The notes beneath the pieces are model-generated. The model saw only the letters and a list, made by a program, of their open reading frames with translations. It ran no database searches and had not been told where the DNA came from. Below, in pieces: positions 1 to 64,000 of a stretch of DNA of 64,000 nt. This stretch comes from an uncultured Eubacteriales bacterium. Lineage in GTDB: Bacteria; Bacillota; Clostridia; Christensenellales; Aristaeellaceae. Location: assembly GCA_900548145.1 (NCBI GenBank), contig URJB01000005.1:14589-78588 (forward strand). Direction: 5' to 3'. A program made the translations under genes and the position numbers. Positions within the stretch are counted from its first letter, which is position 1, and each line of letters begins with the position of its first letter.

Positions 1-1
1 C

Positions 2-517
2 TGTCCGAAGAATATGTTTCAGGCCACCCTGCTGGCCCGTCCCTTCGACAGTGAGGAAGAATGCATCCACGCCGTGCTGAACGGTCAGGTGAAGCCCGGC
101 GACGCGATCTTCATCCGCTACGAAGGCCCCCGCGGCAGCGGAATGCCGGAGATGTTCTATACCGGCGAGGCCATCTGTGCGGATCCCAAGCTGGCCTCCA
201 GCGTGGCGCTCATCACCGACGGCCGCTTTTCCGGGGCCAGCCGCGGCCCGGTCATCGGTCACGTCAGCCCGGAAGCCGCCGCAGGCGGCCCCATCGCGCT
301 GGTGGAGGAGGGCGACCTCATCCGCATCGACGTTCCCGCCCGGGAACTTGCCATCGTAGGGGTAAACGGCCAGCCCAAAACGCCCGAGGAAATGGAGCAT
401 ATTCTCCAGGAACGCCGGGCCCGCTGGCAGCCCAAGCCGCCCAAATACACCCGCGGTCTGCTGAAGCTTTACTCCCAGCACGCCGTCAGCCCCATGAAGG
501 GCGCTTATATGGAATGA
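2..517 (+). CDS. IlvD/Edd-family dehydratase (dihydroxy-acid or sugar-acid dehydratase), C-terminal part; 5' end outside window
   Basis: Frame is open from nt 2. Translation carries IRYEGPRGSGMPEM and ITDGRFSGASRGPVIGHVSPEAAAGGPIALV, conserved C-terminal IlvD/Edd blocks. Stop at 515-517. Confidence 0.9.
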   Translation, partial: CPKNMFQATLLARPFDSEEECIHAVLNGQVKPGDAIFIRYEGPRGSGMPEMFYTGEAICADPKLASSVALITDGRFSGASRGPVIGHVSPEAAAGGPIALVEEGDLIRIDVPARELAIVGVNGQPKTPEEMEHILQERRARWQPKPPKYTRGLLKLYSQHAVSPMKGAYME

Positions 518-793
518 GTCCGTCTTTTAGGCAGAAAACCCTTTGCCATAGTGTCTCTCAAGATCGCAACTTCTTCCGATTTGCGCTGCAATGCGGTATG
601 CTCTTCGTTTTTTCGAATTCCTGAAAAGGCTACTGCAGTTCGGAGCGTGCGACCAAGGAAGGCCTAAGGATGACTAGCCTCAGACCGTGCAGCCAAGCGC
701 AAGCTCAGCGCAGGGCTTGGCCATCGTACACTGTGGGGCAGACCACAATAGTTTCTGGCGAAAAAGCTCGCCTAGGGTAATCTTTTGATAAGC

Positions 794-835
794 TGCAAAA
801 ACCCGGATGACCGATCGGTCATCCGGGTTTTTGCA
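794..835. terminator. Bidirectional intrinsic terminator (perfect 42-nt palindrome)
   Basis: tgcaaaaacccggatgaccgatcggtcatccgggtttttgca: GC-rich stem flanked by A5 and T5, 30 nt past the stop of the minus-strand SH3 gene. Confidence 0.8.
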
Positions 836-864
836 GTGAGCCTCCTGACGGAGCCTTGCCGGCA

Positions 865-1176
865 TTACCGGCGAGTAGTCCGGGTCTTCTTGGGCAGCGG
901 TTTCACTTCCCACAGATACTTGCTCATCACGTAGCCGAAGCGCTTCCCATACTTCACGTAAGCCCATCCGTCGTCCAGGTATTCCCGAACGATGATCTTC
1001 GTGCCGTAGGGAATGTTGCCGATCTTGTTGCCGGTATTGCTCTTGGGCGTACTCCGCAGATTCAGGGACTTCCCGTCTTTCGTATACACATAGCGTGTAT
1101 CCGCCAGCGCAATCAGCGGCAGCAGCGTCGTCGCAACAATCACGACAATGCACAGGAACGCAAGCGTCTTTTTCAT
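865..1176 (-). CDS. Secreted or anchored bacterial SH3-domain protein
   Basis: Signal/anchor MKKTLAFLCIVVIVATTLLPLIALA, then an SH3b-like block (YVYTKDGKSLNLRSTP...GWAYVKYGKRFGYVMSKYL). Start placed at the second ATG (1176) rather than 1197. Confidence 0.75.
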   Translation of the reverse strand: MKKTLAFLCIVVIVATTLLPLIALADTRYVYTKDGKSLNLRSTPKSNTGNKIGNIPYGTKIIVREYLDDGWAYVKYGKRFGYVMSKYLWEVKPLPKKTRTTRR

Positions 1177-1433
1177 CCGAAGCCTCTCCTTTCGCAAACC
1201 GGATTTCCCGCAGGGAAAAGAACAAACCCCGCATGGCGAATGTTTTGCTTCATAATATTAACATATTTTTACAAAAAAGTCATCACTTTATCGAAAGATT
1301 TGTTTCGTTTCTAATTCCTTTTGTAAAATAAAAACAATATTATTTCAACTATCGTCCTCCGCAAAATTCCTCGGGAATGGACGCGGGACGACTAGCTGCA
1401 AGGTCAATCCCTCTCTTTCGATAGAACTTGACC

Positions 1434-1482
1434 AAAAAAAGGACCAAAACAACTGCACATCGGCTCGTTCTGGTTCTTTTTT
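1434..1482. terminator. Bidirectional intrinsic terminator
   Basis: A7-ggaccaaaaca...gttctggttc-T6: stem with one mismatch and U-tails in both orientations, about 150 nt downstream of the glycerate kinase gene. Confidence 0.55.
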
Positions 1483-1633
1483 CACTTTAGTATTCTTTCA
1501 TCCGCGGCGCAAATACACCGCCGCCTTCTGTTTGTAAGCGCAGCTTTCCCATACCCTTCACGCCCCGCCTTGTCGCCAAAACGCAGTTCAGGAACAGAAG
1601 GTATTTTTCTTCTACCATCAGCGGTGGGAACCT

Positions 1634-2875
1634 TCATAGTGGGAGCGTTAAAAGCCCAACGGCAACATCGTTCACATTGGTGCCCGTAGGGCCGGTGAAG
1701 ATGAGACCCTCGGTACGCTGAAGCGCATGATACGCGTCGTTATCCTGAAGCACCTGTTCAATATGGATTCCCTGCTCCAGCAGTAGATGGCAGGTCTCGC
1801 CGTCTACAAAGCCGCCTGCCGCATCGGTAGGGCCGTCAGTTCCGTCGCTTCCAACGCTGAACAATGCGGCGTTTTCCAGCCCGGCGATTCCCTCGGCAGC
1901 GGCCAGGGCCAATTCCTGATTGCGCCCGCCCTTGCCATGGCCCGTCAGCCGAACCACCGTCTCCCCGCCAGCCAGAAAAGCTAACTTTTTTCCGTCTTTC
2001 GCATGGGTGCGCAGGATCGACGCCATCATGCTGCCCGCTTCCCGCGCCTGACAGCACAGCCGATCCGTCAGAAAGACCGGCTCATAGCCCAAACGTTCAC
2101 AGCCGCGAGCAGCAGCGGCGCAAAGTTCCAGCACGCTCCCGTTGATCCTCCATTGTGAATTGGAGAGCGACTTGGGCGTTTCCACCATCAGCAGCCGCCG
2201 CGTCTCGTCGCTCAGGGAAAGCCGGTATCGACGAACGCTCTCCATCGCCTCCTCGCAGGTGGAGGAATCCGGGCAGGCGGGGCCGGAGGCGATCATGTCC
2301 GGCGGATCGCCCAGAATATCGGAAAGAATAATGGAAAAAACCCGGGCCGGAGCGCAATGCTCTGCAAATCGACCGCCCTTTACAGCAGACAGTCTCTTGC
2401 GTAGGGTATTGATCTCCACAATGTCCGCGCCGCAGGCCAATAGCTGTCGGGTCAGATCCTGCAGTTCTTCCGGCGGAATCAGCGGTAACTCAAACAGCGC
2501 GCTGCCTCCTCCGGACAGCAAAAACAGCACCGTATCCTCGCTGGTCAGGCCCTCCGTCAGTTTCAGCGCCTTGCGCGTACCGCGAAAAGAACCCTCATCC
2601 GGCACCGGGTGTCCGCCCTCATAGCATTCCACACCAGAAATTTCTCCCTGAACGTGTCCGTATTTCGTAACGACGATGCCTCGCTCCAGCTTATCGCCTA
2701 AAAATCCTGCGGCCGCCTTGGCCATCTGCCATGCGGCCTTGCCAACGGCCACCAGTCGGATTCTTCCGCCTAGAGGGTTCTCTTCCAGCGCCCGAACGAC
2801 CGCCTTGTCGGGCTGGACCTCTCTGATGGATTCATTCACGATCGTTTCCGCATCTTGGCGCAGTCTGGATAACAT
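1634..2875 (-). CDS. Glycerate 2-kinase (DUF4147 + MOFRL architecture, TtuD/GckA type)
   Basis: 413 aa. N-terminal VAVGKAAWQMA and LLSGGGSALFE blocks and C-terminal GGETVV...GKGGRNQE...GTDGTDGPTDAAG block typical of MOFRL glycerate kinases. RBS gggagg 7 nt before the ATG. Confidence 0.88.
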   Translation of the reverse strand: MLSRLRQDAETIVNESIREVQPDKAVVRALEENPLGGRIRLVAVGKAAWQMAKAAAGFLGDKLERGIVVTKYGHVQGEISGVECYEGGHPVPDEGSFRGTRKALKLTEGLTSEDTVLFLLSGGGSALFELPLIPPEELQDLTRQLLACGADIVEINTLRKRLSAVKGGRFAEHCAPARVFSIILSDILGDPPDMIASGPACPDSSTCEEAMESVRRYRLSLSDETRRLLMVETPKSLSNSQWRINGSVLELCAAAARGCERLGYEPVFLTDRLCCQAREAGSMMASILRTHAKDGKKLAFLAGGETVVRLTGHGKGGRNQELALAAAEGIAGLENAALFSVGSDGTDGPTDAAGGFVDGETCHLLLEQGIHIEQVLQDNDAYHALQRTEGLIFTGPTGTNVNDVAVGLLTLPL

Positions 2876-2950
2876 ATGCTAACCTCCCATTTCCTGATAA
2901 AGTTTTTTTCGAAGAAAAGAGCGTCAATTCCTTCTTTATTCATGAAATAA

Positions 2951-2969
2951 AATTTCAAATATTAAAATT
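2951..2969. promoter_or_regulatory. Candidate IclR operator half-palindrome in the divergent glycerate-kinase / iclR region
   Basis: aatttcaaatattaaaatt contains TTTCAA-ata-TTAAAA, one mismatch from the TTTCAA-N3-TTGAAA palindrome seen at 3965-3979. Confidence 0.4.
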
Positions 2970-3086
2970 TGTATATTTATGGTTTCATTTTATGATTCAC
3001 ACGGCCCCAAATTCTCCCAATATCGAAACAGTTATTGCACATAATGAAATATTATGATACTCTGAACGACAAGGAGGATGCTACTC

Positions 3087-3869
3087 ATGAAACAAACGCT
3101 CAGCAATCAATCCGTTGAAAAGACGCTTCGAATTATTGAAACCCTTGCGTCGTCCCCCACCCCTATGCGCTTGTCCGAGCTGGCGCGTCAGGTGGAAATG
3201 CCATCCTGTACCGTTCTGAGAATGGTCGGCACGCTGATAGAGCAGGGCTATGCCTATCAGGAAGAAGAAGGTCTACGGCGTTATGCGCTGACCACTCGTT
3301 TTCTTGGCATTGGACAGATGGCTGCGGAACATATCAACATCCGAGAAATCGCCCATCCCTATTTAATACGTCTTTCGTCTCTGACGGGAGAATCCAGTTG
3401 CCTTGCCATTTCGGAAAACGATGCGGTGCGTTATCTGGACGTGACTGAAGGAAACGGAAGCCTGATTACCATCCGCCAGCGTATCGGCGGTTCCGCTCCC
3501 ATGCATTGCACCGGCAGCGGAAAGCTCTTTCTAATGCAATACTCCACGGAAAAACTGAAAAACTACGTTAGCCGGAACGGTTTAGCTTCTCTGACGGTTC
3601 ATACCTTGACGACGCTGGAAGATCTGCAATACGATCTCAATAACTGTCTGAAACGCGGTTATGCACTGGACGATGAAGAATGTGAGATTGGAATGCGCTG
3701 CGTAGCCGCCCCCATTCGGGACATGCAGGGCAATGTTGTCGCCGCCATCAGCGTATCCGGCCCGATTTCCAGAATGACGCGTCTACGGTATGAGACTGAA
3801 ATCGTCCCGCAGCTGCTGGAAGCCGCTCATAAAACGACCCGTCTCGTCACCGGCCAGAAGGATGCCTGA
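3087..3869 (+). CDS. IclR-family transcriptional regulator
   Basis: N-terminal winged HTH (SVEKTLRIIETLASSPTPMRLSELARQVEMPSCTVLRMVGTL) and C-terminal IclR effector domain (GSGKLFL, AAISVSGP). ATG at 3087 is 9 nt after aaggagg; the 3078 ATG abuts the RBS. Confidence 0.9.
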   Translation: MKQTLSNQSVEKTLRIIETLASSPTPMRLSELARQVEMPSCTVLRMVGTLIEQGYAYQEEEGLRRYALTTRFLGIGQMAAEHINIREIAHPYLIRLSSLTGESSCLAISENDAVRYLDVTEGNGSLITIRQRIGGSAPMHCTGSGKLFLMQYSTEKLKNYVSRNGLASLTVHTLTTLEDLQYDLNNCLKRGYALDDEECEIGMRCVAAPIRDMQGNVVAAISVSGPISRMTRLRYETEIVPQLLEAAHKTTRLVTGQKDA

Positions 3870-3914
3870 AGCCAAAAAAGGTCGCCGCGCCACAGTTTTT
3901 GATAGGGTCGAAGA

Positions 3915-3943
3915 TTGACAGATTTCCAAAGGCGTGTTATAAT
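3915..3943 (+). promoter_or_regulatory. Consensus sigma-A promoter (TTGACA-17-TATAAT with TGn extension)
   Basis: ttgaca 3915-3920, 17-nt spacer, tgt-tataat with tataat at 3938-3943, about 50 nt upstream of the 2-hydroxyacid dehydrogenase ATG. Confidence 0.75.
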
Positions 3944-3979
3944 TTCAAAGAATTTGAAATTGGATTTCAAATATTGAAA
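3942..3979. promoter_or_regulatory. Two adjacent palindromic operators overlapping the -10/+1 region
   Basis: atttcaaa-gaa-tttgaaat (3942-3960, perfect 8-bp arms) and tttcaa-ata-ttgaaa (3965-3979). Same motif as 2951-2969. Confidence 0.6.
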
Positions 3980-3995
3980 AAGTGAGGCATATCTA

Positions 3996-4940
3996 ATGAA
4001 AATCGTGCTTTTGGAATCTCTGGGAATCAGTCAGGAAAAGCTGGACGAGCTGGTGAAGCCTCTTCTGCTGAACGAGCATGAATTTGCTGCTTATCCGAGA
4101 ACCAGCAATGAAGCACAGCTCATTGAGGAAGCAAAAGACGCGGACGTACTGATGCTGGCGAACATGCCTCTCAGTGGCAATGTCATTCGCGCTTGTCAGC
4201 ACCTAAAGCTGATCGACATCGCTTTTACCGGCGTGGATCACGTCGACATTGCCACCGCTCGCGAAAAGGGCATCACAGTTTGCAATGCCGCCGGTTACTC
4301 CACGCAGGCGGTGGCAGAACTGGCAATCGGCCAGATGATCTCTTTGCTGCGCAATGTTCCCGCTACCGAACAGCGCTGCCGAAACGGAGGCACCAAGGAC
4401 GGTCTGGTCGGGCGTCAGTTGAGCGGCTGTACCGTCGGCATTATCGGAACAGGCGCGATTGGCTGCCGTGTGGCTCAGTTGTGCGGAGCCTTTGGCAGTC
4501 GTGTAATCGGCTACGCTCCGCGTCCCAAGGAAAACGCCAGGCAGTACCTGCAGTATGTCAGTCTGGACGAGCTGCTTCGCACCGCTGACATCGTCTCTCT
4601 TCATTGCCCGCTGACGGCGGAAACCAAGGGATTGATCGGCCGAAACGAGCTGTCGCTTATGAAGCCGAACGCTTATCTGGTCAACATGGCCCGAGGCCCC
4701 GTAGTCGATGCAAACGCGCTGGCAGAAGCGCTGGCAGCGGGACGCCTTGCGGGTGCAGCCTTGGACGTGTTTGAAAAGGAACCTCCGCTTCCCGTGGATC
4801 ATCCGCTGCTTGCCGCTCCCCGTTGCCTGGTAACTCCCCACATCGCCTTCGCCTCTCTGGAATCCATGGATCTGCGGGCGGAAATCGTCTTCCATTCCCT
4901 GCGCCAGTGGATGGATGGCAGTCCCGTCAATCTGGTGTGA
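3996..4940 (+). CDS. D-isomer-specific 2-hydroxyacid dehydrogenase (glycerate dehydrogenase / hydroxypyruvate reductase-like)
   Basis: NAD fold VGIIGTGAIGCRVA; catalytic blocks NMARGPVVD and TPHIAFAS. Confidence 0.88.
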   Translation: MKIVLLESLGISQEKLDELVKPLLLNEHEFAAYPRTSNEAQLIEEAKDADVLMLANMPLSGNVIRACQHLKLIDIAFTGVDHVDIATAREKGITVCNAAGYSTQAVAELAIGQMISLLRNVPATEQRCRNGGTKDGLVGRQLSGCTVGIIGTGAIGCRVAQLCGAFGSRVIGYAPRPKENARQYLQYVSLDELLRTADIVSLHCPLTAETKGLIGRNELSLMKPNAYLVNMARGPVVDANALAEALAAGRLAGAALDVFEKEPPLPVDHPLLAAPRCLVTPHIAFASLESMDLRAEIVFHSLRQWMDGSPVNLV

Positions 4941-4995
4941 ATCTGCTCATAAATCTTCTATCATATAATCTATCATATATAAGGAAAAAAGGAAC

Positions 4996-5880
4996 ATGAA
5001 TATTGGTTTTATTGGTCTTGGTGTAATGGGCAAACATATGGCAGCCAATCTGCTGAGGGCAGGCTACCAACTGACGGTATATGATTTGAATCCCGCTGCG
5101 GTAAAACTGCTGGCGGATCAGGGCGCGACCCCTACTTCCTGCATCCGGGATGTAGCCGCACAGGCGGACGTTCTGCTCACCATGGTTCCTAATTCTCCCC
5201 AAGTAAAGGAAGTGCTGCTGGCCGAAGGCGGCGCAATCGAATCCTTGCGGCCAGGCAGTGTCGTCATCGATATGTCCTCCATTAATCCGGTCGCCTCGCG
5301 GGAAATCGCGGCAGCCCTCGCCGAAAAAGGAATTTCCATGCTGGACGCTCCTGTTTCCGGCGGCGAACCCAAGGCAATAGACGGCACGTTAGCCTTTATG
5401 GTGGGCGGGCCGGAAGAACTGGTCGAAAAATACCGGCCCTTGCTGGAAAAGATGGGCTCCTCCGTCGTGCGCTGCGGCGATATCGGAGCGGGCAACGTCA
5501 CCAAGCTCTGCAACCAGATCATCGTCGCAGTGAATATTGCCGCCGTCAGCGAAGCCATGATGCTGGGCCAGATGGCTGGCGTAGCTCCCGAAGCAATCTT
5601 CGAAGCGATCCGCGGCGGTCTGGCAGGCTCCACGGTCATGAACGCCAAGGTCCCCATGATGATGAAGCATGACTTTCAGCCGGGTTTCCGGGTCGATCTT
5701 CACATCAAGGATCTGAACAATGTGGTTGATGCAGCCCGCAGCGTAGATGCTCCCATCCCGCTAACGCAGCAGGTTCTGGAAATGATGAAGGTTCTGCACC
5801 ACGACGGCTGCGGCTCCATGGATCACAGCGCCCTGATTCACTATTTCGAAAAGTTGGCCAACACGGAACTGCACGATTGA
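4996..5880 (+). CDS. garR: 2-hydroxy-3-oxopropionate (tartronate semialdehyde) reductase
   Basis: Near-colinear with my recollection of E. coli GarR: GFIGLGVMGKHMAANL, DAPVSGGEPKAIDGTL, GAGNVTKLCNQ, GGLAGSTV, FRVDLHIKDL, DHSAL. Confidence 0.9.
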   Translation: MNIGFIGLGVMGKHMAANLLRAGYQLTVYDLNPAAVKLLADQGATPTSCIRDVAAQADVLLTMVPNSPQVKEVLLAEGGAIESLRPGSVVIDMSSINPVASREIAAALAEKGISMLDAPVSGGEPKAIDGTLAFMVGGPEELVEKYRPLLEKMGSSVVRCGDIGAGNVTKLCNQIIVAVNIAAVSEAMMLGQMAGVAPEAIFEAIRGGLAGSTVMNAKVPMMMKHDFQPGFRVDLHIKDLNNVVDAARSVDAPIPLTQQVLEMMKVLHHDGCGSMDHSALIHYFEKLANTELHD

Positions 5881-5890
5881 TCGGAAAAGC

Positions 5891-5931
5891 GGGGCGGCAG
5901 GTAGACGGTCATCCCGTCTATTTGCCGCCCC
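5891..5931 (+). terminator. Stem-loop terminator after garR
   Basis: ggggcggca...tgccgcccc with an inner gacgg/ccgtc stem. U-tail is poor. Confidence 0.5.
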
Positions 5932-6100
5932 AACTTGCAAAACATACATTTTTTACGATTTATCTTTTTTATGTAATGCCCTCTTCGGCCTGATATTATA
6001 AGAAATCATCTATTTTCATTTTTACATTCATATTTATACTGGAAATATAGTTGCCGAAAGGTACATTTTAGTGTCTGTAAGAAGGAAGGAATAGCATCGG

Positions 6101-7024
6101 ATGATTCAGGCTGAACACTTAACAAAAGATTACGGAAGCCGTCGTGTAGTAAACGACGTCTCCTTTCATTTAGGAGAAAAGGAAATATTGGGCTTTCTGG
6201 GAAAAAACGGCGCCGGAAAAAGCACGACCATGAACATGCTTACAGGGTATATCTCCGCCACTTCGGGCACTGTGCACATCTGCGGCATAGATATAGCCCG
6301 CAAGCCGGAGCAAGCCAAAATGAATATCGGCTACCTGCCGGAAATTCCCCCTCTTTATCCCGAAATGACAGTAGAGGAATACCTCCGCTATGCCTGCGCC
6401 GTCAAGGGCGTTCGCCGCAGCGCTGTAAAACCGCATATCGAGTATATTTGCCAAAAAACAGGTCTGACAGAGATGCGCCGCCGGCTCATCGGCCACCTGT
6501 CCAAGGGCTACCGTCAACGTGTAGGCCTGGCAAACGCCCTGATTGGGGATCCGCCCGTCATTATTCTGGACGAGCCAAGCGTAGGACTGGACCCGCAGCA
6601 AATGATCGAAATGCGGCAGTGCATTCGTTCTCTGGGAAAGGAGCATTCCGTGCTGCTTTCCTCCCACATTCTCAGCGAGATTTCACTGATCTGCGACCGG
6701 GTCATGGTGCTCGATCAGGGAAAGCTGGTAGCGGAAAGCAGTCTGGAGGATCTGCTAAAGCAGGATCAAAGCTGGCTTTTGCGCCTTTCCGGCGAAAAAG
6801 CACCCGTCTTATCAGCGATTCGCCAGTTGGATGGAATCGAGGAGGCTCACGAAACGCCGGAAGGGTTGCTTTTCCTTCGGATCAGGCCGGAGCAGGAGGA
6901 AGAAACACTAAAACGGTTGTTTTATACGTTGGCCGATTTGCGCTGTCCTATTCTGGAATTGCGCCGGGGGACGAATCGTATGGAAGATATTTTCCTGAAA
7001 CTGACGGAACAGGGGGTGGAATGA
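6101..7024 (+). CDS. ABC transporter ATP-binding protein (ABC-2 / GldA-like)
   Basis: Walker A GKNGAGKST, signature LSKGYRQR, Walker B VIILDEPSVGLD. Confidence 0.92.
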   Translation: MIQAEHLTKDYGSRRVVNDVSFHLGEKEILGFLGKNGAGKSTTMNMLTGYISATSGTVHICGIDIARKPEQAKMNIGYLPEIPPLYPEMTVEEYLRYACAVKGVRRSAVKPHIEYICQKTGLTEMRRRLIGHLSKGYRQRVGLANALIGDPPVIILDEPSVGLDPQQMIEMRQCIRSLGKEHSVLLSSHILSEISLICDRVMVLDQGKLVAESSLEDLLKQDQSWLLRLSGEKAPVLSAIRQLDGIEEAHETPEGLLFLRIRPEQEEETLKRLFYTLADLRCPILELRRGTNRMEDIFLKLTEQGVE

Positions 7025-7025
7025 C

Positions 7026-7736
7026 ATGGGAAGCGTCTATCTTTATGAACTGAAACGTGCCTTTCTGACCCCGGTGGCCTATGTCTTTGCCAGCGCTTTT
7101 ATGCTGCTGGCAGGATTAATGTTCTTTTTCTACAATCTGGCCTACAAAAGCGGCGAGGTCATCAGCTATCTATCCGACCTGACCTCTTTTCTCATGTTCC
7201 TGATTCCCGTGTTGACAATGCGTTCCTTTGCAGAGGAAAAAAAGAATCACTCCGATCAGTTTCTGCTGACAGCACCCCTGTCCGTCTTTTCCATCGTCAT
7301 GGGCAAATTTTGGGCAGCCGTGACCATTTACTGTCTGGCGCTTCTCTTGACCGGCGTGTTTGTAGCGATTATCGTCGTATATGGACTGATCTACTGGGGA
7401 GAAGTATTGGCAGGATACACTGGTTTTCTCTTTCTTTCTCTCTGTTATATCAGCAGCGGCCTTTGGGTTTCTTCTCTGTGCGAAAATCAGGTTTCGGCGG
7501 CGATTGCCACCTTCGGCCTGCATTTCACCTTCAGTGCTCTGGACTGGGTCATTCCCTATGTCAAGCTTTCCTGGCTCAGCCGTGTGTTGGAATCCCTGTC
7601 CCTGTATGAACATTTTAAAGATACCCAGAACGGCACGATTACGCTGAGCAGCCTTTGCTATTTCGCATCCATTACGGCGCTGTTCCTCTTCCTGACCGCG
7701 CTGACTCTGCAGTCCCGGAGGTGGAGAAAAGAATGA
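7026..7736 (+). CDS. ABC-2 family permease (GldF-like)
   Basis: 236 aa with about 6 predicted TM helices. Starts 1 nt after the ATPase stop. Confidence 0.85.
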   Translation: MGSVYLYELKRAFLTPVAYVFASAFMLLAGLMFFFYNLAYKSGEVISYLSDLTSFLMFLIPVLTMRSFAEEKKNHSDQFLLTAPLSVFSIVMGKFWAAVTIYCLALLLTGVFVAIIVVYGLIYWGEVLAGYTGFLFLSLCYISSGLWVSSLCENQVSAAIATFGLHFTFSALDWVIPYVKLSWLSRVLESLSLYEHFKDTQNGTITLSSLCYFASITALFLFLTALTLQSRRWRKE

Positions 7737-9178
7737 AACGTCGTTATCCAAAGCTTTATACCTGCCTTTGTATTCTGTTGGCTCTGGCCCTGACCGCGGG
7801 CGTCAATCTGCTGGCGCAGGCAGCACAGCAAAAATGGCATCTGGAAGCGGATTGCTCCTACAATGCGCTCCTGACCCTTTCCGACACCACTAAAAAGCTG
7901 CTGGATCAACTGGAAAGTCCGCTGACCCTGTATGTTCTTCGAGTAGATGGTCTATCGGACGCTCAGGTGGAAAGCGTAGCCGAAGCTTACTCCTCCCACA
8001 GTGAATTTTTCCAACTTCGTTATATTGATCCCGATCAGGAGCCCGCGCTGATGAACCGGGTGGATACCACAGGGAAAACAGTCAGCGCCGGCAGCGTTAT
8101 TCTGGAAGCCGAGGGCGGCAAACTGCTCTTTCTTCCTGTAGACGATTTTACTCTCTATGGTACGCAATCCTACAATGGTCAGGACTACACCTATAAAGCC
8201 GGTTATCAATATGAGCTTTTGCTGGATCGGGCGATTTTGGAGCTGACTACGGAAGAAGAAACCAAGGTGGTTTTCCTGACGGGCCATGGAGAATATACGG
8301 AGGACGAAAGCAGCGTCTTTTCCGAGCTTCTTCAGTCGCAGGGCTATAAGGTCTCTTTCCAGAAGTCGGCATTGCAGCTGACAGATGTCAATCTGGCGAT
8401 TCTGCTTTCCCCTGCAAAAGATTTAACCGCCGAGGAAGCGGCGGTCTTAAAAGATTATCTGGCGAATGGCGGCAGTCTGCTGGTCTCCCGCGAGCCGGGA
8501 CGCATGGATGCTGTGCCTCATCTGGAGGGGCTGCTCGCTTACTATGGCCTTGCCTATGAAAACAGCCTTGTGATCGCCAATCCCGAAGACGAATCCGCCT
8601 ACTACCCCGGCAATCCTGCCATGCTGGTGGCTCAGCTAGGCGATGTGAAACTGCTCTCCTCCCTGCAGGCTCAAAAAGACGCGGTAGTGCTGGCCGCTCA
8701 ATGCGTGCCTGTCCGGCTGACCGGCATGAAGCGCAACGATTACCGCACCTATGAATTGCTGACTTCCCGTAGCGATGCCTATTGTCTGGACTTGCGCGAC
8801 CCCTCCCGCACCAGTATCGTTCCTCATGAAAACGACACTGTAGGAAAAGCCGTCATGGCTGCGGCGGTGGAGCAGGTGCAGGATTTCGAATCTGTTACTC
8901 TCAACGGACGAATTGTGGCCCTTGGCTCCTCTCATATCGTCAACAACGCGTCCATCAACCGTTCTTTCTACAATTCCGAATTTGCGGCTGAGCTTCTCTC
9001 TTGGCTCTGCCATCGGGAATCGGAAGAACTGGACATTGTCTTCAAACCGGCTCTGCGGGAAGGTCTGAAGATTTACACGCAGGAAACTTTGATCCGCCTC
9101 GGCATTTTGCTCGCGGCCATCCCCGTGGTCATTTTGCTGATAGAAGGTGCGGTTCGCCTTTGGAGGAAGAAACGATGA
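7733..9178 (+). CDS. GldG-like ABC-transporter auxiliary protein
   Basis: N- and C-terminal TM anchors flank a large extracytoplasmic domain. ATGA overlap with the permease stop; track ORF trimmed from 7655 to the coupled ATG. Confidence 0.75.
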   Translation: MKRRYPKLYTCLCILLALALTAGVNLLAQAAQQKWHLEADCSYNALLTLSDTTKKLLDQLESPLTLYVLRVDGLSDAQVESVAEAYSSHSEFFQLRYIDPDQEPALMNRVDTTGKTVSAGSVILEAEGGKLLFLPVDDFTLYGTQSYNGQDYTYKAGYQYELLLDRAILELTTEEETKVVFLTGHGEYTEDESSVFSELLQSQGYKVSFQKSALQLTDVNLAILLSPAKDLTAEEAAVLKDYLANGGSLLVSREPGRMDAVPHLEGLLAYYGLAYENSLVIANPEDESAYYPGNPAMLVAQLGDVKLLSSLQAQKDAVVLAAQCVPVRLTGMKRNDYRTYELLTSRSDAYCLDLRDPSRTSIVPHENDTVGKAVMAAAVEQVQDFESVTLNGRIVALGSSHIVNNASINRSFYNSEFAAELLSWLCHRESEELDIVFKPALREGLKIYTQETLIRLGILLAAIPVVILLIEGAVRLWRKKR

Positions 9179-10533
9179 CTCAGGACTTGAAAAAGAAACG
9201 CCGTGCCAGAAAAAAAATTCCCCTGCCGCTGGCCCTTGCAGCGGCTCTGGTACTGGTGAGCTTGTCGTTGTTTTTCCTGCTTCGGGAGGAGCCTCAGGCC
9301 AGTGATAACGTTTCTGCCGTTCATCGGCTTTCGGAGTGGACAGGCGCCCGTCTTACGGAAGTCTGCCTTCCCGGAGACGGAAATTCCTTTACCGTACTGG
9401 CTCGGGCGGACGGAGGCTATGCTGTCCGGGAAAATAGCAGTCTGGTCATCAGTCAGGAGAAGGGCAACGATCTCTTTTCCCGACTGACCGCGCTGCAGCT
9501 GACTCCCTTGGCGTCCTCTCTGGACGAGACCGCTCTCGGGTTCGATTGTATAAACGAAACCGTTCTTGTCACCGGTTCTGCCGGAAAAGCCAAGCTCCGT
9601 CTGGGAACGCTGCTGCCTTCCGGCACAGGTCGCTATGTTCAGTTGGATGGCCAAACCTATACTGCGCCTCTTTTCCTGTCGGGCATTCCTTCTCTGCAGG
9701 AACTCCATGCCATTCCGACTCTCTATACCACCGGGGATATGCCGGACGATTTTTTGATTGTTCATGAAGACGGTTCCCGTTTGGCAGGCGGCGTGAAGAA
9801 CGATCGCAGCGTAGGCGTCACCTCTCTAGCACTGACGGAGCCTTTTTCCTGGGAAATGGATATTGAACAGGCCGCCGGTTTCATCAACGCATTATCCGCC
9901 ATCGAGATCACCGGCTGGTACGCGCCGGCAACGGCGGAAAACCTTCAGAAATTTGGATTTGACCATTCCCTTCGTCTGGAAGTCACCTACGGTGAAACGT
10001 CCTGGGCGCTGCTGTTCGGCGCAAGCGCTGAAAACGGAGAACGCTACCTCTTTATGGAAGGGGACGAAAGCATCTTTACCGTCAACGAAGAAACGATTCG
10101 TTTTTTCGAAGAGGTAGAGGCATCCACCTTAATGAATCGTTTTGCCGGTCTCGTTTCCCTTTCCGCCATCACTCATGCCGCCATTCAGTGGGCGGATGGC
10201 AGTCTGGTGCTGGATCGATTGGAGCAGGGAGACCATACGCTTTATTCCGTAAACGGCCATCCATGGGATGAAACTTCCTTTAAGGAATTTTATCAGACCC
10301 TCCTTACGCCGAAAATCGATCGAATCCTGGAAGCGGAGACTTCTGCGGAAGGGCTTGAAAGGCGGTTGGAACTGGTCTACACCATCGTCGATGGAACGGA
10401 AGAAAGCGTCGTATACTGGCAGTACAATCGCGACTTCGATCTGTTAGAGCGAAATGGCGTTTGCCGTTTTCTCGTGAACCGGGAAAGAGTTGATCAGGTG
10501 ATCGCTGTGCTGAAAGAAGCAGCAGGCAAATAG
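9175..10533 (+). CDS. DUF4340-like membrane-anchored protein (fourth gene of the GldA/F/G-type module)
   Basis: Basic N-terminus plus one TM (PLPLALAAALVLVSLSLFFLL). ATGA overlap with the preceding gene. Position after GldG matches the usual DUF4340 context (recalled, not searched). Confidence 0.6.
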   Translation: MTQDLKKKRRARKKIPLPLALAAALVLVSLSLFFLLREEPQASDNVSAVHRLSEWTGARLTEVCLPGDGNSFTVLARADGGYAVRENSSLVISQEKGNDLFSRLTALQLTPLASSLDETALGFDCINETVLVTGSAGKAKLRLGTLLPSGTGRYVQLDGQTYTAPLFLSGIPSLQELHAIPTLYTTGDMPDDFLIVHEDGSRLAGGVKNDRSVGVTSLALTEPFSWEMDIEQAAGFINALSAIEITGWYAPATAENLQKFGFDHSLRLEVTYGETSWALLFGASAENGERYLFMEGDESIFTVNEETIRFFEEVEASTLMNRFAGLVSLSAITHAAIQWADGSLVLDRLEQGDHTLYSVNGHPWDETSFKEFYQTLLTPKIDRILEAETSAEGLERRLELVYTIVDGTEESVVYWQYNRDFDLLERNGVCRFLVNRERVDQVIAVLKEAAGK

Positions 10534-10544
10534 GAGGGAGCAAA

Positions 10545-12860
10545 TTGGGGACTTCGGGTCAGTCGAAACGTCTGTTTCTGGTTTTTTTCATATCCTACCT
10601 TATCATTTCGTTGATTCCCATGGGGCTGCTGGGCTACACCTGGTCAAAAACAGATCGGATGGTCGTCCAGCAGACGCAAGAGGCGGGCGATGCATTGGCC
10701 GAACAGATTCAAAGCATTATGGACGAACGGCTGAATGAAGTAGAAATGATGTCCAATCAGATCTACATGAACCAGAACGCCCAGCTGATGATGTATTCTT
10801 CCGCCGGTTTCGGCGGCGACAATACGCTTCGAGCCCTGAAATTGATCAAGGACATGAGCGCGTACGTAAACATGTCCGACTTTGTTCACTCGGCCTTTGT
10901 TTATTTTTCCGGCATGGACCTTCTGATGTCCGATACCTCCACCGCCAAACCTCGCCTGTTCTATCAAGTAAATTTGGAACCTTTTCTTTCCTGGGAGGCT
11001 TTCAACGAGCTGCTGACTGCCAACTATAACAGTCCATCCTCTTCCTCCCCCCACCAGATCGTGACCAAATCAGATGAGAAGCAATATCATCTTTTTTGGT
11101 ATTCCATGCCCACCGGGCGCAATGGCCGGGTACTTGGAAACATTTGTGTTGTCGTAGAAAGCGAAAAATTTAACGTCATTTTCAGCGGCATTGAGGATAG
11201 TTATGACGGCATGGCCTATATGTTGGGCGCTGACAACCAGCTCATTGCTGCATCCTCCTCCGCCGCGGACTGGCCTGCTGTTTCCACTCAGCTGAATAGT
11301 AGAAATATGCAGCGTATCACGATAGAACGACGGGAATACATCGTTCTGAATAAGGTTTCCTCCAAAAGTCAGAAAAATCTTGTCATTCTGCTTCCCAGCG
11401 AACGTGTCTACCAGCCGGTTTTCCACATTCGCCGAATTTTCTATCTGGCACTTGGCGCAGGCCTCTTTTTGATGATTGGTCTGGCGACTCTCTTCACGCT
11501 TCGGACCTACCGGCCCCTCCAACGCGTGGTTCAGCAGGTGGACGCGGAGACCGAAACGCATTTTTCCACGCGAATCGGCGCCCTAAACTACATCGAAACA
11601 GGTGTCCGCAATCTGTCTAATCAAAAGAAGCAATGGCAGGATCTTGCGCAGCGCTCCCAGCAGGTCATGCGGAACTCCTTTGTCAATCACCTGCTGAGCA
11701 ACGCCTATGATGGAGATTTGGAGCATTTTCTCCGCGATTGTCAATTGTACGGCGTATCGCTGAAGGAACAATGCTTTTGCGTTCTGACCGTCCATCTGGA
11801 CTCCAGCGAGCGCTTTGAAAACAACCTCCGGGATCGGGATAATGCCAGTGTCTGGTATATGATCTCCGACGTGGTGGAACGCCTGACGGACGAAGGCGAG
11901 CTGACCGTGACCGCGAATTATGAGCGAAACTGCCTGTGCGCTATTCTGAATTTTCCCCGTGAATCAGCTGGCGTAACGGAGCGCCTGTCCAAAGCGGCAA
12001 CGCAGCTGAAAGAATTGGCGGAGCGAGAATATCCGGCTATTGCGACCGTGGGGATCGGCAGTGTCGAAGAAAACTTCACAGGGATCCACACGTCTTATCT
12101 CAACGCACTTCGAGCATTGGAGTACCGTATGGTTCAGGGATTGAGCAGTATTATCAGCTACGGCGATCTTTCCGCAACGACCAACGAAAACGCCTACTAT
12201 GAATACACAGCGGAAGTGGAAAAGCGGTTGGAAAACAGCGTTCGCGCCGGCAACTACGACGAAACCGAAGCACTGATAACGGAGCTGTTCCAGAACAGCT
12301 TTGTGCAGCGTGCCACTTCCATGACTATGGTGCGCTGTCTGCTGTATGATCTGGTCAGCACGACTCTGCGCCTTCTGAACACAATGGATATTCCGATGGA
12401 TGATGTATTCGGCGACCGAGACCCCATCGTCTGGCTTGGCGGCTGTGAAACCGTCGATGAGGCATTGGAGCATTTCAAACAGGTTTATCGAAGAATCTGT
12501 GATTTTGTAGGTTCCAAAAAGCGCAGTCACAACGACCGTCTGCGACAGGAAATTGAAGAATTTATTCAGCAAAACTATGCGGATGAAAACCTGAGCCAGC
12601 AGATGATTGCGGATCAGTTTGGCAAATCTGCCAATTACCTTTCCTTCTTTTTCCGGGAACAAACAGGAGAAAAAATGTCCTCCTATATTTCCAACCTGCG
12701 CATCCAGAAGGCCATGGAGCTGCTGCGAGAAACCGACGATAGCGTCAAAGAAATTGCGGCCCAAACCGGCTTTGCCAGCGATCTAAGCTTTATCCGTGCC
12801 TTCAAAAAGCAGCAAAACGAAACACCGGGACAATATCGAAAAAATTATCGAGGCAACTGA
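10545..12860 (+). CDS. Membrane-anchored AraC-family one-component sensor/regulator
   Basis: TTG start 6 nt after aggaggga. TM1 LFLVFFISYLIISLIPMGLLGY, about 270-aa extracytoplasmic segment, TM2 IFYLALGAGLFLMIGLATLF. C-terminal double AraC HTH (LSQQMIADQFGKSANYLSFFFRE ... IAAQTGFASDLSFIRAFKK). Confidence 0.85.
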   Translation: MGTSGQSKRLFLVFFISYLIISLIPMGLLGYTWSKTDRMVVQQTQEAGDALAEQIQSIMDERLNEVEMMSNQIYMNQNAQLMMYSSAGFGGDNTLRALKLIKDMSAYVNMSDFVHSAFVYFSGMDLLMSDTSTAKPRLFYQVNLEPFLSWEAFNELLTANYNSPSSSSPHQIVTKSDEKQYHLFWYSMPTGRNGRVLGNICVVVESEKFNVIFSGIEDSYDGMAYMLGADNQLIAASSSAADWPAVSTQLNSRNMQRITIERREYIVLNKVSSKSQKNLVILLPSERVYQPVFHIRRIFYLALGAGLFLMIGLATLFTLRTYRPLQRVVQQVDAETETHFSTRIGALNYIETGVRNLSNQKKQWQDLAQRSQQVMRNSFVNHLLSNAYDGDLEHFLRDCQLYGVSLKEQCFCVLTVHLDSSERFENNLRDRDNASVWYMISDVVERLTDEGELTVTANYERNCLCAILNFPRESAGVTERLSKAATQLKELAEREYPAIATVGIGSVEENFTGIHTSYLNALRALEYRMVQGLSSIISYGDLSATTNENAYYEYTAEVEKRLENSVRAGNYDETEALITELFQNSFVQRATSMTMVRCLLYDLVSTTLRLLNTMDIPMDDVFGDRDPIVWLGGCETVDEALEHFKQVYRRICDFVGSKKRSHNDRLRQEIEEFIQQNYADENLSQQMIADQFGKSANYLSFFFREQTGEKMSSYISNLRIQKAMELLRETDDSVKEIAAQTGFASDLSFIRAFKKQQNETPGQYRKNYRGN

Positions 12861-12870
12861 GGCATTGAAT

Positions 12871-12902
12871 AAAAACAGGGGCAACCAGCGTCCCTGTTTT
12901 TA
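12871..12902 (+). terminator. Intrinsic terminator
   Basis: aaaaacagggg-caaccagcg-tccctgttttta. Confidence 0.75.
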
Positions 12903-13102
12903 TTCGATGTACATTATGGCTTAAAACGTTTATAAATCAACAAAAAAGATTTACGTAAAAAATGTATATTTTGGAAAAAAACAAAGAAAAAGTATATATA
13001 CAGAGTATTGGGAAGCCTTTATACTGACCGTGATATAGCAAAGCGGCCGCTTGCTAACAGCTACATCATTTCATCAAAAAGGAAAGGGAACGGGAGATCG
13101 TC

Positions 13103-14734
13103 ATGAAAAAAATCACTCGCCTGTTCGCTCTATGCCTGACCCTCGTGCTCGTCCTGAGCATGACTGCGGCAGCCACGGCGGAAAACATGGACAACCTCAC
13201 TGAAACCGGCACCTACCCAATCGTAAAGGACAAAATCACCCTGACTTACTGGGTTCCCCTGAACGAAAAGTACACTGCCACCATTACCAACTTCAACGAG
13301 CTGGAAATGAGCAAGGTGCTGGAAGACATCACCAACATCCACATTGAATACCAGCACCCCGTGGAAGAAGTTGCTTCCGAACAGTTCAACCTGATGGTCG
13401 CTTCCGGCAATCTGACGGACATCATCGAGCAGAACTGGATGGGTCGTCCCGGCGGACCTGAAAAGGCTCTGGAAGACGGCGTAATCATCGACATGACCGA
13501 CCTGATCGATCAGTACGCTCCTAACTATAAGAAGATTCTGGAAGAAACGCCGGAAGGCGCCCGTCAGGCCGCTACCAGCAGCGGACGGCAGTATATGATG
13601 ACTGGCTTCTACTATGGAGATGCCGTAGCGGCCAAAATCATGATTGGACCCCAGTACCGTCGCGACTGGCTCCGTCGGCTGAATCTGGAAGACCCGGTCA
13701 CCATCGAAGACTGGTACAACGTGTTGACCGCTGTGAAAAACAACGATGCCAACGGCAACGGCGATCCCAACGATGAGATTCCGCTGATTTCCAAGGGCGC
13801 TTCCATCAGCTGCGCCAACGACAACATCAACGTCCTGGCTTCCGGTTTCGGTGTGAACATGAAGTTCTATAACGATAACGGCACCGTGAAGTTCGGCCCC
13901 TATGAACCCGAATGGAAAGAGTACCTGCAGGAAATGAACAAATGGTACAGCGAAGGCCTGATCGACGTTGAATTTGCTACTACGGACAAGACCATGTTCG
14001 ACGCCAAAATTTTCGGCAACCAGGCTGGCTTCTGGTTCTGCGGTCTGATGGGTGACATGGGCCGTTTCGTGAAGTACTGCGACGAGGACGAACCCGACTG
14101 GGAAATCGCCGCTCTGGCTTATCCCGTGGACGTGAAGACCGGCAAGGCTTATAACTTCTGCGCCGGCCTGAACGACATCGTCTGCTCCAACGGTGCCAAT
14201 ATCACCACTAAGAACCAGAACCCCATCGCCACCACTCGCTGGTTCGACTATGCTTACACCGAGGAAGGCCATCGCCTGTACAACAACGGTATCGAAGGTC
14301 TGACCTACAATCTGGTGGACGGCAAAGTCGTGTTCACGGATCTGATCCTGAACAACCCAGACGGTCTGGACATTACCCGTGCGATCGCGCATTACTGCCG
14401 CGCCGCCGGCACCACCGGCGCTCATATGCCCGACCTGGCCGTGATGAACGCCCGCGCCAACCATCCCCTGCAGCGTGAAGCCCGCGACGTGGTCTGGGCC
14501 AAAGCTTCCACCGAGCGCACTCTGCCCTCTCTGGTCATCGACCCCGAATATAGCCAGGAGCAGAGCGAAATCCTGAACGAAGTCTACACCTACGTAGATG
14601 AAATGATCCTGAAGTTCATCACGGGTGCTGAGTCCTTCGATAACTACGACAACTATCTCAACACGCTCAAGTCCATGGAAATCGAGCGTGCAATCGAGAT
14701 CGAGCAGCTTGCCTACGATGCCTACATGAAATAA
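13103..14734 (+). CDS. Large extracellular solute-binding protein of a CUT1-type sugar ABC importer (LplA-like)
   Basis: 543 aa with signal peptide MKKITRLFALCLTLVLVLSMTAAATA. Followed by two LplB/LplC-type permeases. Codon usage suggests high expression. Confidence 0.9.
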   Translation: MKKITRLFALCLTLVLVLSMTAAATAENMDNLTETGTYPIVKDKITLTYWVPLNEKYTATITNFNELEMSKVLEDITNIHIEYQHPVEEVASEQFNLMVASGNLTDIIEQNWMGRPGGPEKALEDGVIIDMTDLIDQYAPNYKKILEETPEGARQAATSSGRQYMMTGFYYGDAVAAKIMIGPQYRRDWLRRLNLEDPVTIEDWYNVLTAVKNNDANGNGDPNDEIPLISKGASISCANDNINVLASGFGVNMKFYNDNGTVKFGPYEPEWKEYLQEMNKWYSEGLIDVEFATTDKTMFDAKIFGNQAGFWFCGLMGDMGRFVKYCDEDEPDWEIAALAYPVDVKTGKAYNFCAGLNDIVCSNGANITTKNQNPIATTRWFDYAYTEEGHRLYNNGIEGLTYNLVDGKVVFTDLILNNPDGLDITRAIAHYCRAAGTTGAHMPDLAVMNARANHPLQREARDVVWAKASTERTLPSLVIDPEYSQEQSEILNEVYTYVDEMILKFITGAESFDNYDNYLNTLKSMEIERAIEIEQLAYDAYMK

Positions 14735-14763
14735 GAGCTTTCCGCAGTGGCTCGTACAAGCGG

Positions 14764-14826
14764 GTGGAGCGCCGGCGCCTGTCGGCGCTCCACTTCCATC
14801 CGGGAGCCTTCCGCCGCAGGCGGAAG
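14764..14826 (+). promoter_or_regulatory. Two GC-rich stem-loops between the binding-protein and permease genes (no U-tail)
   Basis: gtggagcgccg-N8-cggcgctccac (perfect 11-bp stem) and cttccgcc-gca-ggcggaag. Confidence 0.5.
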
Positions 14827-14859
14827 CCACGCGCAAAGCTGATGAAAGGAGTTCCCGAC

Positions 14860-15804
14860 ATGATTTCCGCACAAAAAACGGTTTATCAGAAGAAGCCACT
14901 GGCGCGCCGTCTTCATGCTGATCTGAAAAAAAACGGATGCCTGTATCTGATGCTGATTCCCATCATTGCTTTTTTTCTGATTTTTCACTACTACCCCATG
15001 TACGGCGCTCAGATCGCCTTTCGAAATTTCCGCCCGGCCCTCGGCATTCAAGGAAGCCCCTGGATGGGTCTAAAGCACTTCATTTCTTTTTTTAACGGTC
15101 GTTATTTTTCCCGCGTGGTGGGCAATACGCTTTCCATCAGCCTGAAAAATCTGTTGTTTGGTTTTCCTGCGCCGATTCTGCTGGCGCTCATGATTAACGA
15201 GGTGCGCAACAATACCTATAAACGCTGCGTACAGACCATTTCCTATCTGCCTCATTTTGTTTCTCAAGTGGTTATGTGCGGCCTTTTGTTTGAATTTTGC
15301 AGCTACACGGGCCTTTTCAACGATGTTCGCGCACTGTTTGGTCTGGAACCGATTCTCTTTCTTCAGCAGCCGGAGATGTTCCAAACGATCTACGTTGCCA
15401 GTGATATCTGGCAGGGAGTAGGTTGGGGGTCCATCATCTATCTATCTGCCCTGACCTCCATTGATCAGGAACAGTACGAATCCGCCAAACTGGACGGTGC
15501 CGGGCGGCTCAAGCAGATCTGGTACATTACCCTGCCGAATCTGCTGCCGACCATTATGATCATGCTGATCCTGCGAATCGGTCAGATGATGAACATCGGC
15601 TCGGAAAAAGTCCTGCTGTTGTATAACCCGCTCACCTATGAAAAGGCGGATGTTATTTCGACCTTTGTTTACCGCAAGGGTATTCTGGAAGCCAGCTATT
15701 CCTTTAGTGCGGCGGTAGGCCTGTTTAATTCCGTTATCAATTTCCTGCTGCTGGTTACGGTGAATTTCATTTCACGCAAAACCACGGAAAGCAGTCTATG
15801 GTAA
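14860..15804 (+). CDS. Sugar ABC transporter permease (LplB-like)
   Basis: Multi-TM MalF/BPD family. ATG 8 nt after aaaggag; track ORF start 14764 lies inside the hairpin region. Confidence 0.88.
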   Translation: MISAQKTVYQKKPLARRLHADLKKNGCLYLMLIPIIAFFLIFHYYPMYGAQIAFRNFRPALGIQGSPWMGLKHFISFFNGRYFSRVVGNTLSISLKNLLFGFPAPILLALMINEVRNNTYKRCVQTISYLPHFVSQVVMCGLLFEFCSYTGLFNDVRALFGLEPILFLQQPEMFQTIYVASDIWQGVGWGSIIYLSALTSIDQEQYESAKLDGAGRLKQIWYITLPNLLPTIMIMLILRIGQMMNIGSEKVLLLYNPLTYEKADVISTFVYRKGILEASYSFSAAVGLFNSVINFLLLVTVNFISRKTTESSLW

Positions 15805-15816
15805 GGAGGGAGAAGC

Positions 15817-16698
15817 GTGAAAATTCAAAGAACGGCAGAAGAACGAGTTTTTGAATATATCAACGGTTTTCTTCTGTTTCTGGTAATGTTTGTCTGTCTG
15901 TATCCGATGATTCATATCATCGCGGCCTCCTTTTCGGATGCGACGCGGATTGTTTCCCACCGTGGCTTGCTTTTCTGGCCGGTCGGCTATTCCGTGGAAG
16001 CCTATTCTCTGGTTTTTGCCAACCGCTGGATCACCTCCGGGTATCTGAACACGATGTTTTATGTTCTTGTGGGCACTACGCTGAACGTCGTGCTGACGGT
16101 GGTGGCCGCTTATGCCCTTTCCCGGGAAGGGAACCGCATTCGGAACATCGTAATGCTCATGATTACCTTCACCATGTATTTTAACGGCGGTTTGGTTCCC
16201 ACCTACATGCTCATCAACAACCTGGGACTGGCCAACACCCGCTGGGTACTAATTATCCCCGGTGCGGTCTCCGCGTACAACCTGATCGTCGCGCGCACCT
16301 TCTTCGCAGGGATTCCCGTAGCTCTGGAAGAATCTGCGAAAATCGACGGTGCCAACGACTTCCAGGTGCTCTGGAAAATCTACGCGCCGCTGGCCAAGCC
16401 CATCATCGCCGTACTGACGTTGTTCTATGGTGTCGGTCACTGGAATGCGTGGTTCAACGCTTCTCTGTACATTCAGGATCGTTCTCTTCTGCCCCTGCAG
16501 GTGTTTCTGCGGGAAATTCTGATTCAGAATTCCACGCAGAATATGACCACCAGCATTGACAGCGTTGACAAAATGATGGTGGGCGAAACAGTCAAGTATG
16601 CGACAATCGTCGTCGCTACCGTCCCCATTCTGATTTTGTACCCCTTCCTGCAGAAATATTTTGTCAAGGGAGTCATGATTGGCTCCATCAAAGGATAA
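15817..16698 (+). CDS. Sugar ABC transporter permease (LplC-like)
   Basis: GTG start after ggaggga. EAA-loop-like block ESAKIDGANDFQVLWKIYAPLAKP. Confidence 0.88.
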   Translation: MKIQRTAEERVFEYINGFLLFLVMFVCLYPMIHIIAASFSDATRIVSHRGLLFWPVGYSVEAYSLVFANRWITSGYLNTMFYVLVGTTLNVVLTVVAAYALSREGNRIRNIVMLMITFTMYFNGGLVPTYMLINNLGLANTRWVLIIPGAVSAYNLIVARTFFAGIPVALEESAKIDGANDFQVLWKIYAPLAKPIIAVLTLFYGVGHWNAWFNASLYIQDRSLLPLQVFLREILIQNSTQNMTTSIDSVDKMMVGETVKYATIVVATVPILILYPFLQKYFVKGVMIGSIKG

Positions 16699-16710
16699 GG
16701 AGGATTGCTT

Positions 16711-19700
16711 ATGCGGCTGAATCAAATCACGTCCTACGAGCTTCAAAACCGGGAGCTTCGGCTGCACTTTGGAAACGAAGCTGTCTGCGGACTTTCTATG
16801 ACGGCGGAAGATGTGCTTCGCCTGCGCTTTAACGAGGGATTGGAACTTCAGGAGGACCCGGACCGCATGGTCGTAGAACAGGTGCCGGAGCTTCTGGAAC
16901 TGCAGCTGATTCCTGAAAAGGCATGTCTGCGTTTCCGCACCTCCAAGGTGGAGGTGTTGGTAGAAGAAAAGCCTGCCCGAATCAGCGCATATCAGTTGGA
17001 CGGACGACTTGTTTTTTCCACTAAGCCCTGCGCCATGGGCGAAGTCGAAAAGGAGCGTTCCGTCCTGCGCGTGGCTCTGGATCGAAACGAGGGAATCTGG
17101 GGCTTGGGACAGGATCCCATGGGGAACGTTCAGCGCAATGGTCATGAACGCCGGATGTGGAACGAATGGGGCGGCCTGCACGTCTGTGCCAACGCGGCTC
17201 TGCCTTTCTATCTTTCCAGTCATGGTTATGGTCTGCTTTTGAATAGCGGATGGCCCAGCCGTTTTGCGATAGGCGAAGCCAAGGTATCCGATCCGCCGCC
17301 CGCTCACAGCATTGAGCGTTCGAAGGGGCCCTGGGATTGGAACGTTTCTTCCGGTGAGGAAGACCCGGATGATATGAGCCTGATTCTGGAAAACGGCCGC
17401 ATGGACGTATTTGTGGTGCTGCGCTCCGGCGATGAGGCCATTCGCGGCTATGGCGAGCTGACCGGCGCTGCGCCCCTCCCCCCAAAGTGGGCCTTCGGCT
17501 ATTTTCAGAGCAAAAACCGTTACCGTACCGATGAAGAGTTCCTGACGCTGGGAAAAACCTACCGGGAAAAGAAGATCCCCTGCGACGTGCTGGTGCTGGA
17601 CTGGCTGTGGTTCCATCAGTTCGGCGATATGGAATGGGACAAGGAATACTGGAAGGATCCCGAAGGAATGCTTCGCAAGCTGCATGAAATGAACTTCCAT
17701 GTCATGCAGGCGTACCATCCCTTCATTTACGAAGACTGCCTGAAGGTGCAAAAGTTCCGGGAAAAGGGCTACCTGATGGGCACCCCCGCCAACACGCTGC
17801 CGATTTTTGACCATTCGAACCCCGAGGCTCGGGAAGCATGGTGGCAGGAGACCAAACGGTTTGTCGATCAGGGCATCGACGCTTATTGGATCGACATGGG
17901 CGAACCCCGAGATCATCCGCAGGGAACCACCTGCCATCTGGGCAGTCGGGAGCACGTGCATAACCTTTATTCCTCCTTCTGGGCCAAGAGCATCTATGAC
18001 GGTCATGTACGGGATCTTAAGACCCGTCCGTTCCTTTTGTCCCGCACTTCCTATGCAGGCATTCAGCGTTACGGCGCGGCCCTGTGGAGCAATGACATCG
18101 ACTCTTCCTGGGAAGTGCTCCGGGATCAGGTGCCGGTAGGCATCGGCGTTTGCGCATCCGGTCTTCCCTACTGGTGCACCGACATCGGCGGTTTTGCCAC
18201 GGATGAACGTTTCAGCCCGGAGCTCTTTGTCCGGTGGCTGCAATGGGGCGTTTTCTGCCCGCTGATGCGTACCCACGGTACCCGTGCGGAAAATGAGGCC
18301 TGGTCTTACGGGAGTGAAGCAGGACCTATCATCCGGAAGTATATCGAACTGCGTTACCGTCTGCTGCCCTACATCTACTCCTGTGCCAGAGAAGTTTATG
18401 AAACCTCTAAACCAATGCTGCGCGGACTGTTCCTGGACTACCCAAACGATGAGAAGGTTTACGATCTGAAGGACGAATATCTCTTTGGGCCTTCGCTGCT
18501 GATTGCTCCGATTCTGAACCGTGACCAGCGTTCCAGACAGGTGTACCTGCCTGAAGGCGAATGGTTCGATTTCTGGACGAATGAAAAAATTTCCGGCGGG
18601 CGAACCATTACTGCGCAGGCTTCCCTCTCCCACATTCCTGTTTACGTTAAGGCTGGCAGCCTGCTGCCGCTGGCGGACTGCGCCCAGTTTGTGGGGGACA
18701 AGCCGGAAAGTCGCATCACCGTGCGTACCTATGGAGACCATGGGCAGTTCGTTCTGTATAACGACGCCGGAGAGGGCCGGGGCTATCAGAAGGACGAATA
18801 TGTCAAAACGCTGCTTAGCTGGGAGAATGGACAGCTGACGGCTCAGGTGATCGAGGGTATGGAAAGCATGCTTCCTTCCGACCGTACCTATCAGGTAGAG
18901 TGCTGCGGTGAAGACGGTGCAGTCGCGGAATGGCTCCATTTCGATTGGGATCAGACCACCGACCGCACGACCCGCATCCATATCACCGGCGATACTAAGC
19001 TGGAACAGACGATCCTCCAATACGAAATCACGCTGCCGGAAGGCATGAAGCTGACCCATGCGCCCTGCTATTTCCGCAAAACGCCCCTGAACAAGGGAGA
19101 AAAGACCATGCGTGGGCTGGTAGATTTCCAGTTTGATATCCAGCCGGAGCGTATCAGCCAACCCGTCATTTTCCCGGTTCGTATCCAGCTTCATATTCAG
19201 CGTAACGGTCAGGAGACGGAATGCCAGCGCACGCTCCTGTGCGGCTATGGCTATGTAAACGACCTGCAGATCCTTGGATTCTTTGAGCCGAACGATCCCG
19301 CAGACGCAGTTGTGATGGCTCGGGTAGAAAGCGGAGAGCTCCCCTATTCCTACCTCATCGGCGAATCCAGCCATCAATCCATGGAACGGAAAACCATCGA
19401 TGACGGCGAGTTGAGCAATGGCGGTGCCGGCACGGACGAAGCTGCGCGGAAAGTTTTCTGGAAGCACTGTGTAAACGCCACCTGCTTTGGTTATCAGGAT
19501 ATGCGTGCGTTTGCCTCCAAGCGGATGAAGAACGGCCGTGGAACCGGCTATGCCAGCTTTACGGCCATCAGCCCGGACGAACGGGAGTGTTCCTTCGAGT
19601 TCTCGGCAGACCGCACGTTCGCTCTGTGGGTGAACGGCGAGCTGGCCTATGAGAAAGACGGAATGCAGCTCAAGCAGGTTCCCGAAACCAAGCTTCGCCT

Positions 19701-19839
19701 CCATCCCGGAGAAAACCGTTTCCTCGTGCGCTGCTTTGTGGACTATCCCGAACAGCGCAGCGGCCGTGAAGTGGGCTTCAGCCTATCCCTGTTGAACGAA
19801 AACGGCCAGCCCGCTCAGGATCTTCTCTACCATGCCTGA
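16711..19839 (+). CDS. Glycoside hydrolase family 31 (alpha-glucosidase type) with about 330-aa C-terminal extension
   Basis: PPKWAFGYFQSKNRY, nucleophile block YWIDMGEP, acid/base block WSNDIDSSWEVL. ATG 7 nt after aaggagg (the track starts at an upstream TTG). Confidence 0.9.
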   Translation: MRLNQITSYELQNRELRLHFGNEAVCGLSMTAEDVLRLRFNEGLELQEDPDRMVVEQVPELLELQLIPEKACLRFRTSKVEVLVEEKPARISAYQLDGRLVFSTKPCAMGEVEKERSVLRVALDRNEGIWGLGQDPMGNVQRNGHERRMWNEWGGLHVCANAALPFYLSSHGYGLLLNSGWPSRFAIGEAKVSDPPPAHSIERSKGPWDWNVSSGEEDPDDMSLILENGRMDVFVVLRSGDEAIRGYGELTGAAPLPPKWAFGYFQSKNRYRTDEEFLTLGKTYREKKIPCDVLVLDWLWFHQFGDMEWDKEYWKDPEGMLRKLHEMNFHVMQAYHPFIYEDCLKVQKFREKGYLMGTPANTLPIFDHSNPEAREAWWQETKRFVDQGIDAYWIDMGEPRDHPQGTTCHLGSREHVHNLYSSFWAKSIYDGHVRDLKTRPFLLSRTSYAGIQRYGAALWSNDIDSSWEVLRDQVPVGIGVCASGLPYWCTDIGGFATDERFSPELFVRWLQWGVFCPLMRTHGTRAENEAWSYGSEAGPIIRKYIELRYRLLPYIYSCAREVYETSKPMLRGLFLDYPNDEKVYDLKDEYLFGPSLLIAPILNRDQRSRQVYLPEGEWFDFWTNEKISGGRTITAQASLSHIPVYVKAGSLLPLADCAQFVGDKPESRITVRTYGDHGQFVLYNDAGEGRGYQKDEYVKTLLSWENGQLTAQVIEGMESMLPSDRTYQVECCGEDGAVAEWLHFDWDQTTDRTTRIHITGDTKLEQTILQYEITLPEGMKLTHAPCYFRKTPLNKGEKTMRGLVDFQFDIQPERISQPVIFPVRIQLHIQRNGQETECQRTLLCGYGYVNDLQILGFFEPNDPADAVVMARVESGELPYSYLIGESSHQSMERKTIDDGELSNGGAGTDEAARKVFWKHCVNATCFGYQDMRAFASKRMKNGRGTGYASFTAISPDERECSFEFSADRTFALWVNGELAYEKDGMQLKQVPETKLRLHPGENRFLVRCFVDYPEQRSGREVGFSLSLLNENGQPAQDLLYHA

Positions 19840-19855
19840 AAAAGGAGACATCACC

Positions 19856-20857
19856 ATGAACGAAATCAGCAATGTACTGGTAACGGTTCCTTTTCCAGAG
19901 GAACAAATGAAAAAATTGGAACAGGCCTTTGCTCCTGCCAAGGTCTGGATCCTGTCCAATAAGGATACCGAAGGAATTTCCAAGGCACTGGAGCACGCCG
20001 AAGTTGCGATTCTTAATGGCGACCTGAACGATCAGATTCTTCGAGAGGGTCAAAAACTGCGCTGGATCCATTGTGACCACTCTGGTCTGACCCATTCGGC
20101 CCGGCAGGAGATTTTCGACCGTGGGTTGGCTGTCACGGGGGCGGCGGGACGTTCCGCCCCCACGCTGGCCGAACATGCCATTATGTTCATGCTCTCCCTG
20201 ACGTATGCTCTGCCCGAGCTGTTTGAACTGCAAAAAAAGCATCAATGGGGTGGCCTGCCCGGTTATAACGACCGGCGCGGCCTGATTGAAAAAACAGCGG
20301 GTATTATCGGCGTAGGCCATGCCGGTTCGGAACTGGCACGCCGTCTGAAAGCCTTCGGAATGAACGTTATCGGCTATCGCCGCCGTGCTCAGGACGTAGA
20401 AGGCGTGGATCGGATGTATTCCAAAGATGCCGGAGATACAATCGCTCCCCTGCTTCAACAAAGCGACTATCTGATCCTGATGACCCGTCTCAATGATGAA
20501 ACCTACCACATGATCGGTCGGGAAGAACTGCGGCAAATGAAGCCGGGGGCCTATTTGATCAACATGTGCCGGGGAAGCGTTATCGATGAGGCGGCCCTGC
20601 GGGAGGCGCTGGAGACCGACGTCATTCAGGGAGCGGGCGTGGATACCACGGAAGTAGAACCGCTTCCCGCCGACAGCCTCCTGTGGGATGTCCCCCATTT
20701 GATCATTACTCCCCATAACACCCCTACCGTGCCGGATCGTTGGGCGCGCTCGCTGCAGATCGTCCTGGAAAATCTGGAACTCTATCGGGAAGGGAAAACG
20801 CTGCAGAATCAGCTGACTCAGGAAGATCTTTTCAGCCGTAAGCGTCCCACAGCCTAA
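19856..20857 (+). CDS. D-isomer-specific 2-hydroxyacid dehydrogenase family protein
   Basis: AGIIGVGHAGSELARRL NAD fold; NMCRGSVIDEAAL; ITPHNT. Starts 17 nt after the GH31 stop with RBS aaggaga. Confidence 0.85.
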   Translation: MNEISNVLVTVPFPEEQMKKLEQAFAPAKVWILSNKDTEGISKALEHAEVAILNGDLNDQILREGQKLRWIHCDHSGLTHSARQEIFDRGLAVTGAAGRSAPTLAEHAIMFMLSLTYALPELFELQKKHQWGGLPGYNDRRGLIEKTAGIIGVGHAGSELARRLKAFGMNVIGYRRRAQDVEGVDRMYSKDAGDTIAPLLQQSDYLILMTRLNDETYHMIGREELRQMKPGAYLINMCRGSVIDEAALREALETDVIQGAGVDTTEVEPLPADSLLWDVPHLIITPHNTPTVPDRWARSLQIVLENLELYREGKTLQNQLTQEDLFSRKRPTA

Positions 20858-20873
20858 TTTCAGGAGGAAAAAG

Positions 20874-22991
20874 ATGCCTTGGTATACAGAGGTAACCCGC
20901 TGGGGTCAAACCAACCTGACGGAAAACGATCCCCCACGAATTGATCTTGATTTTTGGCGGAAATATTGGAAAAAAATGCGCATTGGCGGCGTTATCGTAA
21001 ACGCCGGCGGCATTGTAGCCTATTACCCCAGTCGGTTTCCTCTGCAATACCGGGCAAAAGAGCTGGGCAATGGCGACCTGCTGGGCCGTTTCATCCGTAC
21101 CGCACGGGAAGAGGGACTGGCCATCATTGCCCGCATGGACAGCAATCGGGCCACGGAGGAATTTTATCGGGCTCACCCAGACTGGTTCTGCGTAGATCGT
21201 GACGGAAAGCCCTATCAGTCTCAGGGACGTTACTTTTCCTGTGTCAACAGCGATTATTACCGGGAATACCTGCCCGCCGTTTTAAGAGAAATCGTCGAAA
21301 GAGAGCACCCGGACGGTTTTGCCGACAACAGCTGGTCCGGGATGCGAAAAGGAACCATCTGCTACTGCGATAACTGCCGGAAACGTTTTCAGGCGGACTG
21401 CGGCGCAGCGCTGCCGGAAAAAGCAGACTGGGAGGATCCCGTCTACCGCAAATACGTCAATTGGAGCTATCGGTGCCGTACAGAAGTATGGCAGCGCTTT
21501 GACAGGGTCGTTCAGGAGGCGGGAGGGCCGGATTGCCGTTGGATCGGGATGGTCAACGCAGACCCGGCCGATCTGGGCGGTCACTATGTGGATCTGCACG
21601 CTGTCTGCTTCATGGCTCCCGTTGTGCTTAACGATCATCAAAGCCGCAACGCGCTGGATGGTTTCGAACAAAACGTCCTCAACGGTCAGCTGCTTCATCT
21701 ACTGGGTGGCGAGGACAAACTGGTGCTGGAAAGCATGGCGCATTATGTGACAGGCGACAGAACCTTCCGTCTCAGCGCCATGCCGGCCGCCGAGGTGCAG
21801 ACATGGATGGCGGCAGGGTTTGCCGGTGGGATCTCGCCATGGTTCCATCACATCAGCGGCGGCACGGAAGACCGGCGCAGATTTTCTTCCACACCCGAAC
21901 TGATGCAGTGGCATGAAAAAAACGAGCTTTCATTGTACAGCCGCAAAAGTCTGGCCGACGTAGCGCTGCTCTGGAGCCGGGAAAACAGTGATTTCTATGG
22001 ACGTGATCAGGTGCGGCAGCGCGTGTCGCTGCCCTGGCGCGGCTTTACGGCGGCGCTTCGGGATATGCGGATGCCCTTTCTTCCCCTGAATGCAAGCGAT
22101 CTTGGCCGGGAAAAAGGCAGGCTCCGCGCCGTCATTCTGCCTGATCTGGCCGCCATGAGTGATGAGCAGGAAGAGGCCCTTTGCACCTACCTGCGTGAAG
22201 GTGGCAGCATTCTCCTCACCGGGAAAAGTGGTTTGCTCAATGAAGAGGGCCTTCCCCGCCGGGAAAGCAAGCTATGGCGTATGTTGGGTATGGAACTGGC
22301 TTCCCATGCGGAAGAAAGCACCGCCGAAGCCCGTGGAAATTGGGAAAACGCCGCCCGTCATACATATCTGGCGTTAGAACCGAAACGCCACGCACTTTGG
22401 AAAGGGCTGGAAGATACCGACATTCTCGGCTTCGGCGGAATCTTGACTCCCGTGCGTTCCCTTGGCCTGCTGAAACCATTGGGCGGCGTTATTCCGCCCT
22501 TCCCGATTTATCCGCCGGAAATGGCCGCGATTCCACAGCCTGATTGGCGCTTCCCGGTCATGCTGGCCGGTGAATTGCCCTGGGGCGGTCGGGCCGTCTA
22601 CTTGGCAGCGGATATTGACCGTTGCTACGGACAGGATCGTCTGCCGGATCACAGTCTTCTTTTACAAAACGCTGTGGATTGGGTCATTGAAGGCCAGCGT
22701 CCTCTCTGGGTAGACGGCCCCGGCAAGCTGGCCGTCAGCCTGTATCAGCAGGGAAAACGCAAAATTCTGCATCTGGTCAATGTGGGCGAGATGGATGGAA
22801 AGCCCGGATATCGGGATGAAATTCTTCCTCTGCCGGAAGTCATCGTCTCGCTGCCCTTAGCGGAAGACGGCAACGTTTGCAGCCTGACCCGTTCTGTTCC
22901 ACCGGAAACCTGGCGGCAGGATGGCCGCATATATATCAAAATTCAACAGTTGGAACTTCAAGAAGTTCTGGTCGTGGAGGAAAAGCCATGA
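20874..22991 (+). CDS. GHL6 / GH42-like TIM-barrel protein, paralogue 1 (activity unknown)
   Basis: N-terminal W..QTNL..ND block, SCVNS + CYCDNC cysteine cluster. Homologous along its length to the ORFs at 22988 and 26921. Confidence 0.8.
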   Translation: MPWYTEVTRWGQTNLTENDPPRIDLDFWRKYWKKMRIGGVIVNAGGIVAYYPSRFPLQYRAKELGNGDLLGRFIRTAREEGLAIIARMDSNRATEEFYRAHPDWFCVDRDGKPYQSQGRYFSCVNSDYYREYLPAVLREIVEREHPDGFADNSWSGMRKGTICYCDNCRKRFQADCGAALPEKADWEDPVYRKYVNWSYRCRTEVWQRFDRVVQEAGGPDCRWIGMVNADPADLGGHYVDLHAVCFMAPVVLNDHQSRNALDGFEQNVLNGQLLHLLGGEDKLVLESMAHYVTGDRTFRLSAMPAAEVQTWMAAGFAGGISPWFHHISGGTEDRRRFSSTPELMQWHEKNELSLYSRKSLADVALLWSRENSDFYGRDQVRQRVSLPWRGFTAALRDMRMPFLPLNASDLGREKGRLRAVILPDLAAMSDEQEEALCTYLREGGSILLTGKSGLLNEEGLPRRESKLWRMLGMELASHAEESTAEARGNWENAARHTYLALEPKRHALWKGLEDTDILGFGGILTPVRSLGLLKPLGGVIPPFPIYPPEMAAIPQPDWRFPVMLAGELPWGGRAVYLAADIDRCYGQDRLPDHSLLLQNAVDWVIEGQRPLWVDGPGKLAVSLYQQGKRKILHLVNVGEMDGKPGYRDEILPLPEVIVSLPLAEDGNVCSLTRSVPPETWRQDGRIYIKIQQLELQEVLVVEEKP

Positions 22992-25045
22992 ATCACGAAT
23001 GGTGGAAAAAGCCCCTGCGGGTTATTCAGACCAATTTACAGGTGCTGGATACCCCCAAAATGGAGCCTGAAAAAATCGCCGCGGAAATGGAAGACCTGGG
23101 GGCCAATGTGCTGGTGGTCAATGTAGGCGGCATTTACGCGTGGTACCCAACGGAAGTACCGTTCCATACGGTGAATCCCTGTCTCCCGGAGTCCTTCGAT
23201 TTGCTTCAGGAACTGATCATTTCCTGTCACCGCCGAAACATTCGACTGGTGGCTCGTTATGATTTTTCCAAGGCAAGCGACAGCGTTTACCAACGGAAAC
23301 CCCAATGGTTTTCCCGCAATCCTGATGGAACTCCGCAGGTCATCGGCGCGATGCGTCCGGGGCAATGGGATCTGCTCTACTCCACCTGCATCAACAGCGG
23401 ATACCGCAATGGTGAGGTTGCGGAAAAGGTACTACGTGAATCTCTGAGCCGCTATGAGATCGACGGCGTTTTCTTCAACGCGCCCCATCCAACCGACTGT
23501 CATTGCTCCCGTTGCAAGGAAAAATATCGTTCTCTGTACGGCGAGGAACTTCCTGATCTGCAACGCAATTGGCGTAAGGAATGGAAGAGCCGCTGTCTGT
23601 ACGACAACACCACCCGTCTGCGGCAGGCGGTTCAGGAAACCCGAAGCGACGTTCCTGTGATTCTCTACTATTCCATCGCCTCTGACAATCTGTTCGATCG
23701 GTTGGCCAGCTGCGATATGATCTGTGCGGAGCCGCAGGATGTTCTTTCCCTTGGCTGGAAAGAGATTCCGCAGAGCTTTAAGCCTGCCCTGTGCATCCGT
23801 CTAGGCCGTTCCGAGCCGGATACGCCCCGTCCATTCGGCATTATTCATTCCTGTCCCGGAATGGACTGGCGACATACAGGCCTACCAAGCGCCGAATATC
23901 TTTACTGGATGAGTCAGGTACCTGCCAATGGCGGCCAGATCTGGCACTCCATCACCGGCTTCCCAGATACCATCTCCGATAAGCGCATTCTGGAAAATGT
24001 CCGCACGATGAACCGCCAGATCATGAAAGTAGAAAAAGATATGGAAGGCGCACGTTCCCGGGCGGCCGTCGCGCTTCTCTGGGATATGGACGGCGGAGAC
24101 ATGGCCAAAGCCTTTGGCGGCAGGCTGGACGCGCCCGCCAACAGTTGGGCGGAAGCAATGCTGGACAGTCAGATTCCCTTTGACGTACTGCTGCCGGAAC
24201 AAATCTGTCAAGGGCGTCTGAAAGATTATCAGGTACTGGTCGCTCCTGCAGGTCTGCGGGAGGGCGAACTTCTGAAGGCCGTTCAGGAGTTCGTTCATCA
24301 GGGCGGCTGCGCCGTGGTGGAAGCCTCCGGCGAGCCGGACAAAAAGGTGACGGAGTGGTTGGGAATCCGGCAAGGTGTCCAGCAAAGTGAACCCTTGAAT
24401 GCCTGCTATCTTCGGATGGAACCCGGCAATGACCTGCCCATGGAGCAGCTTACGCACACGCCGCTTCTTCCCCTACGGGGACGTGTCCTGTATGCGGAAG
24501 CCATGGAAAACACCAAAGTGCTTGGAACACTGGTACCGCCCTTTGCCCCCATGGAGGCCGTCGGTGCCCCACCTGAACGGGCCAGCATTCCCTGTTCTCA
24601 AACTGATCTGCCCATGCTGCTCCGCCGCCGGGAAGGCGCCGGTTCCATCGTTTCTTTCCTCTTCCCTATGGCGGCTATGATCGGCGAGCTGAAATTAAAC
24701 GAACACACGCTGCTGGTCTCCGGTGTGCTGCGTCAGGCGCTGGGGAACCGGCTGGATGTGCGCATGACTCCTATTCGCGGCATTCAGCTGATGGAATATG
24801 AAAAACCGGGCTGCCGCCTGATCCATCTGGTCAATGGGATCGGCCAGCGGCCCCTGAGTCAGAACATCCCCTGCTCCGTTACTTTGGAAATCGATTGGGC
24901 GGACGAAAAACCGCTGCCCCAAATCCGCAGCCTTCTGGGCGAGGCCCCACAGGTATGCCGAAAGAACGGAAAGCTGGAAATTACGCCCTCTCCCATTCTC
25001 ACTTGGGAAGTTATCTGTCTGGACATGAAGGAGGACCTGCAATGA
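22988..25045 (+). CDS. GHL6 / GH42-like TIM-barrel protein, paralogue 2
   Basis: MNHEWWKKPLRVIQTNLQVLD start; TCINS + CHCSRC cluster. ATGA overlap with paralogue 1 (track ORF trimmed from 22877). Confidence 0.8.
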   Translation: MNHEWWKKPLRVIQTNLQVLDTPKMEPEKIAAEMEDLGANVLVVNVGGIYAWYPTEVPFHTVNPCLPESFDLLQELIISCHRRNIRLVARYDFSKASDSVYQRKPQWFSRNPDGTPQVIGAMRPGQWDLLYSTCINSGYRNGEVAEKVLRESLSRYEIDGVFFNAPHPTDCHCSRCKEKYRSLYGEELPDLQRNWRKEWKSRCLYDNTTRLRQAVQETRSDVPVILYYSIASDNLFDRLASCDMICAEPQDVLSLGWKEIPQSFKPALCIRLGRSEPDTPRPFGIIHSCPGMDWRHTGLPSAEYLYWMSQVPANGGQIWHSITGFPDTISDKRILENVRTMNRQIMKVEKDMEGARSRAAVALLWDMDGGDMAKAFGGRLDAPANSWAEAMLDSQIPFDVLLPEQICQGRLKDYQVLVAPAGLREGELLKAVQEFVHQGGCAVVEASGEPDKKVTEWLGIRQGVQQSEPLNACYLRMEPGNDLPMEQLTHTPLLPLRGRVLYAEAMENTKVLGTLVPPFAPMEAVGAPPERASIPCSQTDLPMLLRRREGAGSIVSFLFPMAAMIGELKLNEHTLLVSGVLRQALGNRLDVRMTPIRGIQLMEYEKPGCRLIHLVNGIGQRPLSQNIPCSVTLEIDWADEKPLPQIRSLLGEAPQVCRKNGKLEITPSPILTWEVICLDMKEDLQ

Positions 25046-25950
25046 AAGGGAACTATCAGGATTATATGAAACTGGGAATCGTGCATTTCATGGCTTATCC
25101 GAAAGCCATGGCCGGAACGGACGACATGAGTGAAAGCATCCATCGAATTATGGCGGATCCCGATTTTGGCTGCATCGAGCTGACCCGCATGGCGACCCCT
25201 GAAATGCGGAAGCAAGCCCGAAGCTGGGCGGCCCAGAGTGGAACCACCGTCTTCTACGGTGCTCAGCCCCAACTGATGCGCAACAAGGAGAACCTGAACA
25301 GTCTGGATGAGGAAGTCCGCCAGTCCGCCGTGCGCCGCATGAAAGCCTGCATCGACGAGGCGGAAGAAATGGGTGCGGCCGGTATTGCTTTTCTGGCATG
25401 GCATTATGACCCCAGCCGGATCGAGGAGCATTATCAGGCGCTGGTCAAAAGCACCTGCGAGATCATGGAATACGCCAAGGAGCATGGAAACATGCCCGTC
25501 AATCTGGAGGTATTCGACAAGGACGTGGAGAAATGTTCTTTGATCGGCCCTGCTCCGCTGGCCAAGCGCTTTGCCGAAGAAATAAACGCCAAGTACGACC
25601 AGTTTGGCCTGATGGTGGACTTAAGTCATATCATGCAGTTGGGAGAAAGCTTCGAAGAAAATCTGGAGCCGATCCGTCCCTATATCCGTCACGCGCATCT
25701 GGCTACCGCTGTGCTGATGCCTGAAGCGCCGGCCTACGGCGACCAGCACCCCGGATTCTATTTTGACAACGTCGTCGTGACGGAAGATATCATGGCGGAT
25801 TTTCTGCGAATGCTGTTCAAAGTGGGCTATCTGGGCGAGGGCAAGTGTCCCCCTGTCTCTTTCGAAATCAAGCCTTGGGGCGATGAGGACAGCGAAATGC
25901 TGATTGCGGGTTCCAAGCGCTTCCTGTCTCGGGCATGGGAGCTGGTCTGA
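25042..25950 (+). CDS. Xylose-isomerase-like TIM-barrel protein (sugar phosphate isomerase/epimerase family)
   Basis: Metal-ligand-type blocks NLEVF, VDLSH, HAHL, FEIKP. ATGA overlap with paralogue 2. Confidence 0.75.
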   Translation: MKGNYQDYMKLGIVHFMAYPKAMAGTDDMSESIHRIMADPDFGCIELTRMATPEMRKQARSWAAQSGTTVFYGAQPQLMRNKENLNSLDEEVRQSAVRRMKACIDEAEEMGAAGIAFLAWHYDPSRIEEHYQALVKSTCEIMEYAKEHGNMPVNLEVFDKDVEKCSLIGPAPLAKRFAEEINAKYDQFGLMVDLSHIMQLGESFEENLEPIRPYIRHAHLATAVLMPEAPAYGDQHPGFYFDNVVVTEDIMADFLRMLFKVGYLGEGKCPPVSFEIKPWGDEDSEMLIAGSKRFLSRAWELV

Positions 25951-25967
25951 AAGGAGAAAAATTACCT

Positions 25968-26924
25968 ATGAAAATCGTAGTATTAGACGGTCACACGGAA
26001 AACCCGGGCGACCTGAGCTGGGCGGAACTGGAAAAGCTGGGCGAGCTGACCGTTTATGACTTCAGCGAACCGGCGGAAGCGGCAGAGCGTATGGCGGACG
26101 CTGAGATCGTGCTGACCAACAAAACCGTTATCACCCGAGAAATGATCGAAAGTCATCCTCACCTGCGTATGATCGGCGTGCTGGCTACCGGCTTTAACGT
26201 GGTGGATACCGTCGCGGCTGCGGAACGGCATATCCCTGTATGCAACGTTCCTTCTTACGCCACGGACGCGGTTGCCCAGTATACCTTTGCGCTCCTGTTG
26301 GAGCTTTGCCATCGGGTGGGCGCGCATAATCAGGCCGTGCAGGAAGGCCGCTGGACCCAGGGTCGAGAGTTCTGTTTCTGGGATTACCCGCAGATCGAAC
26401 TGAGTGGGAAGACCATGGGTCTGATTGGCTACGGCCGCATCGGAAAGGCTGTGGAGCGCATCGCCCGCGCTTTCGATATGACGGTCCTTCACACCACGCC
26501 CTCGGGCCGGGAAGGCAGCGTTTCTTTGGACGAAGTGCTGCGGCAGAGCGACGTCATTTCTCTTCATTGCCCGTTGACAAAGGAGAATCGGCACCTGATC
26601 AGCCATGAAACGATTGCCAAAATGAAGCCCGGCGTTCTGCTGATCAATACCGGGCGCGGCCCGTTGGTGGACGAAGCCGCCCTCCGAGAAGCCCTGCTCA
26701 ACGGCCATGTGGCCGGAGCGGCCATGGATGTGACCGAACAGGAGCCCATCCCCGCGGACAGCCCTCTGCTGGGCTTGGACAACTGCCTGATCACCCCGCA
26801 CATTGCTTGGGCTGCCAAGGAAGCCCGGCAGCGCCTGATGAATACGGTCGTGGAAAACGTCCGCGCCTTTCTACAGGGAAGCCCGGTCAATGCGGTCAAC
26901 GGCGTTTTGGAGACCCGCCCATGA
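25968..26924 (+). CDS. D-isomer-specific 2-hydroxyacid dehydrogenase family protein
   Basis: MGLIGYGRIGKAVERIA; NTGRGPLVDEAAL; ITPHIAWAA. RBS aaaggag. Confidence 0.88.
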   Translation: MKIVVLDGHTENPGDLSWAELEKLGELTVYDFSEPAEAAERMADAEIVLTNKTVITREMIESHPHLRMIGVLATGFNVVDTVAAAERHIPVCNVPSYATDAVAQYTFALLLELCHRVGAHNQAVQEGRWTQGREFCFWDYPQIELSGKTMGLIGYGRIGKAVERIARAFDMTVLHTTPSGREGSVSLDEVLRQSDVISLHCPLTKENRHLISHETIAKMKPGVLLINTGRGPLVDEAALREALLNGHVAGAAMDVTEQEPIPADSPLLGLDNCLITPHIAWAAKEARQRLMNTVVENVRAFLQGSPVNAVNGVLETRP

Positions 26925-28897
26925 AATGGTGGATGGATAACCGGCTACGGATGGTACAGGCCAATCTTCGAGATATCGACATCTTCATGGATGTGGACAA
27001 AGCCGTGGAAGAATGGAAGTCCTTTTGCTGCAACACGGTGATGGTGGGGGCTTCGGGCATTACTTCGTTCTTTCCGACCGAACTGGAATGCGGCACGGAA
27101 AACCCTTTGCAGCATCGGGACCTGTTGGGAGAGATCGTAGAAAAATGCCACCGGGAAGGCATTCGTGTAATCGCCCGGTTCGATTTCAGCAAGACTCATA
27201 TCCGGCACTTTCAGGCACACCCGGACTGGTATTACCGCGATGGAGAAGGAAACGCCGTTTTCTATCACGACACCGTGCAGACCTGCATCAACGGTTCCTA
27301 TCAGCAGGAGTGCTCGCTGCAGCTGATTCAGGAGGTGCTGGATCGTTGCCCGGTAGACGGCATCTTTTTCAACATGTTCGGCTATACCACCCGAGATTAT
27401 TCCGGCGTTTACCACGGCATCTGCCAATGTGAAAACTGCCGCCGCCGTTTCAAGGAGGTGACGGGGCTCGTCCTTCCTAAACGGGAGGCGGCGGACGAGC
27501 CCGGCTTGGATCGTTACCGCCAGTTTCAAAGGGAAACCGTTCGGGAATTGCTGGACAAGATTCGTGCGGTAGTGGACGCCTGCGGACGAGACGTGGCGGT
27601 ATGTACCTATACGACTCATTCTGTGGACATGGTGCGCAATGAGTCCAATTCTGCTGTAGACCGTCCCCTCCCCTTCTGGCTGTACTCTGCCAGTGAAAAC
27701 TGCCAGCAGATCGTAGACGGCTATCCCGATAAGATCAGCAGCAACTGTGCCATTAACGCGGTGGATATTTTCTACCGTTTTCAGGGCGTTTCTCCTTGGC
27801 TGACTCAGGCCCGTCTCTATCAGAATATTGCCTCTGGCTCCGGGCTGGACTGGTGTCTGATTGGAGTATTTGAGGATTATCCTGACCGTTTGGGCTGGAA
27901 AGCCGCCCGGGAGGTATTTCGTTTTCACGCCCTACATGAGCAATACTATGGCCATTTTTTCTCTCTGGCCCGCATGGTGCTGATCCGTCCTGACGAAGGA
28001 GAAAACAGTCAAAAGGAATATCGCGGTCTTTACAGGATTTTCAAGGAACGTCACCTTCTGTTTGACGTACTGCCGCGGGAATGTCTGGAAGCTAATCCAG
28101 AGCGGCTGAATCCATATGAGTTGGCTATCTTTCCCGGTCTGCCGCGGCTGAGTGAAAACGTGCTCCGTTATCTGGAAAATGCCTCCCTGAAATTGGCTGC
28201 GACCGACGACTTTTTGAAAAAAATGCCGGAGGGTCTGCGCTGGCTGGAAAAACTGTTTGGCGTCCAGGAACTCCTTCCTGCCCCATCGATCCGTTCCTGG
28301 TATGCGGAAACGGAACCCAAAGTCGTGTTTCCGTCCTTTGTGGAAAGAGACTGGATCTTTCTGGATCAACCATTGCATTACCTGCGTACAGCGGAGGGCA
28401 ATCAGAACTGGCTGCCTCTTGTAGATCCTGCAGCCTACGGCCCGCCGGAGCGCTGTTTCGGTCATCGGAAAACGCTGTTCCCCGGCTTCACCGTGACGGC
28501 GGATGGGAAGCGTCTTTACGCTGCATTCTCCCCCGGCAGCCTGTATGAACGTTACGGCTATGAGGATCACAAACAGGTCTTTCTGGATGCCCTCTCTCCC
28601 ATGCTGCCATCTCCACCTGCGGAGATTGACGCGCCAGAGTGTGTGGAAACTTTCCTTCATGCGCTGCCTGACGGCCGATGGATTCTGCAATTCATCAACC
28701 ACAGCGGCTTCAACGGCTCCACCTTCTTTGCGCCCCGAACCGTGGAAGGCATCCGTATCAAACTACCCCAGACCCCCGACCAGATTCTGGAACTTACCCC
28801 AAGTGGCGAACAAACGCATTCGTTCCAAAAAGACTGGACACTGCAGCTAAACGGACTGTACCGAACCTTTGTCCTTCGCTTTCCGGCGTCTCACTGA
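26921..28897 (+). CDS. GHL6 / GH42-like TIM-barrel protein, paralogue 3
   Basis: MKWWMDNRLRMVQANLRDID start; TCING + CQCENC cluster. ATGA overlap with the preceding dehydrogenase. Confidence 0.8.
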   Translation: MKWWMDNRLRMVQANLRDIDIFMDVDKAVEEWKSFCCNTVMVGASGITSFFPTELECGTENPLQHRDLLGEIVEKCHREGIRVIARFDFSKTHIRHFQAHPDWYYRDGEGNAVFYHDTVQTCINGSYQQECSLQLIQEVLDRCPVDGIFFNMFGYTTRDYSGVYHGICQCENCRRRFKEVTGLVLPKREAADEPGLDRYRQFQRETVRELLDKIRAVVDACGRDVAVCTYTTHSVDMVRNESNSAVDRPLPFWLYSASENCQQIVDGYPDKISSNCAINAVDIFYRFQGVSPWLTQARLYQNIASGSGLDWCLIGVFEDYPDRLGWKAAREVFRFHALHEQYYGHFFSLARMVLIRPDEGENSQKEYRGLYRIFKERHLLFDVLPRECLEANPERLNPYELAIFPGLPRLSENVLRYLENASLKLAATDDFLKKMPEGLRWLEKLFGVQELLPAPSIRSWYAETEPKVVFPSFVERDWIFLDQPLHYLRTAEGNQNWLPLVDPAAYGPPERCFGHRKTLFPGFTVTADGKRLYAAFSPGSLYERYGYEDHKQVFLDALSPMLPSPPAEIDAPECVETFLHALPDGRWILQFINHSGFNGSTFFAPRTVEGIRIKLPQTPDQILELTPSGEQTHSFQKDWTLQLNGLYRTFVLRFPASH

Positions 28898-28903
28898 CCT
28901 TTT

Positions 28904-28938
28904 CCCCGCAAGCGTTTTTCCTTGCGGGGAAATCTTTT
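28904..28938 (+). terminator. Intrinsic terminator closing the sugar operon
   Basis: ccccgcaag-cgtttttc-cttgcgggg followed by aaatctttt. Confidence 0.7.
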
Positions 28939-28951
28939 CAAGGGGGAAATG

Positions 28952-29011
28952 AAAAAACGGCGGAGGTGCGCCTTGCCTACTGGCATGACGGCCTCCGCCG
29001 CTGTTTTATTT
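28952..29011. terminator. Bidirectional terminator (serves the minus-strand M20 operon)
   Basis: A6-cggcggagg...cctccgccg-ctgttttatttt. Confidence 0.7.
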
Positions 29012-29032
29012 TAGAAAATCAAATTCTACTTT

Positions 29033-30469
29033 TCAGCACCGCTTCATCACTTCGGCGAAGAAGCAGATGGTGTCCTTGAGCTGGGCCACGGGAATGCGCT
29101 CGTCGGCGTTGTGGATCAGTCCCCGCTGCTCCTTGGACATGGGCATGCCGCTGAAGCGGTACACATGCTCGCTGATGGGGCCGTAGTGGCGGCTGTCGCT
29201 GCCCGCCAGCATCAGATAGGGCGAGACCAGCACACCGGGATAGGCGGCGCTGATGGCGCTCTTCAACCGGTTCCACGGCTCATCGCCGGTCTGGGAGACC
29301 GTGCTGGGTTCGCCGCCGGAGACGAGCTTCACCTCGACGGACGGATCGTCCACGATGGTCTTCAGCCGGGCGATGGCCGCCTCGATGGTGTCCCCGCTGA
29401 TGAGCCGCAGGTTGATGCCCGCGTGAGCAGTGGAGGGCAGCACGTTAAAGGCTTTGGAGCCCTGAGCCATGGTCAGGGCACAGGTGGTGCGCACCAGCGC
29501 GTTCAGCTCGCCGCCAGACTTGCGGCACACCAGATCCAGCAGCGGCCCGAAGCACCACAGGTTGGCGAACAGCAGCTTGTAGCCAAAGCTGGATTCCCGA
29601 CCCAGAATATCGAACATCTCCCGGGCGGGAGGGGTCAGGGTAAAGGGCATGGCGTGATCCTGAATGCGGCTCAGCGCCCGGCCCAGAATGCCCAGCGCCT
29701 GACGGCTGGCCGGAGCGCTGGCATGACCGCCCTTGCCGGACGCGGTCATGTCCACGCTGACGGTCCCCTTTTCCGCCGTTCCGATCAGCGCCGCGCTCTT
29801 GCTGACGCCGGGGAATACCCCATCCACGATGGCGCCGCCCTCGTCCAGCACAAACTCCGGGTGAATGCCGCGCTTTTTCAGTTCTTCCACAATGGCAGGC
29901 GCGTCGCCGCCGAAAATTTCTTCATCGCCGCCAAAGGCGAAATACACGTCGTTTTCCGGCACGAAGCCCTGCCCAATCAGCATTTCAGCGGCTTCCATCA
30001 CGCCGTGCAGGGTTCCCTTGGTGTCCAGCGTGCCACGGCCCCAAAGCTCCCCGTCCTTCACCACCGCGCCGAAGGGCGGCTCCTGCCATTCGTTTTCGTT
30101 CACCGGCACCACGTCATAGTGCGCCATCAGTACGGAAGGCTTCGCACTGCTCTTGCCCTTCCAGTGGTACAGCATTCCCCGCCGGCCCAGTATTTCCCGG
30201 GGGCAGGTCTTTGTCACCGCCGGATAGGCTTCGGCCAGCAGTTTCTGAAAATCAGCAAACGTCTGCGGGTCTTCCAGCCTTTCATCCGGGTAGCTGACCG
30301 TTTTCAGCCGAATCATATCCTGAAAGCGTTCCAACGCCCGCTTTTCATCTACCGGGAAATTCTCCGCTTCCGTCTTTTCCATGGGATAGGGCTTGAATTG
30401 CAGGGCCCGAACCACGATCACTGCCAGCCAGAGCACCAGCAGCCCCAGAAGGAGCCATACCAGTGTCAT
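29033..30469 (-). CDS. M20-family metallopeptidase with N-terminal membrane anchor
   Basis: TM MTLVWLLLGLLVLWLAVIVV. M20 blocks LMAHYDVVP, WGRGTLDTKG, FGGDEE and a dimerisation domain. Confidence 0.88.
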   Translation of the reverse strand: MTLVWLLLGLLVLWLAVIVVRALQFKPYPMEKTEAENFPVDEKRALERFQDMIRLKTVSYPDERLEDPQTFADFQKLLAEAYPAVTKTCPREILGRRGMLYHWKGKSSAKPSVLMAHYDVVPVNENEWQEPPFGAVVKDGELWGRGTLDTKGTLHGVMEAAEMLIGQGFVPENDVYFAFGGDEEIFGGDAPAIVEELKKRGIHPEFVLDEGGAIVDGVFPGVSKSAALIGTAEKGTVSVDMTASGKGGHASAPASRQALGILGRALSRIQDHAMPFTLTPPAREMFDILGRESSFGYKLLFANLWCFGPLLDLVCRKSGGELNALVRTTCALTMAQGSKAFNVLPSTAHAGINLRLISGDTIEAAIARLKTIVDDPSVEVKLVSGGEPSTVSQTGDEPWNRLKSAISAAYPGVLVSPYLMLAGSDSRHYGPISEHVYRFSGMPMSKEQRGLIHNADERIPVAQLKDTICFFAEVMKRC

Positions 30470-31158
30470 TTGTTTCCACTCTCCTTTTCCGTTCCGATCA
30501 TGCCTTTCCGATACAGAAGCCGCGCCGCGCCGATGGCGATCAGCGCGCCCACGGGCACCAGTACGCTGACGCTGCTGCTCAGGCTGGGCACCAGCAGGAA
30601 CAGCACCACCATGAACAGCATGGGAGCCGCCGCGATCTTCGGGTTCTTGGATACGAACACCACGCCCAGCGCGCCGAACAGGGACGGCAAAATGTTGTCA
30701 AAGGCGGGCTTCAGCACCGGGGATTCCAGCACCGGCTCCAGCAGCCGCAGACCGAACACGCCGATGGCGATCACCACCACCGTCACAATAGAGCTGGACG
30801 CAATGGCGATGGTAGAGATCACCTCGCCCTCCTCCGTCCCGGCCTTGACCTTGGCCGCCTGCATGGCGTTCAGGGCACAGGGCACTTTCAGGTTGGTCAG
30901 GTTGCCCGTCACGAAGCCCAGATAGGTTCCGCCGGTGCCCAGCATGGGCACGTAGGTCAGCACCTCGATAATGCCCACCAGCCAGTACATGGGCGCTACG
31001 CCCAGCAGGGCCTTCAGCACCGCCGTCAGCGGCGGCCACGCATTGTAATACACGCAGATGGCCAGTGGAACGGCCAGCATCATCATAAGAAGCAGCGCCG
31101 TCCAGACGCGCCCGTAGGTATATTGTTTCTCTTCATAGGGAGACAGCTGCTTGTCCAT
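30466..31158 (-). CDS. Multi-pass membrane protein, function unknown
   Basis: 230 aa with about 6 hydrophobic segments, RBS gggaggg. Its stop overlaps the M20 ATG (ATGA). Confidence 0.75.
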   Translation of the reverse strand: MDKQLSPYEEKQYTYGRVWTALLLMMMLAVPLAICVYYNAWPPLTAVLKALLGVAPMYWLVGIIEVLTYVPMLGTGGTYLGFVTGNLTNLKVPCALNAMQAAKVKAGTEEGEVISTIAIASSSIVTVVVIAIGVFGLRLLEPVLESPVLKPAFDNILPSLFGALGVVFVSKNPKIAAAPMLFMVVLFLLVPSLSSSVSVLVPVGALIAIGAARLLYRKGMIGTEKESGNK

Positions 31159-31174
31159 TCTCTTTCCCTCCCTC

Positions 31175-31897
31175 TTAAGCCATCAGCGCCGTAATGGGAA
31201 TGCTCAGCGCCATCGCGCCCAACATGCACAGGGGCAGGGCGTACTGCTCCAGCCACGTCCATTTCAGCACCCGGATCAGAATGCCGCACACGCCCATCAG
31301 CAGCGCCGAGACCAGCGCCACCACGATGGGGATAAAGCCCGGCACGCCGTCCCGCACATTGGCGAACAGAAGCCCCAGAAACGCGGAGATCATCCCCAGA
31401 AACAGCGCGTCCATCAAGATCCCGCGCCACTTTTCATCCTTGCCGCCCAGGCTGTTCATGCCCTTCTGCAGCTTTTTCAGTCCGAACAGGATCAGGACGA
31501 TGCCCGCAATAATGCCCAGCGTCATCGTCCACGCGATCACTGCGAAGGTCTGGGCGCTGGTAATGGTTTCCGTCACCCCGGCACCGACGGCGTTGGCGGC
31601 GATGGTGGCTGCGGGCAGTTCGTAGGTCACAGCGCCCAGAATACTCAGCCGCAGCCACGGGAAGGGCAGGCCGAGAAAACGATTCAGCGTCAGTACGCCG
31701 ATCAGGATGGACACGGCCGGTGCCAGCGAGAACAATCCGCTGGACAGGATCGTCTTGCGAATAGTCCCCTTGGACAGTTTCAGCTCCCGGGCGCGCCGCA
31801 CGGCCTTCACTAGAAAGAAGACCGATTCCGCCAGCACCGCAGCGATCACGATGCCGGACAGCCAGAACAGAAACGGGTCATTAACGGAGAACGGCAT
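31175..31897 (-). CDS. Multi-pass membrane protein, function unknown
   Basis: 240 aa with about 6 hydrophobic segments, RBS ggaggtggga. 16 nt upstream of the next membrane gene. Confidence 0.75.
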   Translation of the reverse strand: MPFSVNDPFLFWLSGIVIAAVLAESVFFLVKAVRRARELKLSKGTIRKTILSSGLFSLAPAVSILIGVLTLNRFLGLPFPWLRLSILGAVTYELPAATIAANAVGAGVTETITSAQTFAVIAWTMTLGIIAGIVLILFGLKKLQKGMNSLGGKDEKWRGILMDALFLGMISAFLGLLFANVRDGVPGFIPIVVALVSALLMGVCGILIRVLKWTWLEQYALPLCMLGAMALSIPITALMA

Positions 31898-31978
31898 ATT
31901 CTCCCACCTCCCAGGATAAGTTCAGGATCAATACTTCCGCATTGTAGCATTCCTGCAAATCCGCGTCAATGGCGGGTT

Positions 31979-32701
31979 TCAGCGTTCAATGGTGTCGTCC
32001 TCGAAGCATTCCCGCATCAGCCCGGAGCGGCCCATCACTCTCCCCTGTCCTTCCAGGTGGGACGCGTCGCCCAGCCCGCAGCAGCGGAAGATGATCTTTC
32101 CCTTGGTCCTTTCCTCCGTTACCAGCGTCGTCACCGAAGCGGTGGGCATAAAGAACGCCTGCCACAGCACCGCCGGAGAGATCATCATCAGATGGGACAG
32201 AATCGCCATGCTGATGCCGAAATGGCAGAACAGGGCGATGGTTTTGTGATTGTTTTCGCCTGTATACAGGTTTCCCTGACGAATCAGCCCGTAGCGGGCC
32301 AACAGCTCGTCCACCCCGACGGCAGTCTCGTCGTAGACCTCCGCCACATCGCCGGTGCGAAGGAGCCCATCCTCCCGCCACTGGGTGGGATGCAGCAGCT
32401 TCTCCTGCGCCGTCCAGTACTGGGGCATCAGGTTCCACGGACAGCGGCGCTTGCCGGTGTACGGCTCGTCGAACCCGCCCCAGAACTCCCTCAACCACGG
32501 CAGTGTCTCTCCGGTGCGCCCCAGCGCTTTCAGCGTGACGCCGGCGGTGTCCTGCGCCCGTCCCAGCGGCGAAAGATAAAAGTCGTCAATAGCGGCCGAC
32601 TGCAGCCGCCGGGCCAGCAGTTCCGCCTCCACCCAGCCCTGCTCCGTCAGCGTGTCGTGCTTATAATCGGGGTCTCCGTGCCGGATCAGCAAAATTTTCA
32701 T
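31979..32701 (-). CDS. Histidine phosphatase (phosphoglycerate mutase) family protein
   Basis: MKILLIRHGDPDY gives the N-terminal RHG catalytic motif; a later FCHFG block supplies the second His. Confidence 0.85.
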   Translation of the reverse strand: MKILLIRHGDPDYKHDTLTEQGWVEAELLARRLQSAAIDDFYLSPLGRAQDTAGVTLKALGRTGETLPWLREFWGGFDEPYTGKRRCPWNLMPQYWTAQEKLLHPTQWREDGLLRTGDVAEVYDETAVGVDELLARYGLIRQGNLYTGENNHKTIALFCHFGISMAILSHLMMISPAVLWQAFFMPTASVTTLVTEERTKGKIIFRCCGLGDASHLEGQGRVMGRSGLMRECFEDDTIER

Positions 32702-32842
32702 TGTTCTTTCCCCTTTCCGCTACCTTGCATTTTTACCATTATATCACATTTTTCCCGCGCCACCAACTTTTTTCGCCCATGGAAAAACCCTCCTGCGAAC
32801 TTTTCCATCCGCAGGAGGGTCTCTTTCCTGATTTCTTTTCCG

Positions 32843-34180
32843 TCAGGCGTCGATGGAATCGTGGAACTGCATCGGCACCTTCCGTCCATACACCCGCATG
32901 GAGCGCATGGCCATGCCCGGCAGGCTCTTCAGGATGCGCACCCGGAAGGCGTAGCCCCGCATCTTGCCCAGCGGGATGATCCGCTTGTGGCCGATGCTCT
33001 GTCCCTGAGCCAGCGGCACCCAGCGATCCAGTCCGTCCTTGGTGCACCAGTAGGCGGGCCAGCGGGTTTCCACCACCCACTCCAGCACGTGCTGGCCTTC
33101 GGTCTGGTCCTCCATCAGCTCGATATATTCCGCGTCCACCGGGCCGTCGAACCAGACCTCCATCCGTTCGCCGTCCAGCAGCGTTTCCGTCATGCCCGCG
33201 TGAACGCCCAGCTCCCGGTTCACCAGCTCGCCCAGGCTGCGGAAGGAGTCCACCTGATCCTCACTGATCAGGCCGTCCGTGTCCGGGACGCAGCCGATAA
33301 GCAGGTTGGCGTTCCGGCCCACGCTGGTCAGGTACCGCTGGAACAGATATTCGCCGCTGTAGGTTTTGTCCGCGTCCATGGCATGATACATCCAGCCGCC
33401 CTTATAGGCGTACATCACGTCCCGCACCGGCATATCCACCTCCACGGGGGCCCAGACCGGATCCATGGGGTCGCCGGGAGAGTCGGGGGTCACGTTGTCC
33501 CGCTCCGGCTCCGTCTGATAGTGGGCGCAGGACCAGCACTCCGGCACGGCCACGCCCTGTTCGCTGCCGCTCCACCGCAGCACGTTCGTGATGCCCGGGC
33601 AGCCGCCGAAGCAGATCAGGTTGGGGGCGATTCGCTTCAGCAGGCCGGGAATATCCGGGCCGCCCTTTTCGGGCCGGAGAATGCCGCCGTCAAACCAGAT
33701 CTCAAACAGGGGGCCGTAGCCCGTGATCAGCTCCTCCAGCTGCCGCAGCAGCAGGTCGTTCAGTTTTTCCCGATCCAGCGTCCCGTCCTCCCGGGTGCAA
33801 AGGTCGCTCAGATAGCGTCCGCCCAGACTGTAATACAGGCCCGGCTTGATGCCGTACTTATGGCAGGACTGCACAAATTCCCCCACTACGTCCCGGGGAA
33901 CGGCGGAATTGCCCACATGATAATCATGCACCTTGGTGGGCCAGAGGCAGAAGCCCGTTCCGTGCTTGGCCGTCAGCAGAGCGTACCGCGCCCCTGCGGC
34001 TTTGGCCGTGCGCAGCCATTGATCCGTGTCCAGCTTTTTGGGATTCCAGCACTGGATATCCGGGATGGGGTCGCCGAATTTCCATTCCGGTGCAAAGACC
34101 TCCATATCAAAATGGAAAAAGACCCCCAGTTCGCTCTCGTGCCATTCCAGCATTTCCGCCGTCGGTTTTGCCAGCGTCAT
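32843..34180 (-). CDS. Alpha-L-fucosidase (GH29), cytoplasmic
   Basis: LGVFFHFD and ARYALLTAKHGTGFCLWPT blocks typical of GH29. No signal peptide. RBS aggagg. Confidence 0.85.
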   Translation of the reverse strand: MTLAKPTAEMLEWHESELGVFFHFDMEVFAPEWKFGDPIPDIQCWNPKKLDTDQWLRTAKAAGARYALLTAKHGTGFCLWPTKVHDYHVGNSAVPRDVVGEFVQSCHKYGIKPGLYYSLGGRYLSDLCTREDGTLDREKLNDLLLRQLEELITGYGPLFEIWFDGGILRPEKGGPDIPGLLKRIAPNLICFGGCPGITNVLRWSGSEQGVAVPECWSCAHYQTEPERDNVTPDSPGDPMDPVWAPVEVDMPVRDVMYAYKGGWMYHAMDADKTYSGEYLFQRYLTSVGRNANLLIGCVPDTDGLISEDQVDSFRSLGELVNRELGVHAGMTETLLDGERMEVWFDGPVDAEYIELMEDQTEGQHVLEWVVETRWPAYWCTKDGLDRWVPLAQGQSIGHKRIIPLGKMRGYAFRVRILKSLPGMAMRSMRVYGRKVPMQFHDSIDA

Positions 34181-34226
34181 CGTGTTTGTCCTCCTGTTTG
34201 CATTGGGATTCAGCTTCTCTTCTTCT

Positions 34227-34267
34227 AAAAATAGAAAGAAGCCCAGCCGAAAAAGTTCCGGCTAGGC
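34227..34267 (-). terminator. Intrinsic terminator after potD
   Basis: Minus strand reads gcctagccgg-aacttttt-cggctgggc followed by ttctttctattttt. Confidence 0.65.
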
Positions 34268-34282
34268 ATTCGATACGGATCG

Positions 34283-35332
34283 TCAATTTCCCTGTTTGGT
34301 GTTCAGCACTTCCTGCCAGAGAGTGTTGTACACCGTCAGCCAGGTCGCGTCCAGATCGTTGAAATATTCGCAGTTGGCTACAGTCTCGTCGGAGGGGTTC
34401 ATGACGGGATTGGAAGCGTAGTCCTCGCCCATCAGCTCGATGGCCGCGTCGTTGGGGCAGCAGTAGCCGATGGCTTCGCAGTTGCGCACGGCCACTTCAG
34501 GGCTGCACAGATAGTTGATGAACTTTTCGGCGTTCTCCTTGTTCTTGGCCGCCGCAGGGATCACTGCGCAGTCCACCCACACGTTGCTGCCCTCGTCCGG
34601 CACGGAGTAGGCCAGCTTGTCGTTGAGCTCGATGGCGTATTCCGCATCGCCGGAGTAGACCACCGCCAGCGCAGCCTCCCCGGCCACCATCTTATCCTTG
34701 AACTCGTCCAGACCGTAGGCCTTCACCATGCCGGACTGCTTCTGCTGGATCAGCAGGTCGGCGGCGGCGCGCAGCTGGGTGTAGTCGGCGGAGTTCATGC
34801 TGTAGCCCTGCAGCTTCAGCGCAAGGCCCATGGCGTCGCGGATGCTGTTCATCATCAGCACCTGTCCCTTGTACTTCTCGTTCCAGAGCACGTTCCAGGT
34901 CTTTACGTCCTCCGCGTCCACCATCTCGGTGTTGTACAGGATGCCGAGGGTGCCCCACTGATAGGGCACGGAATGGGCGTTGCCCTCGTCGTAGCTGGGG
35001 TTTTTCAGGCTTTCCTTGATGTTCTGGAAATTGGGAATGTTGTCATAGTTGATCTCGGCCAAAAGGCCCTTGTTGGCCAGACGCTCCACGCAGTATTCGG
35101 ACGGGAACACCACGTCGAAAGCGCCAGGATTGGCTTCCACCTGCACCAGCATGTCCTCGTTGGTGGTAAAGCGCATGTAGTTGACGTGAATGCCGGTTTC
35201 GGCTTCGAAGTCCTGCAGCACGGACTCGTCGATATAGTCTTCCCAGTTGAACACGTTCACCACTTCCTGCGCCAGAGCACAGGCGGGAAGCAGCAGGGCG
35301 ATACAGAGCAGAAAGGCAACCATTTTTTTCAT
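34283..35332 (-). CDS. potD: Spermidine/putrescine ABC transporter substrate-binding lipoprotein
   Basis: Lipobox LLLPAC. Colinear with my recollection of E. coli PotD (NWEDYID, VPYQWGT, VWVDCAVIPAAAKNKENA). Confidence 0.9.
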   Translation of the reverse strand: MKKMVAFLLCIALLLPACALAQEVVNVFNWEDYIDESVLQDFEAETGIHVNYMRFTTNEDMLVQVEANPGAFDVVFPSEYCVERLANKGLLAEINYDNIPNFQNIKESLKNPSYDEGNAHSVPYQWGTLGILYNTEMVDAEDVKTWNVLWNEKYKGQVLMMNSIRDAMGLALKLQGYSMNSADYTQLRAAADLLIQQKQSGMVKAYGLDEFKDKMVAGEAALAVVYSGDAEYAIELNDKLAYSVPDEGSNVWVDCAVIPAAAKNKENAEKFINYLCSPEVAVRNCEAIGYCCPNDAAIELMGEDYASNPVMNPSDETVANCEYFNDLDATWLTVYNTLWQEVLNTKQGN

Positions 35333-35433
35333 GTGGGATTCCTCCTATCATATTTTTTGACAGGGCAATCTCTGTCTAAGGAAAAGCCGTCCGGCCCTTC
35401 CTAAGCCATTGGGCGCGCCGCGCCCGGGGAGTT

Positions 35434-36204
35434 TTATGCCTTGGTCTCAGCGGTCCTGCGGTTGACGATCAACAGCAGAATCAGCAAAACCACGAACATC
35501 AGGGAGGAAAGGGCATAGTACACGGGGCTGATGCCCAGCTTGGTGGCCGAATAGATCAGCGTAGACAGATTCTGCACCAGCGGGCTGGTGGTGAAATAGC
35601 TGATGGTGAAATCGTCCAGCGACAGGGTGAAGGCCAGCAGCGCGCCGGTGACGATGCCCTGACGGCACTCGGGCACGATGACGTGGGTCAGCGCGTAGCC
35701 GGGCGTAGCGCCCAGATCCAGCGCCGCCTCGTAGGTGTGCTTGTTCATCTGCTTAAGCTTCGGCATGACGGACAGCACCACATAGGGCACGTCGAAGGTG
35801 ATATGGGCCAGCACCATGGTGATGTAGCCCCGGTCCACCTTGGCAAAGATGAACAGCAGCATCAGTGAGATACCGGTCACGATGTCCGGCATGGTGTTGG
35901 GCAAATTGGTGATGGTCATCATGATGGCCTGAGGCCGCTTCTTCATGCTGTAGATGCCGATGGCGGCCAGTGTGCCCAGCACCGTGGCGATCACCGTGGC
36001 GATCACCGCGATAGACACCGTCACCCACAGGGCGTTCATAATGGAGGCATTCTGGAACAGCTCGCCGTACCAGCGGAAGGAAAAGCCCTCCCACTTGGCC
36101 CGGCTCTTGCCCGCGTTGAAGGACTGGCAGATCAGCACCACGATGGGCACGTACAGGAACACCAGAATGATCCCCAGGTAAAACTTCTTGAAAAAGTTCT
36201 TCAT
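35434..36204 (-). CDS. potC: Spermidine/putrescine ABC transporter permease
   Basis: 256 aa, 6 TM, EAA-type loop EAALDLGATPGYALTHVIVP. Confidence 0.88.
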   Translation of the reverse strand: MKNFFKKFYLGIILVFLYVPIVVLICQSFNAGKSRAKWEGFSFRWYGELFQNASIMNALWVTVSIAVIATVIATVLGTLAAIGIYSMKKRPQAIMMTITNLPNTMPDIVTGISLMLLFIFAKVDRGYITMVLAHITFDVPYVVLSVMPKLKQMNKHTYEAALDLGATPGYALTHVIVPECRQGIVTGALLAFTLSLDDFTISYFTTSPLVQNLSTLIYSATKLGISPVYYALSSLMFVVLLILLLIVNRRTAETKA

Positions 36205-37190
36205 GCGATGCCGCCTCCTTCCCCGTTAGGATCCGCCTTGCGCAGGATGGACAGGGAGATCAGGATCAGCACCATCATGATCAGGGAAAGGGCGCTGCCC
36301 AGATTCCAGTCGCCGGCGGTCAGGAACGTGGTCTCGATCAGGTCGCCGAACATCTGGGTGGAGCCGCCGCCCAGCACCCGGGGAATGAAGAACGTGGTCA
36401 CCGAGGGCATGAACACCATCGTGATCCCGCTGATCACGCCGGGGATGCTCAGCGGCATGGTCACCTTCAGCAGGGTCTTGGCTTCGTTGCAGCCCAGATC
36501 CATGGCGGCCTCGCCCAGCTTGGGGTCCATCTTGCTCAAGCTGGTGTAGATGGGGAATACCATGAAGGGCAGGAAGTTGTACACCATGCCCAGCAGCACC
36601 GCCCCCTGATTGTACATCAGCTGCACCCTGCCCACGCCGATCCATTCCAGAAAGGCGTTGATCAGGCCGTTATCCTCCAAAAGGCTCATCCACGCGATGG
36701 TGCGCAGCAGGAAGTTCATCCACATGGGGATGATGAACAGCACCACCAGCGTGGAGCCCAGCTTCATGTGCCGGTCGGCCATGAACAGTGCCGCCGGGTA
36801 GCCCAGCAGCAGGGAAAAGGCCGTGCACAGGAACGCCATCCATAGGGAATAGACCAGCGTGTCCACATTGACGGAGCCCCGGGGAATGGTGGCGGCCACC
36901 TCGTCCCCGGCCACGGCCCGCATGTTTTCCCGCATGATGTGGTTGCTGTCCCAGAACGCCCGGAAGTTATCCAGCGTCAGCTGGCCGCTGCCGTCGGTCA
37001 GAGCGTAATAGGCGATCAGCACGCAGGGAAGCAGCGTAAACAGGATCATCCACAGAATATAGGGCGAAGCGAACAGCGAACGCTTCACGCCGTGATTCCG
37101 CTTCACGCTCAGGGTCAGAAGCCCCAGAAACAGCATCAGCCCCGCGCCCATCAGCGCGTAGGCCCACCAGGGCAGCGATACGTTATACAT
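36201..37190 (-). CDS. potB: Spermidine/putrescine ABC transporter permease
   Basis: [24 protein letters not shown] loop. ATGA overlap with potC. Start set to the ATG at 37190 (9 nt after gaggagg); 37208 is the alternative. Confidence 0.85.
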
Positions 37191-38265
37191 CCGCGATCGC
37201 CTCCTCATCCACCGGCGGCTCCGGCATGGGATGCATGATATGAATGTTGTAGGGCACGATGGTCAGGCCCACCCGGGAGCCCTGGGGCTGCATGATGGTG
37301 GAGTGGACCTTGAACACCGTTTCGCCGGTGTCGATCATCATTTCGTAGTGAACGCCCTTGAACAGCACGCTCTGCACCACGCCGGTCAGCTGGCCGATGT
37401 CCTCGCCCACGATCATGATGTCCTCCGGGCGGATGACCACGTCCACCGGCGCGTTTTCGCCGAAGCCGGAATCCACGCAGGGGAAGTCGAAGCCGCAGAA
37501 GTTCACCAGCTCGTCCTCGATCATGGTGCCCCGCAGGATGTTGCTCTCGCCGATGAAGTTGGCCACGAAAGCGTTGGCCGGCTCGTCATACACGCTCTTG
37601 GGGTCGCCGATCTGCAGGATGTGGCCGTCCTGCATGACCACGATGGTGTCGCTCATGGTCAGGGCTTCTTCCTGATCGTGGGTCACGTAGATAAAGGTGA
37701 TGCCCAGCTGCTGCTGCATGCTCTTCAGCTCCAGCTGCATCTCCTTGCGCAGCTTCAAGTCCAGTGCGCCCAGCGGCTCGTCCAGAAGCAGCACCTCCGG
37801 CTCGTTCACCAGCGCCCGGGCAATGGCGATGCGCTGCTGCTGGCCGCCGGAGAGCTGATCCACGCCCCGCTTGCCGTATCCCTTCAGGTTGACCAGCTCC
37901 AGCATCCGGTCCACCTTCACGTCGATCTCCTTGCGACCCATTTTCTTGATCTTCAGGCCGAAGGCGATGTTGTCCCGCACGTTCAGGTGGGGAAACAGCG
38001 CGTATTTCTGGAACACGGTGTTCACCCGGCGCTTATAGGGCGGCACGGCGGTGATGTCCTTGCCCTCAAAAAACACGGTGCCCGTGGTGGGGTATTCAAA
38101 CCCGCCGATGATCCGCAGGGTGGTGGTCTTGCCGCAGCCGGAAGGGCCCAGCAGCGTCAGGAACTCCTTTTTGCGGATGTAAAGGTCGATATCGCTCAAA
38201 ACGGTGGTTCCGTCGAACTCCTTGGATACGTTTTTCAGTTCAATGAGGTGTTCCTGTTCCATCAT
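37183..38265 (-). CDS. potA: Spermidine/putrescine ABC transporter ATPase
   Basis: Walker [30 protein letters not shown]-terminal TOBE-like domain. Confidence 0.92.
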
Positions 38266-38297
38266 GACGGTACAGCTCCTTTAGCAGGCTCAAGCTC

Positions 38298-38831
38298 TCA
38301 AAAGCTCGGCGGAGTAGAGATCCAAAGAATGACGGCGGGGTGAGCGCCGGTGTTTTCCAGATAATGGGTCGTGTTGGGGTGCAGGCAGAAGCTGAAGCCC
38401 TTCCGCACCCGGTAGGTGCGTTTGCCCGCCACCAGATTTACCTGACCGTGAAGCACATAGCCGAACTCCTCGCTTTCCAGCGGCGGCAGTTCATTGCTTC
38501 GGGCCCCCGGCTGCAGTTCCAGCAGGATGGGTTCCATGCTGTTGCGCTGAGCGTCGGGCACCAGCCAGGTAATCTTCTTATCGTCCTCTTCCTTTTCGAA
38601 CATGTCCTGCGGGGCGTAGACCACTTTTTCCGCCGAATCGTCGGAGAAAAACTCCTTCAGGCTGGAACCGAGGCATTCCAGCATGTCCGTCAGGGTGGCG
38701 ATGGACGGCGAGGCCAGATCCCGTTCCACCTGCGAAATAAAGCCCTTGCTCAGCTCGCAGCGGTCGGCCAGTTCTTCCTGCGTCAGGTTGCGCTGGATCC
38801 GCAGTTCCTTCAGCTTCTCCCCAATGTTCAC
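38298..38831 (-). CDS. XRE-family HTH regulator with C-terminal cupin domain (PuuR-like)
   Basis: GTG start. HTH LTQEELADRCELSKGFISQVER; cupin block EEFGYVLHGQVNLVAGKRTYRVRKG. Confidence 0.85.
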   Translation of the reverse strand: MNIGEKLKELRIQRNLTQEELADRCELSKGFISQVERDLASPSIATLTDMLECLGSSLKEFFSDDSAEKVVYAPQDMFEKEEDDKKITWLVPDAQRNSMEPILLELQPGARSNELPPLESEEFGYVLHGQVNLVAGKRTYRVRKGFSFCLHPNTTHYLENTGAHPAVILWISTPPSF

Positions 38832-38871
38832 CGAGGCTCATCTCTTTCCGATGGGTGTTGTTTTCGTCCGT

Positions 38872-38892
38872 GAGTTTAGAAATAGTAAACTC
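38872..38892. promoter_or_regulatory. Inverted repeat in the 5' leader of the puuR-like/pot operon (candidate operator)
   Basis: gagttta-gaaatag-taaactc, located just downstream of the predicted -10. Confidence 0.45.
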
Positions 38893-38906
38893 GCAAAACA
38901 GTATGT

Positions 38907-38935
38907 ATTTAATCACAAAGCAGGGGGGATGTCAA
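38907..38935 (-). promoter_or_regulatory. Sigma-A promoter for the regulator-potABCD operon
   Basis: Minus strand reads ttgaca-17 nt-ttaaat with a TGn extension (tgattaaat). Confidence 0.65.
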
Positions 38936-38982
38936 TAGAATTTGTCGTTTTTTGCGCGGAAAATTCGAAGGCTCAAACACGC

Positions 38983-39036
38983 AAAAACCGTCCTGCCTTC
39001 AGCCGTGTTTCGGCCCGGACAGGACGGTTTTTTGTT
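38983..39036. terminator. Bidirectional intrinsic terminator
   Basis: aaaaaccgtcctg...caggacggtttttt, 14 nt past the yitT-like stop. Confidence 0.8.
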
Positions 39037-39049
39037 TCTACCTATTAGA

Positions 39050-39919
39050 TTACATCACGCCGCGGAAGCCCTTGCCGATGATCTCCGTGGTGTTCGTGAT
39101 GAGGATAAAGCAGGAAGGATCCACGCTCTTGGCGTACAGGCGCAGCTTGATGGCCTGCGCCCGGTTCACCACCGTCAGGATGACGGTCTTGTTCTCGTGG
39201 GTGTACGCGCCCTCGCCCTGCATGTCCGTCGCGCCCCGGTGCAGATCCTTCACAATAAAGTCGATGATCTGCTCCGGCTTGCTGGTGATGATCTGGAAGC
39301 ACTTATGCACGGCGATGTTTTCCAGCACCATGTCCACGATGACGGATTTCAGCGCCAGTCCCAGCAGGCTGAACATCCCCGTTTCGATGCCGAAGGCAAT
39401 GCCGGACACCACCGTAATGGTAAAGTCCACAAACAGCAGGCACTGGCCAATGTTGATGTTGGTCTTGCTCTTGAGGATCATGGCCACGATGTCCGTGCCG
39501 CCGCTGGAAGCCTGCATATTGAACATGATGGCGCTGCCGATGGCGGGGAAGGTGACGGCGAAGATCAGCTCCAGCAGGGGCTGATTGGTCAGAGGCGCGT
39601 CCATGGGGCAAATGTACTCCAGCCCCCAGATCACGCAGGACATCAGCAGGCTCACATAGGCGGTGCGGAAGCCGAAGGAGCGTCCGAATACCAGAAAGCC
39701 CAGCAGCAGCAGGCTCTGGTTGATGATGAACACAAACGCGCCCGCCGACAGGTTCGGGGCGTAATGGCCCAGAATGATGGAAATACCGCTGACGCCGCCG
39801 GTGGAGAAATGATTGGGGAATTTGAAGAAATAAATCCCTACGCACATCAGCAATGTGGCCAGCGTCAGCATGGTATAGTCCCGCACGATCTGAGCAGGCG
39901 TTTGTTTTTCCTTCTGCAT
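39050..39919 (-). CDS. YitT-family membrane protein (with DUF2179-like C-terminal domain)
   Basis: FKFPNHFSTGGVSGISIIL motif, about 5 TM, soluble C-terminal domain ending ITNTTEIIGKGF. Confidence 0.85.
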   Translation of the reverse strand: MQKEKQTPAQIVRDYTMLTLATLLMCVGIYFFKFPNHFSTGGVSGISIILGHYAPNLSAGAFVFIINQSLLLLGFLVFGRSFGFRTAYVSLLMSCVIWGLEYICPMDAPLTNQPLLELIFAVTFPAIGSAIMFNMQASSGGTDIVAMILKSKTNINIGQCLLFVDFTITVVSGIAFGIETGMFSLLGLALKSVIVDMVLENIAVHKCFQIITSKPEQIIDFIVKDLHRGATDMQGEGAYTHENKTVILTVVNRAQAIKLRLYAKSVDPSCFILITNTTEIIGKGFRGVM

Positions 39920-39951
39920 CTTTTCGTTCTCTCCTTACGTTTTCCGGGCGG

Positions 39952-40683
39952 TTACAGGCTGAATTCCACGCGCACGGCGCGGCCCACGAAGTTCAGTTCC
40001 GGCAGGGCGCAGCTCTCGCCTGCGTATTCCCGGTCGTAGCTCTGCAGAAGCACGTTCATCGCGTCCAGCTTCTTCACCTTGCGCAGGAAGCGGTGGCCGT
40101 CCTTTTCCACCAGCATGATGGCCCCGTCAATGGGGCTGCCGGCGGGCACGATCAGGCAAAGATCCTCCCGCATGATGCGGAAGCCCCGCATGGTATCATC
40201 GGGAGCCTGAAAATAGAAGACCTTTTCAGGCGCAGAACCCTCGATGCGGCCATCCATAATGGGCAGCAGCCGGTGATCCACTTCCTTCATGACGGCGTTG
40301 TACACCGGCACCCGCTTCAGCACGCTGCTGAGCGCGTCCAGCCACACGCCGCCGGTGATGTTCTTGCTTTCTTCCTCGCTTTGGGAGCTGTAGACCTTCT
40401 CCGCCTCCCGGGCGCGGGGCGCAGGCTTCGGCGCGGCTTTGGGCGCGGCGGTCTGCAAATCGACGGTGGCGGCGATGTCGTCCAGGCTGAACCCGGCCTC
40501 GTTCTGCTCGGTCAGCCCCATTTTCTTCAAAATGCGGCGGGCCTGATCGTCCGCGATGATGCGGGTGCCCGCCTCCACATCCTTCAAATAGCCCTCGCTC
40601 ACGCCGCCCAGCTTGGCCACCTGCTTCAGTGTCATGTTCCGGCGCAGACGCTCGGTATGCAGCAAATCTCCCAAACGGCTCAT
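39952..40683 (-). CDS. XRE-family HTH protein with Ala/Pro/Lys-rich linker and LexA/S24-like C-terminal beta-domain
   Basis: HTH MTLKQVAKLGGVSEGYLKDVEAG. C-terminal FQAPDDTMRGFRIMREDLCLIV...LRKVKK resembles the S24 GDSM...K layout but reads DTM. Start set at MSRLGDLL, not the track's 40743. Confidence 0.7.
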   Translation of the reverse strand: MSRLGDLLHTERLRRNMTLKQVAKLGGVSEGYLKDVEAGTRIIADDQARRILKKMGLTEQNEAGFSLDDIAATVDLQTAAPKAAPKPAPRAREAEKVYSSQSEEESKNITGGVWLDALSSVLKRVPVYNAVMKEVDHRLLPIMDGRIEGSAPEKVFYFQAPDDTMRGFRIMREDLCLIVPAGSPIDGAIMLVEKDGHRFLRKVKKLDAMNVLLQSYDREYAGESCALPELNFVGRAVRVEFSL

Positions 40684-40844
40684 AGAGATGATCCTCCCAT
40701 AAAAAACAGAATAAAAACAAAAGCCTTTTGGAGTATACCACATCCCTGCGGCGAATGGACAGGGAAAAAATGAAAAATTGCTCTCTTTTTCAGGTCATTC
40801 TTCGGGCGCTTCGTCAAAAAATCACAAAATATTAGCGTGAGGAC

Positions 40845-40873
40845 TTTTTACAAACAGAAAAATGTGATATACT
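40845..40873 (+). promoter_or_regulatory. Extended -10 promoter of the NifU-like/GGGtGRT operon
   Basis: tg-a-tatact with tatact at 40868-40873; weak -35 (ttttta or tttaca). Followed by atgtgt-N7-acacat (40882-40900) and the RBS aggagg. Confidence 0.6.
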
Positions 40874-40927
40874 ACACCTGTATGTGTCCACATTACACAT
40901 TATGTTGGAACAGGAGGAACCAATTCG

Positions 40928-41629
40928 ATGCAATACTCCAAGGAAGTTGAAGAAATGGTATGCGTCGCCAAGGGCCCGAACCACGGCCCCGCGCCCATTC
41001 CCGAAGAAGGCAAGTGGGTGCAGGCGAAGGAGATCAAGGACATCTCCGGCCTGACCCACGGTATCGGCTGGTGCGCCCCTCAGCAGGGCGCCTGCAAACT
41101 GACCCTGAACGTCAAGAACGGCGTCATTGAAGAAGCGCTGGTGGAGACCATCGGCTGCTCCGGTATGACCCATTCCGCCGCTATGGCCAGTGAAATTCTG
41201 CCCGGCAAAACCATTCTGGAAGCGCTGAACACCGACCTGGTGTGCGACGCTATCAACACCGCCATGCGCGAGCTGTTCCTGCAGATCGTCTACGGCCGCA
41301 CTCAGTCCGCCTTCTCCGACGACGGTCTGGTCATCGGCGCGGGTCTGGAAGACCTGGGCAAGGGCCTGCGCAGTCAGGTCGGCACCATGTACGGCACCAA
41401 GCTGAAGGGCACCCGTTATCTGGAAATGGCCGAAGGCTATGTGCTCAAGCTGGCGCTGGACAAGGACGATCAGGTCTGCGGCTACCAGTTCCTGTCTCTG
41501 GGCAAGATGATGGACGCCATCAAGAAGGGCATGTCCCCCAACGAAGCCTACGAGAAGAACATCGGCACCTACGGCCGGTTCAAGGCGGAAGACGGCGCGG
41601 TCAAGTGGATCGACCCGCGCAAGCAGTAA
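40928..41629 (+). CDS. NifU/IscU-like N-terminal domain protein with C-terminal half of unknown function
   Basis: Cys triad in IscU-like spacing: QGACKLTL (C56), TIGCSGMTHSAAMAS (C77), LVCDAI (C106). Strongly biased codon usage. Confidence 0.85.
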   Translation: MQYSKEVEEMVCVAKGPNHGPAPIPEEGKWVQAKEIKDISGLTHGIGWCAPQQGACKLTLNVKNGVIEEALVETIGCSGMTHSAAMASEILPGKTILEALNTDLVCDAINTAMRELFLQIVYGRTQSAFSDDGLVIGAGLEDLGKGLRSQVGTMYGTKLKGTRYLEMAEGYVLKLALDKDDQVCGYQFLSLGKMMDAIKKGMSPNEAYEKNIGTYGRFKAEDGAVKWIDPRKQ

Positions 41630-41645
41630 TAGGAGGTGTGCAGAA

Positions 41646-42662
41646 ATGGCTTTGTTTGAAGGTTTTGAACGTCGCATGCCTCAGCTCCAGCCTGTGCTTG
41701 AAAAGTATGGCTTCAAGGATTTTGATGAGCTGAAGGCTTTCAACAATTCCAAGGGCGTTGACGCCTACAAGATCGTGGAGGGCATCCAGCCCATCGCTTT
41801 CGAAAACGCCAAGTGGGCTTATGAACTGGGCGCGGCCATCGCGCTGAAGAAGGATGTCAAGACCGCCGCCGAGGCTGCCAAGTGCATCGGCGAAGGCCTG
41901 CAGGCTTTCTGCATCCCCGGCTCCGTCGCCGACCAGCGTCAGGTGGGTCTGGGCCACGGCAATCTGGGCGCCATGCTGCTGGACGAGAAGACCGAGTGCT
42001 TCGCGTTCCTGGCCGGCCACGAGTCCTTTGCCGCTGCGGAAGGCGCCATCGGCATCGCCCGCAACGCCAACAAGGTCCGCAAGACTCCCCTGCGCGTCAT
42101 CCTGAACGGTCTGGGCAAGGACGCCGCCATGATTATCAGCCGCATCAACGGCTTCACCTATGTGCAGACCAAGTACGACTACCTGTCTGCCGACGTGAAG
42201 GAAGACCACGCTCTGACCATCGTCAACGAGACCAAGTACTCCGACGGTGAGCGCTCCAAGGTTCGCTGCTACGGCGCGGACGACGTGCGCGAGGGCGTTG
42301 CCATCATGTGGCACGAGGGCGTGGACGTTTCCATCACCGGCAACTCCACCAACCCCACCCGCTTCCAGCACCCCGTGGCGGGCACCTACAAGAAGGAATG
42401 CTGGGAAGCCGGCAAGCAGTACTTCTCCGTGGCTTCCGGCGGCGGCACCGGCCGTACCCTGCATCCCGACAACATGGCCGCCGGCCCCGCCTCTTACGGC
42501 ATGACCGACACCATGGGCCGTATGCACTCTGACGCTCAGTTCGCCGGTTCTTCCTCCGTTCCCGCTCACGTGGAAATGATGGGCCTGATCGGCATGGGCA
42601 ACAACCCCATGGTCGGCGCGACCGTGGCTGTGGCCGTGGCTGTAGAGGAAGCACAGAAGTAA
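41646..42662 (+). CDS. GGGtGRT-family protein (function unknown)
   Basis: Contains the literal family motif VASGGGTGRTLHPD. 338 aa, RBS aggaggtg, 17 nt after the upstream gene. Confidence 0.88.
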   Translation: MALFEGFERRMPQLQPVLEKYGFKDFDELKAFNNSKGVDAYKIVEGIQPIAFENAKWAYELGAAIALKKDVKTAAEAAKCIGEGLQAFCIPGSVADQRQVGLGHGNLGAMLLDEKTECFAFLAGHESFAAAEGAIGIARNANKVRKTPLRVILNGLGKDAAMIISRINGFTYVQTKYDYLSADVKEDHALTIVNETKYSDGERSKVRCYGADDVREGVAIMWHEGVDVSITGNSTNPTRFQHPVAGTYKKECWEAGKQYFSVASGGGTGRTLHPDNMAAGPASYGMTDTMGRMHSDAQFAGSSSVPAHVEMMGLIGMGNNPMVGATVAVAVAVEEAQK

Positions 42663-42674
42663 TTTCTTCGTGTA

Positions 42675-42720
42675 TTTTTCACAAAAATGTGGTCACTTAA
42701 GCGCCGTAAATTGTGAAAAA
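42675..42720. repeat. Perfect 10-bp inverted repeat with 26-nt spacer, directly after the GGGtGRT stop
   Basis: tttttcacaa (42675-42684) pairs with ttgtgaaaaa (42711-42720). Confidence 0.7.
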
Positions 42721-42721
42721 T

Positions 42722-42784
42722 GACGAGTGATTTTTGTTCACTCGTACACTACTCGTACATTACTCGTACACCTCTACTCGTACA
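42722..42784. repeat. Array of ACTCGTACA repeats (one inverted copy plus four direct copies)
   Basis: Direct copies at 42740-48, 42751-59, 42762-70 and 42776-84 (spacing 11, 11, 14 bp). Inverted core gacgagtga at 42722-30 forms a hairpin with the first copy. Confidence 0.8.
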
Positions 42785-42786
42785 CC

Positions 42787-42832
42787 AAAAACGACTCCCT
42801 CGTGGCTTACGCTGCGAGGGAGTTTTTGTTTT
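42787..42832. terminator. Bidirectional intrinsic terminator
   Basis: aaaaacg-actccctcg-tggcttacgctg-cgagggagt-ttttgtttt. Confidence 0.8.
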
Positions 42833-42837
42833 ACCAT

Positions 42838-42972
42838 TTATCTTATTTTGCAGATTTCGTCCATCAGCCAGGTGGGATCGCGGCAGGTGTAGACCTTCTC
42901 GGTGATGTCCGTAATCTGGTGGCCCACCATGTACTTGATGGCGTATTCGTCAACATTGTACTTCTTGGCCAT
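42838..42972 (-). pseudogene. C-terminal remnant (44 codons) of a tyrosine recombinase / phage-type integrase
   Basis: Translation MAKKYNVDEYAIKYMVGHQITDITEKVYTCRDPTWLMDEICKIR matches the integrase C-terminal block (..GH....DIT.KVYTH..) with the conserved His and catalytic Tyr. No upstream integrase sequence: the frame is closed 3 codons upstream. Confidence 0.7.
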
Positions 42973-42981
42973 GGTGTGCTT

Positions 42982-44199
42982 TTACCAGTAAAATTCGCCC
43001 CACCCGATCAAGTCCAGCCCGTACAGCGTACCAATCCCGTTCAGGCGCACATAAGCCATGCCGTCCATGGGAATAATGCCCTCCTTGTCGATGGTCGTCA
43101 GCAGGTTTCCGTTCGCGTCAAACACATCGACCGTGGTCAGGCAATCGACCTTCAGCTGCGCGGCTGAAACGTCCTTCCCCTTGTAGTCGCGCAGGTAGAG
43201 CATCGCCTGAGACAAGTCCACATACAGATCGGAATAACGCACGGAGCGTCCGGACAGCCGCGCAACGTTTTCAAGGCGATTAAAAGTCGGATACAGCGTC
43301 ACCTGCTGAACGCCCCGCAGATCAATCGGCGCGTCCATATCCCCGTAGTCGAACAGGGCGCTGTTCTCCTTCAGCCATGGATAAAATCCGTCCAATACAT
43401 CCTCGCCATAGCTGGCCTTCAGGGCGCTGACTTCCCTTTCGACCCGCTTCCCCTTTGTGGCTTGATCCAGTGCCGTCATCCATGCCGTGTCGTTTCCATA
43501 CACCCGATCCAGATAGGCCATAAAACGCAATCCTTCGCTGTAGCCCGGATTGCCGGAATAGGGATAGGGTTCTTTCATCCAGTGAGACAGTTCCTCCGTA
43601 TACAGTGTTTCTTCGTCTTCCAGTGCAACGTTATAGAGGATCTGTTGGGACGGGCCGACCGCATAGGCCAGCGCCGGGTCGTTTTCTTCCAGCCACTTTG
43701 CCGTTTGATAGGAGGTATATTCCGCAAAGCCTTCCGCCATCAGCCGGCTTTCCCAATCCTCCGAAGCCTCGTGATAAAAGTAATTCAGGGTATGGCTCAT
43801 TTCATGTAAAATGGCATAGCTGCCATTAGCCAGAAGATCCGCTGGGTAAAGGTCGATCTGGTTCTGATACGCAACGGGGACGTAGAATTCCCCCTCCTCC
43901 GACGTTTCGTTTGCGCGGCACCGCACCTCGATCTTCCGCGCATAGGCTCCGTCTTCAAAGCGAATGCCGCTGACCGTCTCCATGGCGCGGTATATCCCTT
44001 CCCACCGTTCCATCAGGTCGCCCGGCACGTACACGCCCGCGTCGATCGACACATGGAAGTGTTCGCTGAAAAGCTCGATCGGCTCGCTGGTGATGGTTCC
44101 CTGGGGAAACGTCACAGCCTGTTCCGCAAAGGCCGGTATCACCATGCACAGCAGGAGGAGCGCCGTTAGAAAGATCGCCGTTTTTTTCTTCATTTTCAT
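42982..44199 (-). CDS. Secreted gluzincin-like (HEXXH...E) putative metallopeptidase
   Basis: Signal peptide MKMKKKTAIFLTALLLLCMVIPAFA. AILHEMSHTL followed 19 residues after the HEXXH by MAEGFAEY, an M1-like HEXXH-X18/19-E arrangement. Confidence 0.75.
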   Translation of the reverse strand: MKMKKKTAIFLTALLLLCMVIPAFAEQAVTFPQGTITSEPIELFSEHFHVSIDAGVYVPGDLMERWEGIYRAMETVSGIRFEDGAYARKIEVRCRANETSEEGEFYVPVAYQNQIDLYPADLLANGSYAILHEMSHTLNYFYHEASEDWESRLMAEGFAEYTSYQTAKWLEENDPALAYAVGPSQQILYNVALEDEETLYTEELSHWMKEPYPYSGNPGYSEGLRFMAYLDRVYGNDTAWMTALDQATKGKRVEREVSALKASYGEDVLDGFYPWLKENSALFDYGDMDAPIDLRGVQQVTLYPTFNRLENVARLSGRSVRYSDLYVDLSQAMLYLRDYKGKDVSAAQLKVDCLTTVDVFDANGNLLTTIDKEGIIPMDGMAYVRLNGIGTLYGLDLIGWGEFYW

Positions 44200-44263
44200 T
44201 TTCCTTTCAACGTCTATTTGTGGAAGGCCGTCTTTTTATGTCGTTTTCGGTCGATTTACCAGC

Positions 44264-44292
44264 AGTATAATGCCGCGTTCTTTTCCTGTCAA
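44264..44292 (-). promoter_or_regulatory. Sigma-A promoter for the metallopeptidase-like gene
   Basis: Minus strand reads ttgaca-17 nt-tatact. Confidence 0.6.
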
Positions 44293-44355
44293 GGCCTTTC
44301 CATGGGCGCACTTTCCTTAGCTCCCCTGCCGTTCGCGCTGTGCGGGCGTTTTCCC

Positions 44356-45099
44356 CTATTTTCTTTTCGCCATCCGAAGCAGGGAAGCCCCGTCCGCCAG
44401 ATTGACCGTCAAAAATTTACCGCCGTAGAACGCCGCCCAGTTGTTGAACACGCAGGGCAGCTTCTTCGCCGCCTGCAAGCTGTCCACATAACGCAGGGTC
44501 AGCGGCTCCCCCGCTTCCTCGCAATATTTCCGCAGCTTTTCAATGGTCTGCGGGATAAACGGACACTGATCGTCGTAGTAGACCGTCAGCTCCCGTTCTT
44601 CAATTTCCATTTTAAATACGTTGGGCGCGAACCGGGGATAGGTTCCGTCAAAGGAAAGAGCCAGCAGTTCGTAACCGTTTGAGGTAGTGTCCACCGTTTC
44701 AAAGCCGAAATGCCGGAAAAACGACTGATCGGTCAGCCATGCCTTCTGCTTGGCCGCCCCCAGCATACACACGCCGGCTCTTCCTTGGGCCCGCGCGTCC
44801 GCCAGACAGGATTCCAGCAGCGCCTTGCCGTAACCCTTGCCCCGGTTCTCCCCCTCCGTCCACAGGCAATAAATATAGAGGTAATTTTCCCCCAAAATGG
44901 GCACCCACGCCTTTTCCAACGGCGCATATTCCATGAACACCGTCGCCCGGCCTTCCAGCTTTCGAAAGACGTGCCCTTCCTTCAGCCGTTCCGCCAGCCA
45001 TTGCCGCTTGGCTTCCACACCGGGATGAGCTTTTTTCATGCGGACAATGCAGCACAGCGTTTCATCCGCCAGATTTTCCGGGGTCAGATCAACAAACAT
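44356..45099 (-). CDS. GNAT N-acetyltransferase fused to a YoaP-like C-terminal domain
   Basis: GNAT block LWTEGENRGKGYGKALLESCLADARAQG. C-terminal ELTVYYDDQCPFIPQ...VFNNWAAFYGGKF. Start at MFVDLT (RBS gggagga), not the track's 45294. Confidence 0.8.
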   Translation of the reverse strand: MFVDLTPENLADETLCCIVRMKKAHPGVEAKRQWLAERLKEGHVFRKLEGRATVFMEYAPLEKAWVPILGENYLYIYCLWTEGENRGKGYGKALLESCLADARAQGRAGVCMLGAAKQKAWLTDQSFFRHFGFETVDTTSNGYELLALSFDGTYPRFAPNVFKMEIEERELTVYYDDQCPFIPQTIEKLRKYCEEAGEPLTLRYVDSLQAAKKLPCVFNNWAAFYGGKFLTVNLADGASLLRMAKRK

Positions 45100-45152
45100 A
45101 CGAAATCCTCCCAAAGAACCCTTTGGGAGGATTATAGCACAACAGTTGTTAT

Positions 45153-47006
45153 TCAACAAGAGAGATCCGGCATCAGGGTCATGCGGAGCGTGGTGCAGCC
45201 GTAGGGCTGCAGCCGCACCGTTTCCGTCCCAATAGGTTCCGGACTTTCCGGCTTTTCCGCGCATACGCCGGGCTGACCGGGACAGGTGCCCCATGCGATT
45301 CGGTTCATCCGGGTCTCCAGCTGCAGCGGCGGCTGTTCCCGGGAAAAGGGCTGATCTCCCAGCGGATTTTCCACCAGTTGGAAGTCTTTTTCCGCAAAGG
45401 CGTAACCCCAGTCCTGTTCCGACAGGATGATCCAGTCGCAGTACGGTGCTTTGCGGGTGACGCCGTGGCTTTCATATTCCCACAGGTAACTCTTCGCCGC
45501 CAGCGGCAGGGCAAATACCAGCGATCCCCGTTCCACACAGGCCATTCCGTTTTCGTCGGGAACCAGCCTCGCGGCAAAATGCAGCTTTACTTCCACGCTG
45601 TCGCCGTCCTGCCAGAGCCGTTCCGTCCGCCAGATTTCCCCCGGCTGAACGGGCTGCCCGTCCGCTTCGGCACTTTCAGCGAAGGCCGGGACGCGAACGG
45701 CCAGTTCGAAACGGACGGGACGTTCGCAGTGAACGCTATACCGCAGACTGTCCCGGAAGGGATATTCCGTTTCCAGCGTGACCCGCGCCTTTTCGCCGCC
45801 GCGTTCCAGCTGAACAGAGGAAGGAACCAGCACTGCCGACAGGAGTCCCTTTTCTGTTTCCATGAAGGCGGACAGTGCCAGCTTGGGCCAGCCCTGCGAA
45901 AAATTCGCGGTACAGCAGCCATAATTCGGTTCCAACCCAAAGAGATTGGACTGACTGCCGTTGGTGCCAAATATGGGCGTTCCCTGCTGAATGGAGCAGG
46001 AGACCTGATTCAGCTGCTGGTCGTACTGATGAGACCACATATCCGCCGAGATCGTAGCGGGCAGGGAATTGAACGCCAGCCGCTCCAGCAGATCGAGCCA
46101 AAAGGGCTCGCCGGTGATGGAGGCCAGCAGCTCGCAGGAATACATTTCCTCCACCACGGCGCAAAGCTCGGTGCCGCGGATGGGGCTTTTCCCCGCCAGA
46201 CATTCGTCGCCCTGAATGTGTCCCATGGGCGTTCCGTGGTACTTTCGCAGCTGCTCGTACATTTTTCGGGCGAACGCACCGGGTTCCTGCCCGGAAAGGC
46301 CGGAGAATACGGCTTCGCTTTTCAGCGCCATCATCAGGTTGACGATGTGAGTCTGCTGCCGCCACACGCCCCGGGGGTCTGGCTGCTGATCCTTCCAGCA
46401 GGCGAACACTCGCTCGTAGGACAGGCCCTGCGACGCGATCGTCACGGCCAGCTCGATCATCCATGGTTCGGGCCGTTGCTCGTACAGCCATTGCAGGGGG
46501 ATCAGGGCTTCAAACCAGCGGCTTTGGCCCCAGTTGAACAGGGTGCAGTGGGTCAGATGGCCTTCCAGATTTTTCATGGCCCGATAAACGGTCTCCGCCG
46601 CCCTGCTATCTCCGCTGCATTGACCATAGACCATCAGTGCTTTGCAAATGATGAACACCGCCCACACGTCATAGGCTGCGCGTTCCTCTTGGGTGCAGGG
46701 GCAGAGCCAGCCGTCTTCCTGCTGCGCGTCCATAATCGCCTCCACGTATTTCTTCGCCCGGGCGATCAGCGCTTCGTCCCGCAGAAGATAGGCCAACGGC
46801 ACGAAGCCGTCCAGCCAGTAGGGAACCCGCTCCCAGCCCTCGGCCTTCCCGCCGATCCACGCGGAATCCCGAATATCGGGCCAAATTTCATCCAGATGGC
46901 CGGACAGTCCCTCCGCCTGAATTTCCAGCTGACGCTTCAGCCAGCCTTCCGGGCGGAGATTTTCCGGCTTCACAAAACGGTATACCGACGAATAAATCTG
47001 TTCCAT
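45153..47006 (-). CDS. GH127/GH146-type beta-L-arabinofuranosidase-like protein (DUF1680 family)
   Basis: GDECLAG (Glu-x-Cys) and NYGCCTANFSQGWPK (Cys-Cys) match the Zn/nucleophile motifs recalled for HypBA1-type enzymes. Start at MEQIYSS; the track's 833-aa version reads through the divergent promoter. Confidence 0.8.
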   Translation of the reverse strand: MEQIYSSVYRFVKPENLRPEGWLKRQLEIQAEGLSGHLDEIWPDIRDSAWIGGKAEGWERVPYWLDGFVPLAYLLRDEALIARAKKYVEAIMDAQQEDGWLCPCTQEERAAYDVWAVFIICKALMVYGQCSGDSRAAETVYRAMKNLEGHLTHCTLFNWGQSRWFEALIPLQWLYEQRPEPWMIELAVTIASQGLSYERVFACWKDQQPDPRGVWRQQTHIVNLMMALKSEAVFSGLSGQEPGAFARKMYEQLRKYHGTPMGHIQGDECLAGKSPIRGTELCAVVEEMYSCELLASITGEPFWLDLLERLAFNSLPATISADMWSHQYDQQLNQVSCSIQQGTPIFGTNGSQSNLFGLEPNYGCCTANFSQGWPKLALSAFMETEKGLLSAVLVPSSVQLERGGEKARVTLETEYPFRDSLRYSVHCERPVRFELAVRVPAFAESAEADGQPVQPGEIWRTERLWQDGDSVEVKLHFAARLVPDENGMACVERGSLVFALPLAAKSYLWEYESHGVTRKAPYCDWIILSEQDWGYAFAEKDFQLVENPLGDQPFSREQPPLQLETRMNRIAWGTCPGQPGVCAEKPESPEPIGTETVRLQPYGCTTLRMTLMPDLSC

Positions 47007-47129
47007 GGTTTTCGCCCCTCTTTCTGACCAGGATTGTACAGCAAAAAAGCGACGTTGACCATTCTCAATGCCGCCCATTTCCTTGCAAAAATTGAACAAA
47101 TCGCTTATACTGTCCGTGAGGTGCGTCCC

Positions 47130-47885
47130 ATGAGCGAATATCTGAGTTCTGAAAAGTTGCCCCAGTTTCTTTTTTCCCACGACCGTTCTTTTCAGCCCGG
47201 TGAAAAGCACGTCACCCGCGTCTGCCCGGAGGACGTGCTCCTGCTGATGTTTTCCGGCGTTCTTCGTTTTACGGAGGACGGCGTGCCGGTGGAGGTGCGC
47301 GGCGGCGAGTACTACATCCAGAAGCGCGGGCTTTCCCAGCAGGGGCAGGTGCCGTCCGACTGTCCCGTCTATTATTACGTGCATTTTTTGGGGCATTGGA
47401 GCAGCGAGGGCGGCATCCGCAAACGCGGCCCCCTTCCTGCGGAGGCGCAGACCCTCACCTGCCGTCTCACCGAGGCCGATCAGCTGGGTGCGCCGCTTTT
47501 GGAGCGCACCAGCCTGTTTTACCAGCTTCTCACCCTTTTGTGCCACAGCCGCCCTCAAACCCCTGCGGAACGGCTGGCGGAAAGCGCCCTGCAGCAGTTG
47601 CAGCATCATTTGAAGGACGGCGCGTCTCTCGCCCAAATCGCCGCCGAGCTGCACGTCAGCGAGAGCTATCTAATCCGCATTTTCCGCCGCCGGTATCAGA
47701 CCACGCCCCACCGCTGCCTGACGCTTCTTCGTCTGGAACAGGCTCAGCGGCTGATGCGCTACTCCGACCTTTCGCTGGAGGCCATTTCGCTGGAATGCGG
47801 GTTCCGCAGCTACGCCAACTTCTACAAAGCCTTCTGCGCCGAAAAGGGCGAAAATCCCGCCGCCGTGCTGAAGCGGCTGCGATAA
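47130..47885 (+). CDS. AraC-family transcriptional regulator (cupin-like N-terminus plus HTH)
   Basis: LAQIAAELHVSESYLIRIFRRRY ... ISLECGFRSYANFYKAF. Divergent from the GH127 gene. Confidence 0.85.
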   Translation: MSEYLSSEKLPQFLFSHDRSFQPGEKHVTRVCPEDVLLLMFSGVLRFTEDGVPVEVRGGEYYIQKRGLSQQGQVPSDCPVYYYVHFLGHWSSEGGIRKRGPLPAEAQTLTCRLTEADQLGAPLLERTSLFYQLLTLLCHSRPQTPAERLAESALQQLQHHLKDGASLAQIAAELHVSESYLIRIFRRRYQTTPHRCLTLLRLEQAQRLMRYSDLSLEAISLECGFRSYANFYKAFCAEKGENPAAVLKRLR

Positions 47886-47932
47886 ACCTTTTCCCGCAAT
47901 CGTGCTGGGCCCTTCCCCTATTTTTCTCAACG

Positions 47933-47966
47933 AAAAAGGCCGCAGCCGTTTTCCGGCGCGGCCTTT
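47933..47966. terminator. Stem-loop terminator
   Basis: aaaaaggccgc...gcggccttt, between convergent genes. Confidence 0.6.
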
Positions 47967-47982
47967 CGGCGTTCTGCGCAGT

Positions 47983-48705
47983 TTATTCCTGCGCTTTCAG
48001 GAAATCCATGCAGATGCGGGCTTCTTCCAGTCCCGAGGGCTGGCAGGTCTCCGACTCCACGATCAGCCGGTCGCCCAGCTCCACGGCCTTACGGTAGACC
48101 GCCGCCGCAGGGGCTTCCCCCATGCCCAGCGGCCTTCCGCTGCCGTCCGCCAGTCCGTCCTTGATGTGGATGATGCGGACGCGTTCCTTCAGCCGCTCCA
48201 TCATTTCCAGTGGATCGCGCCCGCCCACGAAGGCCCAGTAGGTGTCGATCTCCAAGTCCAGCCGGGTGCGTTCCTCCAGCTGCTCCCAAATGCAGGAGCC
48301 GTCGGCGTTGGGCTTAAACTCGTGAGCGTGATTGTGATAGCCCAGCCGAATGCCCTCGTCCGCCAGTCGCGCCTGCACCTTTTCTGTTTGGGCGACAAAA
48401 TCGTCCAGCTTTTGCTGATCGTCCAGATCGGCCCACGGAAGGACGATCAGCCGATTGCCCAGCGTTTTATGATATCGAATGGTCTCTCCGATCACATCAT
48501 CTGCCAGTTCCTGCATCCCCGTGTGGGTGGAGGAGACCTCCATGCCGCATTCCAGCAGCTTGTCCCGCACGGCTTCCGCCGAATAGCCGAAGAAACCGGC
48601 GAACTCCGCGTAGTGATACCCCAACGCCGCTACCTTTTCCAGCGTGCCCAGCAAGTCTTTTTCCGCCGCGTCCCGCACGGAATACATCTGCAATCCGTAT
48701 TTCAT
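47983..48705 (-). CDS. Xylose-isomerase-like TIM-barrel protein (sugar phosphate isomerase/epimerase family)
   Basis: MKYGLQMYSVRD start, YHNHAHEF and HIKD blocks. Confidence 0.8.
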   Translation of the reverse strand: MKYGLQMYSVRDAAEKDLLGTLEKVAALGYHYAEFAGFFGYSAEAVRDKLLECGMEVSSTHTGMQELADDVIGETIRYHKTLGNRLIVLPWADLDDQQKLDDFVAQTEKVQARLADEGIRLGYHNHAHEFKPNADGSCIWEQLEERTRLDLEIDTYWAFVGGRDPLEMMERLKERVRIIHIKDGLADGSGRPLGMGEAPAAAVYRKAVELGDRLIVESETCQPSGLEEARICMDFLKAQE

Positions 48706-48729
48706 GTTGGTTTTCCTTTCCGATTTTGC

Positions 48730-51354
48730 TCAATATTCCAGCTCGATCTCCGAACCGGTCAGTTTCTTATGCACCACGATCTTCTTGTCGATGCGCTCCC
48801 GAAGCTCGGGCATATGGGAGATCACGCCGATCATCCGATCGCCGTCCGCCAGCGAGGACAGCAGCGCCATGGCGTTGCGCAGGGCGTTTTCGTCCAGCGT
48901 GCCGAAGCCCTCGTCGATGAACATGGCTTCCAGCCGCACGCCGCCGCTCTCGCTCTGCACCACGTCGGACAGACCCAGCGCCAGCGACAGGGAAGCCAGA
49001 AAGCTCTCGCCGCCGGACAGGGTGGACACGTCCCGCCACTGGCCCGTGGCCCGATCCAGCACGTCCAGATCCAGCCCGGACTGACTGCGGCGATCCTTCG
49101 CTTCTTCCTTCAGCCGCAGCACGAACATACCGTCGGTCATCTGGGTCAGCCGCTTATTGGCCGCTGCCACCACCTGCTTGAAATAGTACTGTTGCACGTA
49201 GGTCTCGAAGGTGATCTTGACCTTCTGACTCAGCTGCCCGCTCATGGCCCGGTACAGGTCGTCCAGCACCGCCCATTCCTCGGCGTGGGCTTTCTTCTGC
49301 TCCGCCGCCCGGCGGATGGCCTTTCCCGCCTCCTGATGCAGCGTCAGCCGCCGGTCGCAGCCCCGGCTTCGTTCCTGTGCCTGCCGGTACTGCTCCGTCA
49401 TGGCCTTCTGCTGCTGCAGCAGGGCTTCGATATCGGCCCGTGCGCTGTCCTTCAGCTGAGTTTCCCGCTCCTGAACCCGGTCGTTCAGCGATTTCTTTTT
49501 TTCTTCATAGCGGCGAATGGCCCCGTCCAGCCGTTCCGTTTCTTCCGCGGGCAGGCAGGCGGTGCGGTAAGCCGTTTCGTCCTCGAAGCCCTGCTGCGCC
49601 AGCCCTGCGGCAAACTCTCTGTCCAGCCGGTCGGCTTCCTTTTCCAGCTCGCCTGTCTTTTTCAGGCAGGCTTCCAGCAGGACGGCGGCCTTTTCCAGAC
49701 GGCTCTGGCACTGGCTCCGCCGGGTTTCCGTCCGCTCCGCCGCTTCCCGAATTTTCCGGGCGGCTGCGTCCGCTTCGTTCATTCGCTGACGGACGCTCTG
49801 TTCCGTGTCCTCGTCGCCGATTCCTTCCTCCTGCAGGGTCTTTTGCAGGGTCTCCAATGCAGCCCGAGCTGCGGCGGTCTGGCTGGAAATTTTATGCAGC
49901 TGTTCTTCCAGCCGCTTGCGGCGGTCGTCCGCCGCCTGAAACTGCTCCTGTGTCGCCCCGCCTTCCTGCAGGACGGCGGGGGCGGGATGGTGGGTCGCGC
50001 CGCATACGGGGCAGGGCTCGCCCTCCCGGAGCTCCCGGGCCAACAATCCGCTCTGGCTGCGGTAGTAAGCCTGCCGCACGGCCAGATATTCCTGCTCGGC
50101 CCTGTTGCTGTCCTCCAAGGCCTTTGTCTGCAAACGGTCCAGCCGTGCCAGCTCCGCCGTGTCCTTCTGCCGCTTTTCCAGAAATTTCAGGCAGCTTTCC
50201 AGCCGTTTGACCAGCCGGACGTTTTCCTCCGCCAGCGGAAGCTGCTCCCGTGCCTGCTTCGCCGCCTGTTCCAGCGCGGGAAGGCTGGCTTCCTGCGCCT
50301 GTTTTTCCTGCGTCAGCCGGGCGGCCTGCGTCTTTTCCGCGTCCAGACTTTGCCGGTTCCGCTGGCGCAGCTGATCGGTCGGCCCCAGCAGTTGAGCACT
50401 GCGAGCCGCCGCCAGCGCGGCCTTTCGCTCCTCTACGGCGCTTTTTTTTTGCAGAAGACCGGCCAACTCCTGTTTCCACTGTTCCAGCTCGTCAAAGCGC
50501 TGGTTCCGATTGCGCCCGTCGGCGATGGCGGCGGTCAGGGCTTTCAGCTGACCGTCCAGCGTGTCGCACTGGCCGTCCGCTTCTTTTTTCAGACTGGTTT
50601 CATAGGCGTACAGCCCCCGCAGCGCCTCCAACAGCTGATCGGCGTACTTTGCGTCCGTCTGGTACTGTTTCAGCCTTTCCCGGTCGGGAAATTCCGGCTC
50701 GGGGCTGATCTTTCCCGCTTCGGTCACGATGCGCAGATCCAGTTCCCTTTGCATCTGCGCGGCAGCGGCGCATTTTTCCTTGGCCTTCTTTTGCAGATCG
50801 GCGTAAAGCGAGGTGTTGAACAGCTGCTGGAACAGCTTTTTGCGGTCATCGGACTTGGCGTTGAGGATCTTCAAAAAATCCCCTTGGGCGATCATCACCG
50901 TCTGGGCGAACTGATCCTGACTCAGGCCGATCAGTTCCTGCGCTTTGGCCTTCACCTCGTCCGTCCCCGTCCAGCATTCGCCGGTGTCCAGTTCCGTCAG
51001 CTCAGCGGCGGCCTTCTGTTCCACCAGATCGTCCCCCCGGCGGCTCTGGCGCAGGTAGGGCGGATTCCGTTTCAGGCGATAGGTGTGCTGACGGTGCTGA
51101 AATACCAGCTCCACATAGGTATCCGTGTCCCGGGCGGCATAGTCCGACCGAAAGGATTTGGACGCGCGGCGTTCCCTGCCCCCGGAACCCTCGCCGTAAA
51201 AGGCGAAGCTGATAGCGTCGAAAATGGTGGTCTTGCCCGCGCCCGTGTCGCCGGTGATGAGAAAAATGCCATTTTCGCAAAGCTTGGTAAAGTCGATCGT
51301 TGTCGTTTTCGCGTAGGGGCCGAAGGCCGAAAGGGTCAATTTCAGCGGCTTCAT
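48730..51354 (-). CDS. sbcC: SbcC/Rad50-type exonuclease ATPase subunit
   Basis: Walker A GDTGAGKTT, long coiled coil with zinc hook CPVCG, signature LSGGESF, Walker B FIDEGFGTLD. Confidence 0.92.
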   Translation of the reverse strand: MKPLKLTLSAFGPYAKTTTIDFTKLCENGIFLITGDTGAGKTTIFDAISFAFYGEGSGGRERRASKSFRSDYAARDTDTYVELVFQHRQHTYRLKRNPPYLRQSRRGDDLVEQKAAAELTELDTGECWTGTDEVKAKAQELIGLSQDQFAQTVMIAQGDFLKILNAKSDDRKKLFQQLFNTSLYADLQKKAKEKCAAAAQMQRELDLRIVTEAGKISPEPEFPDRERLKQYQTDAKYADQLLEALRGLYAYETSLKKEADGQCDTLDGQLKALTAAIADGRNRNQRFDELEQWKQELAGLLQKKSAVEERKAALAAARSAQLLGPTDQLRQRNRQSLDAEKTQAARLTQEKQAQEASLPALEQAAKQAREQLPLAEENVRLVKRLESCLKFLEKRQKDTAELARLDRLQTKALEDSNRAEQEYLAVRQAYYRSQSGLLARELREGEPCPVCGATHHPAPAVLQEGGATQEQFQAADDRRKRLEEQLHKISSQTAAARAALETLQKTLQEEGIGDEDTEQSVRQRMNEADAAARKIREAAERTETRRSQCQSRLEKAAVLLEACLKKTGELEKEADRLDREFAAGLAQQGFEDETAYRTACLPAEETERLDGAIRRYEEKKKSLNDRVQERETQLKDSARADIEALLQQQKAMTEQYRQAQERSRGCDRRLTLHQEAGKAIRRAAEQKKAHAEEWAVLDDLYRAMSGQLSQKVKITFETYVQQYYFKQVVAAANKRLTQMTDGMFVLRLKEEAKDRRSQSGLDLDVLDRATGQWRDVSTLSGGESFLASLSLALGLSDVVQSESGGVRLEAMFIDEGFGTLDENALRNAMALLSSLADGDRMIGVISHMPELRERIDKKIVVHKKLTGSEIELEY

Positions 51355-52475
51355 CGAATCTCTCCCTCCAGTTCCTTCCGCAGACTGCGCAGAATCTCCA
51401 TATGCCGGGGGCCGGGCGGGCAGTCGTTATTCTGCAGCCGGTAAAAATCCGAGAACAGCTCCTCCGGGCTTTTGTTCTCCATGGCTTCCCGGGCCAGCAC
51501 GTCAATATCCGTCTTGGTTTTGGAATTGACCACGGAAAACTTCATCATGTTGGGAAATACGGTGCTCACCGTCACCCGTGCGTCCGGGGGCGGCAGCTCG
51601 TCCCGCAGTGTGACCCACACATAGTCCTCCGAATAGGGCATGGTCAGAACGTCGTCCATCAGACCCTCCACCAGCCGCATATCGTGAGGAGGGGCCAGCG
51701 GCACGGTGCGGATGCTGATTTCCCCCTTTTCCTCCATCTCCACCACCGTCACCGATTTTTTCTGGTTCACCTCGGAGAAGGAATACTTCATCAGGGAGCC
51801 CGCATAGCGCAGGGTCTCCCGGGTACACTGCTGCGGCTTGTGGATGTGGCCCAGCGCCACATAATCAAAATCGTCAAACACCGCCGCGTCGATGTTGTCC
51901 AGCCCGCCCACGGTCTTTTCCTCGGAGTCGGAGGTCTCCGCGCCGGTGATGAACTGGTGGCACACCAGCACGTTCCGCTTGGCCGTATCCACCGGCGAAT
52001 GGCGCAGCACCGCCTGCACCGCGTCCTGATAGGTCTCGATCTTCTCATCGGGATAGAACCGGCGCAACTGTATGGGCTTCAAAAACGGTAGCAGACTGAC
52101 CACCAGTTCCCCGTGCTCGTCCTGTAGCGTCACCTGCTGCAAATGGCCGTCAAAGGCCTCGCTGACGTACACGCCCGAGTTTTTCAAAAGCGACGAAAAA
52201 TAGGAAATTCGCTGGGCGGAGTCGTGGTTGCCGCTGATCACGAACACTGCAAGCCCCATTTCCTTCAGCCGGGTGATGAACTGGTCGAACGCGGCCATGG
52301 CTTCGCTCTGGGGCGAGGCTTTCTGGTATACGTCCCCGGCGATCAGCACCGCGTCGACCCGCTCACTTCGGGCGATCTCCTCCACCTGACACAGCAGCCG
52401 AACCTGATCCTCCAAAAATGAAAAGTCGTTCAGGCGTTTGCCCAGATGCAGGTCCGCCAGATGCAGAAATTTCAT
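51351..52475 (-). CDS. sbcD: SbcD/Mre11-type nuclease subunit
   Basis: MKFLHLADLHLG, GDVYQ, GNHDS, GHIH phosphoesterase motifs. 4-nt overlap with sbcC. Confidence 0.92.
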   Translation of the reverse strand: MKFLHLADLHLGKRLNDFSFLEDQVRLLCQVEEIARSERVDAVLIAGDVYQKASPQSEAMAAFDQFITRLKEMGLAVFVISGNHDSAQRISYFSSLLKNSGVYVSEAFDGHLQQVTLQDEHGELVVSLLPFLKPIQLRRFYPDEKIETYQDAVQAVLRHSPVDTAKRNVLVCHQFITGAETSDSEEKTVGGLDNIDAAVFDDFDYVALGHIHKPQQCTRETLRYAGSLMKYSFSEVNQKKSVTVVEMEEKGEISIRTVPLAPPHDMRLVEGLMDDVLTMPYSEDYVWVTLRDELPPPDARVTVSTVFPNMMKFSVVNSKTKTDIDVLAREAMENKSPEELFSDFYRLQNNDCPPGPRHMEILRSLRKELEGEIR

Positions 52476-52658
52476 CGTCTGTTTCTCCTTTGTATCCCAT
52501 TTTTTAATGCTTCACGGACTGCCTTTTTCCTCTGTCAGCCTCTTCATTGTATCCCATCGGCCCTTCCCTGGCAAGACGCAAAATAGGCTTCCGGCTGTTC
52601 CCTAAACCGGTTTTTCGTGTTACAATGCTTCGGGCGTATGCCCAGGGAGGTTTTCTTC

Positions 52659-53198
52659 ATGATTCATGTCAGCCAGCCCATGACCACTGTGCCGGAGCAT
52701 TTTTCCACGCCCCTGCAGGAACTGGTCTACCGTACCCTGACCCGGCTCTCCATTCCCTTTCAGCGGGTGGAAAACGACCCCGCCATCACCATGGAGGATT
52801 GTCAGGCCATCGACGACCGCCTGCAAATGCAGACCGTCAAGACCCTGTTTTTGTGCAACCGTCAGCAGACCGCCTTTTACCTCTTCGTCACCCCGGGGGA
52901 CAAGCCCTTTCGCACGAAGGATTTCAGCTCCGCGCTGGGCGTTTCCCGGGTCTCTTTTGCAACGCCGGAACAGCTTTTGCAGCTTTTGGGCACCGTTGTC
53001 GGCGCCGCCACGGTCTTCGGCCTGCTGCTGCCCTCGGCCCGGGAGGTGCGCGTGGTCTTCGACCGGGCGCTGGCGGACAGCGAATGGTACGGCTGCACCG
53101 ACGGCACCACCACCGGCTACATGAAGCTGCGCACCCGGGATGTGATCGACCGGCTGCTCCCCTACACCGCCCATACGCTGGAATGGGTGGAGGTGTAA
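52659..53198 (+). CDS. YbaK/ProX-type aminoacyl-tRNA deacylase domain protein
   Basis: TVKTLFLCNRQQTAFYLFVTPGDK...GAATVFGLL resembles YbaK/prolyl-tRNA-synthetase-associated domains. ATG 8 nt after gggagg. Confidence 0.75.
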   Translation: MIHVSQPMTTVPEHFSTPLQELVYRTLTRLSIPFQRVENDPAITMEDCQAIDDRLQMQTVKTLFLCNRQQTAFYLFVTPGDKPFRTKDFSSALGVSRVSFATPEQLLQLLGTVVGAATVFGLLLPSAREVRVVFDRALADSEWYGCTDGTTTGYMKLRTRDVIDRLLPYTAHTLEWVEV

Positions 53199-53243
53199 GC
53201 ATCCCATTCGAATGCCATTTTTACCTGAAAGGAACGAAGGCCC

Positions 53244-54401
53244 ATGACCCCTGAGATCGAAATTTCCCAAGCAGCGCTGGACAGTCTGCCAAATTGTCTG
53301 CTGGTGGACATGCGGGACGCCGAAAGCGTGGCCTACGGGGTTATCCCCGGGGCGGTTCCGCTGCCGCCGGAACGGCTGGAAGCCGAGGTTCCCGCCCGCT
53401 GCGCCGGGAGACCCGTGGTACTGTACTGTGCCAGGGGGCAGTTCAGTGTGGACGCGGCGGAAGACCTGCGCCGTCTGGGCGTGGAGGCCTACAGTCTGGA
53501 GGGCGGCTACGCGGGCTGGCTGCTGTATCGAATGCAGCGGGAGCAGGAGACCAGCCTGCTGCAGCAGCAGATTGAGGAGGGCATCCGCAAGACGTGGCAC
53601 AAGCGGCTTTTTTCCAAGTTTGCCAAGGCCATCCGCACCTATGATCTGGTCAAGCCCGGCGACCGGATCGCCGTGTGCATTTCCGGCGGCAAGGATTCCA
53701 TGCTCATGGCCAAGCTGTTTCAGGAGCTTTACCGGCACCACAAATTCCCCTTCGAGCTGAAATTTCTGGTCATGGATCCCGGCTACAACGAGACCAACCG
53801 CAAGGTGATCGAGCACAACGCCCGGCTTTTGGGCATTCCCATCACCATTTTTGAGACGGATATTTTCGACATCGTCTACAAGGAAGAAAAGAACCCCTGC
53901 TACCTGTGCGCCCGGATGCGCCGGGGGTATCTGTACAGCAAGGCGCGGGAACTGGGCTGCAACAAGATCGCGCTGGGCCATCATTACGACGACGTGATCG
54001 AGACCATCCTCATGGGGATGCTCTACGGCGCGCAGGTGCAGACCATGATGCCCAAGCTGCACAGCACCAACTTTCCCGGCATGGAACTGATCCGCCCCAT
54101 GTACCTGATCCGGGAGGCGGATATCAAGGCGTGGCGGGACCGCAACGACCTGCACTTCATCCAGTGCGCCTGCCGCTTCACCGACACCTGCACCACCTGC
54201 GACCCCAGCGGCCGCTCTGTGTCCAAGCGCATGGAGATCAAGCAGCTCATCGCCCAGCTGAAAAAAATCAATCCCTCGGTGGAGGCCAACATTTTCCGCA
54301 GCATGGAAAACGTGAACCTGAACACGGTCATTTCCTACAAACAGGGCGATCAGGTGCATTCGTTCCTGGACCGGTATGATGAAATTCAGGGGAAGGAATA
54401 A
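53244..54401 (+). CDS. Rhodanese domain fused to a TtcA-family PP-loop tRNA thiolation ATPase
   Basis: Rhodanese loop VLYCARGQFS. PP-loop AVCISGGKDS, CYLCARMRRG, GHHYDD, C-terminal CACRFTDTCTTC. Confidence 0.85.
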   Translation: MTPEIEISQAALDSLPNCLLVDMRDAESVAYGVIPGAVPLPPERLEAEVPARCAGRPVVLYCARGQFSVDAAEDLRRLGVEAYSLEGGYAGWLLYRMQREQETSLLQQQIEEGIRKTWHKRLFSKFAKAIRTYDLVKPGDRIAVCISGGKDSMLMAKLFQELYRHHKFPFELKFLVMDPGYNETNRKVIEHNARLLGIPITIFETDIFDIVYKEEKNPCYLCARMRRGYLYSKARELGCNKIALGHHYDDVIETILMGMLYGAQVQTMMPKLHSTNFPGMELIRPMYLIREADIKAWRDRNDLHFIQCACRFTDTCTTCDPSGRSVSKRMEIKQLIAQLKKINPSVEANIFRSMENVNLNTVISYKQGDQVHSFLDRYDEIQGKE

Positions 54402-54432
54402 GACGGTCTTCTCCTCAAAAACATTGATACGC

Positions 54433-54470
54433 AAACGGCGCGGCCTTTCCGGTCGCGCCGTTTGATTTTC
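54433..54470. terminator. Bidirectional intrinsic terminator
   Basis: aaacggcgcg-gcctttccggt-cgcgccgtttgatttt, between convergent genes. Confidence 0.75.
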
Positions 54471-54471
54471 G

Positions 54472-54927
54472 TTATTCCAATGCCGCATTATTTTTCCAGT
54501 GATTCAGATATGGCACGACCGCTTCCATATGGGCGCGGACCTGCTCTGCGGGCCAGCTTTCGTTGGCCATGTGTTCTACGCAGAAATCAATGAGCTGCTC
54601 TTTGCTTTCGTATTTGAATTCCCCATCGGTATAGCACCACTTGCAATATTCCTCGTTGAAGGAACCGTCCGTTTCTTTGCTGATGGTGGAATCGTCAAGC
54701 GGCATCCCGCAGCATTGGCAGATCAGCTTTCGCGGGGAGCCAAGCAGCGTATTGATCGAAACGTCAAAAACCTTTGACAGCAGCTTCAGCGTTTCCACAT
54801 TGGGCGTCGTTTCCCCGTTTTCCCAGCGGGACACCGCCTGCCTTGTCACAAACACTTTTTCTGCCAGTTCGTCCTGCGACATTCCCTTCCGGTTCCTCAG
54901 CTGGCACAGGATCTCCTTTGTATCCAT
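54472..54927 (-). CDS. XRE-family HTH protein with C-terminal zinc-ribbon domain
   Basis: HTH MSQDELAEKVFVTRQAVSRWENG, then CQCCGMPL...CKWCY. Start at MDTKEIL. Confidence 0.8.
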   Translation of the reverse strand: MDTKEILCQLRNRKGMSQDELAEKVFVTRQAVSRWENGETTPNVETLKLLSKVFDVSINTLLGSPRKLICQCCGMPLDDSTISKETDGSFNEEYCKWCYTDGEFKYESKEQLIDFCVEHMANESWPAEQVRAHMEAVVPYLNHWKNNAALE

Positions 54928-55001
54928 TTGAAACCCCTCCTCGATGCAAGGGTAACACAGGATCGTTTTCCAGACAAGCAACTGGCAGTTGCTGCGGCCT
55001 G

Positions 55002-55571
55002 TCAGTCCTTCAGGATTCCGGGGAAATTTCCTTTCAGAAAATGTCTGTACTCCGGATGCTCCGAAGCGTTCTCATACTCTTCTCGAATGGTCTTTTCATT
55101 CCATTCCTTCGCTCTCTCCGACAGTTCTTCATACCGAACGACGGAAAGCAGGCCTTCGCGTTCCGCCTGCAGGATCGCCTCATAGGCGTCCGGAATGAAT
55201 TCCGAGCCCGCCACATCGACCGGCACGCTGCTTGCGGCCGCATCCGGGATTGGAACGGCAAAACCGGCCTCCGAAATGGTCTCGGCCCGATAGATATAAC
55301 CGGACACGCCCTGATAGGTACTGATCAGCGCGTTGGGGTAGTATTCCTCCAGCCGCTGGCGCCCGTCCCTGTTAAAGCCATACGGCCCCCACTTCTGGTA
55401 GATCCCCTCATACAAAAAGCCGGTCTCCTTACAATACTTCTCAACGGCGTTGCTCAAGTACACCAATACATTTTCTCTTTTTTTCGAAAAGTAGACCAGC
55501 GGGATCCCATGATTGGAAACATGCGGCTTCAGTTGGGTGATCCCGCCGAACGGCGATGCGTGATAGTACAT
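55002..55571 (-). CDS. Hypothetical cytoplasmic protein (189 aa)
   Basis: Clean ORF with RBS ggaggag. No motif I can assign; starts MYYHASPFGG. Confidence 0.6.
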   Translation of the reverse strand: MYYHASPFGGITQLKPHVSNHGIPLVYFSKKRENVLVYLSNAVEKYCKETGFLYEGIYQKWGPYGFNRDGRQRLEEYYPNALISTYQGVSGYIYRAETISEAGFAVPIPDAAASSVPVDVAGSEFIPDAYEAILQAEREGLLSVVRYEELSERAKEWNEKTIREEYENASEHPEYRHFLKGNFPGILKD

Positions 55572-55693
55572 TGCTTCTCCTCCTGAGCGTATTTTTTACG
55601 GTCCAGGTCGATGAACGAAATAAGCCTCTTTCATGCGTTTCCTCCGCTCTTTCCTAAACCGGAAGAAAGCAGCCCCGTCTGAATCGGCAACCG

Positions 55694-56566
55694 CTATGCC
55701 AGATATTCCGGATAGCTTTTCGTAAATTGCTCGTTTGCTTTCAGCAGTTGTTCGTAATGCTCGTTATACAGCGGACTGAGCTTTCTCATGGCGGGGATAA
55801 ACGTATCGTCATATCCATTGGCCGCGCAGATCTGTTTCATCGTTTCCATCAGCCGGCAGGCAGGCGAATTCTGATATTCCTCCGTTTGCCGGTATTTTTG
55901 GTAATCATCCAATACCTTTTTATGATTCCTGACAAACTCGTCCAGATTCTGAAGGGCATACTCCTGTTCCTGCAAAACGCGCCGGAGCCTCTCGGTTTCC
56001 TCTTCTCCGGAGCCTTCTTCCATACAGGCATCCAGATATTCCCGCAGATCATCCGGCAAACGGATCTCCGGAACCCGATCAAAGAATTCGATGATCTGAT
56101 GAAAGGCTTTTTTCTGTTCCTCCGTCTCCACCTTTCCCGTCAGATATCTGGAAAAATGGAGACGGATGATTTTCCCATAATACCCCGGAAACAGCTCGCC
56201 CAGTTTTTGGATAATGATCGTATTGGAACTGAGCGGATCAATCTCCGGCTCAAGATCCTCGATTGCTTCTCCTGCCGCCAGCCGCTTCAACCATTCCTGT
56301 TTGGTTTTTTCCTGCTCCAGTTCCAGCTCTCTTTGATAAAAAATGCCGCTGATTTCCCCGCGATCCTCAAGCACACGCCGGATCTCCCGGATGCTCAAGC
56401 CTAATTTCCGATATAGAACGACCCGCTTTAGTACTTTCGTATCCTCTTCTGAAAAATCTCTATATCCATTTTCCAGCACCTTCGGATCGACCAGCCCCTG
56501 CTCCACATAATACTGGACCGCTTTTTTGGTGATACCGCATTTCCTTGCCGCTTCGTTGATAAGCAT
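55694..56566 (-). CDS. MerR-family transcriptional regulator with long C-terminal domain
   Basis: MLINEAARKCGITKKAVQYYVEQGL...GYRDFSEEDTKVLKRVVLYRKLGLSIREI. ATG 6 nt after ggaggtg. Confidence 0.85.
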   Translation of the reverse strand: MLINEAARKCGITKKAVQYYVEQGLVDPKVLENGYRDFSEEDTKVLKRVVLYRKLGLSIREIRRVLEDRGEISGIFYQRELELEQEKTKQEWLKRLAAGEAIEDLEPEIDPLSSNTIIIQKLGELFPGYYGKIIRLHFSRYLTGKVETEEQKKAFHQIIEFFDRVPEIRLPDDLREYLDACMEEGSGEEETERLRRVLQEQEYALQNLDEFVRNHKKVLDDYQKYRQTEEYQNSPACRLMETMKQICAANGYDDTFIPAMRKLSPLYNEHYEQLLKANEQFTKSYPEYLA

Positions 56567-56656
56567 CCTTCTCACCTCCCCCTCATTGTAAACCGGCCTG
56601 TAAGGGGACAGTCAATACGGAATGCCAAATTTCCGCCAATTTTCTGCAACGGGCAA

Positions 56657-56692
56657 GCGCCGCACGTTTTCCTTCCGTGCGGCGCGTTTTTT
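56657..56692. terminator. Strong GC hairpin after the ABC exporter pair (U-tail only in plus orientation)
   Basis: gcgccgcacg-ttttccttc-cgtgcggcgc-gtttttt. Confidence 0.5.
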
Positions 56693-56701
56693 GTTTCTCT
56701 T

Positions 56702-58492
56702 TTAGGCTGCCTGCGTCTGGGCGGTATACAGCTCGTAATAATACCCTTTCTTGGCCATCAGCTCGTCGTGGCTGCCCGCTTCCAGGATGCCCTTGTTGCC
56801 GATGTAGAGGATGCGGTCGCAGCTCTTGATGGTGGACAGCCGGTGGGCCACAATGAAGCTGGTGCGGCCCCGCAGCAGCGTTTCGATGCCCTGCTGCAGC
56901 AGGCGCTCCGTCTGGGTGTCGATGGAGGAGGTGGCCTCGTCCAGAATCAGGATGCGGGGGTCGGACAAAAGCGTCCGGGCAAAGGCGATCAGCTGCCGCT
57001 GGCCCTGACTGAGACCGCCGCCCCGCTCGTTGACCGGCGTGGCGTACTGCTGGGGCATCTGTGCAATGAACTCGTGGGCCCGCACGGCCTTGGCCGCGGC
57101 GATGACCTCCTCATCCGCAGCGTCCAACCGTCCGTAGCGGATGTTGTCCATGATGGTTCCTGCAAACAGGAAGCTGTCCTGCAGCATGATGCCCAGCTGG
57201 GAGCGCAGGGAATGAAGCGTCGCGCCCGCAATGTCCTGCGTGGTTCCGTCGGCGCAGTGGAGCAGAATGCGTCCGCCCCGCAGGTTGTAGAACCGGCACA
57301 GCAGGTTGATCACCGTAGACTTGCCCGCCCCGGTGGGCCCCACCAGCGCGATGCGCTCCCCGGCCCGCACATGCAGGTTCAGGTTTTCCAGCACAGTCTG
57401 GCCCTTCTCGTAGCCGAACTCCACGTTTTCGAAGGTCACTTCGCCGTCCAGCGCCTTCAGGGGCTCCGCGTCAGGAACGTCCTTCACCTCCACCGGCTCG
57501 TCCATGGTCTCGAAAATGCGCTCCAGATAGGCGATGTTATTCACAAAAGAGTTGTAGATGTTCGCCAGATTGGTGATGGGCTGCCAGAAGCGGCTCACAT
57601 AGGAAGCCATGGCAAGGATCACGCCGAAGGAGACCATCTTGCCGCCCAGCCAGTAAACGCCCGCGATATACAGCAGGGAGAACACGATCTGCGTCAGGCT
57701 CTCCGAGGACAGCCACACGGCGTTGGAAACGTACATGGCCTTCATCCACGCGTCCCGGCAGGCCAGCGCCAGCCGCTTCATGATGGAGCAGTTCACCTCC
57801 TGACGGGCGAAGAGCTGAGACACCTTCACTCCGTCGATACTTTCGGCCAGATAGGCGTTGTAGTTGGAGTTCTTGTTGCTCTGCTGCTGCCATGCCTTGC
57901 GCTGCCGGGGCTTCAGGATGCACACGATGGCGATGAACACCGGCAGGCCGCTGACCACCACCGTGGCCAGCGTCGCGTCCATCGAATACATGAACACGAT
58001 GATGACGGCCACGTTGATGATCTCCAGAATGCTGTTGATGATGCCGTTGGAAAGAATATCCGACACGGAGTTCACATAGTTGATGACCCGCACCAGAATT
58101 TTGCCGGCCGGGCGGCTGTCGTAGTAGCTGAAGGGCAGCTCCTGCAAATGATGGAACAGATCCCGGCGGATGTCGAAGATGATCTCCTGACTGACGTAGG
58201 CCATCACCCGGGCCCGGATGACGGTAAACACGATGCTGACGACGATCAGCCCGCAGTAGATCAGCGCCCAGCGCACCAGCGTCTGCACATCCCCGGCGGG
58301 AACCACCTCGTCCAGCACCCGGGACATGATCTTTGGCGTATACAGGGTGCAGATGGAGGCCAGCACGCTCAGCGCCAGCGCGCCTATCATCTGGAAGCGG
58401 TGGCGGCCAATGTACTGAAAGGCCCGTTTCAGGTGTTTCCATTGAAAGGGAGACTCCAGCGTCTCGTCCACGTCAAATTTGTTGCGCGCCAT
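56702..58492 (-). CDS. ABC exporter, fused permease/ATPase half-transporter
   Basis: 6-TM domain, Walker A GPTGAGKST, LSQGQRQL, ILILDEATS. Confidence 0.92.
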   Translation of the reverse strand: MARNKFDVDETLESPFQWKHLKRAFQYIGRHRFQMIGALALSVLASICTLYTPKIMSRVLDEVVPAGDVQTLVRWALIYCGLIVVSIVFTVIRARVMAYVSQEIIFDIRRDLFHHLQELPFSYYDSRPAGKILVRVINYVNSVSDILSNGIINSILEIINVAVIIVFMYSMDATLATVVVSGLPVFIAIVCILKPRQRKAWQQQSNKNSNYNAYLAESIDGVKVSQLFARQEVNCSIMKRLALACRDAWMKAMYVSNAVWLSSESLTQIVFSLLYIAGVYWLGGKMVSFGVILAMASYVSRFWQPITNLANIYNSFVNNIAYLERIFETMDEPVEVKDVPDAEPLKALDGEVTFENVEFGYEKGQTVLENLNLHVRAGERIALVGPTGAGKSTVINLLCRFYNLRGGRILLHCADGTTQDIAGATLHSLRSQLGIMLQDSFLFAGTIMDNIRYGRLDAADEEVIAAAKAVRAHEFIAQMPQQYATPVNERGGGLSQGQRQLIAFARTLLSDPRILILDEATSSIDTQTERLLQQGIETLLRGRTSFIVAHRLSTIKSCDRILYIGNKGILEAGSHDELMAKKGYYYELYTAQTQAA

Positions 58493-60234
58493 TACGAAGC
58501 AGCTCCTTCCATCGGCAGGTCGTTCTGCAGGGCATAGGTTTGCCAGTAGTAGCCGTGGTTCTTCAGCAGTTCCTCATGAGTGCCCCGCTCGGTGATGCGG
58601 CCGTTTTCCAGCACCAGAATCTGGTCGGCGTCCTTGACGGCGCTGATGCGCTGGCCGATGATGATCTTGGTGCAGGGGAAGGGCAGGTGAAGAAGCTGCT
58701 GCTGGATGTAATGCTCGGTCTCGCTGTCCAGCGCGGAGGTGGTGTCGTCCATGATCAGGATGGACGGGTGCATGGCCAGTGCCCGAGCCAGCGCGATTCG
58801 CTGCTTCTGGCCGCCGGACAGGCCGGTGCCCCGCTCGCCGATGATGGTATCGTATTTTTCCGACAGGCCCTCGATGAAGTCATCCGCGGCGGCAATGCGG
58901 GCGCATTCCCGCACGCCGTCCTCCGTCAATTCCTGATTGCCGAAGGCGATATTGCCGTCCACGGTGTCGGAGAACAGGAACACATCCTGCGTGGCAACAC
59001 CCAGCCCGCCCCGGAGCTGCTGCAGCTTCCAGTCCCGCACGTCGGTATCATCCACCAGCACCGTGCCACCGGTCACGTCGTAGCAGCGGGCCAGCAGGTT
59101 GATCAGCGTGGTCTTGCCCGAGCCCGTGGGCCCCATGATGGCCAGCGTGCTGCCCGCCTCCGCCGTAAAGGACACATCGTGGAGCACCTCCGTGCGGTCA
59201 AAGGCCGCGTTCACGTGCTGGAACTCCACCTTGCCCTTCATGGACGGATGATTCTTCGCCGTGGGCCGATCCTGAATGGCGGGGCGGCTGCAATACAGCT
59301 CCATCACCTTATGGGCCGAGGTCTGGAAGCGCTGGAAATCGTTGATGAGATTGCCCAGCTGGCGCATGGGGTTGGCCAGCGCCCACGTCAGCTGGGAGAA
59401 GATCGTCAGTTGGCCGGGAGTCAGCTGACCCTTGATAATCAGGTAGCCGCCCAGAAATACCGTGATGATGGTCATGGCGTGGGCCAGAATTTCGATAAAC
59501 GGGAAGAAGCTGAGCCACTTCTTATTGATGTTCAGCTGGCTGTCCCGGAAGGCGGCGCTGCGCTTTTCGAATTTTTCTTCTTCAAAGCTCTCCCGGGCGA
59601 AGGCCTTCACCACCCGGTTGCCCGCGATGTTCTCCTGCGCCCCCGCGTTCATTTCGCTGAGCTTTTCCCGCATGAACACAAACAGGGGCCGGGCCTGCCG
59701 GGAGTACAGATTGGTGATGAGCAGCAGTAGCGGCGTCACCATCACCAGAAACAGCGTCAGCCGCCAGCTGGTGAAGAAAAAGCAGATCAGGGTGCTCAAA
59801 AAGATGCACACGCAGTCCACAATGGCATAGCTCATGTAGGACATGAAGTGGCGGCACCAGTCCAGGTCACCGGACATCCGGGTCATCAGTTCGCCGGTGC
59901 GGTTGCGGTCGAAGTACCGGGTGTCCTGATACTGCAGCCGCTCGAACAGCCGGCAGCGCAGCTTGAGCACGTTCTCCTGCGACGTTTTTTCCAGCATGAT
60001 GACCATGGCGTAGCGCAGGCCCTCCCGGCCCAGCTTCACCGCCAGCATCACCGCCAGAATGCCCAGCAGGGGTTCGGGATTCTGTGCCACAATGACGTCG
60101 TCCACCAGTTTGGCGCTCAGGGTAGGATTGACCAACAAAAGAACGCTGGTAAAGGCCGAAATCGCCAGCGCCGTGATAAACCGAATTTTTCCTTTTTTCT
60201 CCGTCAGACTCCACAGCCATGCAATGCAGCGCAT
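58492..60234 (-). CDS. ABC exporter, fused permease/ATPase half-transporter (partner)
   Basis: Walker A GPTGSGKTT, LSGGQKQR, ILIMDDTTS. Stop shares 1 nt with the downstream ATG. Start at MRCIAW, 5 nt after ggagg and downstream of the consensus promoter. Confidence 0.9.
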   Translation of the reverse strand: MRCIAWLWSLTEKKGKIRFITALAISAFTSVLLLVNPTLSAKLVDDVIVAQNPEPLLGILAVMLAVKLGREGLRYAMVIMLEKTSQENVLKLRCRLFERLQYQDTRYFDRNRTGELMTRMSGDLDWCRHFMSYMSYAIVDCVCIFLSTLICFFFTSWRLTLFLVMVTPLLLLITNLYSRQARPLFVFMREKLSEMNAGAQENIAGNRVVKAFARESFEEEKFEKRSAAFRDSQLNINKKWLSFFPFIEILAHAMTIITVFLGGYLIIKGQLTPGQLTIFSQLTWALANPMRQLGNLINDFQRFQTSAHKVMELYCSRPAIQDRPTAKNHPSMKGKVEFQHVNAAFDRTEVLHDVSFTAEAGSTLAIMGPTGSGKTTLINLLARCYDVTGGTVLVDDTDVRDWKLQQLRGGLGVATQDVFLFSDTVDGNIAFGNQELTEDGVRECARIAAADDFIEGLSEKYDTIIGERGTGLSGGQKQRIALARALAMHPSILIMDDTTSALDSETEHYIQQQLLHLPFPCTKIIIGQRISAVKDADQILVLENGRITERGTHEELLKNHGYYWQTYALQNDLPMEGAAS

Positions 60235-60300
60235 AGAAACCTCCAACTCCATTGAGGTCGTCGCGTGGGGATTGCCGTTACAGCCGGCGTAAACGCTCAC

Positions 60301-60329
60301 ATTATAGGCCACCTGATTGGGAATGTCAA
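60301..60329 (-). promoter_or_regulatory. Perfect consensus sigma-A promoter for the ABC exporter pair
   Basis: Minus strand reads ttgaca-17 nt-tataat. Confidence 0.75.
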
Positions 60330-60446
60330 AGCCTTTCTGACATTTTTAGGAAAGAATTTGCAACTTTGGGTCAAGGCCCTTAAAAACCCGGTGAGATTCT
60401 ATCCATAACATCCGATTTCCGCCGGTTGGACAGCGTGTTTTTTCCA

Positions 60447-60485
60447 TTCAAAAACCCGGCGGGATCAAAACGCTCCTGCCGGGCG
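60447..60485 (-). terminator. Intrinsic terminator after the MATE gene
   Basis: Minus strand reads cccggcagg-agcgttttgat-cccgccggg-tttttgaa. Confidence 0.7.
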
Positions 60486-60493
60486 AAAAGCAT

Positions 60494-61855
60494 TTACAGT
60501 TTTTGCAGCATATTTCTGTCCACCCGCCGGTACAAAAGCAGGCACAGCGCCACCGAAAACAGCTCCGCAATGGGGAAACTCCACCACACCGCGTCCACGT
60601 TGCCGGTCTTGCTCAAAAGCCACGCCACGGGCAGCAGCACGATGATCTGCCGGCAAAGGCTCATCCACAGGCTGTACATACCCTTGCCCACGGCCTGGAA
60701 CAGCGTGGAAATGGTGATACCCACCGCCGCCAGCAGGAAGCTCAGGCTGATGACCCGCAGGGCGACCACGCCCATGTCGGTCAGATCCCGCGCGTTTCCG
60801 GCCTCAAACAGGCTCAGCAGCGTTTCCGGGATCAGCAGGAAGGCAATCGTGCCCAGCAGCATGATCACACAGGCCCAGATCAGCGCTACCTTCAGCGCGT
60901 CATACACGCGTGCACGCATCCGCGCACCATAGTTGTAGCCCAGAATGGCCACCAGACCGTTGCTCAGGCCGAATACCGGCATAAACACGAAGGACTGCAG
61001 CTTGAAATACACGCCCAGCACGTTGACGGCTGTCGCGCCGAAGCCCAGCAGGATCATGTTCATCAGCACGTTCATTACGGAGGAGATGGACTGCATGATG
61101 ATGCTGGGGAAGCCTACGTCCAGAATGCCCTTCAGGATCGTCTTATTGGGACGGAAGCCCTTCAGATGCAGCCGCAGCTCCACGTTTTTCGCCTGATTGA
61201 GCACGAGACCAAGCGTCATGCCGCCGATCTGGCCGATGACGGTAGCGATGGCCGCGCCCGCAATGCCCATAGCCGGGCAGCCCAGCAGACCGAAGATCAT
61301 AATGGGGTCCAGAATGATGTTGATGACCGCGCCCGTCAACTGGGTCACCATGGACAGCACCGTGTTGCCGGTAGCCTGCATCATGCGCTCAAAGCAGATG
61401 CCGAAGAACAGACCGAAGCTGAAAATGCACACGATGCTCAGATACTCGCCGCCCAGCGCCTGCAGCTCCAGATCGTCCGTGAACAGGTTGAAAAACGGCT
61501 TGGCGAACAACAGGCCGAACACCAGAAACAGCGCGTAGCCGCACAGCTCCGTGAACATACCGTTCTTGGCCGCGTCCCGGGCCTCCTCCGCCCGCTTTTC
61601 GCCCAGCTTCCGGCTGATCAGGCTGTTGAAGCCAACGCCCAAGCCGGTGGATACGGCGATCATCAGCATCTGGATGGGATAGGCCAGCGAAACGGCGGTC
61701 AGGGCCGCGGCGCTGTACTTGGCCACAAAAATACCGTCCACCACGTTGTACAAGGCCTGAACCATCATGCTGATCATAATGGGAATGGAAACCTTGGGAA
61801 CCAGCTTTCCCATTTCCATCGTACCCAACATTTTGGAACGTTCCTGTGTCTCCAT
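60494..61855 (-). CDS. MATE-family efflux transporter
   Basis: About 12 TM; typical MATE N-terminus LVPKVSIPIMISMMVQALYNVVDGIFV. Start at METQERS. Confidence 0.9.
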   Translation of the reverse strand: METQERSKMLGTMEMGKLVPKVSIPIMISMMVQALYNVVDGIFVAKYSAAALTAVSLAYPIQMLMIAVSTGLGVGFNSLISRKLGEKRAEEARDAAKNGMFTELCGYALFLVFGLLFAKPFFNLFTDDLELQALGGEYLSIVCIFSFGLFFGICFERMMQATGNTVLSMVTQLTGAVINIILDPIMIFGLLGCPAMGIAGAAIATVIGQIGGMTLGLVLNQAKNVELRLHLKGFRPNKTILKGILDVGFPSIIMQSISSVMNVLMNMILLGFGATAVNVLGVYFKLQSFVFMPVFGLSNGLVAILGYNYGARMRARVYDALKVALIWACVIMLLGTIAFLLIPETLLSLFEAGNARDLTDMGVVALRVISLSFLLAAVGITISTLFQAVGKGMYSLWMSLCRQIIVLLPVAWLLSKTGNVDAVWWSFPIAELFSVALCLLLYRRVDRNMLQKL

Positions 61856-61952
61856 TCGTTGCTCTCCTTCATTCGCATAGTCGGGGAAAAGTCCCAAGGG
61901 TCTATGCTAACAGCAAACGACTGAATAGTCAATAGCGGATGAACCGCCGTTT

Positions 61953-62927
61953 TCAGTTTTCCCGGAAAATTTCCATTTTCTCCCGCAGGGGATACGCCGT
62001 CACACCGTCGCCGTCCAGATCTTCCCGTTGCATGTCCACCACGGTCAACTGGGAATTGTCATAGGTGCGGTAGTAGTAAAGGCCCCGGTCGGCGTTCATG
62101 CAGCCCGAATACAAGGTGATCTCGTACTGGCCGTCCGGCAGACGGCACAGGCCCCGCTGCTGCTCCACCGCGCCCAGAATATGGAAAAACTGGCTCACGC
62201 TGGAAAGTTCATCGTCCCCGGACTGAGCGTTCAGACAGGCGAAGGCCGCCCGCACGAAACGGGACTGGGAGGACAGATCGCCGGGCAGCCCCATAGCGCC
62301 CATGCCCCGGCTGTACTCCCAAAAGGGCAGCTCCTTAGCAAAGCGGAACTCCGGGCCGTCGGGCGAAAGCCGGGCGTAGTTGTTCAGCTGGAACAGCTGC
62401 ATGGGGAAGGGCGGATTGTTGGTCAGCACCCGAGCGGGATTCTCGTAAACGTGGAGCCCGTCCGCCACACTTTCGATCACCAGACAGGTATCCCGATCCG
62501 CCAGCATCCAGTGCAGCTGGGAGGCCGGCATCCCCTGGCAGAAGGGTTCGTCCGTCAGGTTCAGCTTTTCCAGCGCCGCGCGGGCCTCCGCCGCCGTGGC
62601 GCACCGGGCCAACAACCACGGGATCAGCTCGAACTGGGCCACGTTGTCCTTGCCCTGCACAGGCGCGTGATACACAGCGCTGCCCACGAAATTCAGCCCG
62701 GCGATCGCCAGCCCCTTTTCGTTCACCGCGTCATAATACAGCGGGTAGCCGTCCTGCATATGGGCCATGCCGATCATGGCGTAGTGCTCCGTCCAGTTTT
62801 CTCCGTTGCGGAAGGCAAAGGGGTACTTCCGGGGCGTGACGGTCACGCTTTCCCCAAAGCTGCGTTCATAATCCAGATTGCGTCCAAAATAAAAATCCTT
62901 CGTCCGATATGCGGCGGCGGTACACAT
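61953..62927 (-). CDS. Choloylglycine hydrolase family Ntn hydrolase (bile salt hydrolase / penicillin V acylase type)
   Basis: [21 protein letters not shown]: Cys2 nucleophile and the GRNLD block. 324 aa. Confidence 0.88.
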
Positions 62928-63083
62928 GATTTTTCATCCTTTCAGTGTTGGTTTGTCCTTGCCCCACCAGTATACCCCGTTTTTTCTCCCGGAACAATGG
63001 AAAAGCCGCCGAAACCATTGCAGTTTTTCGCCGCCGGTGATATAAAGAAGGAGGAAAAAGATTTTTCAAGGGAGGGACTTTTC

Positions 63084-64000
63084 ATGCCCTGCACTACCTT
63101 ATTGGTCGGCAAAAAAGCCAGCTACGACGGCTCTACCCTGATGGCCCGCAACGAGGACTCCGGCGCGGGACGATTCACCGCCAAGAAATTTATCGTCGTT
63201 CATCCCGACGAGCAGCCCCGGCACTACCGCAGCGTCATTTCCAAGGTGGAGATCGACCTGCCGGACAATCCCATGCGCTACACCGCCATGCCCGACGCGG
63301 TTCCCGTGCAGGGCATCTGGGGCGAGGCCGGCATCAACGAATGCAACGTGGCCATGAGCGAAACGGAGACCCTGACCTCCAACCCGCGGGTGCTGGGAGC
63401 CGATCCGCTGGTGGAAGGCGGCATCGGCGAGGAGGACATGCTCACCATCGTGCTGCCCTACATCCACAGCGCCCGGGAAGGCGTGCTGCGGCTGGGCGCG
63501 CTGCTGGAGCAGTACGGCACCTACGAAATGAACGGCATCGGTTTTCAGGATCTGGACGAGATCTGGTGGCTGGAATCCGTCGGCGGCCACCACTGGATGG
63601 CCAAGCGGGTGCCAGATGACGCTTACGTGGTCGTCCCCAATCAGCAGGGCATCGACTATTTTGACTTCAAGGACGCGCTGGGCGAAGGAAAGAATCACCT
63701 CTGCTCGGCCGATCTGGCGGACTTCATCCGGGAAAACCATCTGGATCTGGGCTTGGACGGCGTAGACCCTGCGGAAGCGGAGGACTTCGACGTTCGGGCG
63801 GCGCTGGGCAGCCACAGCGACGCGGATCACTGCTACAACACGCCCCGGGCGTGGTATATGCTGCGCTGCCTGAATCCCACTACCTTCGTGTGGGACGGCC
63901 CCGACGCGGACTTCACCCCCGAATCCGACGATCTGCCGTGGTGCATGGTGCCCGAGCGCAAGATCACCGTGGAAGACGTGAAATACGTGCTTTCTTCCTA
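63084..64000 (+). CDS. C69-family dipeptidase (Ntn Cys hydrolase), 3' end outside window
   Basis: [26 protein letters not shown] after RBS gggaggga. Frame stays open to the window end (…[13 protein letters not shown]). Absent from the track only because it has no stop. Confidence 0.85.

What the first reader, a model, noticed from the sequence alone, without database searches (positions are those of the whole stretch)
13103..28897. Eleven-gene, translationally coupled sugar locus built around three paralogous GHL6/GH42-like proteins of unknown activity
Seen: one uninterrupted plus-strand array bounded by terminators at 12871-12902 and 28904-28938. Gene order is binding protein, two permeases, GH31, dehydrogenase, GHL6-like 1, GHL6-like 2, xylose-isomerase-like TIM barrel, dehydrogenase, GHL6-like 3. 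Three junctions are ATGA overlaps (22988-22991, 25042-25045, 26921-26924) and the other gaps are 12-125 nt. The three proteins of about 660-705 aa align along their length (W..QTNL N-terminus, shared Cys cluster). Established: proteins of this type fall, by my recollection, into the hypothetical glycoside hydrolase family GHL6 with a GH42-type trimerisation-like C-terminal region, and I know of no characterised member. Inference: triplication inside one operon together with a bona fide GH31 suggests stepwise breakdown of a complex imported oligosaccharide by enzymes whose specificity is undescribed. The operon has no ATPase gene, which is usual for CUT1 systems that share an MsmK-type ATPase.
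Basis: partly seen in the sequence, partly recalled or inferred. Interest (0 to 1): 0.65.

Follow-up and report, generated by a model that had tools for sequence, protein, structure and literature searches.

The report
Uncharacterised GH151-like hydrolase operon, glycerate-linked
A pig-gut Clostridia bacterium carries a real ten-gene sugar-import operon built around three very old, uncharacterised relatives of GH151/GH42 glycosidases that lack the usual catalytic residues, and whose relatives across two phyla sit next to genes that feed glycerate into glycolysis, so the substrate is probably an acidic glycoside of a kind not yet described.

Summary
The array is real, but it has ten genes, not eleven. 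Coordinates, three ATGA overlaps, short gaps and both flanking terminators check out. All three large proteins pass Pfam GHL6. They are only 24-26% identical, so they are three ancient orthologous groups and not a recent triplication. Two AlphaFold models (pLDDT 91-93) match the GH151 alpha-L-fucosidase 6TVK best (TM 0.75-0.79), then GH42 and GH164.

None of the three fits GH151 or GH42, however. The GH151 nucleophile Asp is an invariant Asn, the GH42 Asn-Glu acid/base Glu is absent, and a different conserved set replaces them (three Arg, Asn, Asp, Glu, a Pro-Pro-Glu loop, a Cys4 site).

Synteny changes the reading. GH31 is not a conserved partner. The conserved partners are a tartronate-semialdehyde-reductase-like dehydrogenase (50 of 80 loci), glycerate kinases of two unrelated families (22 of 80, plus Bacteroidota loci), a 2-hydroxyacid dehydrogenase, a TIM-barrel isomerase and LarA. 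The window itself holds a tartronate semialdehyde reductase and a glycerate 2-kinase 8-11 kb upstream.

Best reading: catabolism of an imported acidic glycoside ending in D-glycerate. The substrate is unknown.

The parts
1634..2875 (-). Glycerate 2-kinase, class II (DUF4147 + MOFRL). Probable last step of the pathway.
   Evidence: Pfam hits of 260 and 127 bits. It is 54% identical to the kinase that ends the Lachnospiraceae GHL6 clusters. NCBIfam glycerate 2-kinase models score 241 bits, below their cutoff.
3078..3869 (+). IclR-family regulator heading a small module of 2-hydroxyacid dehydrogenase and tartronate semialdehyde reductase.
   Evidence: Pfam HTH_IclR and IclR_C.
3996..4940 (+). Third D-2-hydroxyacid dehydrogenase of the neighbourhood.
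   Evidence: Pfam 2-Hacid_dh_C at 207 bits. NCBIfam glycerate/2-hydroxyacid dehydrogenase models score 235 bits, below their cutoff.
4996..5880 (+). 2-hydroxy-3-oxopropionate (tartronate semialdehyde) reductase.
   Evidence: It passes two NCBIfam equivalog cutoffs: 450 against 397 and 392 against 341. It is homologous to the beta-hydroxyacid dehydrogenase found in 50 of 80 related loci.
10545..12860 (+). 771-aa AraC-type regulator with dCache and GGDEF_2-like sensor parts. Probable activator of the operon.
   Evidence: Pfam. Orthologues lie next to GHL6-2 in 35-47 of 80 loci.
12862..12910 (+). Terminator-like hairpin closing the regulator gene.
   Evidence: dG -30.8 kcal/mol, z -8.3, with an A-run and a T-run on either side.
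12997..13025 (+). Promoter-like site upstream of the binding-protein gene. This is a consensus match only.
   Evidence: TATACA-17-TATACT, 9 of 12 matches. The number of such sites in the region is not above the shuffle expectation.
13103..14734 (+). Extracellular solute-binding protein (543 aa) of the large AlgQ/Smon0123-type clade.
   Evidence: The best solved relatives bind unsaturated glycosaminoglycan disaccharides (5XS8/5GUB, E 7e-53) and alginate oligosaccharides (AlgQ1/AlgQ2, E 1e-41 to 1e-45). There is no Pfam hit.
14736..14860 (+). Strongly structured spacer between the binding-protein and permease genes.
   Evidence: dG -64.8 kcal/mol, z -4.1, with no T-run.
14860..15804 (+). ABC permease 1 (LplB type).
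   Evidence: Pfam BPD_transp_1 at 69 bits. Gene call.
15817..16698 (+). ABC permease 2 (LplC type).
   Evidence: Pfam BPD_transp_1 at 47 bits.
16711..19839 (+). GH31 alpha-glycosidase (1042 aa) with about 300 C-terminal residues that match no family. An accessory enzyme specific to this lineage.
   Evidence: Pfam GH31 domains at 316, 101 and 40 bits. The WIDMGEP nucleophile motif is in the translation. The nearest solved relatives are the alpha-xylosidases 7KMP and 2XVG, and 6JR6. It is absent from most related loci.
19856..20857 (+). D-2-hydroxyacid dehydrogenase A. Not a conserved partner.
   Evidence: Pfam 2-Hacid_dh_C at 170 bits. It has counterparts in only a few loci.
20874..22991 (+). 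GHL6-1 (705 aa), orthologous group 1, cytoplasmic here.
   Evidence: PF14871 at 66 bits, plus a partial PF02449 hit. Orthologues at 42-60% identity occur in Clostridia, Paenibacillus and Bacteroidota. In Bacteroidota they carry lipoprotein or Tat signals. The invariant residue set is present.
22988..25045 (+). GHL6-2 (685 aa), orthologous group 2, the most widespread core enzyme.
   Evidence: PF14871 at 90 bits. The model has pLDDT 90.7 and matches 6TVK best, at TM 0.77-0.79. Orthologues were found in 80 genome loci.
25042..25950 (+). Xylose-isomerase-like TIM-barrel protein (302 aa), of the sugar or keto-acid isomerase/epimerase type.
   Evidence: PF01261 at 61 bits. Only weak NCBIfam hits to psicose 3-epimerase and IolO. 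No solved relative by sequence. It travels with DH-B in 13-19 loci.
25968..26924 (+). D-2-hydroxyacid dehydrogenase B (318 aa), of the glycerate dehydrogenase / hydroxypyruvate-glyoxylate reductase type.
   Evidence: Pfam hits at 203 and 96 bits. NCBIfam PRK06487 scores 354 bits, below its cutoff of 448. Solved relatives include glycerate dehydrogenase and glyoxylate reductases. It is conserved in 15-21 loci.
26921..28897 (+). GHL6-3 (658 aa), orthologous group 3, the usual partner of GHL6-2.
   Evidence: PF14871 at 99 bits. The model has pLDDT 92.7 and matches 6TVK best, at TM 0.75. It co-occurs with GHL6-2 in 48-54 of 80 loci.
28901..28932 (+). Intrinsic terminator closing the operon.
   Evidence: 12-bp stem with 7 G-C pairs, followed by a T-rich tail.

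Best explanation
This is one AraC-controlled, ten-gene catabolic operon of an uncultured pig-gut Clostridia bacterium (nearest named relatives: Candidatus Spyradocola). It handles an imported acidic glycoside or oligosaccharide whose breakdown ends in D-glycerate.

Proposed sequence of events:
1. A CUT1 ABC importer brings the substrate in. Its binding protein belongs to the clade that binds uronate-containing oligosaccharides.
2. A GH31 alpha-glycosidase, an accessory found only in this lineage, trims a decoration.
3. Three cytoplasmic enzymes cleave the core. They come from three ancient orthologous groups of the GHL6 superfamily. They have the GH151/GH42 three-domain fold and the Cys4 metal site, but lack both the GH42 Glu pair and the GH151 Asp nucleophile. 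They carry instead an invariant set at the barrel mouth: Arg11, Gln14, Asn16, Arg90, Asp92, Asn164, Arg295 and a Pro-Pro-Glu530 loop, with Glu248 in groups 2 and 3.
4. The C3 2-hydroxy-acid unit released is glycerate or a precursor (tartronate semialdehyde or hydroxypyruvate). The in-operon 2-hydroxyacid dehydrogenases and TIM-barrel isomerase convert it, together with the tartronate semialdehyde reductase and glycerate 2-kinase encoded 8-11 kb upstream. The product, phosphoglycerate, enters glycolysis.

Shown: gene structure, family membership, fold, residue conservation and synteny. Inferred: the acidic nature of the substrate, the C3 end point, the order of steps and hydrolytic chemistry.
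For: Operon anatomy.

Family and fold. GHL6 membership. Confident models whose best match is GH151 6TVK, followed by GH42 and GH164. Profile against 6TVK gives E 6e-30 across all three domains.

Active site. Asn164 is invariant in 77/77 sequences, in 12/12 group-1 sequences, and in 120/130 diverse representatives, where it is never Asp. Arg90 is kept in 128, Arg295 in 127, Glu530 in 126 and Asp92 in 124 of those 130. All of these residues sit at C-terminal ends of barrel strands in the models. In 6TVK the same columns read Tyr, Ser and Asp.

Synteny over 80 genome loci. GHL6-3 occurs in 48-54 loci, the beta-hydroxyacid dehydrogenase in 50, glycerate kinase PF02595 in 18, the unrelated MOFRL kinase in 4, LarA in 9, DH-B in 15-21 and the TIM protein in 13-19. 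These occur in at least ten different gene orders.

Independent contexts. Bacteroidota: SusC-SusD-GHL6-Amidohydro_2-GHL6-glycerate kinase-GntP, and KdgT-GHL6-glycerate kinase with a secreted lipoprotein GHL6. Caproiciproducens faecalis: GHL6-3 type, a 2-hydroxycarboxylate transporter, DUF386, a beta-hydroxyacid dehydrogenase and glycerate kinase.

In the window itself, the tartronate semialdehyde reductase passes its equivalog cutoffs and a MOFRL kinase is present.

Hints of an acidic substrate. The binding protein's solved relatives bind acidic oligosaccharides. In nine loci the partner of GHL6-2 is a distant GH138-like (alpha-galacturonidase-like) protein.
Against: No biochemical datum exists for any member of the three groups.

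The substrate is not identified, and I know of no common plant or host glycan that releases glycerate or tartronate semialdehyde directly.

The glycerate module in the window is separated from the operon by a four-gene ABC-2 unit and has its own IclR regulator.

Some loci lack any dehydrogenase or kinase within 10 kb, for example L092 (Enterocloster) and L089.

The TIM-barrel protein does not match the hydroxypyruvate isomerase model. Having the beta-hydroxyacid dehydrogenase, the TIM protein and DH-B together would be redundant for tartronate semialdehyde alone.

The 80 loci are not phylogenetically independent.

Residue positions were mapped from secondary structure and HMM alignment, not from coordinates. 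The GH151 numbering offset (chain Asp183 = Asp154) is inferred from chain length.
Confidence: 0.42

Rival explanations
1. A neutral complex oligosaccharide is imported and taken apart stepwise by GH31 and three glycosidases of unknown but conventional specificity. The dehydrogenases and the TIM-barrel protein only convert released monosaccharides.
For: The operon holds a bona fide GH31 and a CUT1 importer. Accessory glycosidases vary between loci (GH2, GH42, GH94-like, GH106-like, GH140-like), as expected for a decorated glycan.
Against: GH31 is not conserved with the GHL6 genes. The dehydrogenases belong to hydroxy-acid families, not sugar-dehydrogenase families. Glycerate kinases of two unrelated families and acid transporters (KdgT, GntP, 2HCT) recur next to GHL6 genes. 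The canonical catalytic carboxylates are missing.
Confidence: 0.2
2. The GHL6 enzymes are uronidase-like exo-hydrolases for pectic or other uronate-rich oligosaccharides, for example rhamnogalacturonan-type fragments. Tartronate semialdehyde then arises only later, from an aldaric-acid-type cleavage of the released acid sugar by enzymes encoded elsewhere.
For: The binding protein is related to AlgQ and Smon0123. A distant GH138-like protein replaces GHL6-3 in nine loci. GH106-like and GH140 apiosidase-like neighbours occur in L080. A CdaR sugar-diacid regulator sits next to the kinase-reductase pair. Three Arg residues are conserved.
Against: No dehydratase or aldolase of the glucarate/galactarate route was seen in any of the loci examined. 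Minimal units such as KdgT-GHL6-glycerate kinase leave no room for a multi-step acid-sugar pathway.
Confidence: 0.15
3. They are GH151-type alpha-L-fucosidases that act on fucosylated host or plant glycans. The hydroxy-acid enzymes would then handle lactaldehyde and lactate from fucose.
For: GH151 6TVK is the best sequence and fold match. A GH29 fucosidase gene lies 4 kb downstream. LarA, Fe-ADH and aldo-keto reductase genes occur in some loci.
Against: The GH151 nucleophile Asp is Asn in every sequence examined. Arg90 and Asp92 correspond to Tyr and Ser in 6TVK. Identity is only 16%. Fucose catabolism does not explain tartronate semialdehyde reductase or glycerate kinase. The natural substrate of GH151 is itself doubted (PMC8395109).
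Confidence: 0.08
4. One or more of the three are non-catalytic subunits or binding proteins of a hetero-oligomer. Alternatively, the family is not hydrolytic at all and works as a lyase, isomerase or transferase on a hydroxy-acid conjugate.
For: The classical catalytic residues are absent. GHL6-2 nearly always has a second large partner. GH42 and GH151 are obligate oligomers, and GH151 completes its active site with a residue from a neighbouring chain (PMC10154630). An invariant Pro-Pro-Glu loop lies in roughly the corresponding region.
Against: All three groups keep the same invariant polar set at the barrel mouth, which argues that each has a working active site. Single GHL6 genes occur alone with a transporter and a kinase.
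Confidence: 0.1

Closest known systems
CAZy family GH151 (alpha-L-fucosidase ALfuk2 of Paenibacillus thiaminolyticus, PDB 6TVK; Mfuc3; Blon_0346)
   Same: [quoted passage not shown] TM is 0.75-0.79. Homology is detectable across all three domains, at profile E 6e-30. The Cys cluster, Trp107, Glu151 and Asp159 are shared. Mfuc3 is reported to hit pfam14871 (PMC4723247).
   Different: Identity is only about 16%. The reported nucleophile Asp154 is replaced by an invariant Asn. Arg90 and Asp92 of the GHL6 groups are Tyr and Ser in 6TVK. The genomic context is hydroxy-acid and glycerate metabolism, not fucose metabolism.
CAZy family GH42 (beta-galactosidases such as 3TTS, 4OIF, 1KWG)
   Same: Same overall three-domain fold, at TM 0.60-0.72. 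The Cys4 metal site sits in the same topological place. GHL6-1 has weak hits to PF02449, and GHL6-1 and GHL6-2 have weak hits to PF08532.
   Different: The Asn-Glu acid/base motif reads Asn-Ser, Asn-Ala or Asn-Met. The strand that carries the nucleophile Glu in clan GH-A ends in His-Ser, Ile-Asn or His-Tyr. Identity is 12-15%.
The gcl-hyi-glxR-glxK and garR-garK glycerate branch of Escherichia coli (established pathway knowledge)
   Same: The same enzyme families recur next to the GHL6 genes: tartronate semialdehyde reductase, glycerate kinase, a CdaR-type regulator and a xylose-isomerase-like TIM-barrel protein.
   Different: No glyoxylate carboligase, glucarate/galactarate dehydratase or aldolase accompanies them. 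The TIM-barrel protein does not match the hydroxypyruvate isomerase model. The source of the C3 acid would be the GHL6 reaction.
Smon0123 and AlgQ1/AlgQ2 ABC importers for unsaturated glycosaminoglycan disaccharides and alginate oligosaccharides
   Same: The binding protein is homologous over about 450 residues, at E 7e-53 to 1e-41. It is likewise paired with two CUT1-type permeases.
   Different: No lyase or GH88/GH105 unsaturated uronyl hydrolase lies in the operon. Ligand specificity is untested.

Membership tests
Pfam GHL6 (PF14871) | Score above the curated gathering threshold of 35 bits | tested here: met
   66.0, 89.7 and 99.2 bits for the three proteins.
CAZy GH151 | Three-domain architecture: TIM barrel, GH42-type middle domain and beta-sandwich | tested here: met
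   The GHL6-2 and GHL6-3 models align to 6TVK over their full length, at TM 0.75-0.79.
CAZy GH151 | Catalytic nucleophile Asp at the end of strand beta-4 (Asp154 of ALfuk2; PMC10154630) | tested here: not met
   'DGIFLD' of 6TVK aligns with 'DG(I/V/F)(F/A)(F/D)N'. Asn is found in 77/77 sequences, in 12/12 group-1 sequences and in 120/130 representatives, and Asp is never found. The numbering offset of 29 is inferred from the chain length of 689 against 660.
CAZy GH151 | Acid/base Glu on strand beta-6 (Glu235 of ALfuk2) | tested here: inconclusive
   Glu248 at the end of the corresponding strand is conserved in groups 2 and 3 but not in group 1. That stretch of 6TVK was not aligned residue by residue.
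CAZy GH151 | Sequence similarity sufficient for CAZy assignment (the family's own HMM) | not testable with these tools
   No dbCAN or CAZy model is on hand. Identity is 16% and the profile E-value is 6e-30.
CAZy GH151 | Alpha-L-fucosidase activity | not testable with these tools
   This needs an enzyme assay.
CAZy GH42 | Acid/base Glu of the Asn-Glu motif on strand beta-4 | tested here: not met
   The motif reads Asn-Ser, Asn-Ala/Asn and Asn-Met in groups 1, 2 and 3. The position is fixed by the flanking Cys ligands.
CAZy GH42 | Nucleophile Glu on strand beta-7 | tested here: inconclusive
   The strand ends in His-Ser (group 2), Ile-Asn (group 3) and His-Tyr (group 1). The mapping comes from secondary structure only, not from superposed coordinates.
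CAZy GH42 | Pfam PF02449 over the catalytic domain | tested here: not met
   Only GHL6-1 hits, at 31 bits, covering 107 of 376 profile positions. GHL6-2 and GHL6-3 do not hit.
CAZy GH31 (gene 16711-19839) | GH31 catalytic TIM-barrel domain with the WiDMnE nucleophile motif | tested here: met
   PF01055 at 316 bits, PF21365 at 101 bits. 'WIDMGEP' is in the translation. Alpha-xylosidases are the best solved relatives.
Sulfoquinovosidase subgroup of GH31 | Closest similarity to YihQ | tested here: not met
   YihQ scores 125-127 bits, against 335 bits for alpha-xylosidase. The NCBIfam YihQ-type model scores 178 bits, far below its cutoff.
CUT1 ABC sugar importer | One extracellular binding protein and two BPD_transp_1 permeases, with the ATPase often encoded elsewhere | tested here: met
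   No ATPase gene lies in the operon.
Tartronate semialdehyde reductase (gene 4996-5880) | NCBIfam equivalog cutoff | tested here: met
   NF008592 at 450 bits against 397, and TIGR01505 at 392 bits against 341.
Class II glycerate 2-kinase (gene 1634-2875) | DUF4147 + MOFRL architecture, and the equivalog cutoff | tested here: inconclusive
   The architecture is met. The archaeal/Thermotoga-type equivalog models score 241 and 211 bits, below their cutoffs of 550 and 670.
Hydroxypyruvate isomerase (gene 25042-25950) | Match to a hydroxypyruvate isomerase family model | tested here: not met
   Only the superfamily model PF01261 hits. NCBIfam lists only weak hits to psicose 3-epimerase and IolO.

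The most novel reading that the evidence does not exclude
The three GHL6 orthologous groups form a new glycoside-hydrolase-like family, sister to GH151. Its active site uses an Arg triad, Asn, Asp and Glu instead of the clan-typical carboxylate pair. The enzymes release glycerate, or tartronate semialdehyde or hydroxypyruvate, from a class of glycerate-bearing or otherwise acidic glycosides or glycans whose catabolism has not been described. The same system serves gut Clostridia, soil Paenibacillaceae and Bacteroidota.
Probability: 0.3. Interest if true: 0.8.

Novelty: new variant of a known kind. Interest (0 to 1): 0.56.

Why it matters
The superfamily is large: 1174 clusters at 50% identity score E <= 1e-30, and over 8000 score E <= 1e-3. 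In the literature available here, its only characterised corner is GH151, whose natural substrate is itself doubted. If the glycerate link holds, assays become directly testable, for example glycerate release coupled to glycerate kinase. The work could add a new CAZy family and a new catabolic route for an acidic glycoside used by gut and soil bacteria. It would also correct thousands of annotations that now read 'alpha-amylase family protein', 'beta-galactosidase' or 'family 10 glycosylhydrolase'.

Tried and rejected
1. Recent triplication. Rejected: the three proteins are 24-26% identical and each has its own orthologues.
2. GH31 as a sulfoquinovosidase, which would have made the beta-hydroxyacid dehydrogenase a sulfolactaldehyde reductase. 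Rejected: YihQ scores far below the alpha-xylosidases.
3. The 709-aa partner protein ('U709') as a fourth GHL6 paralogue. Rejected: hhalign probability is about 1%. It is a distant GH138-like protein instead.
4. The TIM-barrel protein as a true hydroxypyruvate isomerase. Not supported.
5. A pyruvylated-galactose-releasing enzyme as a relative. It is GH1 and irrelevant.
6. Literature searches for GHL6, PF14871, 'hypothetical glycosyl hydrolase 6', and glycerate kinase together with glycoside hydrolase. They found no characterisation of these groups.
7. Transcript evidence. The only run labelled RNA has a genomic library source and gave five short contigs, so it is uninformative.
8. The downstream window genes (polyamine-type ABC transporter, SbcCD and others) are unrelated.
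9. I considered several specific substrates: glucosylglycerate or mannosylglycerate, L-glyceryl esters as in gellan, N-glyceroyl sugars, rhamnogalacturonan II acids, aldonic-acid-ended oligosaccharides and Neu5Gc. None could be supported or excluded with the tools.

Full report
**1. The observation**

ORF listing shows an unbroken plus-strand array from 13103 to 28897. The genes are:

| Gene | Coordinates | Size |
|---|---|---|
| Binding protein | 13103-14734 | 543 aa |
| Permease 1 | 14860-15804 | |
| Permease 2 | 15817-16698 | |
| GH31 | 16711-19839 | 1042 aa |
| 2-hydroxyacid dehydrogenase A | 19856-20857 | |
| GHL6-1 | 20874-22991 | 705 aa |
| GHL6-2 | 22988-25045 | 685 aa |
| Xylose-isomerase-like TIM barrel | 25042-25950 | 302 aa |
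| 2-hydroxyacid dehydrogenase B | 25968-26924 | 318 aa |
| GHL6-3 | 26921-28897 | 658 aa |

That makes ten genes, not eleven. The three ATGA overlaps are at the stated positions. The remaining gaps are 12-125 nt, each preceded by a GGAGG-type site. The upstream hairpin (12862-12910, dG -30.8 kcal/mol, z -8.3) and the downstream terminator (28901-28932) are present.

The identical operon occurs in 12 metagenome contigs. Its habitat is pig gut and manure. The nearest named relatives are Candidatus Spyradocola MAGs. Whether the array is a single transcript could not be tested, because no usable RNA data exist.

**2. What the three large proteins are**

All three pass Pfam GHL6 (66, 90 and 99 bits against a cutoff of 35). 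Their hits to GH42, GH42M and GHL10 are weak or partial.

They are only 24-26% identical to each other. Each has its own orthologues at 45-65% identity in many genera:
- Group 2 occurs throughout Paenibacillus, Cohnella, Shouchella, Saccharibacillus and Clostridia.
- Group 3 occurs in Clostridia, Paenibacillus and Treponema.
- Group 1 occurs in Clostridia, Paenibacillus and Bacteroidota.

So these are three ancient orthologous groups and not a recent triplication. A profile search of 1.84 billion representatives finds 1174 clusters at E <= 1e-30 and 8339 at E <= 1e-3. Source names are generic: 'alpha-amylase family protein', 'family 10 glycosylhydrolase', 'beta-galactosidase', 'hypothetical'.

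**3. Fold and closest characterised relative**

The AlphaFold models of GHL6-2 (pLDDT 90.7) and GHL6-3 (pLDDT 92.7) both match the GH151 alpha-L-fucosidase ALfuk2 (6TVK) best. TM is 0.75-0.79 at 16% identity and E 1e-33 to 1e-37. GH42 beta-galactosidases follow (TM 0.60-0.72), then GH164. A sequence profile of the three groups hits 6TVK at E 6e-30 across all three domains.

A GH151 founder, Mfuc3, was reported to hit pfam14871 (PMC4723247). GH151 activity on natural fucosides is poor, and its true substrate is doubted (PMC8395109).

**4. Membership tests fail at the catalytic residues**

GH151's reported nucleophile is Asp154, at the end of strand beta-4 (PMC10154630). It lies in 'DGIFLD' (chain residue 183; the offset of 29 is inferred from chain length). 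That column is Asn in all 77 aligned sequences of the three groups, in all 12 group-1 sequences, and in 120 of 130 diverse representatives. It is never Asp.

The same position is the Asn of the GH42 Asn-Glu motif, fixed by the flanking Cys ligands. The following acid/base Glu is Ser, Ala/Asn or Met. The strand that carries the clan GH-A nucleophile ends in His-Ser, Ile-Asn or His-Tyr.

A different polar set is nearly invariant instead: Arg11, Gln14, Asn16, Asp21, Arg90, Asp92, Asn164, Arg295, Asp331, Tyr474, a Pro-Pro-Glu530 loop and the Cys4 site, with Glu248 in groups 2 and 3. Most of these residues lie at or just after the C-terminal ends of barrel strands in the models, which is the active-site face. 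In 6TVK, Arg90 and Asp92 are Tyr and Ser.

Three conserved Arg residues suggest an anionic substrate; this is an inference. The Pro-Pro-Glu loop lies roughly where GH151 contributes His503 to a neighbouring subunit's active site. That is also an inference and was not checked on coordinates.

**5. Genomic context changes the interpretation**

I fetched 80 genome loci anchored on GHL6-2 orthologues. I analysed them by tblastn and ORF clustering, with family scans of the cluster representatives.

| Partner of GHL6-2 | Loci (of 80) |
|---|---|
| GHL6-3 | 48-54 |
| Beta-hydroxyacid dehydrogenase (best match tartronate semialdehyde reductase) | 50 |
| LplB/LplC-type permeases | about 47 |
| Binding protein | 42 |
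| Large AraC regulator | 35-47 |
| Glycerate kinase PF02595 | 18 |
| Dehydrogenase B | 15-21 |
| TIM-barrel protein | 13-19 |
| GHL6-1 | 11-18 |
| LarA-type 2-hydroxyacid racemase | 9 |
| Unrelated MOFRL glycerate kinase | 4 |

A CdaR sugar-diacid regulator sits beside the kinase-reductase pair in four loci. GH31 and dehydrogenase A are not conserved partners. Accessory glycosidases vary between loci (GH31, GH2, GH42, GH94-like, GH106-like, GH140-like). In nine loci GHL6-3 is replaced by a 709-aa protein distantly related to GH138 alpha-galacturonidases. At least ten distinct gene orders carry the association.

Independent contexts agree:
- A Tannerellaceae locus reads SusC-SusD-GHL6-Amidohydro_2-GHL6-glycerate kinase-GntP.
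- Two other Bacteroidota contigs read KdgT-GHL6-glycerate kinase. The GHL6 there has a lipoprotein signal, so an acid made in the periplasm would be imported and phosphorylated.
- Caproiciproducens faecalis has a group-3 GHL6, a 2-hydroxycarboxylate transporter, DUF386, a beta-hydroxyacid dehydrogenase and glycerate kinase.

Not every locus shows the link.

**6. The window itself**

The reductase passes two NCBIfam equivalog cutoffs.

An ABC-2/GldG-like/DUF4340 unit (6101-10533) and the AraC-type regulator (10545-12860) separate this module from the operon. The operon's binding protein is homologous to Smon0123 (ligand: unsaturated glycosaminoglycan disaccharides) and to AlgQ1/AlgQ2 (ligand: alginate oligosaccharides).

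**7. Most likely working**

An acidic glycoside or oligosaccharide is imported. In this species GH31 trims it. The three cytoplasmic GHL6 enzymes cleave it. The C3 2-hydroxy-acid product is either glycerate itself, or tartronate semialdehyde or hydroxypyruvate. The dehydrogenases, the TIM-barrel isomerase or epimerase, the reductase and the kinase funnel it to phosphoglycerate.

One scheme would give non-redundant roles to the beta-hydroxyacid dehydrogenase, the TIM-barrel protein, dehydrogenase B, LarA and the kinase. In it, an L-configured or otherwise non-standard C3 acid is converted to D-glycerate by oxidation, isomerisation and reduction, or directly by LarA. This is speculation.

The families, folds, conserved residues and synteny are shown. 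The substrate class, the chemistry and the order of steps are inferred. I put about 0.4 on this explanation as a whole.

**8. Rivals**

The rivals are:
- a conventional neutral-glycan reading (0.2);
- a uronide reading, with tartronate semialdehyde made later by enzymes encoded elsewhere (0.15);
- true GH151 fucosidases (0.08);
- non-catalytic or non-hydrolytic proteins (0.1).

Evidence for and against each is given in the Rival explanations section.

**9. Novelty and verdict**

The operon is genuine and its core enzymes are uncharacterised. They are best described as a sister group of GH151 with a different active site, tied by conserved synteny to glycerate metabolism in two phyla. That is a new variant of a known kind. 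It is interesting because the hypothesis is directly testable and the family is large. It remains unproven because no substrate could be named.

Noticed in passing
window 14736-14860: The 125-nt spacer between the binding-protein and first permease genes folds into a very stable multi-hairpin structure (dG -64.8 kcal/mol, z -4.1) with no T-run. It looks like a transcript-stabilising or processing element that would raise binding-protein expression relative to the permeases.
   Followed up: partly
window 6101-10533: A four-gene unit sits between the glycerate module and the AraC regulator: an ABC ATPase, an ABC-2 permease, a GldG-like ABC_transp_aux protein and a DUF4340 protein. Its function and any relation to the sugar operon are unknown.
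   Followed up: no
window 29033-34180 (minus strand): Directly downstream and convergent with the operon are an M20 peptidase, a 230-aa protein with no family, DUF5058, a histidine phosphatase and a GH29 alpha-L-fucosidase. The same neighbours occur in the other metagenome copies.
   Followed up: no
window 18920-19839 (GH31 residues about 740-1044): The GH31 protein carries about 300 C-terminal residues with no Pfam match.
   Followed up: no
L016:14538-16667 and eight other loci (L011, L012, L014, L017, L018, L022, L070, L086): A 709-aa protein with no Pfam match usually takes the place of GHL6-3 next to GHL6-2; in L022 both are present. It is a distant relative of the GH138 alpha-galacturonidase BPa0997 (6HZE, E 9e-15; NCBIfam 108 bits, far below cutoff).
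   Followed up: partly
L088:9103-9930: In Paenibacillus agricola a group-1 GHL6 gene follows a PhyH-family (Fe/2-oxoglutarate dioxygenase-like) gene, in an AraC-permease-permease-binding protein cluster.
   Followed up: no
L087:6857-7753: An Amidohydro_2 (lactonase/decarboxylase superfamily) gene lies between two secreted group-1 GHL6 genes in a Tannerellaceae SusC/SusD locus. It has no NCBIfam match.
   Followed up: partly
window 48730-52475 (minus strand): An SbcC/SbcD nuclease pair, unrelated to the finding.
   Followed up: no

What the first reader, a model, noticed from the sequence alone, without database searches (positions are those of the whole stretch)
40928..42662. Apparently highly expressed two-gene operon: IscU/NifU-like protein plus a GGGtGRT-family protein of unknown function
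Seen: the two genes are 17 nt apart and each has an AGGAGG-type RBS. Gene 1 (233 aa) has three Cys spaced like the IscU cluster ligands (C56 in QGACK, C77 in GCSG, C106 in LVCD), followed by about 120 aa I cannot assign. Gene 2 (338 aa) carries the literal SGGGTGRT motif that names the GGGtGRT family, for which I know of no assigned function. Both genes use a visibly narrower codon set than their neighbours: Arg almost only CGT/CGC, Lys AAG, Asn AAC, Asp GAC, Tyr TAC, Phe TTC, Gly GGC/GGT. The solute-binding-protein gene at 13103 shows the same pattern, which fits translationally optimised, abundant proteins. The operon has an extended -10 promoter (TGaTATACT) and a long structured 3' region. 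Inference: an abundant, possibly Fe-S-dependent two-protein system with no described role, and the best handle in this window for new biochemistry.
Basis: partly seen in the sequence, partly recalled or inferred. Interest (0 to 1): 0.7.

Follow-up and report, generated by a model that had tools for sequence, protein, structure and literature searches.

The report
Conserved IscU-like plus GGGtGRT gene pair
This is a real, probably highly expressed two-gene operon, an IscU-shaped four-cysteine protein followed by a GGGtGRT protein, whose pairing is near-invariant across many phyla yet has no known function or solved structure.

Summary
The operon is real. Gene 1 is at 40928-41629 (233 aa) and gene 2 at 41646-42662 (338 aa). 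The gap is 16 nt, both genes have AGGAGG ribosome-binding sites, and there is an extended -10 and a strong terminator.

- **Gene 2:** a full-length GGGtGRT protein (PF14057, 635 bits).
- **Gene 1:** has an IscU fold but is not a canonical scaffold. IscU Cys37 is Gln, Asp39 is Ala, and four cysteines are invariant (C49, C56, C77, C106).
- **Pairing:** strict in both directions, 76/76 genome loci and 76/77 metagenome loci. It spans many bacterial phyla and one archaeal locus, at 67-98% identity, with no other conserved neighbour and no cysteine desulfurase.
- **Diversity:** almost the whole family falls within about 50% identity.
- **Structure:** GGGtGRT has no structural relative in the PDB. 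Its most conserved segments are the ones AlphaFold2 cannot place.
- **Expression:** the pair has the strongest codon bias in the window. Published data on relatives show high abundance and 7-13-fold loss under iron limitation.
- **Function leads:** weak links to lower glycolysis and phosphoglycerate-mutase genes.

Best reading: an obligate, abundant two-subunit iron-sulfur enzyme of anaerobic central metabolism, not a cluster-assembly scaffold. It is another member of a catalogued but uncharacterised family, and a good target for biochemistry.

The parts
40847..40873 (+). Putative promoter: TTTACA (-35-like, 40847-40852), a 15-nt spacer, then the extended -10 TGaTATACT (40865-40873)
   Evidence: Read directly from the sequence. 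The consensus scan, which needs a 16-18 nt spacer, did not report it. Not conserved at the DNA level in relatives.
40912..40917 (+). AGGAGG ribosome-binding site of gene 1, 10 nt before the ATG
40928..41629 (+). Gene 1, 233 aa. It has an IscU-fold N-terminal domain (about residues 41-122) with four invariant Cys (C49 at 41072-41074, C56 at 41093-41095, C77 at 41156-41158, C106 at 41243-41245). The C-terminal alpha/beta domain (about residues 151-228) has no assignment.
   Evidence: ORF. NifU_N scores 21.6 bits on the whole protein and 22.9 on residues 1-124, against a cutoff of 22. PDB IscU hits. AlphaFold2 and Foldseek give IscU probability 0.99-1.0. Cys conservation.
41631..41636 (+). AGGAGG ribosome-binding site of gene 2, inside the 16-nt intergenic gap
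41646..42662 (+). Gene 2, 338 aa, a GGGtGRT-family protein. It has a helical N-domain (residues 7-112), a Rossmann-like domain (118-263), and the GGGTGRT motif at 42438-42458 (residues 265-271). The ultra-conserved His/Asp-rich segments 234-240 and 268-305 are not placed by AlphaFold2.
   Evidence: PF14057 at 634.7 bits over model positions 1-327 of 327. AlphaFold2 pLDDT 81, pTM 0.84. No PDB relative by fold or by profile. Invariant residues.
42663..42792 (+). Structured 3' UTR. It holds a perfect 11-nt inverted repeat (42674-42684 / 42711-42721), a hairpin (42723-42745), and four tandem TACTCGTACAC units (42739-42786).
   Evidence: z = -5.6; 4 matches vs 0.19 expected. No Rfam family.
42793..42834 (+). 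Intrinsic terminator: a 14-pair stem (8 G-C pairs), a 4-nt loop, then TTTTGTTTT

Best explanation
The two genes encode the subunits of one obligate, abundant, iron-dependent metalloprotein found in many anaerobes.

- **Gene 1** uses an IscU-type fold as a permanent cluster-binding module, not as an assembly scaffold. Four invariant cysteines are present, the labile Asp ligand is replaced by Ala, and there is no HscA-binding LPPVK motif. These features would hold an all-cysteine Fe-S cluster for electron transfer.
- **Gene 2** (GGGtGRT) is the substrate- or cofactor-binding partner. It has a Rossmann-like core whose strand-then-glycine-loop (SGGGTGRT) probably binds a phosphate group. Its invariant His/Asp/Cys segments probably fold only against gene 1 or around a second metal site.
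- **Expression:** the operon is transcribed from its own promoter, ends at its own terminator, and is translated at a high level.
- **Most likely role:** a redox or Fe-S-dependent step of anaerobic central carbon metabolism acting on a phosphorylated C3-type metabolite. The step is dispensable, and cells stop making the pair when iron is scarce.

**What is shown:** the genes, the family membership, the strict pairing, the IscU fold, the cysteine pattern and the codon bias.
**What is inferred:** complex formation, the Fe-S cluster, phosphate binding and the metabolic role.
For: **Pairing.**
- A gene 1 homologue lies immediately upstream on the same strand in 76/76 genome loci that have enough upstream DNA.
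- GGGtGRT lies immediately downstream in 76/77 metagenome loci. The one exception is a low-coverage chimera that still starts a GGGtGRT ORF.
- The pair is also intact in a Methanobacteriaceae locus and in the divergent clade.
- No other neighbour recurs in more than 5/80 loci.
- None of the recurrent Pfam families among 126 immediate neighbours is a cysteine desulfurase.

**Conservation.**
- Median pairwise identity is 77% (gene 1) and 80% (gene 2), with minima of 67% and 70%, across many bacterial phyla.
- Among the top 150 hits out of 1.84 billion 50%-identity representatives, only about two real full-length ones appear.

**Cluster site.**
- IscU fold with Foldseek probability 0.99-1.0.
- C49, C56, C77 and C106 are invariant, including in the divergent clade.
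- IscU Cys37 aligns with Gln and Asp39 with Ala.

**Gene 2 fold.** It combines helical and Rossmann-like domains, and its conserved segments have low confidence in a monomer model.

**Iron dependence.**
- B. thetaiotaomicron BT0173-74 falls 11-13-fold at low iron (PMC10434189).
- The C. pasteurianum protein is 7.1-fold higher with iron (PMC5395762).

**Abundance.** Codon bias and in-vivo proteomes.

**Metabolic link.**
- The pair sits downstream of pgk-tpiA-gpmI in 3/80 loci (L020, L030, L047). In a fourth locus, L076, it lies between gpmI and eno.
- The divergent clade lies among ApgM-type, iPGM-type and His_Phos_1 mutase-like genes and a HAD phosphatase.
- B. thetaiotaomicron BT0173-4 transposon mutants were isolated in the same screen as pfkA mutants.
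- Rex-box-like sites occur upstream in 10/71 loci against 16/1240 control windows.
Against: - No direct evidence exists for a complex or for any metal. A four-Cys IscU-like site could bind Zn, as SufU does.
- C89 and C118 of gene 2 are lost in the divergent clade.
- The glycolysis link holds for only 4/80 main-clade loci plus one small clade. The window's own flanks are unrelated genes: an HTH/S24 regulator, a YitT protein and a protein with no Pfam match.
- B. thetaiotaomicron mutants grow normally on glucose and show only a 2-fold regulatory effect.
- No cofactor motif or structural homologue supports any particular chemistry.
- The gene 1 model is only moderate (pLDDT 69).
- The Rex-like sites are absent from the window itself.
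Confidence: 0.5

Rival explanations
1. It is an Fe-S cluster assembly, carrier or storage system. Gene 1 would be a true IscU/NifU-type scaffold that builds or holds transient clusters. GGGtGRT would be its dedicated partner, acting as an iron or sulfur donor, a chaperone or a reservoir.
For: - IscU fold and weak NifU_N, IscU and SufU matches.
- High abundance with iron and repression without it fits a storage or buffer role.
- Databases already name the partner 'NifU'.
Against: - None of the recurrent Pfam families among 126 immediate neighbours is a cysteine desulfurase, and none was seen in the window flanks checked.
- The Cys37 position is Gln and Asp39 is Ala, and no LPPVK motif is visible in the sequence.
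- All NCBIfam equivalog scores are far below their cutoffs, for example 25.6 vs 187.9.
- B. thetaiotaomicron insertion mutants have no growth defect.
- A scaffold would not be expected to be turned down 11-13-fold exactly when iron is scarce.
Confidence: 0.2
2. It is a stress-defence or repair protein of anaerobes. Examples would be oxygen, peroxide or nitric-oxide detoxification, or repair of damaged clusters. It would resemble rubrerythrin in being abundant and iron-dependent.
For: - It was detected in the same in-vivo proteome survey as rubrerythrins.
- A rubredoxin gene lies next to the pair in the archaeal locus.
- The loci retrieved come largely from taxa known as anaerobes (plus general knowledge of these taxa).
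- It is iron-dependent.
Against: - No recurrent neighbour among stress genes.
- The Rex-like sites and the glycolytic contexts point to metabolism instead.
- The rumen proteome groups it with central-metabolism enzymes.
Confidence: 0.1
3. Gene 1 is a zinc-binding, SufU-like sulfur-transfer protein. GGGtGRT would be a sulfur-accepting enzyme, for example one that thiolates a cofactor or a nucleoside, with no Fe-S cluster in gene 1.
For: - SufU structures are among the fold and sequence matches.
- A site made of several cysteines on an IscU fold binds Zn in SufU (known from PDB entries 5xt5 and 6jzv, listed).
Against: - Strong iron-dependent expression in two phyla.
- No desulfurase partner nearby.
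- SufU's ligand set includes Asp, which is Ala here.
- The abundance is far above what a modification enzyme would need.
Confidence: 0.1
4. The two genes are functionally independent and merely co-transcribed.
For: No experimental evidence of interaction exists. No natural fusion protein was found, and the long database hits are assembly chimeras.
Against: - The same order, the same strand and short gaps (mostly 10-45 nt) are kept in about 150 loci. These span many bacterial phyla and an archaeal locus, while every flanking gene varies.
- The two proteins show matched levels of conservation.
Confidence: 0.03

Closest known systems
GGGtGRT protein family (Pfam PF14057), function unknown
   Same: Gene 2 matches the whole model (634.7 bits, positions 1-327 of 327). 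It carries the literal SGGGTGRT motif and has the typical length.
   Different: Nothing distinguishes it from other members; it is an ordinary one. The family itself has no assigned function and no solved or structurally similar protein.
IscU / NifU N-terminal domain Fe-S scaffold (PF01592, TIGR01999)
   Same: - Three-stranded sheet plus helices, with Foldseek probability 0.99-1.0 and rmsd about 3 A over about 95 columns.
- C77 aligns with IscU Cys63.
- C106 sits at the start of the last helix of the domain, as IscU Cys106 does (inferred).
   Different: - The Cys37 position is Gln and Asp39 is Ala.
- Two extra invariant cysteines flank the loop, C49 and C56.
- The stretch holding His105 and LPPVK is missing.
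- There is an extra C-terminal domain of about 100 aa.
- No cysteine desulfurase lies nearby.
- HMM scores sit at or below the cutoffs.
SufU, the zinc-dependent sulfurtransferase of the SUF system
   Same: Same fold class, with weak sequence and structural matches.
   Different: SUF_scaf_2 scores 18.8 against a cutoff of 92.5. No sufS or sufBCD genes appear in the neighbourhood. The expression pattern is iron-dependent.
Bacteroides thetaiotaomicron BT0173-BT0174 (GGGtGRT protein plus 'NifU'), the only genetically touched example
   Same: - The same two-gene locus, as named by the authors.
- It falls 11-13-fold at low iron.
- Transposon mutants are viable, with a 2-fold loss of glucose repression of Roc.
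- Bacteroidota loci in my set are 74-81% identical to the window proteins.
   Different: It comes from a different phylum. I did not align the BT proteins themselves. No biochemical function is assigned there either.
Two-subunit Fe-S enzymes of anaerobic central metabolism, such as two-subunit L-serine dehydratase or class I fumarate hydratase (analogy only, from general knowledge)
   Same: Small two-gene operons, abundant proteins, and loss of expression or activity when iron is short.
   Different: No sequence or fold similarity was detected. Those enzymes use three-Cys clusters with an open iron site, whereas gene 1 has four invariant Cys.

Membership tests
GGGtGRT (PF14057) | Score above the Pfam gathering cutoff over the full model | tested here: met
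   634.7 bits against a cutoff of 27, model positions 1-327 of 327, E = 3.4e-191
GGGtGRT (PF14057) | The conserved GGGtGRT sequence motif | tested here: met
   SGGGTGRT at residues 264-271 (nt 42435-42458). G265-T271 are invariant in 72 sequences, including the divergent clade.
GGGtGRT (PF14057) | A gene 1-type (IscU-fold, four-Cys) partner encoded immediately upstream. This feature was established here; it is not part of the Pfam definition. | tested here: met
   76/76 genome loci and 76/77 metagenome loci, plus the archaeal and divergent-clade loci. In the window the gap is 16 nt.
IscU/NifU_N scaffold (PF01592; TIGR01999, TIGR03419) | HMM score above the curated cutoff | tested here: inconclusive
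   Pfam NifU_N gives 21.6 bits on the whole protein (cutoff 22) and 22.9 bits on residues 1-124 alone. The NCBIfam equivalogs are far below cutoff: 25.6 vs 187.9, and 20.9 vs 192.4.
IscU/NifU_N scaffold (PF01592; TIGR01999, TIGR03419) | IscU fold | tested here: met
   Foldseek against PDB IscU structures gives probability 0.99-1.0, target-normalised TM about 0.5 and rmsd about 3 A. The model is of moderate quality (pLDDT 69).
IscU/NifU_N scaffold (PF01592; TIGR01999, TIGR03419) | Three cluster-ligand cysteines at the Cys37, Cys63 and Cys106 positions (E. coli numbering) | tested here: not met
   In the profile alignment to E. coli IscU, Cys37 aligns with Gln53 and Cys63 with C77. C49 and C56 lie at -4 and +3 of the Cys37 position. 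The C106 equivalence is only inferred.
IscU/NifU_N scaffold (PF01592; TIGR01999, TIGR03419) | The labile Asp39 ligand and the LPPVK chaperone-binding motif | tested here: not met
   Asp39 aligns with Ala55. No LPPVK appears in the 233-aa sequence. The segment between the NTD motif and C106 is shortened.
IscU/NifU_N scaffold (PF01592; TIGR01999, TIGR03419) | Genomic association with a cysteine desulfurase (IscS, NifS or SufS) | tested here: not met
   No Aminotran_5 family appears among the 25 most recurrent Pfam families of 126 immediate neighbours. No recurrent neighbour cluster exists. None was found among the window flanking genes that were scanned.
IscU/NifU_N scaffold (PF01592; TIGR01999, TIGR03419) | Transient assembly and transfer of Fe-S clusters | not testable with these tools
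   This needs anaerobic biochemistry.
Highly expressed gene class | Codon usage adapted like that of ribosomal-protein genes, or measured high expression | tested here: inconclusive
   No ribosomal-protein genes are present in the window. The reference-free test is positive: lowest Nc, and significant excess bias for Arg, Gly, Thr, Lys and Ser. High expression has been measured only for relatives.

The most novel reading that the evidence does not exclude
The pair is a previously undescribed class of metalloenzyme that is widespread and abundant in anaerobes. An IscU-fold subunit would be repurposed as a fixed electron-transfer cluster, docked onto a new-fold Rossmann-like subunit that carries its own His/Asp/Cys metal site and a phosphate-binding GGGTGRT loop. 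This enzyme would catalyse an iron-dependent, ferredoxin-linked step on a phosphorylated three-carbon intermediate next to the phosphoglycerate mutase and enolase steps of glycolysis.
Probability: 0.25. Interest if true: 0.85.

Novelty: new member of a known kind. Interest (0 to 1): 0.6.

Why it matters
Both proteins are among the most conserved non-translational proteins I could measure here. Pairwise identity is at least 67-70% across many bacterial phyla, and the family has almost no members below about 50% identity. Relatives are abundant in gut and rumen proteomes and are switched off when iron is scarce. Yet there is no function, no structure and no phenotype beyond a 2-fold regulatory effect.

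Assigning a reaction would fill a hole in the metabolic maps of Bacteroides, Clostridia, Akkermansia and some methanogens. It could explain part of how gut anaerobes re-route metabolism under host iron restriction. It would also show a new use of the IscU fold.

This window adds nothing unusual beyond a clean, stand-alone example with its own promoter and terminator.

Tried and rejected
- **PDB homologues of GGGtGRT.** Single-sequence and 72-sequence-profile searches found nothing meaningful; the best hit was a ferritin at E = 0.68.
- **Foldseek on the GGGtGRT model.** Only generic Rossmann-like hits appeared (aldehyde dehydrogenase, universal stress protein, epimerase, phosphofructokinase), with E >= 0.027 and TM <= 0.27. 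I rejected these as homology.
- **Pfam on sub-domains at E <= 10.** Nothing new.
- **NCBIfam.** No model for gene 2.
- **Rfam on the operon and flanks.** None.
- **Natural gene 1-gene 2 fusions.** All over-long database proteins turned out to be assembly chimeras with internal duplications or unrelated N-termini.
- **A truly distant family branch.** One of the two low-identity representatives (P0340) is frameshift junk. The other leads to a small real clade.
- **Conserved third genes in the main clade.** None.
- **Fur, PerR, cre and IscR-type boxes upstream of 71 loci.** No enrichment over shuffles. Only the clostridial Rex-type box was enriched.
- **Conservation of the window's promoter and 3' UTR in relatives.** No DNA match outside the coding regions.
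- **The third gene of the divergent clade.** No similarity to gene 2, to Pfam or to the PDB.
- **A ribosomal-protein codon reference.** None is present in the window.
- **Cysteine geometry.** It could not be measured because model coordinates are not exposed.
Full report
**1. What is in the sequence.**
Two ORFs lie on the + strand at 40928-41629 (233 aa) and 41646-42662 (338 aa). They are separated by 16 nt, not 17. AGGAGG lies 10 nt and 9 nt before the two ATG codons.

Upstream, TGaTATACT (40865-40873) is an extended -10, with a TTTACA hexamer 15 nt before it. I read this. The consensus scan, which needs a 16-18 nt spacer, found no promoter there.

Downstream, 178 nt fold far better than shuffled sequence (z = -5.6). 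The region ends in a 14-pair terminator plus a T run at 42793-42834. It also holds four tandem TACTCGTACAC units that occur nowhere else in the window. No Rfam family matches.

The flanking genes are unrelated and on the other strand. They are an HTH/S24 regulator, a YitT membrane protein, a 405-aa protein with no Pfam match, and a GNAT/YoaP protein. The pair is therefore a self-contained transcription unit.

**2. Codon usage.**
- Of 49 putative genes, the pair has the two lowest effective codon numbers (29.6 and 28.5). These are 14-17 below the value expected from GC3 alone. Typical neighbours are 8-11 below.
- I compared the pair with 21 equally GC3-rich genes in the window. The pair almost excludes CGG, AGR, GGA, GGG and ACG. 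The counts are Arg CGT/CGC 18/19 vs 40%, Gly GGC/GGT 64/64 vs 75%, and Thr ACC 26/28 vs 57% (p from 1e-4 to 4e-8). Lys AAG and Ser TCC are also biased.
- The window holds no ribosomal-protein genes.

**3. Family membership.**
*Gene 2* matches PF14057 (GGGtGRT) end to end at 634.7 bits.

*Gene 1* is only borderline for NifU_N. It scores 21.6 bits whole and 22.9 bits on residues 1-124, against a cutoff of 22. It is far below every NCBIfam scaffold model.

Its AlphaFold2 model (pLDDT 69) has the IscU sheet-plus-helix core. Foldseek returns IscU structures with probability 0.99-1.0.

The profile alignment to E. coli IscU puts Gln53 at the Cys37 position, Ala55 at Asp39, and C77 at Cys63. C49 and C56 lie 4 residues before and 3 residues after the Cys37 position. 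LPPVK is absent.

Across 70 sequences, C49, C56, C77 and C106 are invariant or 99% conserved, together with H44 and H82. Gene 1 therefore has the IscU fold but fails the defining features of the scaffold. The pattern of four cysteines with no Asp suggests a fixed cluster; that is an inference.

**4. Pairing and conservation.**
- A genome scan with GGGtGRT returned 80 loci. They come from Bacillota, Bacteroidota, Verrucomicrobiota, Planctomycetota, Myxococcota, Acidobacteriota, Desulfobacterota-type lineages, Actinomycetota and Kiritimatiellia, at 73-96% identity.
- A gene 1 homologue (72-98% identity) lies just upstream on the same strand in all 76 loci that have room.
- The reverse scan, starting from gene 1 in metagenomes, found GGGtGRT just downstream in 76 of 77 loci with room. 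The exception is a low-coverage chimera that still begins a GGGtGRT ORF.
- A Methanobacteriaceae contig has the same pair.
- No other neighbour recurs in more than 5/80 loci.
- None of the recurrent Pfam families among 126 immediate neighbours is a cysteine desulfurase.
- Pairwise identity within the genome set has a minimum of 67% (gene 1) and 70% (gene 2), with medians of 77% and 80%.
- Among the top 150 hits out of 1.84 billion 50%-identity representatives, only two real full-length ones appear. The rest are fragments or chimeras.

**5. Structure of GGGtGRT.**
AlphaFold2 with a 72-sequence alignment gives pLDDT 81 and pTM 0.84. The model has a helical domain (residues 7-112), a Rossmann-like domain (118-263) and C-terminal helices.

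The most conserved stretches, 234-240 and 268-305, have pLDDT below 50. The second of these begins inside the GGGTGRT motif and is rich in invariant His and Asp. Such segments may fold only against a partner or a cofactor; that is an inference.

The PDB holds no relative, either by fold (best E = 0.027, TM <= 0.27) or by profile.

**6. Published data on relatives.**
- The function is still called unclear (PMC12078515).
- B. thetaiotaomicron BT0173-74 falls 11-13-fold at low iron (PMC10434189).
- The C. pasteurianum protein is 7.1-fold higher with iron in early phase and 2.2-fold higher in late phase (PMC5395762).
[quoted passage not shown] It is detected together with 'NifU' in rumen and human gut metaproteomes.
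- Transposon insertions in BT0173-4 do not slow growth on glucose. They raise Roc 2-fold, and they were isolated in the same screen as pfkA mutants (bioRxiv 10.64898/2026.04.10.717545).

**7. Leads on the role.**
- In three main-clade loci (L020, L030, L047) the pair follows pgk-tpiA-gpmI. In a fourth, L076, it lies between gpmI and eno.
- A small divergent clade (52-57% identical) keeps the gene 1 partner with all four cysteines but loses C89 and C118 of gene 2. It adds a conserved third ORF of unknown type. It sits among ApgM-type, iPGM-type and His_Phos_1 mutase-like genes and a HAD phosphatase.
- Clostridial Rex-box-like sites (consensus as quoted in PMC8457756) occur upstream of gene 1 in 10/71 loci against 16/1240 GC-matched control windows. 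None occurs in the window itself.

These leads point weakly to redox-linked metabolism of phosphorylated C3 compounds.

**8. Conclusion.**
The best-supported reading is an obligate two-subunit, iron-dependent metalloprotein. In it, an IscU-fold subunit carries a permanent cluster and GGGtGRT binds the substrate or a cofactor.

I consider an assembly scaffold less likely. There is no desulfurase partner, the scaffold's ligand pattern is altered, the pair is repressed when iron is low, and the mutants are viable.

The operon is an ordinary member of a catalogued but uncharacterised family. The interest lies in the family, not in this particular copy.

Noticed in passing
window 42739-42786: Four tandem TACTCGTACAC(C/T) units (spacing 11, 11 and 14 nt) lie in the 3' UTR just before the terminator. 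They occur nowhere else in the window (4 matches vs 0.19 expected) and are absent from relatives' loci. Their purpose is unknown.
   Followed up: partly
window 1634-28897 vs 29033-42662: There is a sharp change in third-position GC. A block of about 27 kb has GC3 of 0.54-0.68. It lies next to genes with GC3 of 0.77-0.88. This may be an acquired island.
   Followed up: no
window 13103-14734 (+): This 543-aa ORF shares the pair's excess codon bias (Nc 35.1, 16 below the GC3 expectation).
   Followed up: partly
L081 2997-7606; L084 1581-7589; L086 391-6859; L088 742-6041: A small divergent GGGtGRT clade forms a three-gene unit: a gene 1-like gene, GGGtGRT, and a 317-332 aa ORF with no Pfam or PDB match. 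It is embedded among three unrelated kinds of phosphoglycerate-mutase-like genes and a HAD phosphatase.
   Followed up: partly
L076 254-5001 (also L020, L030, L047): In L076 the pair is inserted between gpmI and eno. In L020, L030 and L047 it follows pgk-tpiA-gpmI.
   Followed up: partly
upstream of gene 1 in L003, L012, L014, L016, L022, L027, L044, L067, L068, L072: Clostridial Rex-box-like sites (TTGTKAANNNNTTMACAA, at most 2 mismatches) lie 37-168 nt before the start codon. They occur in 10/71 loci against 16/1240 GC-matched control windows. None occurs in the window itself.
   Followed up: partly
database proteins P0001, P0002, P0121, P0123, P0241, P0251, P0275, P0305, P0340: Many over-long or odd 'members' of both families are metagenome assembly chimeras or frameshifted calls, some with internal duplications. 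This may be a side effect of the very high DNA-level conservation, and it inflates the apparent diversity of the family.
   Followed up: yes
window 42982-44199 (-): A 405-aa ORF has a hydrophobic N-terminal segment that looks like a signal peptide (read by eye) and no Pfam match. It is convergent with the operon.
   Followed up: no
window 39952-40743 (-): A divergently transcribed HTH_3 plus Peptidase_S24 (LexA-like) regulator shares the 184-nt intergenic region with the operon. It is also the neighbour in the closest genome locus, L006 (68% DNA identity), but not in more distant relatives.
   Followed up: partly
window 61953-62927 (-) and 48730-52475 (-): A choloylglycine (bile-salt) hydrolase family gene suggests a gut organism. 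An SbcC/SbcD nuclease pair is also present.
   Followed up: no
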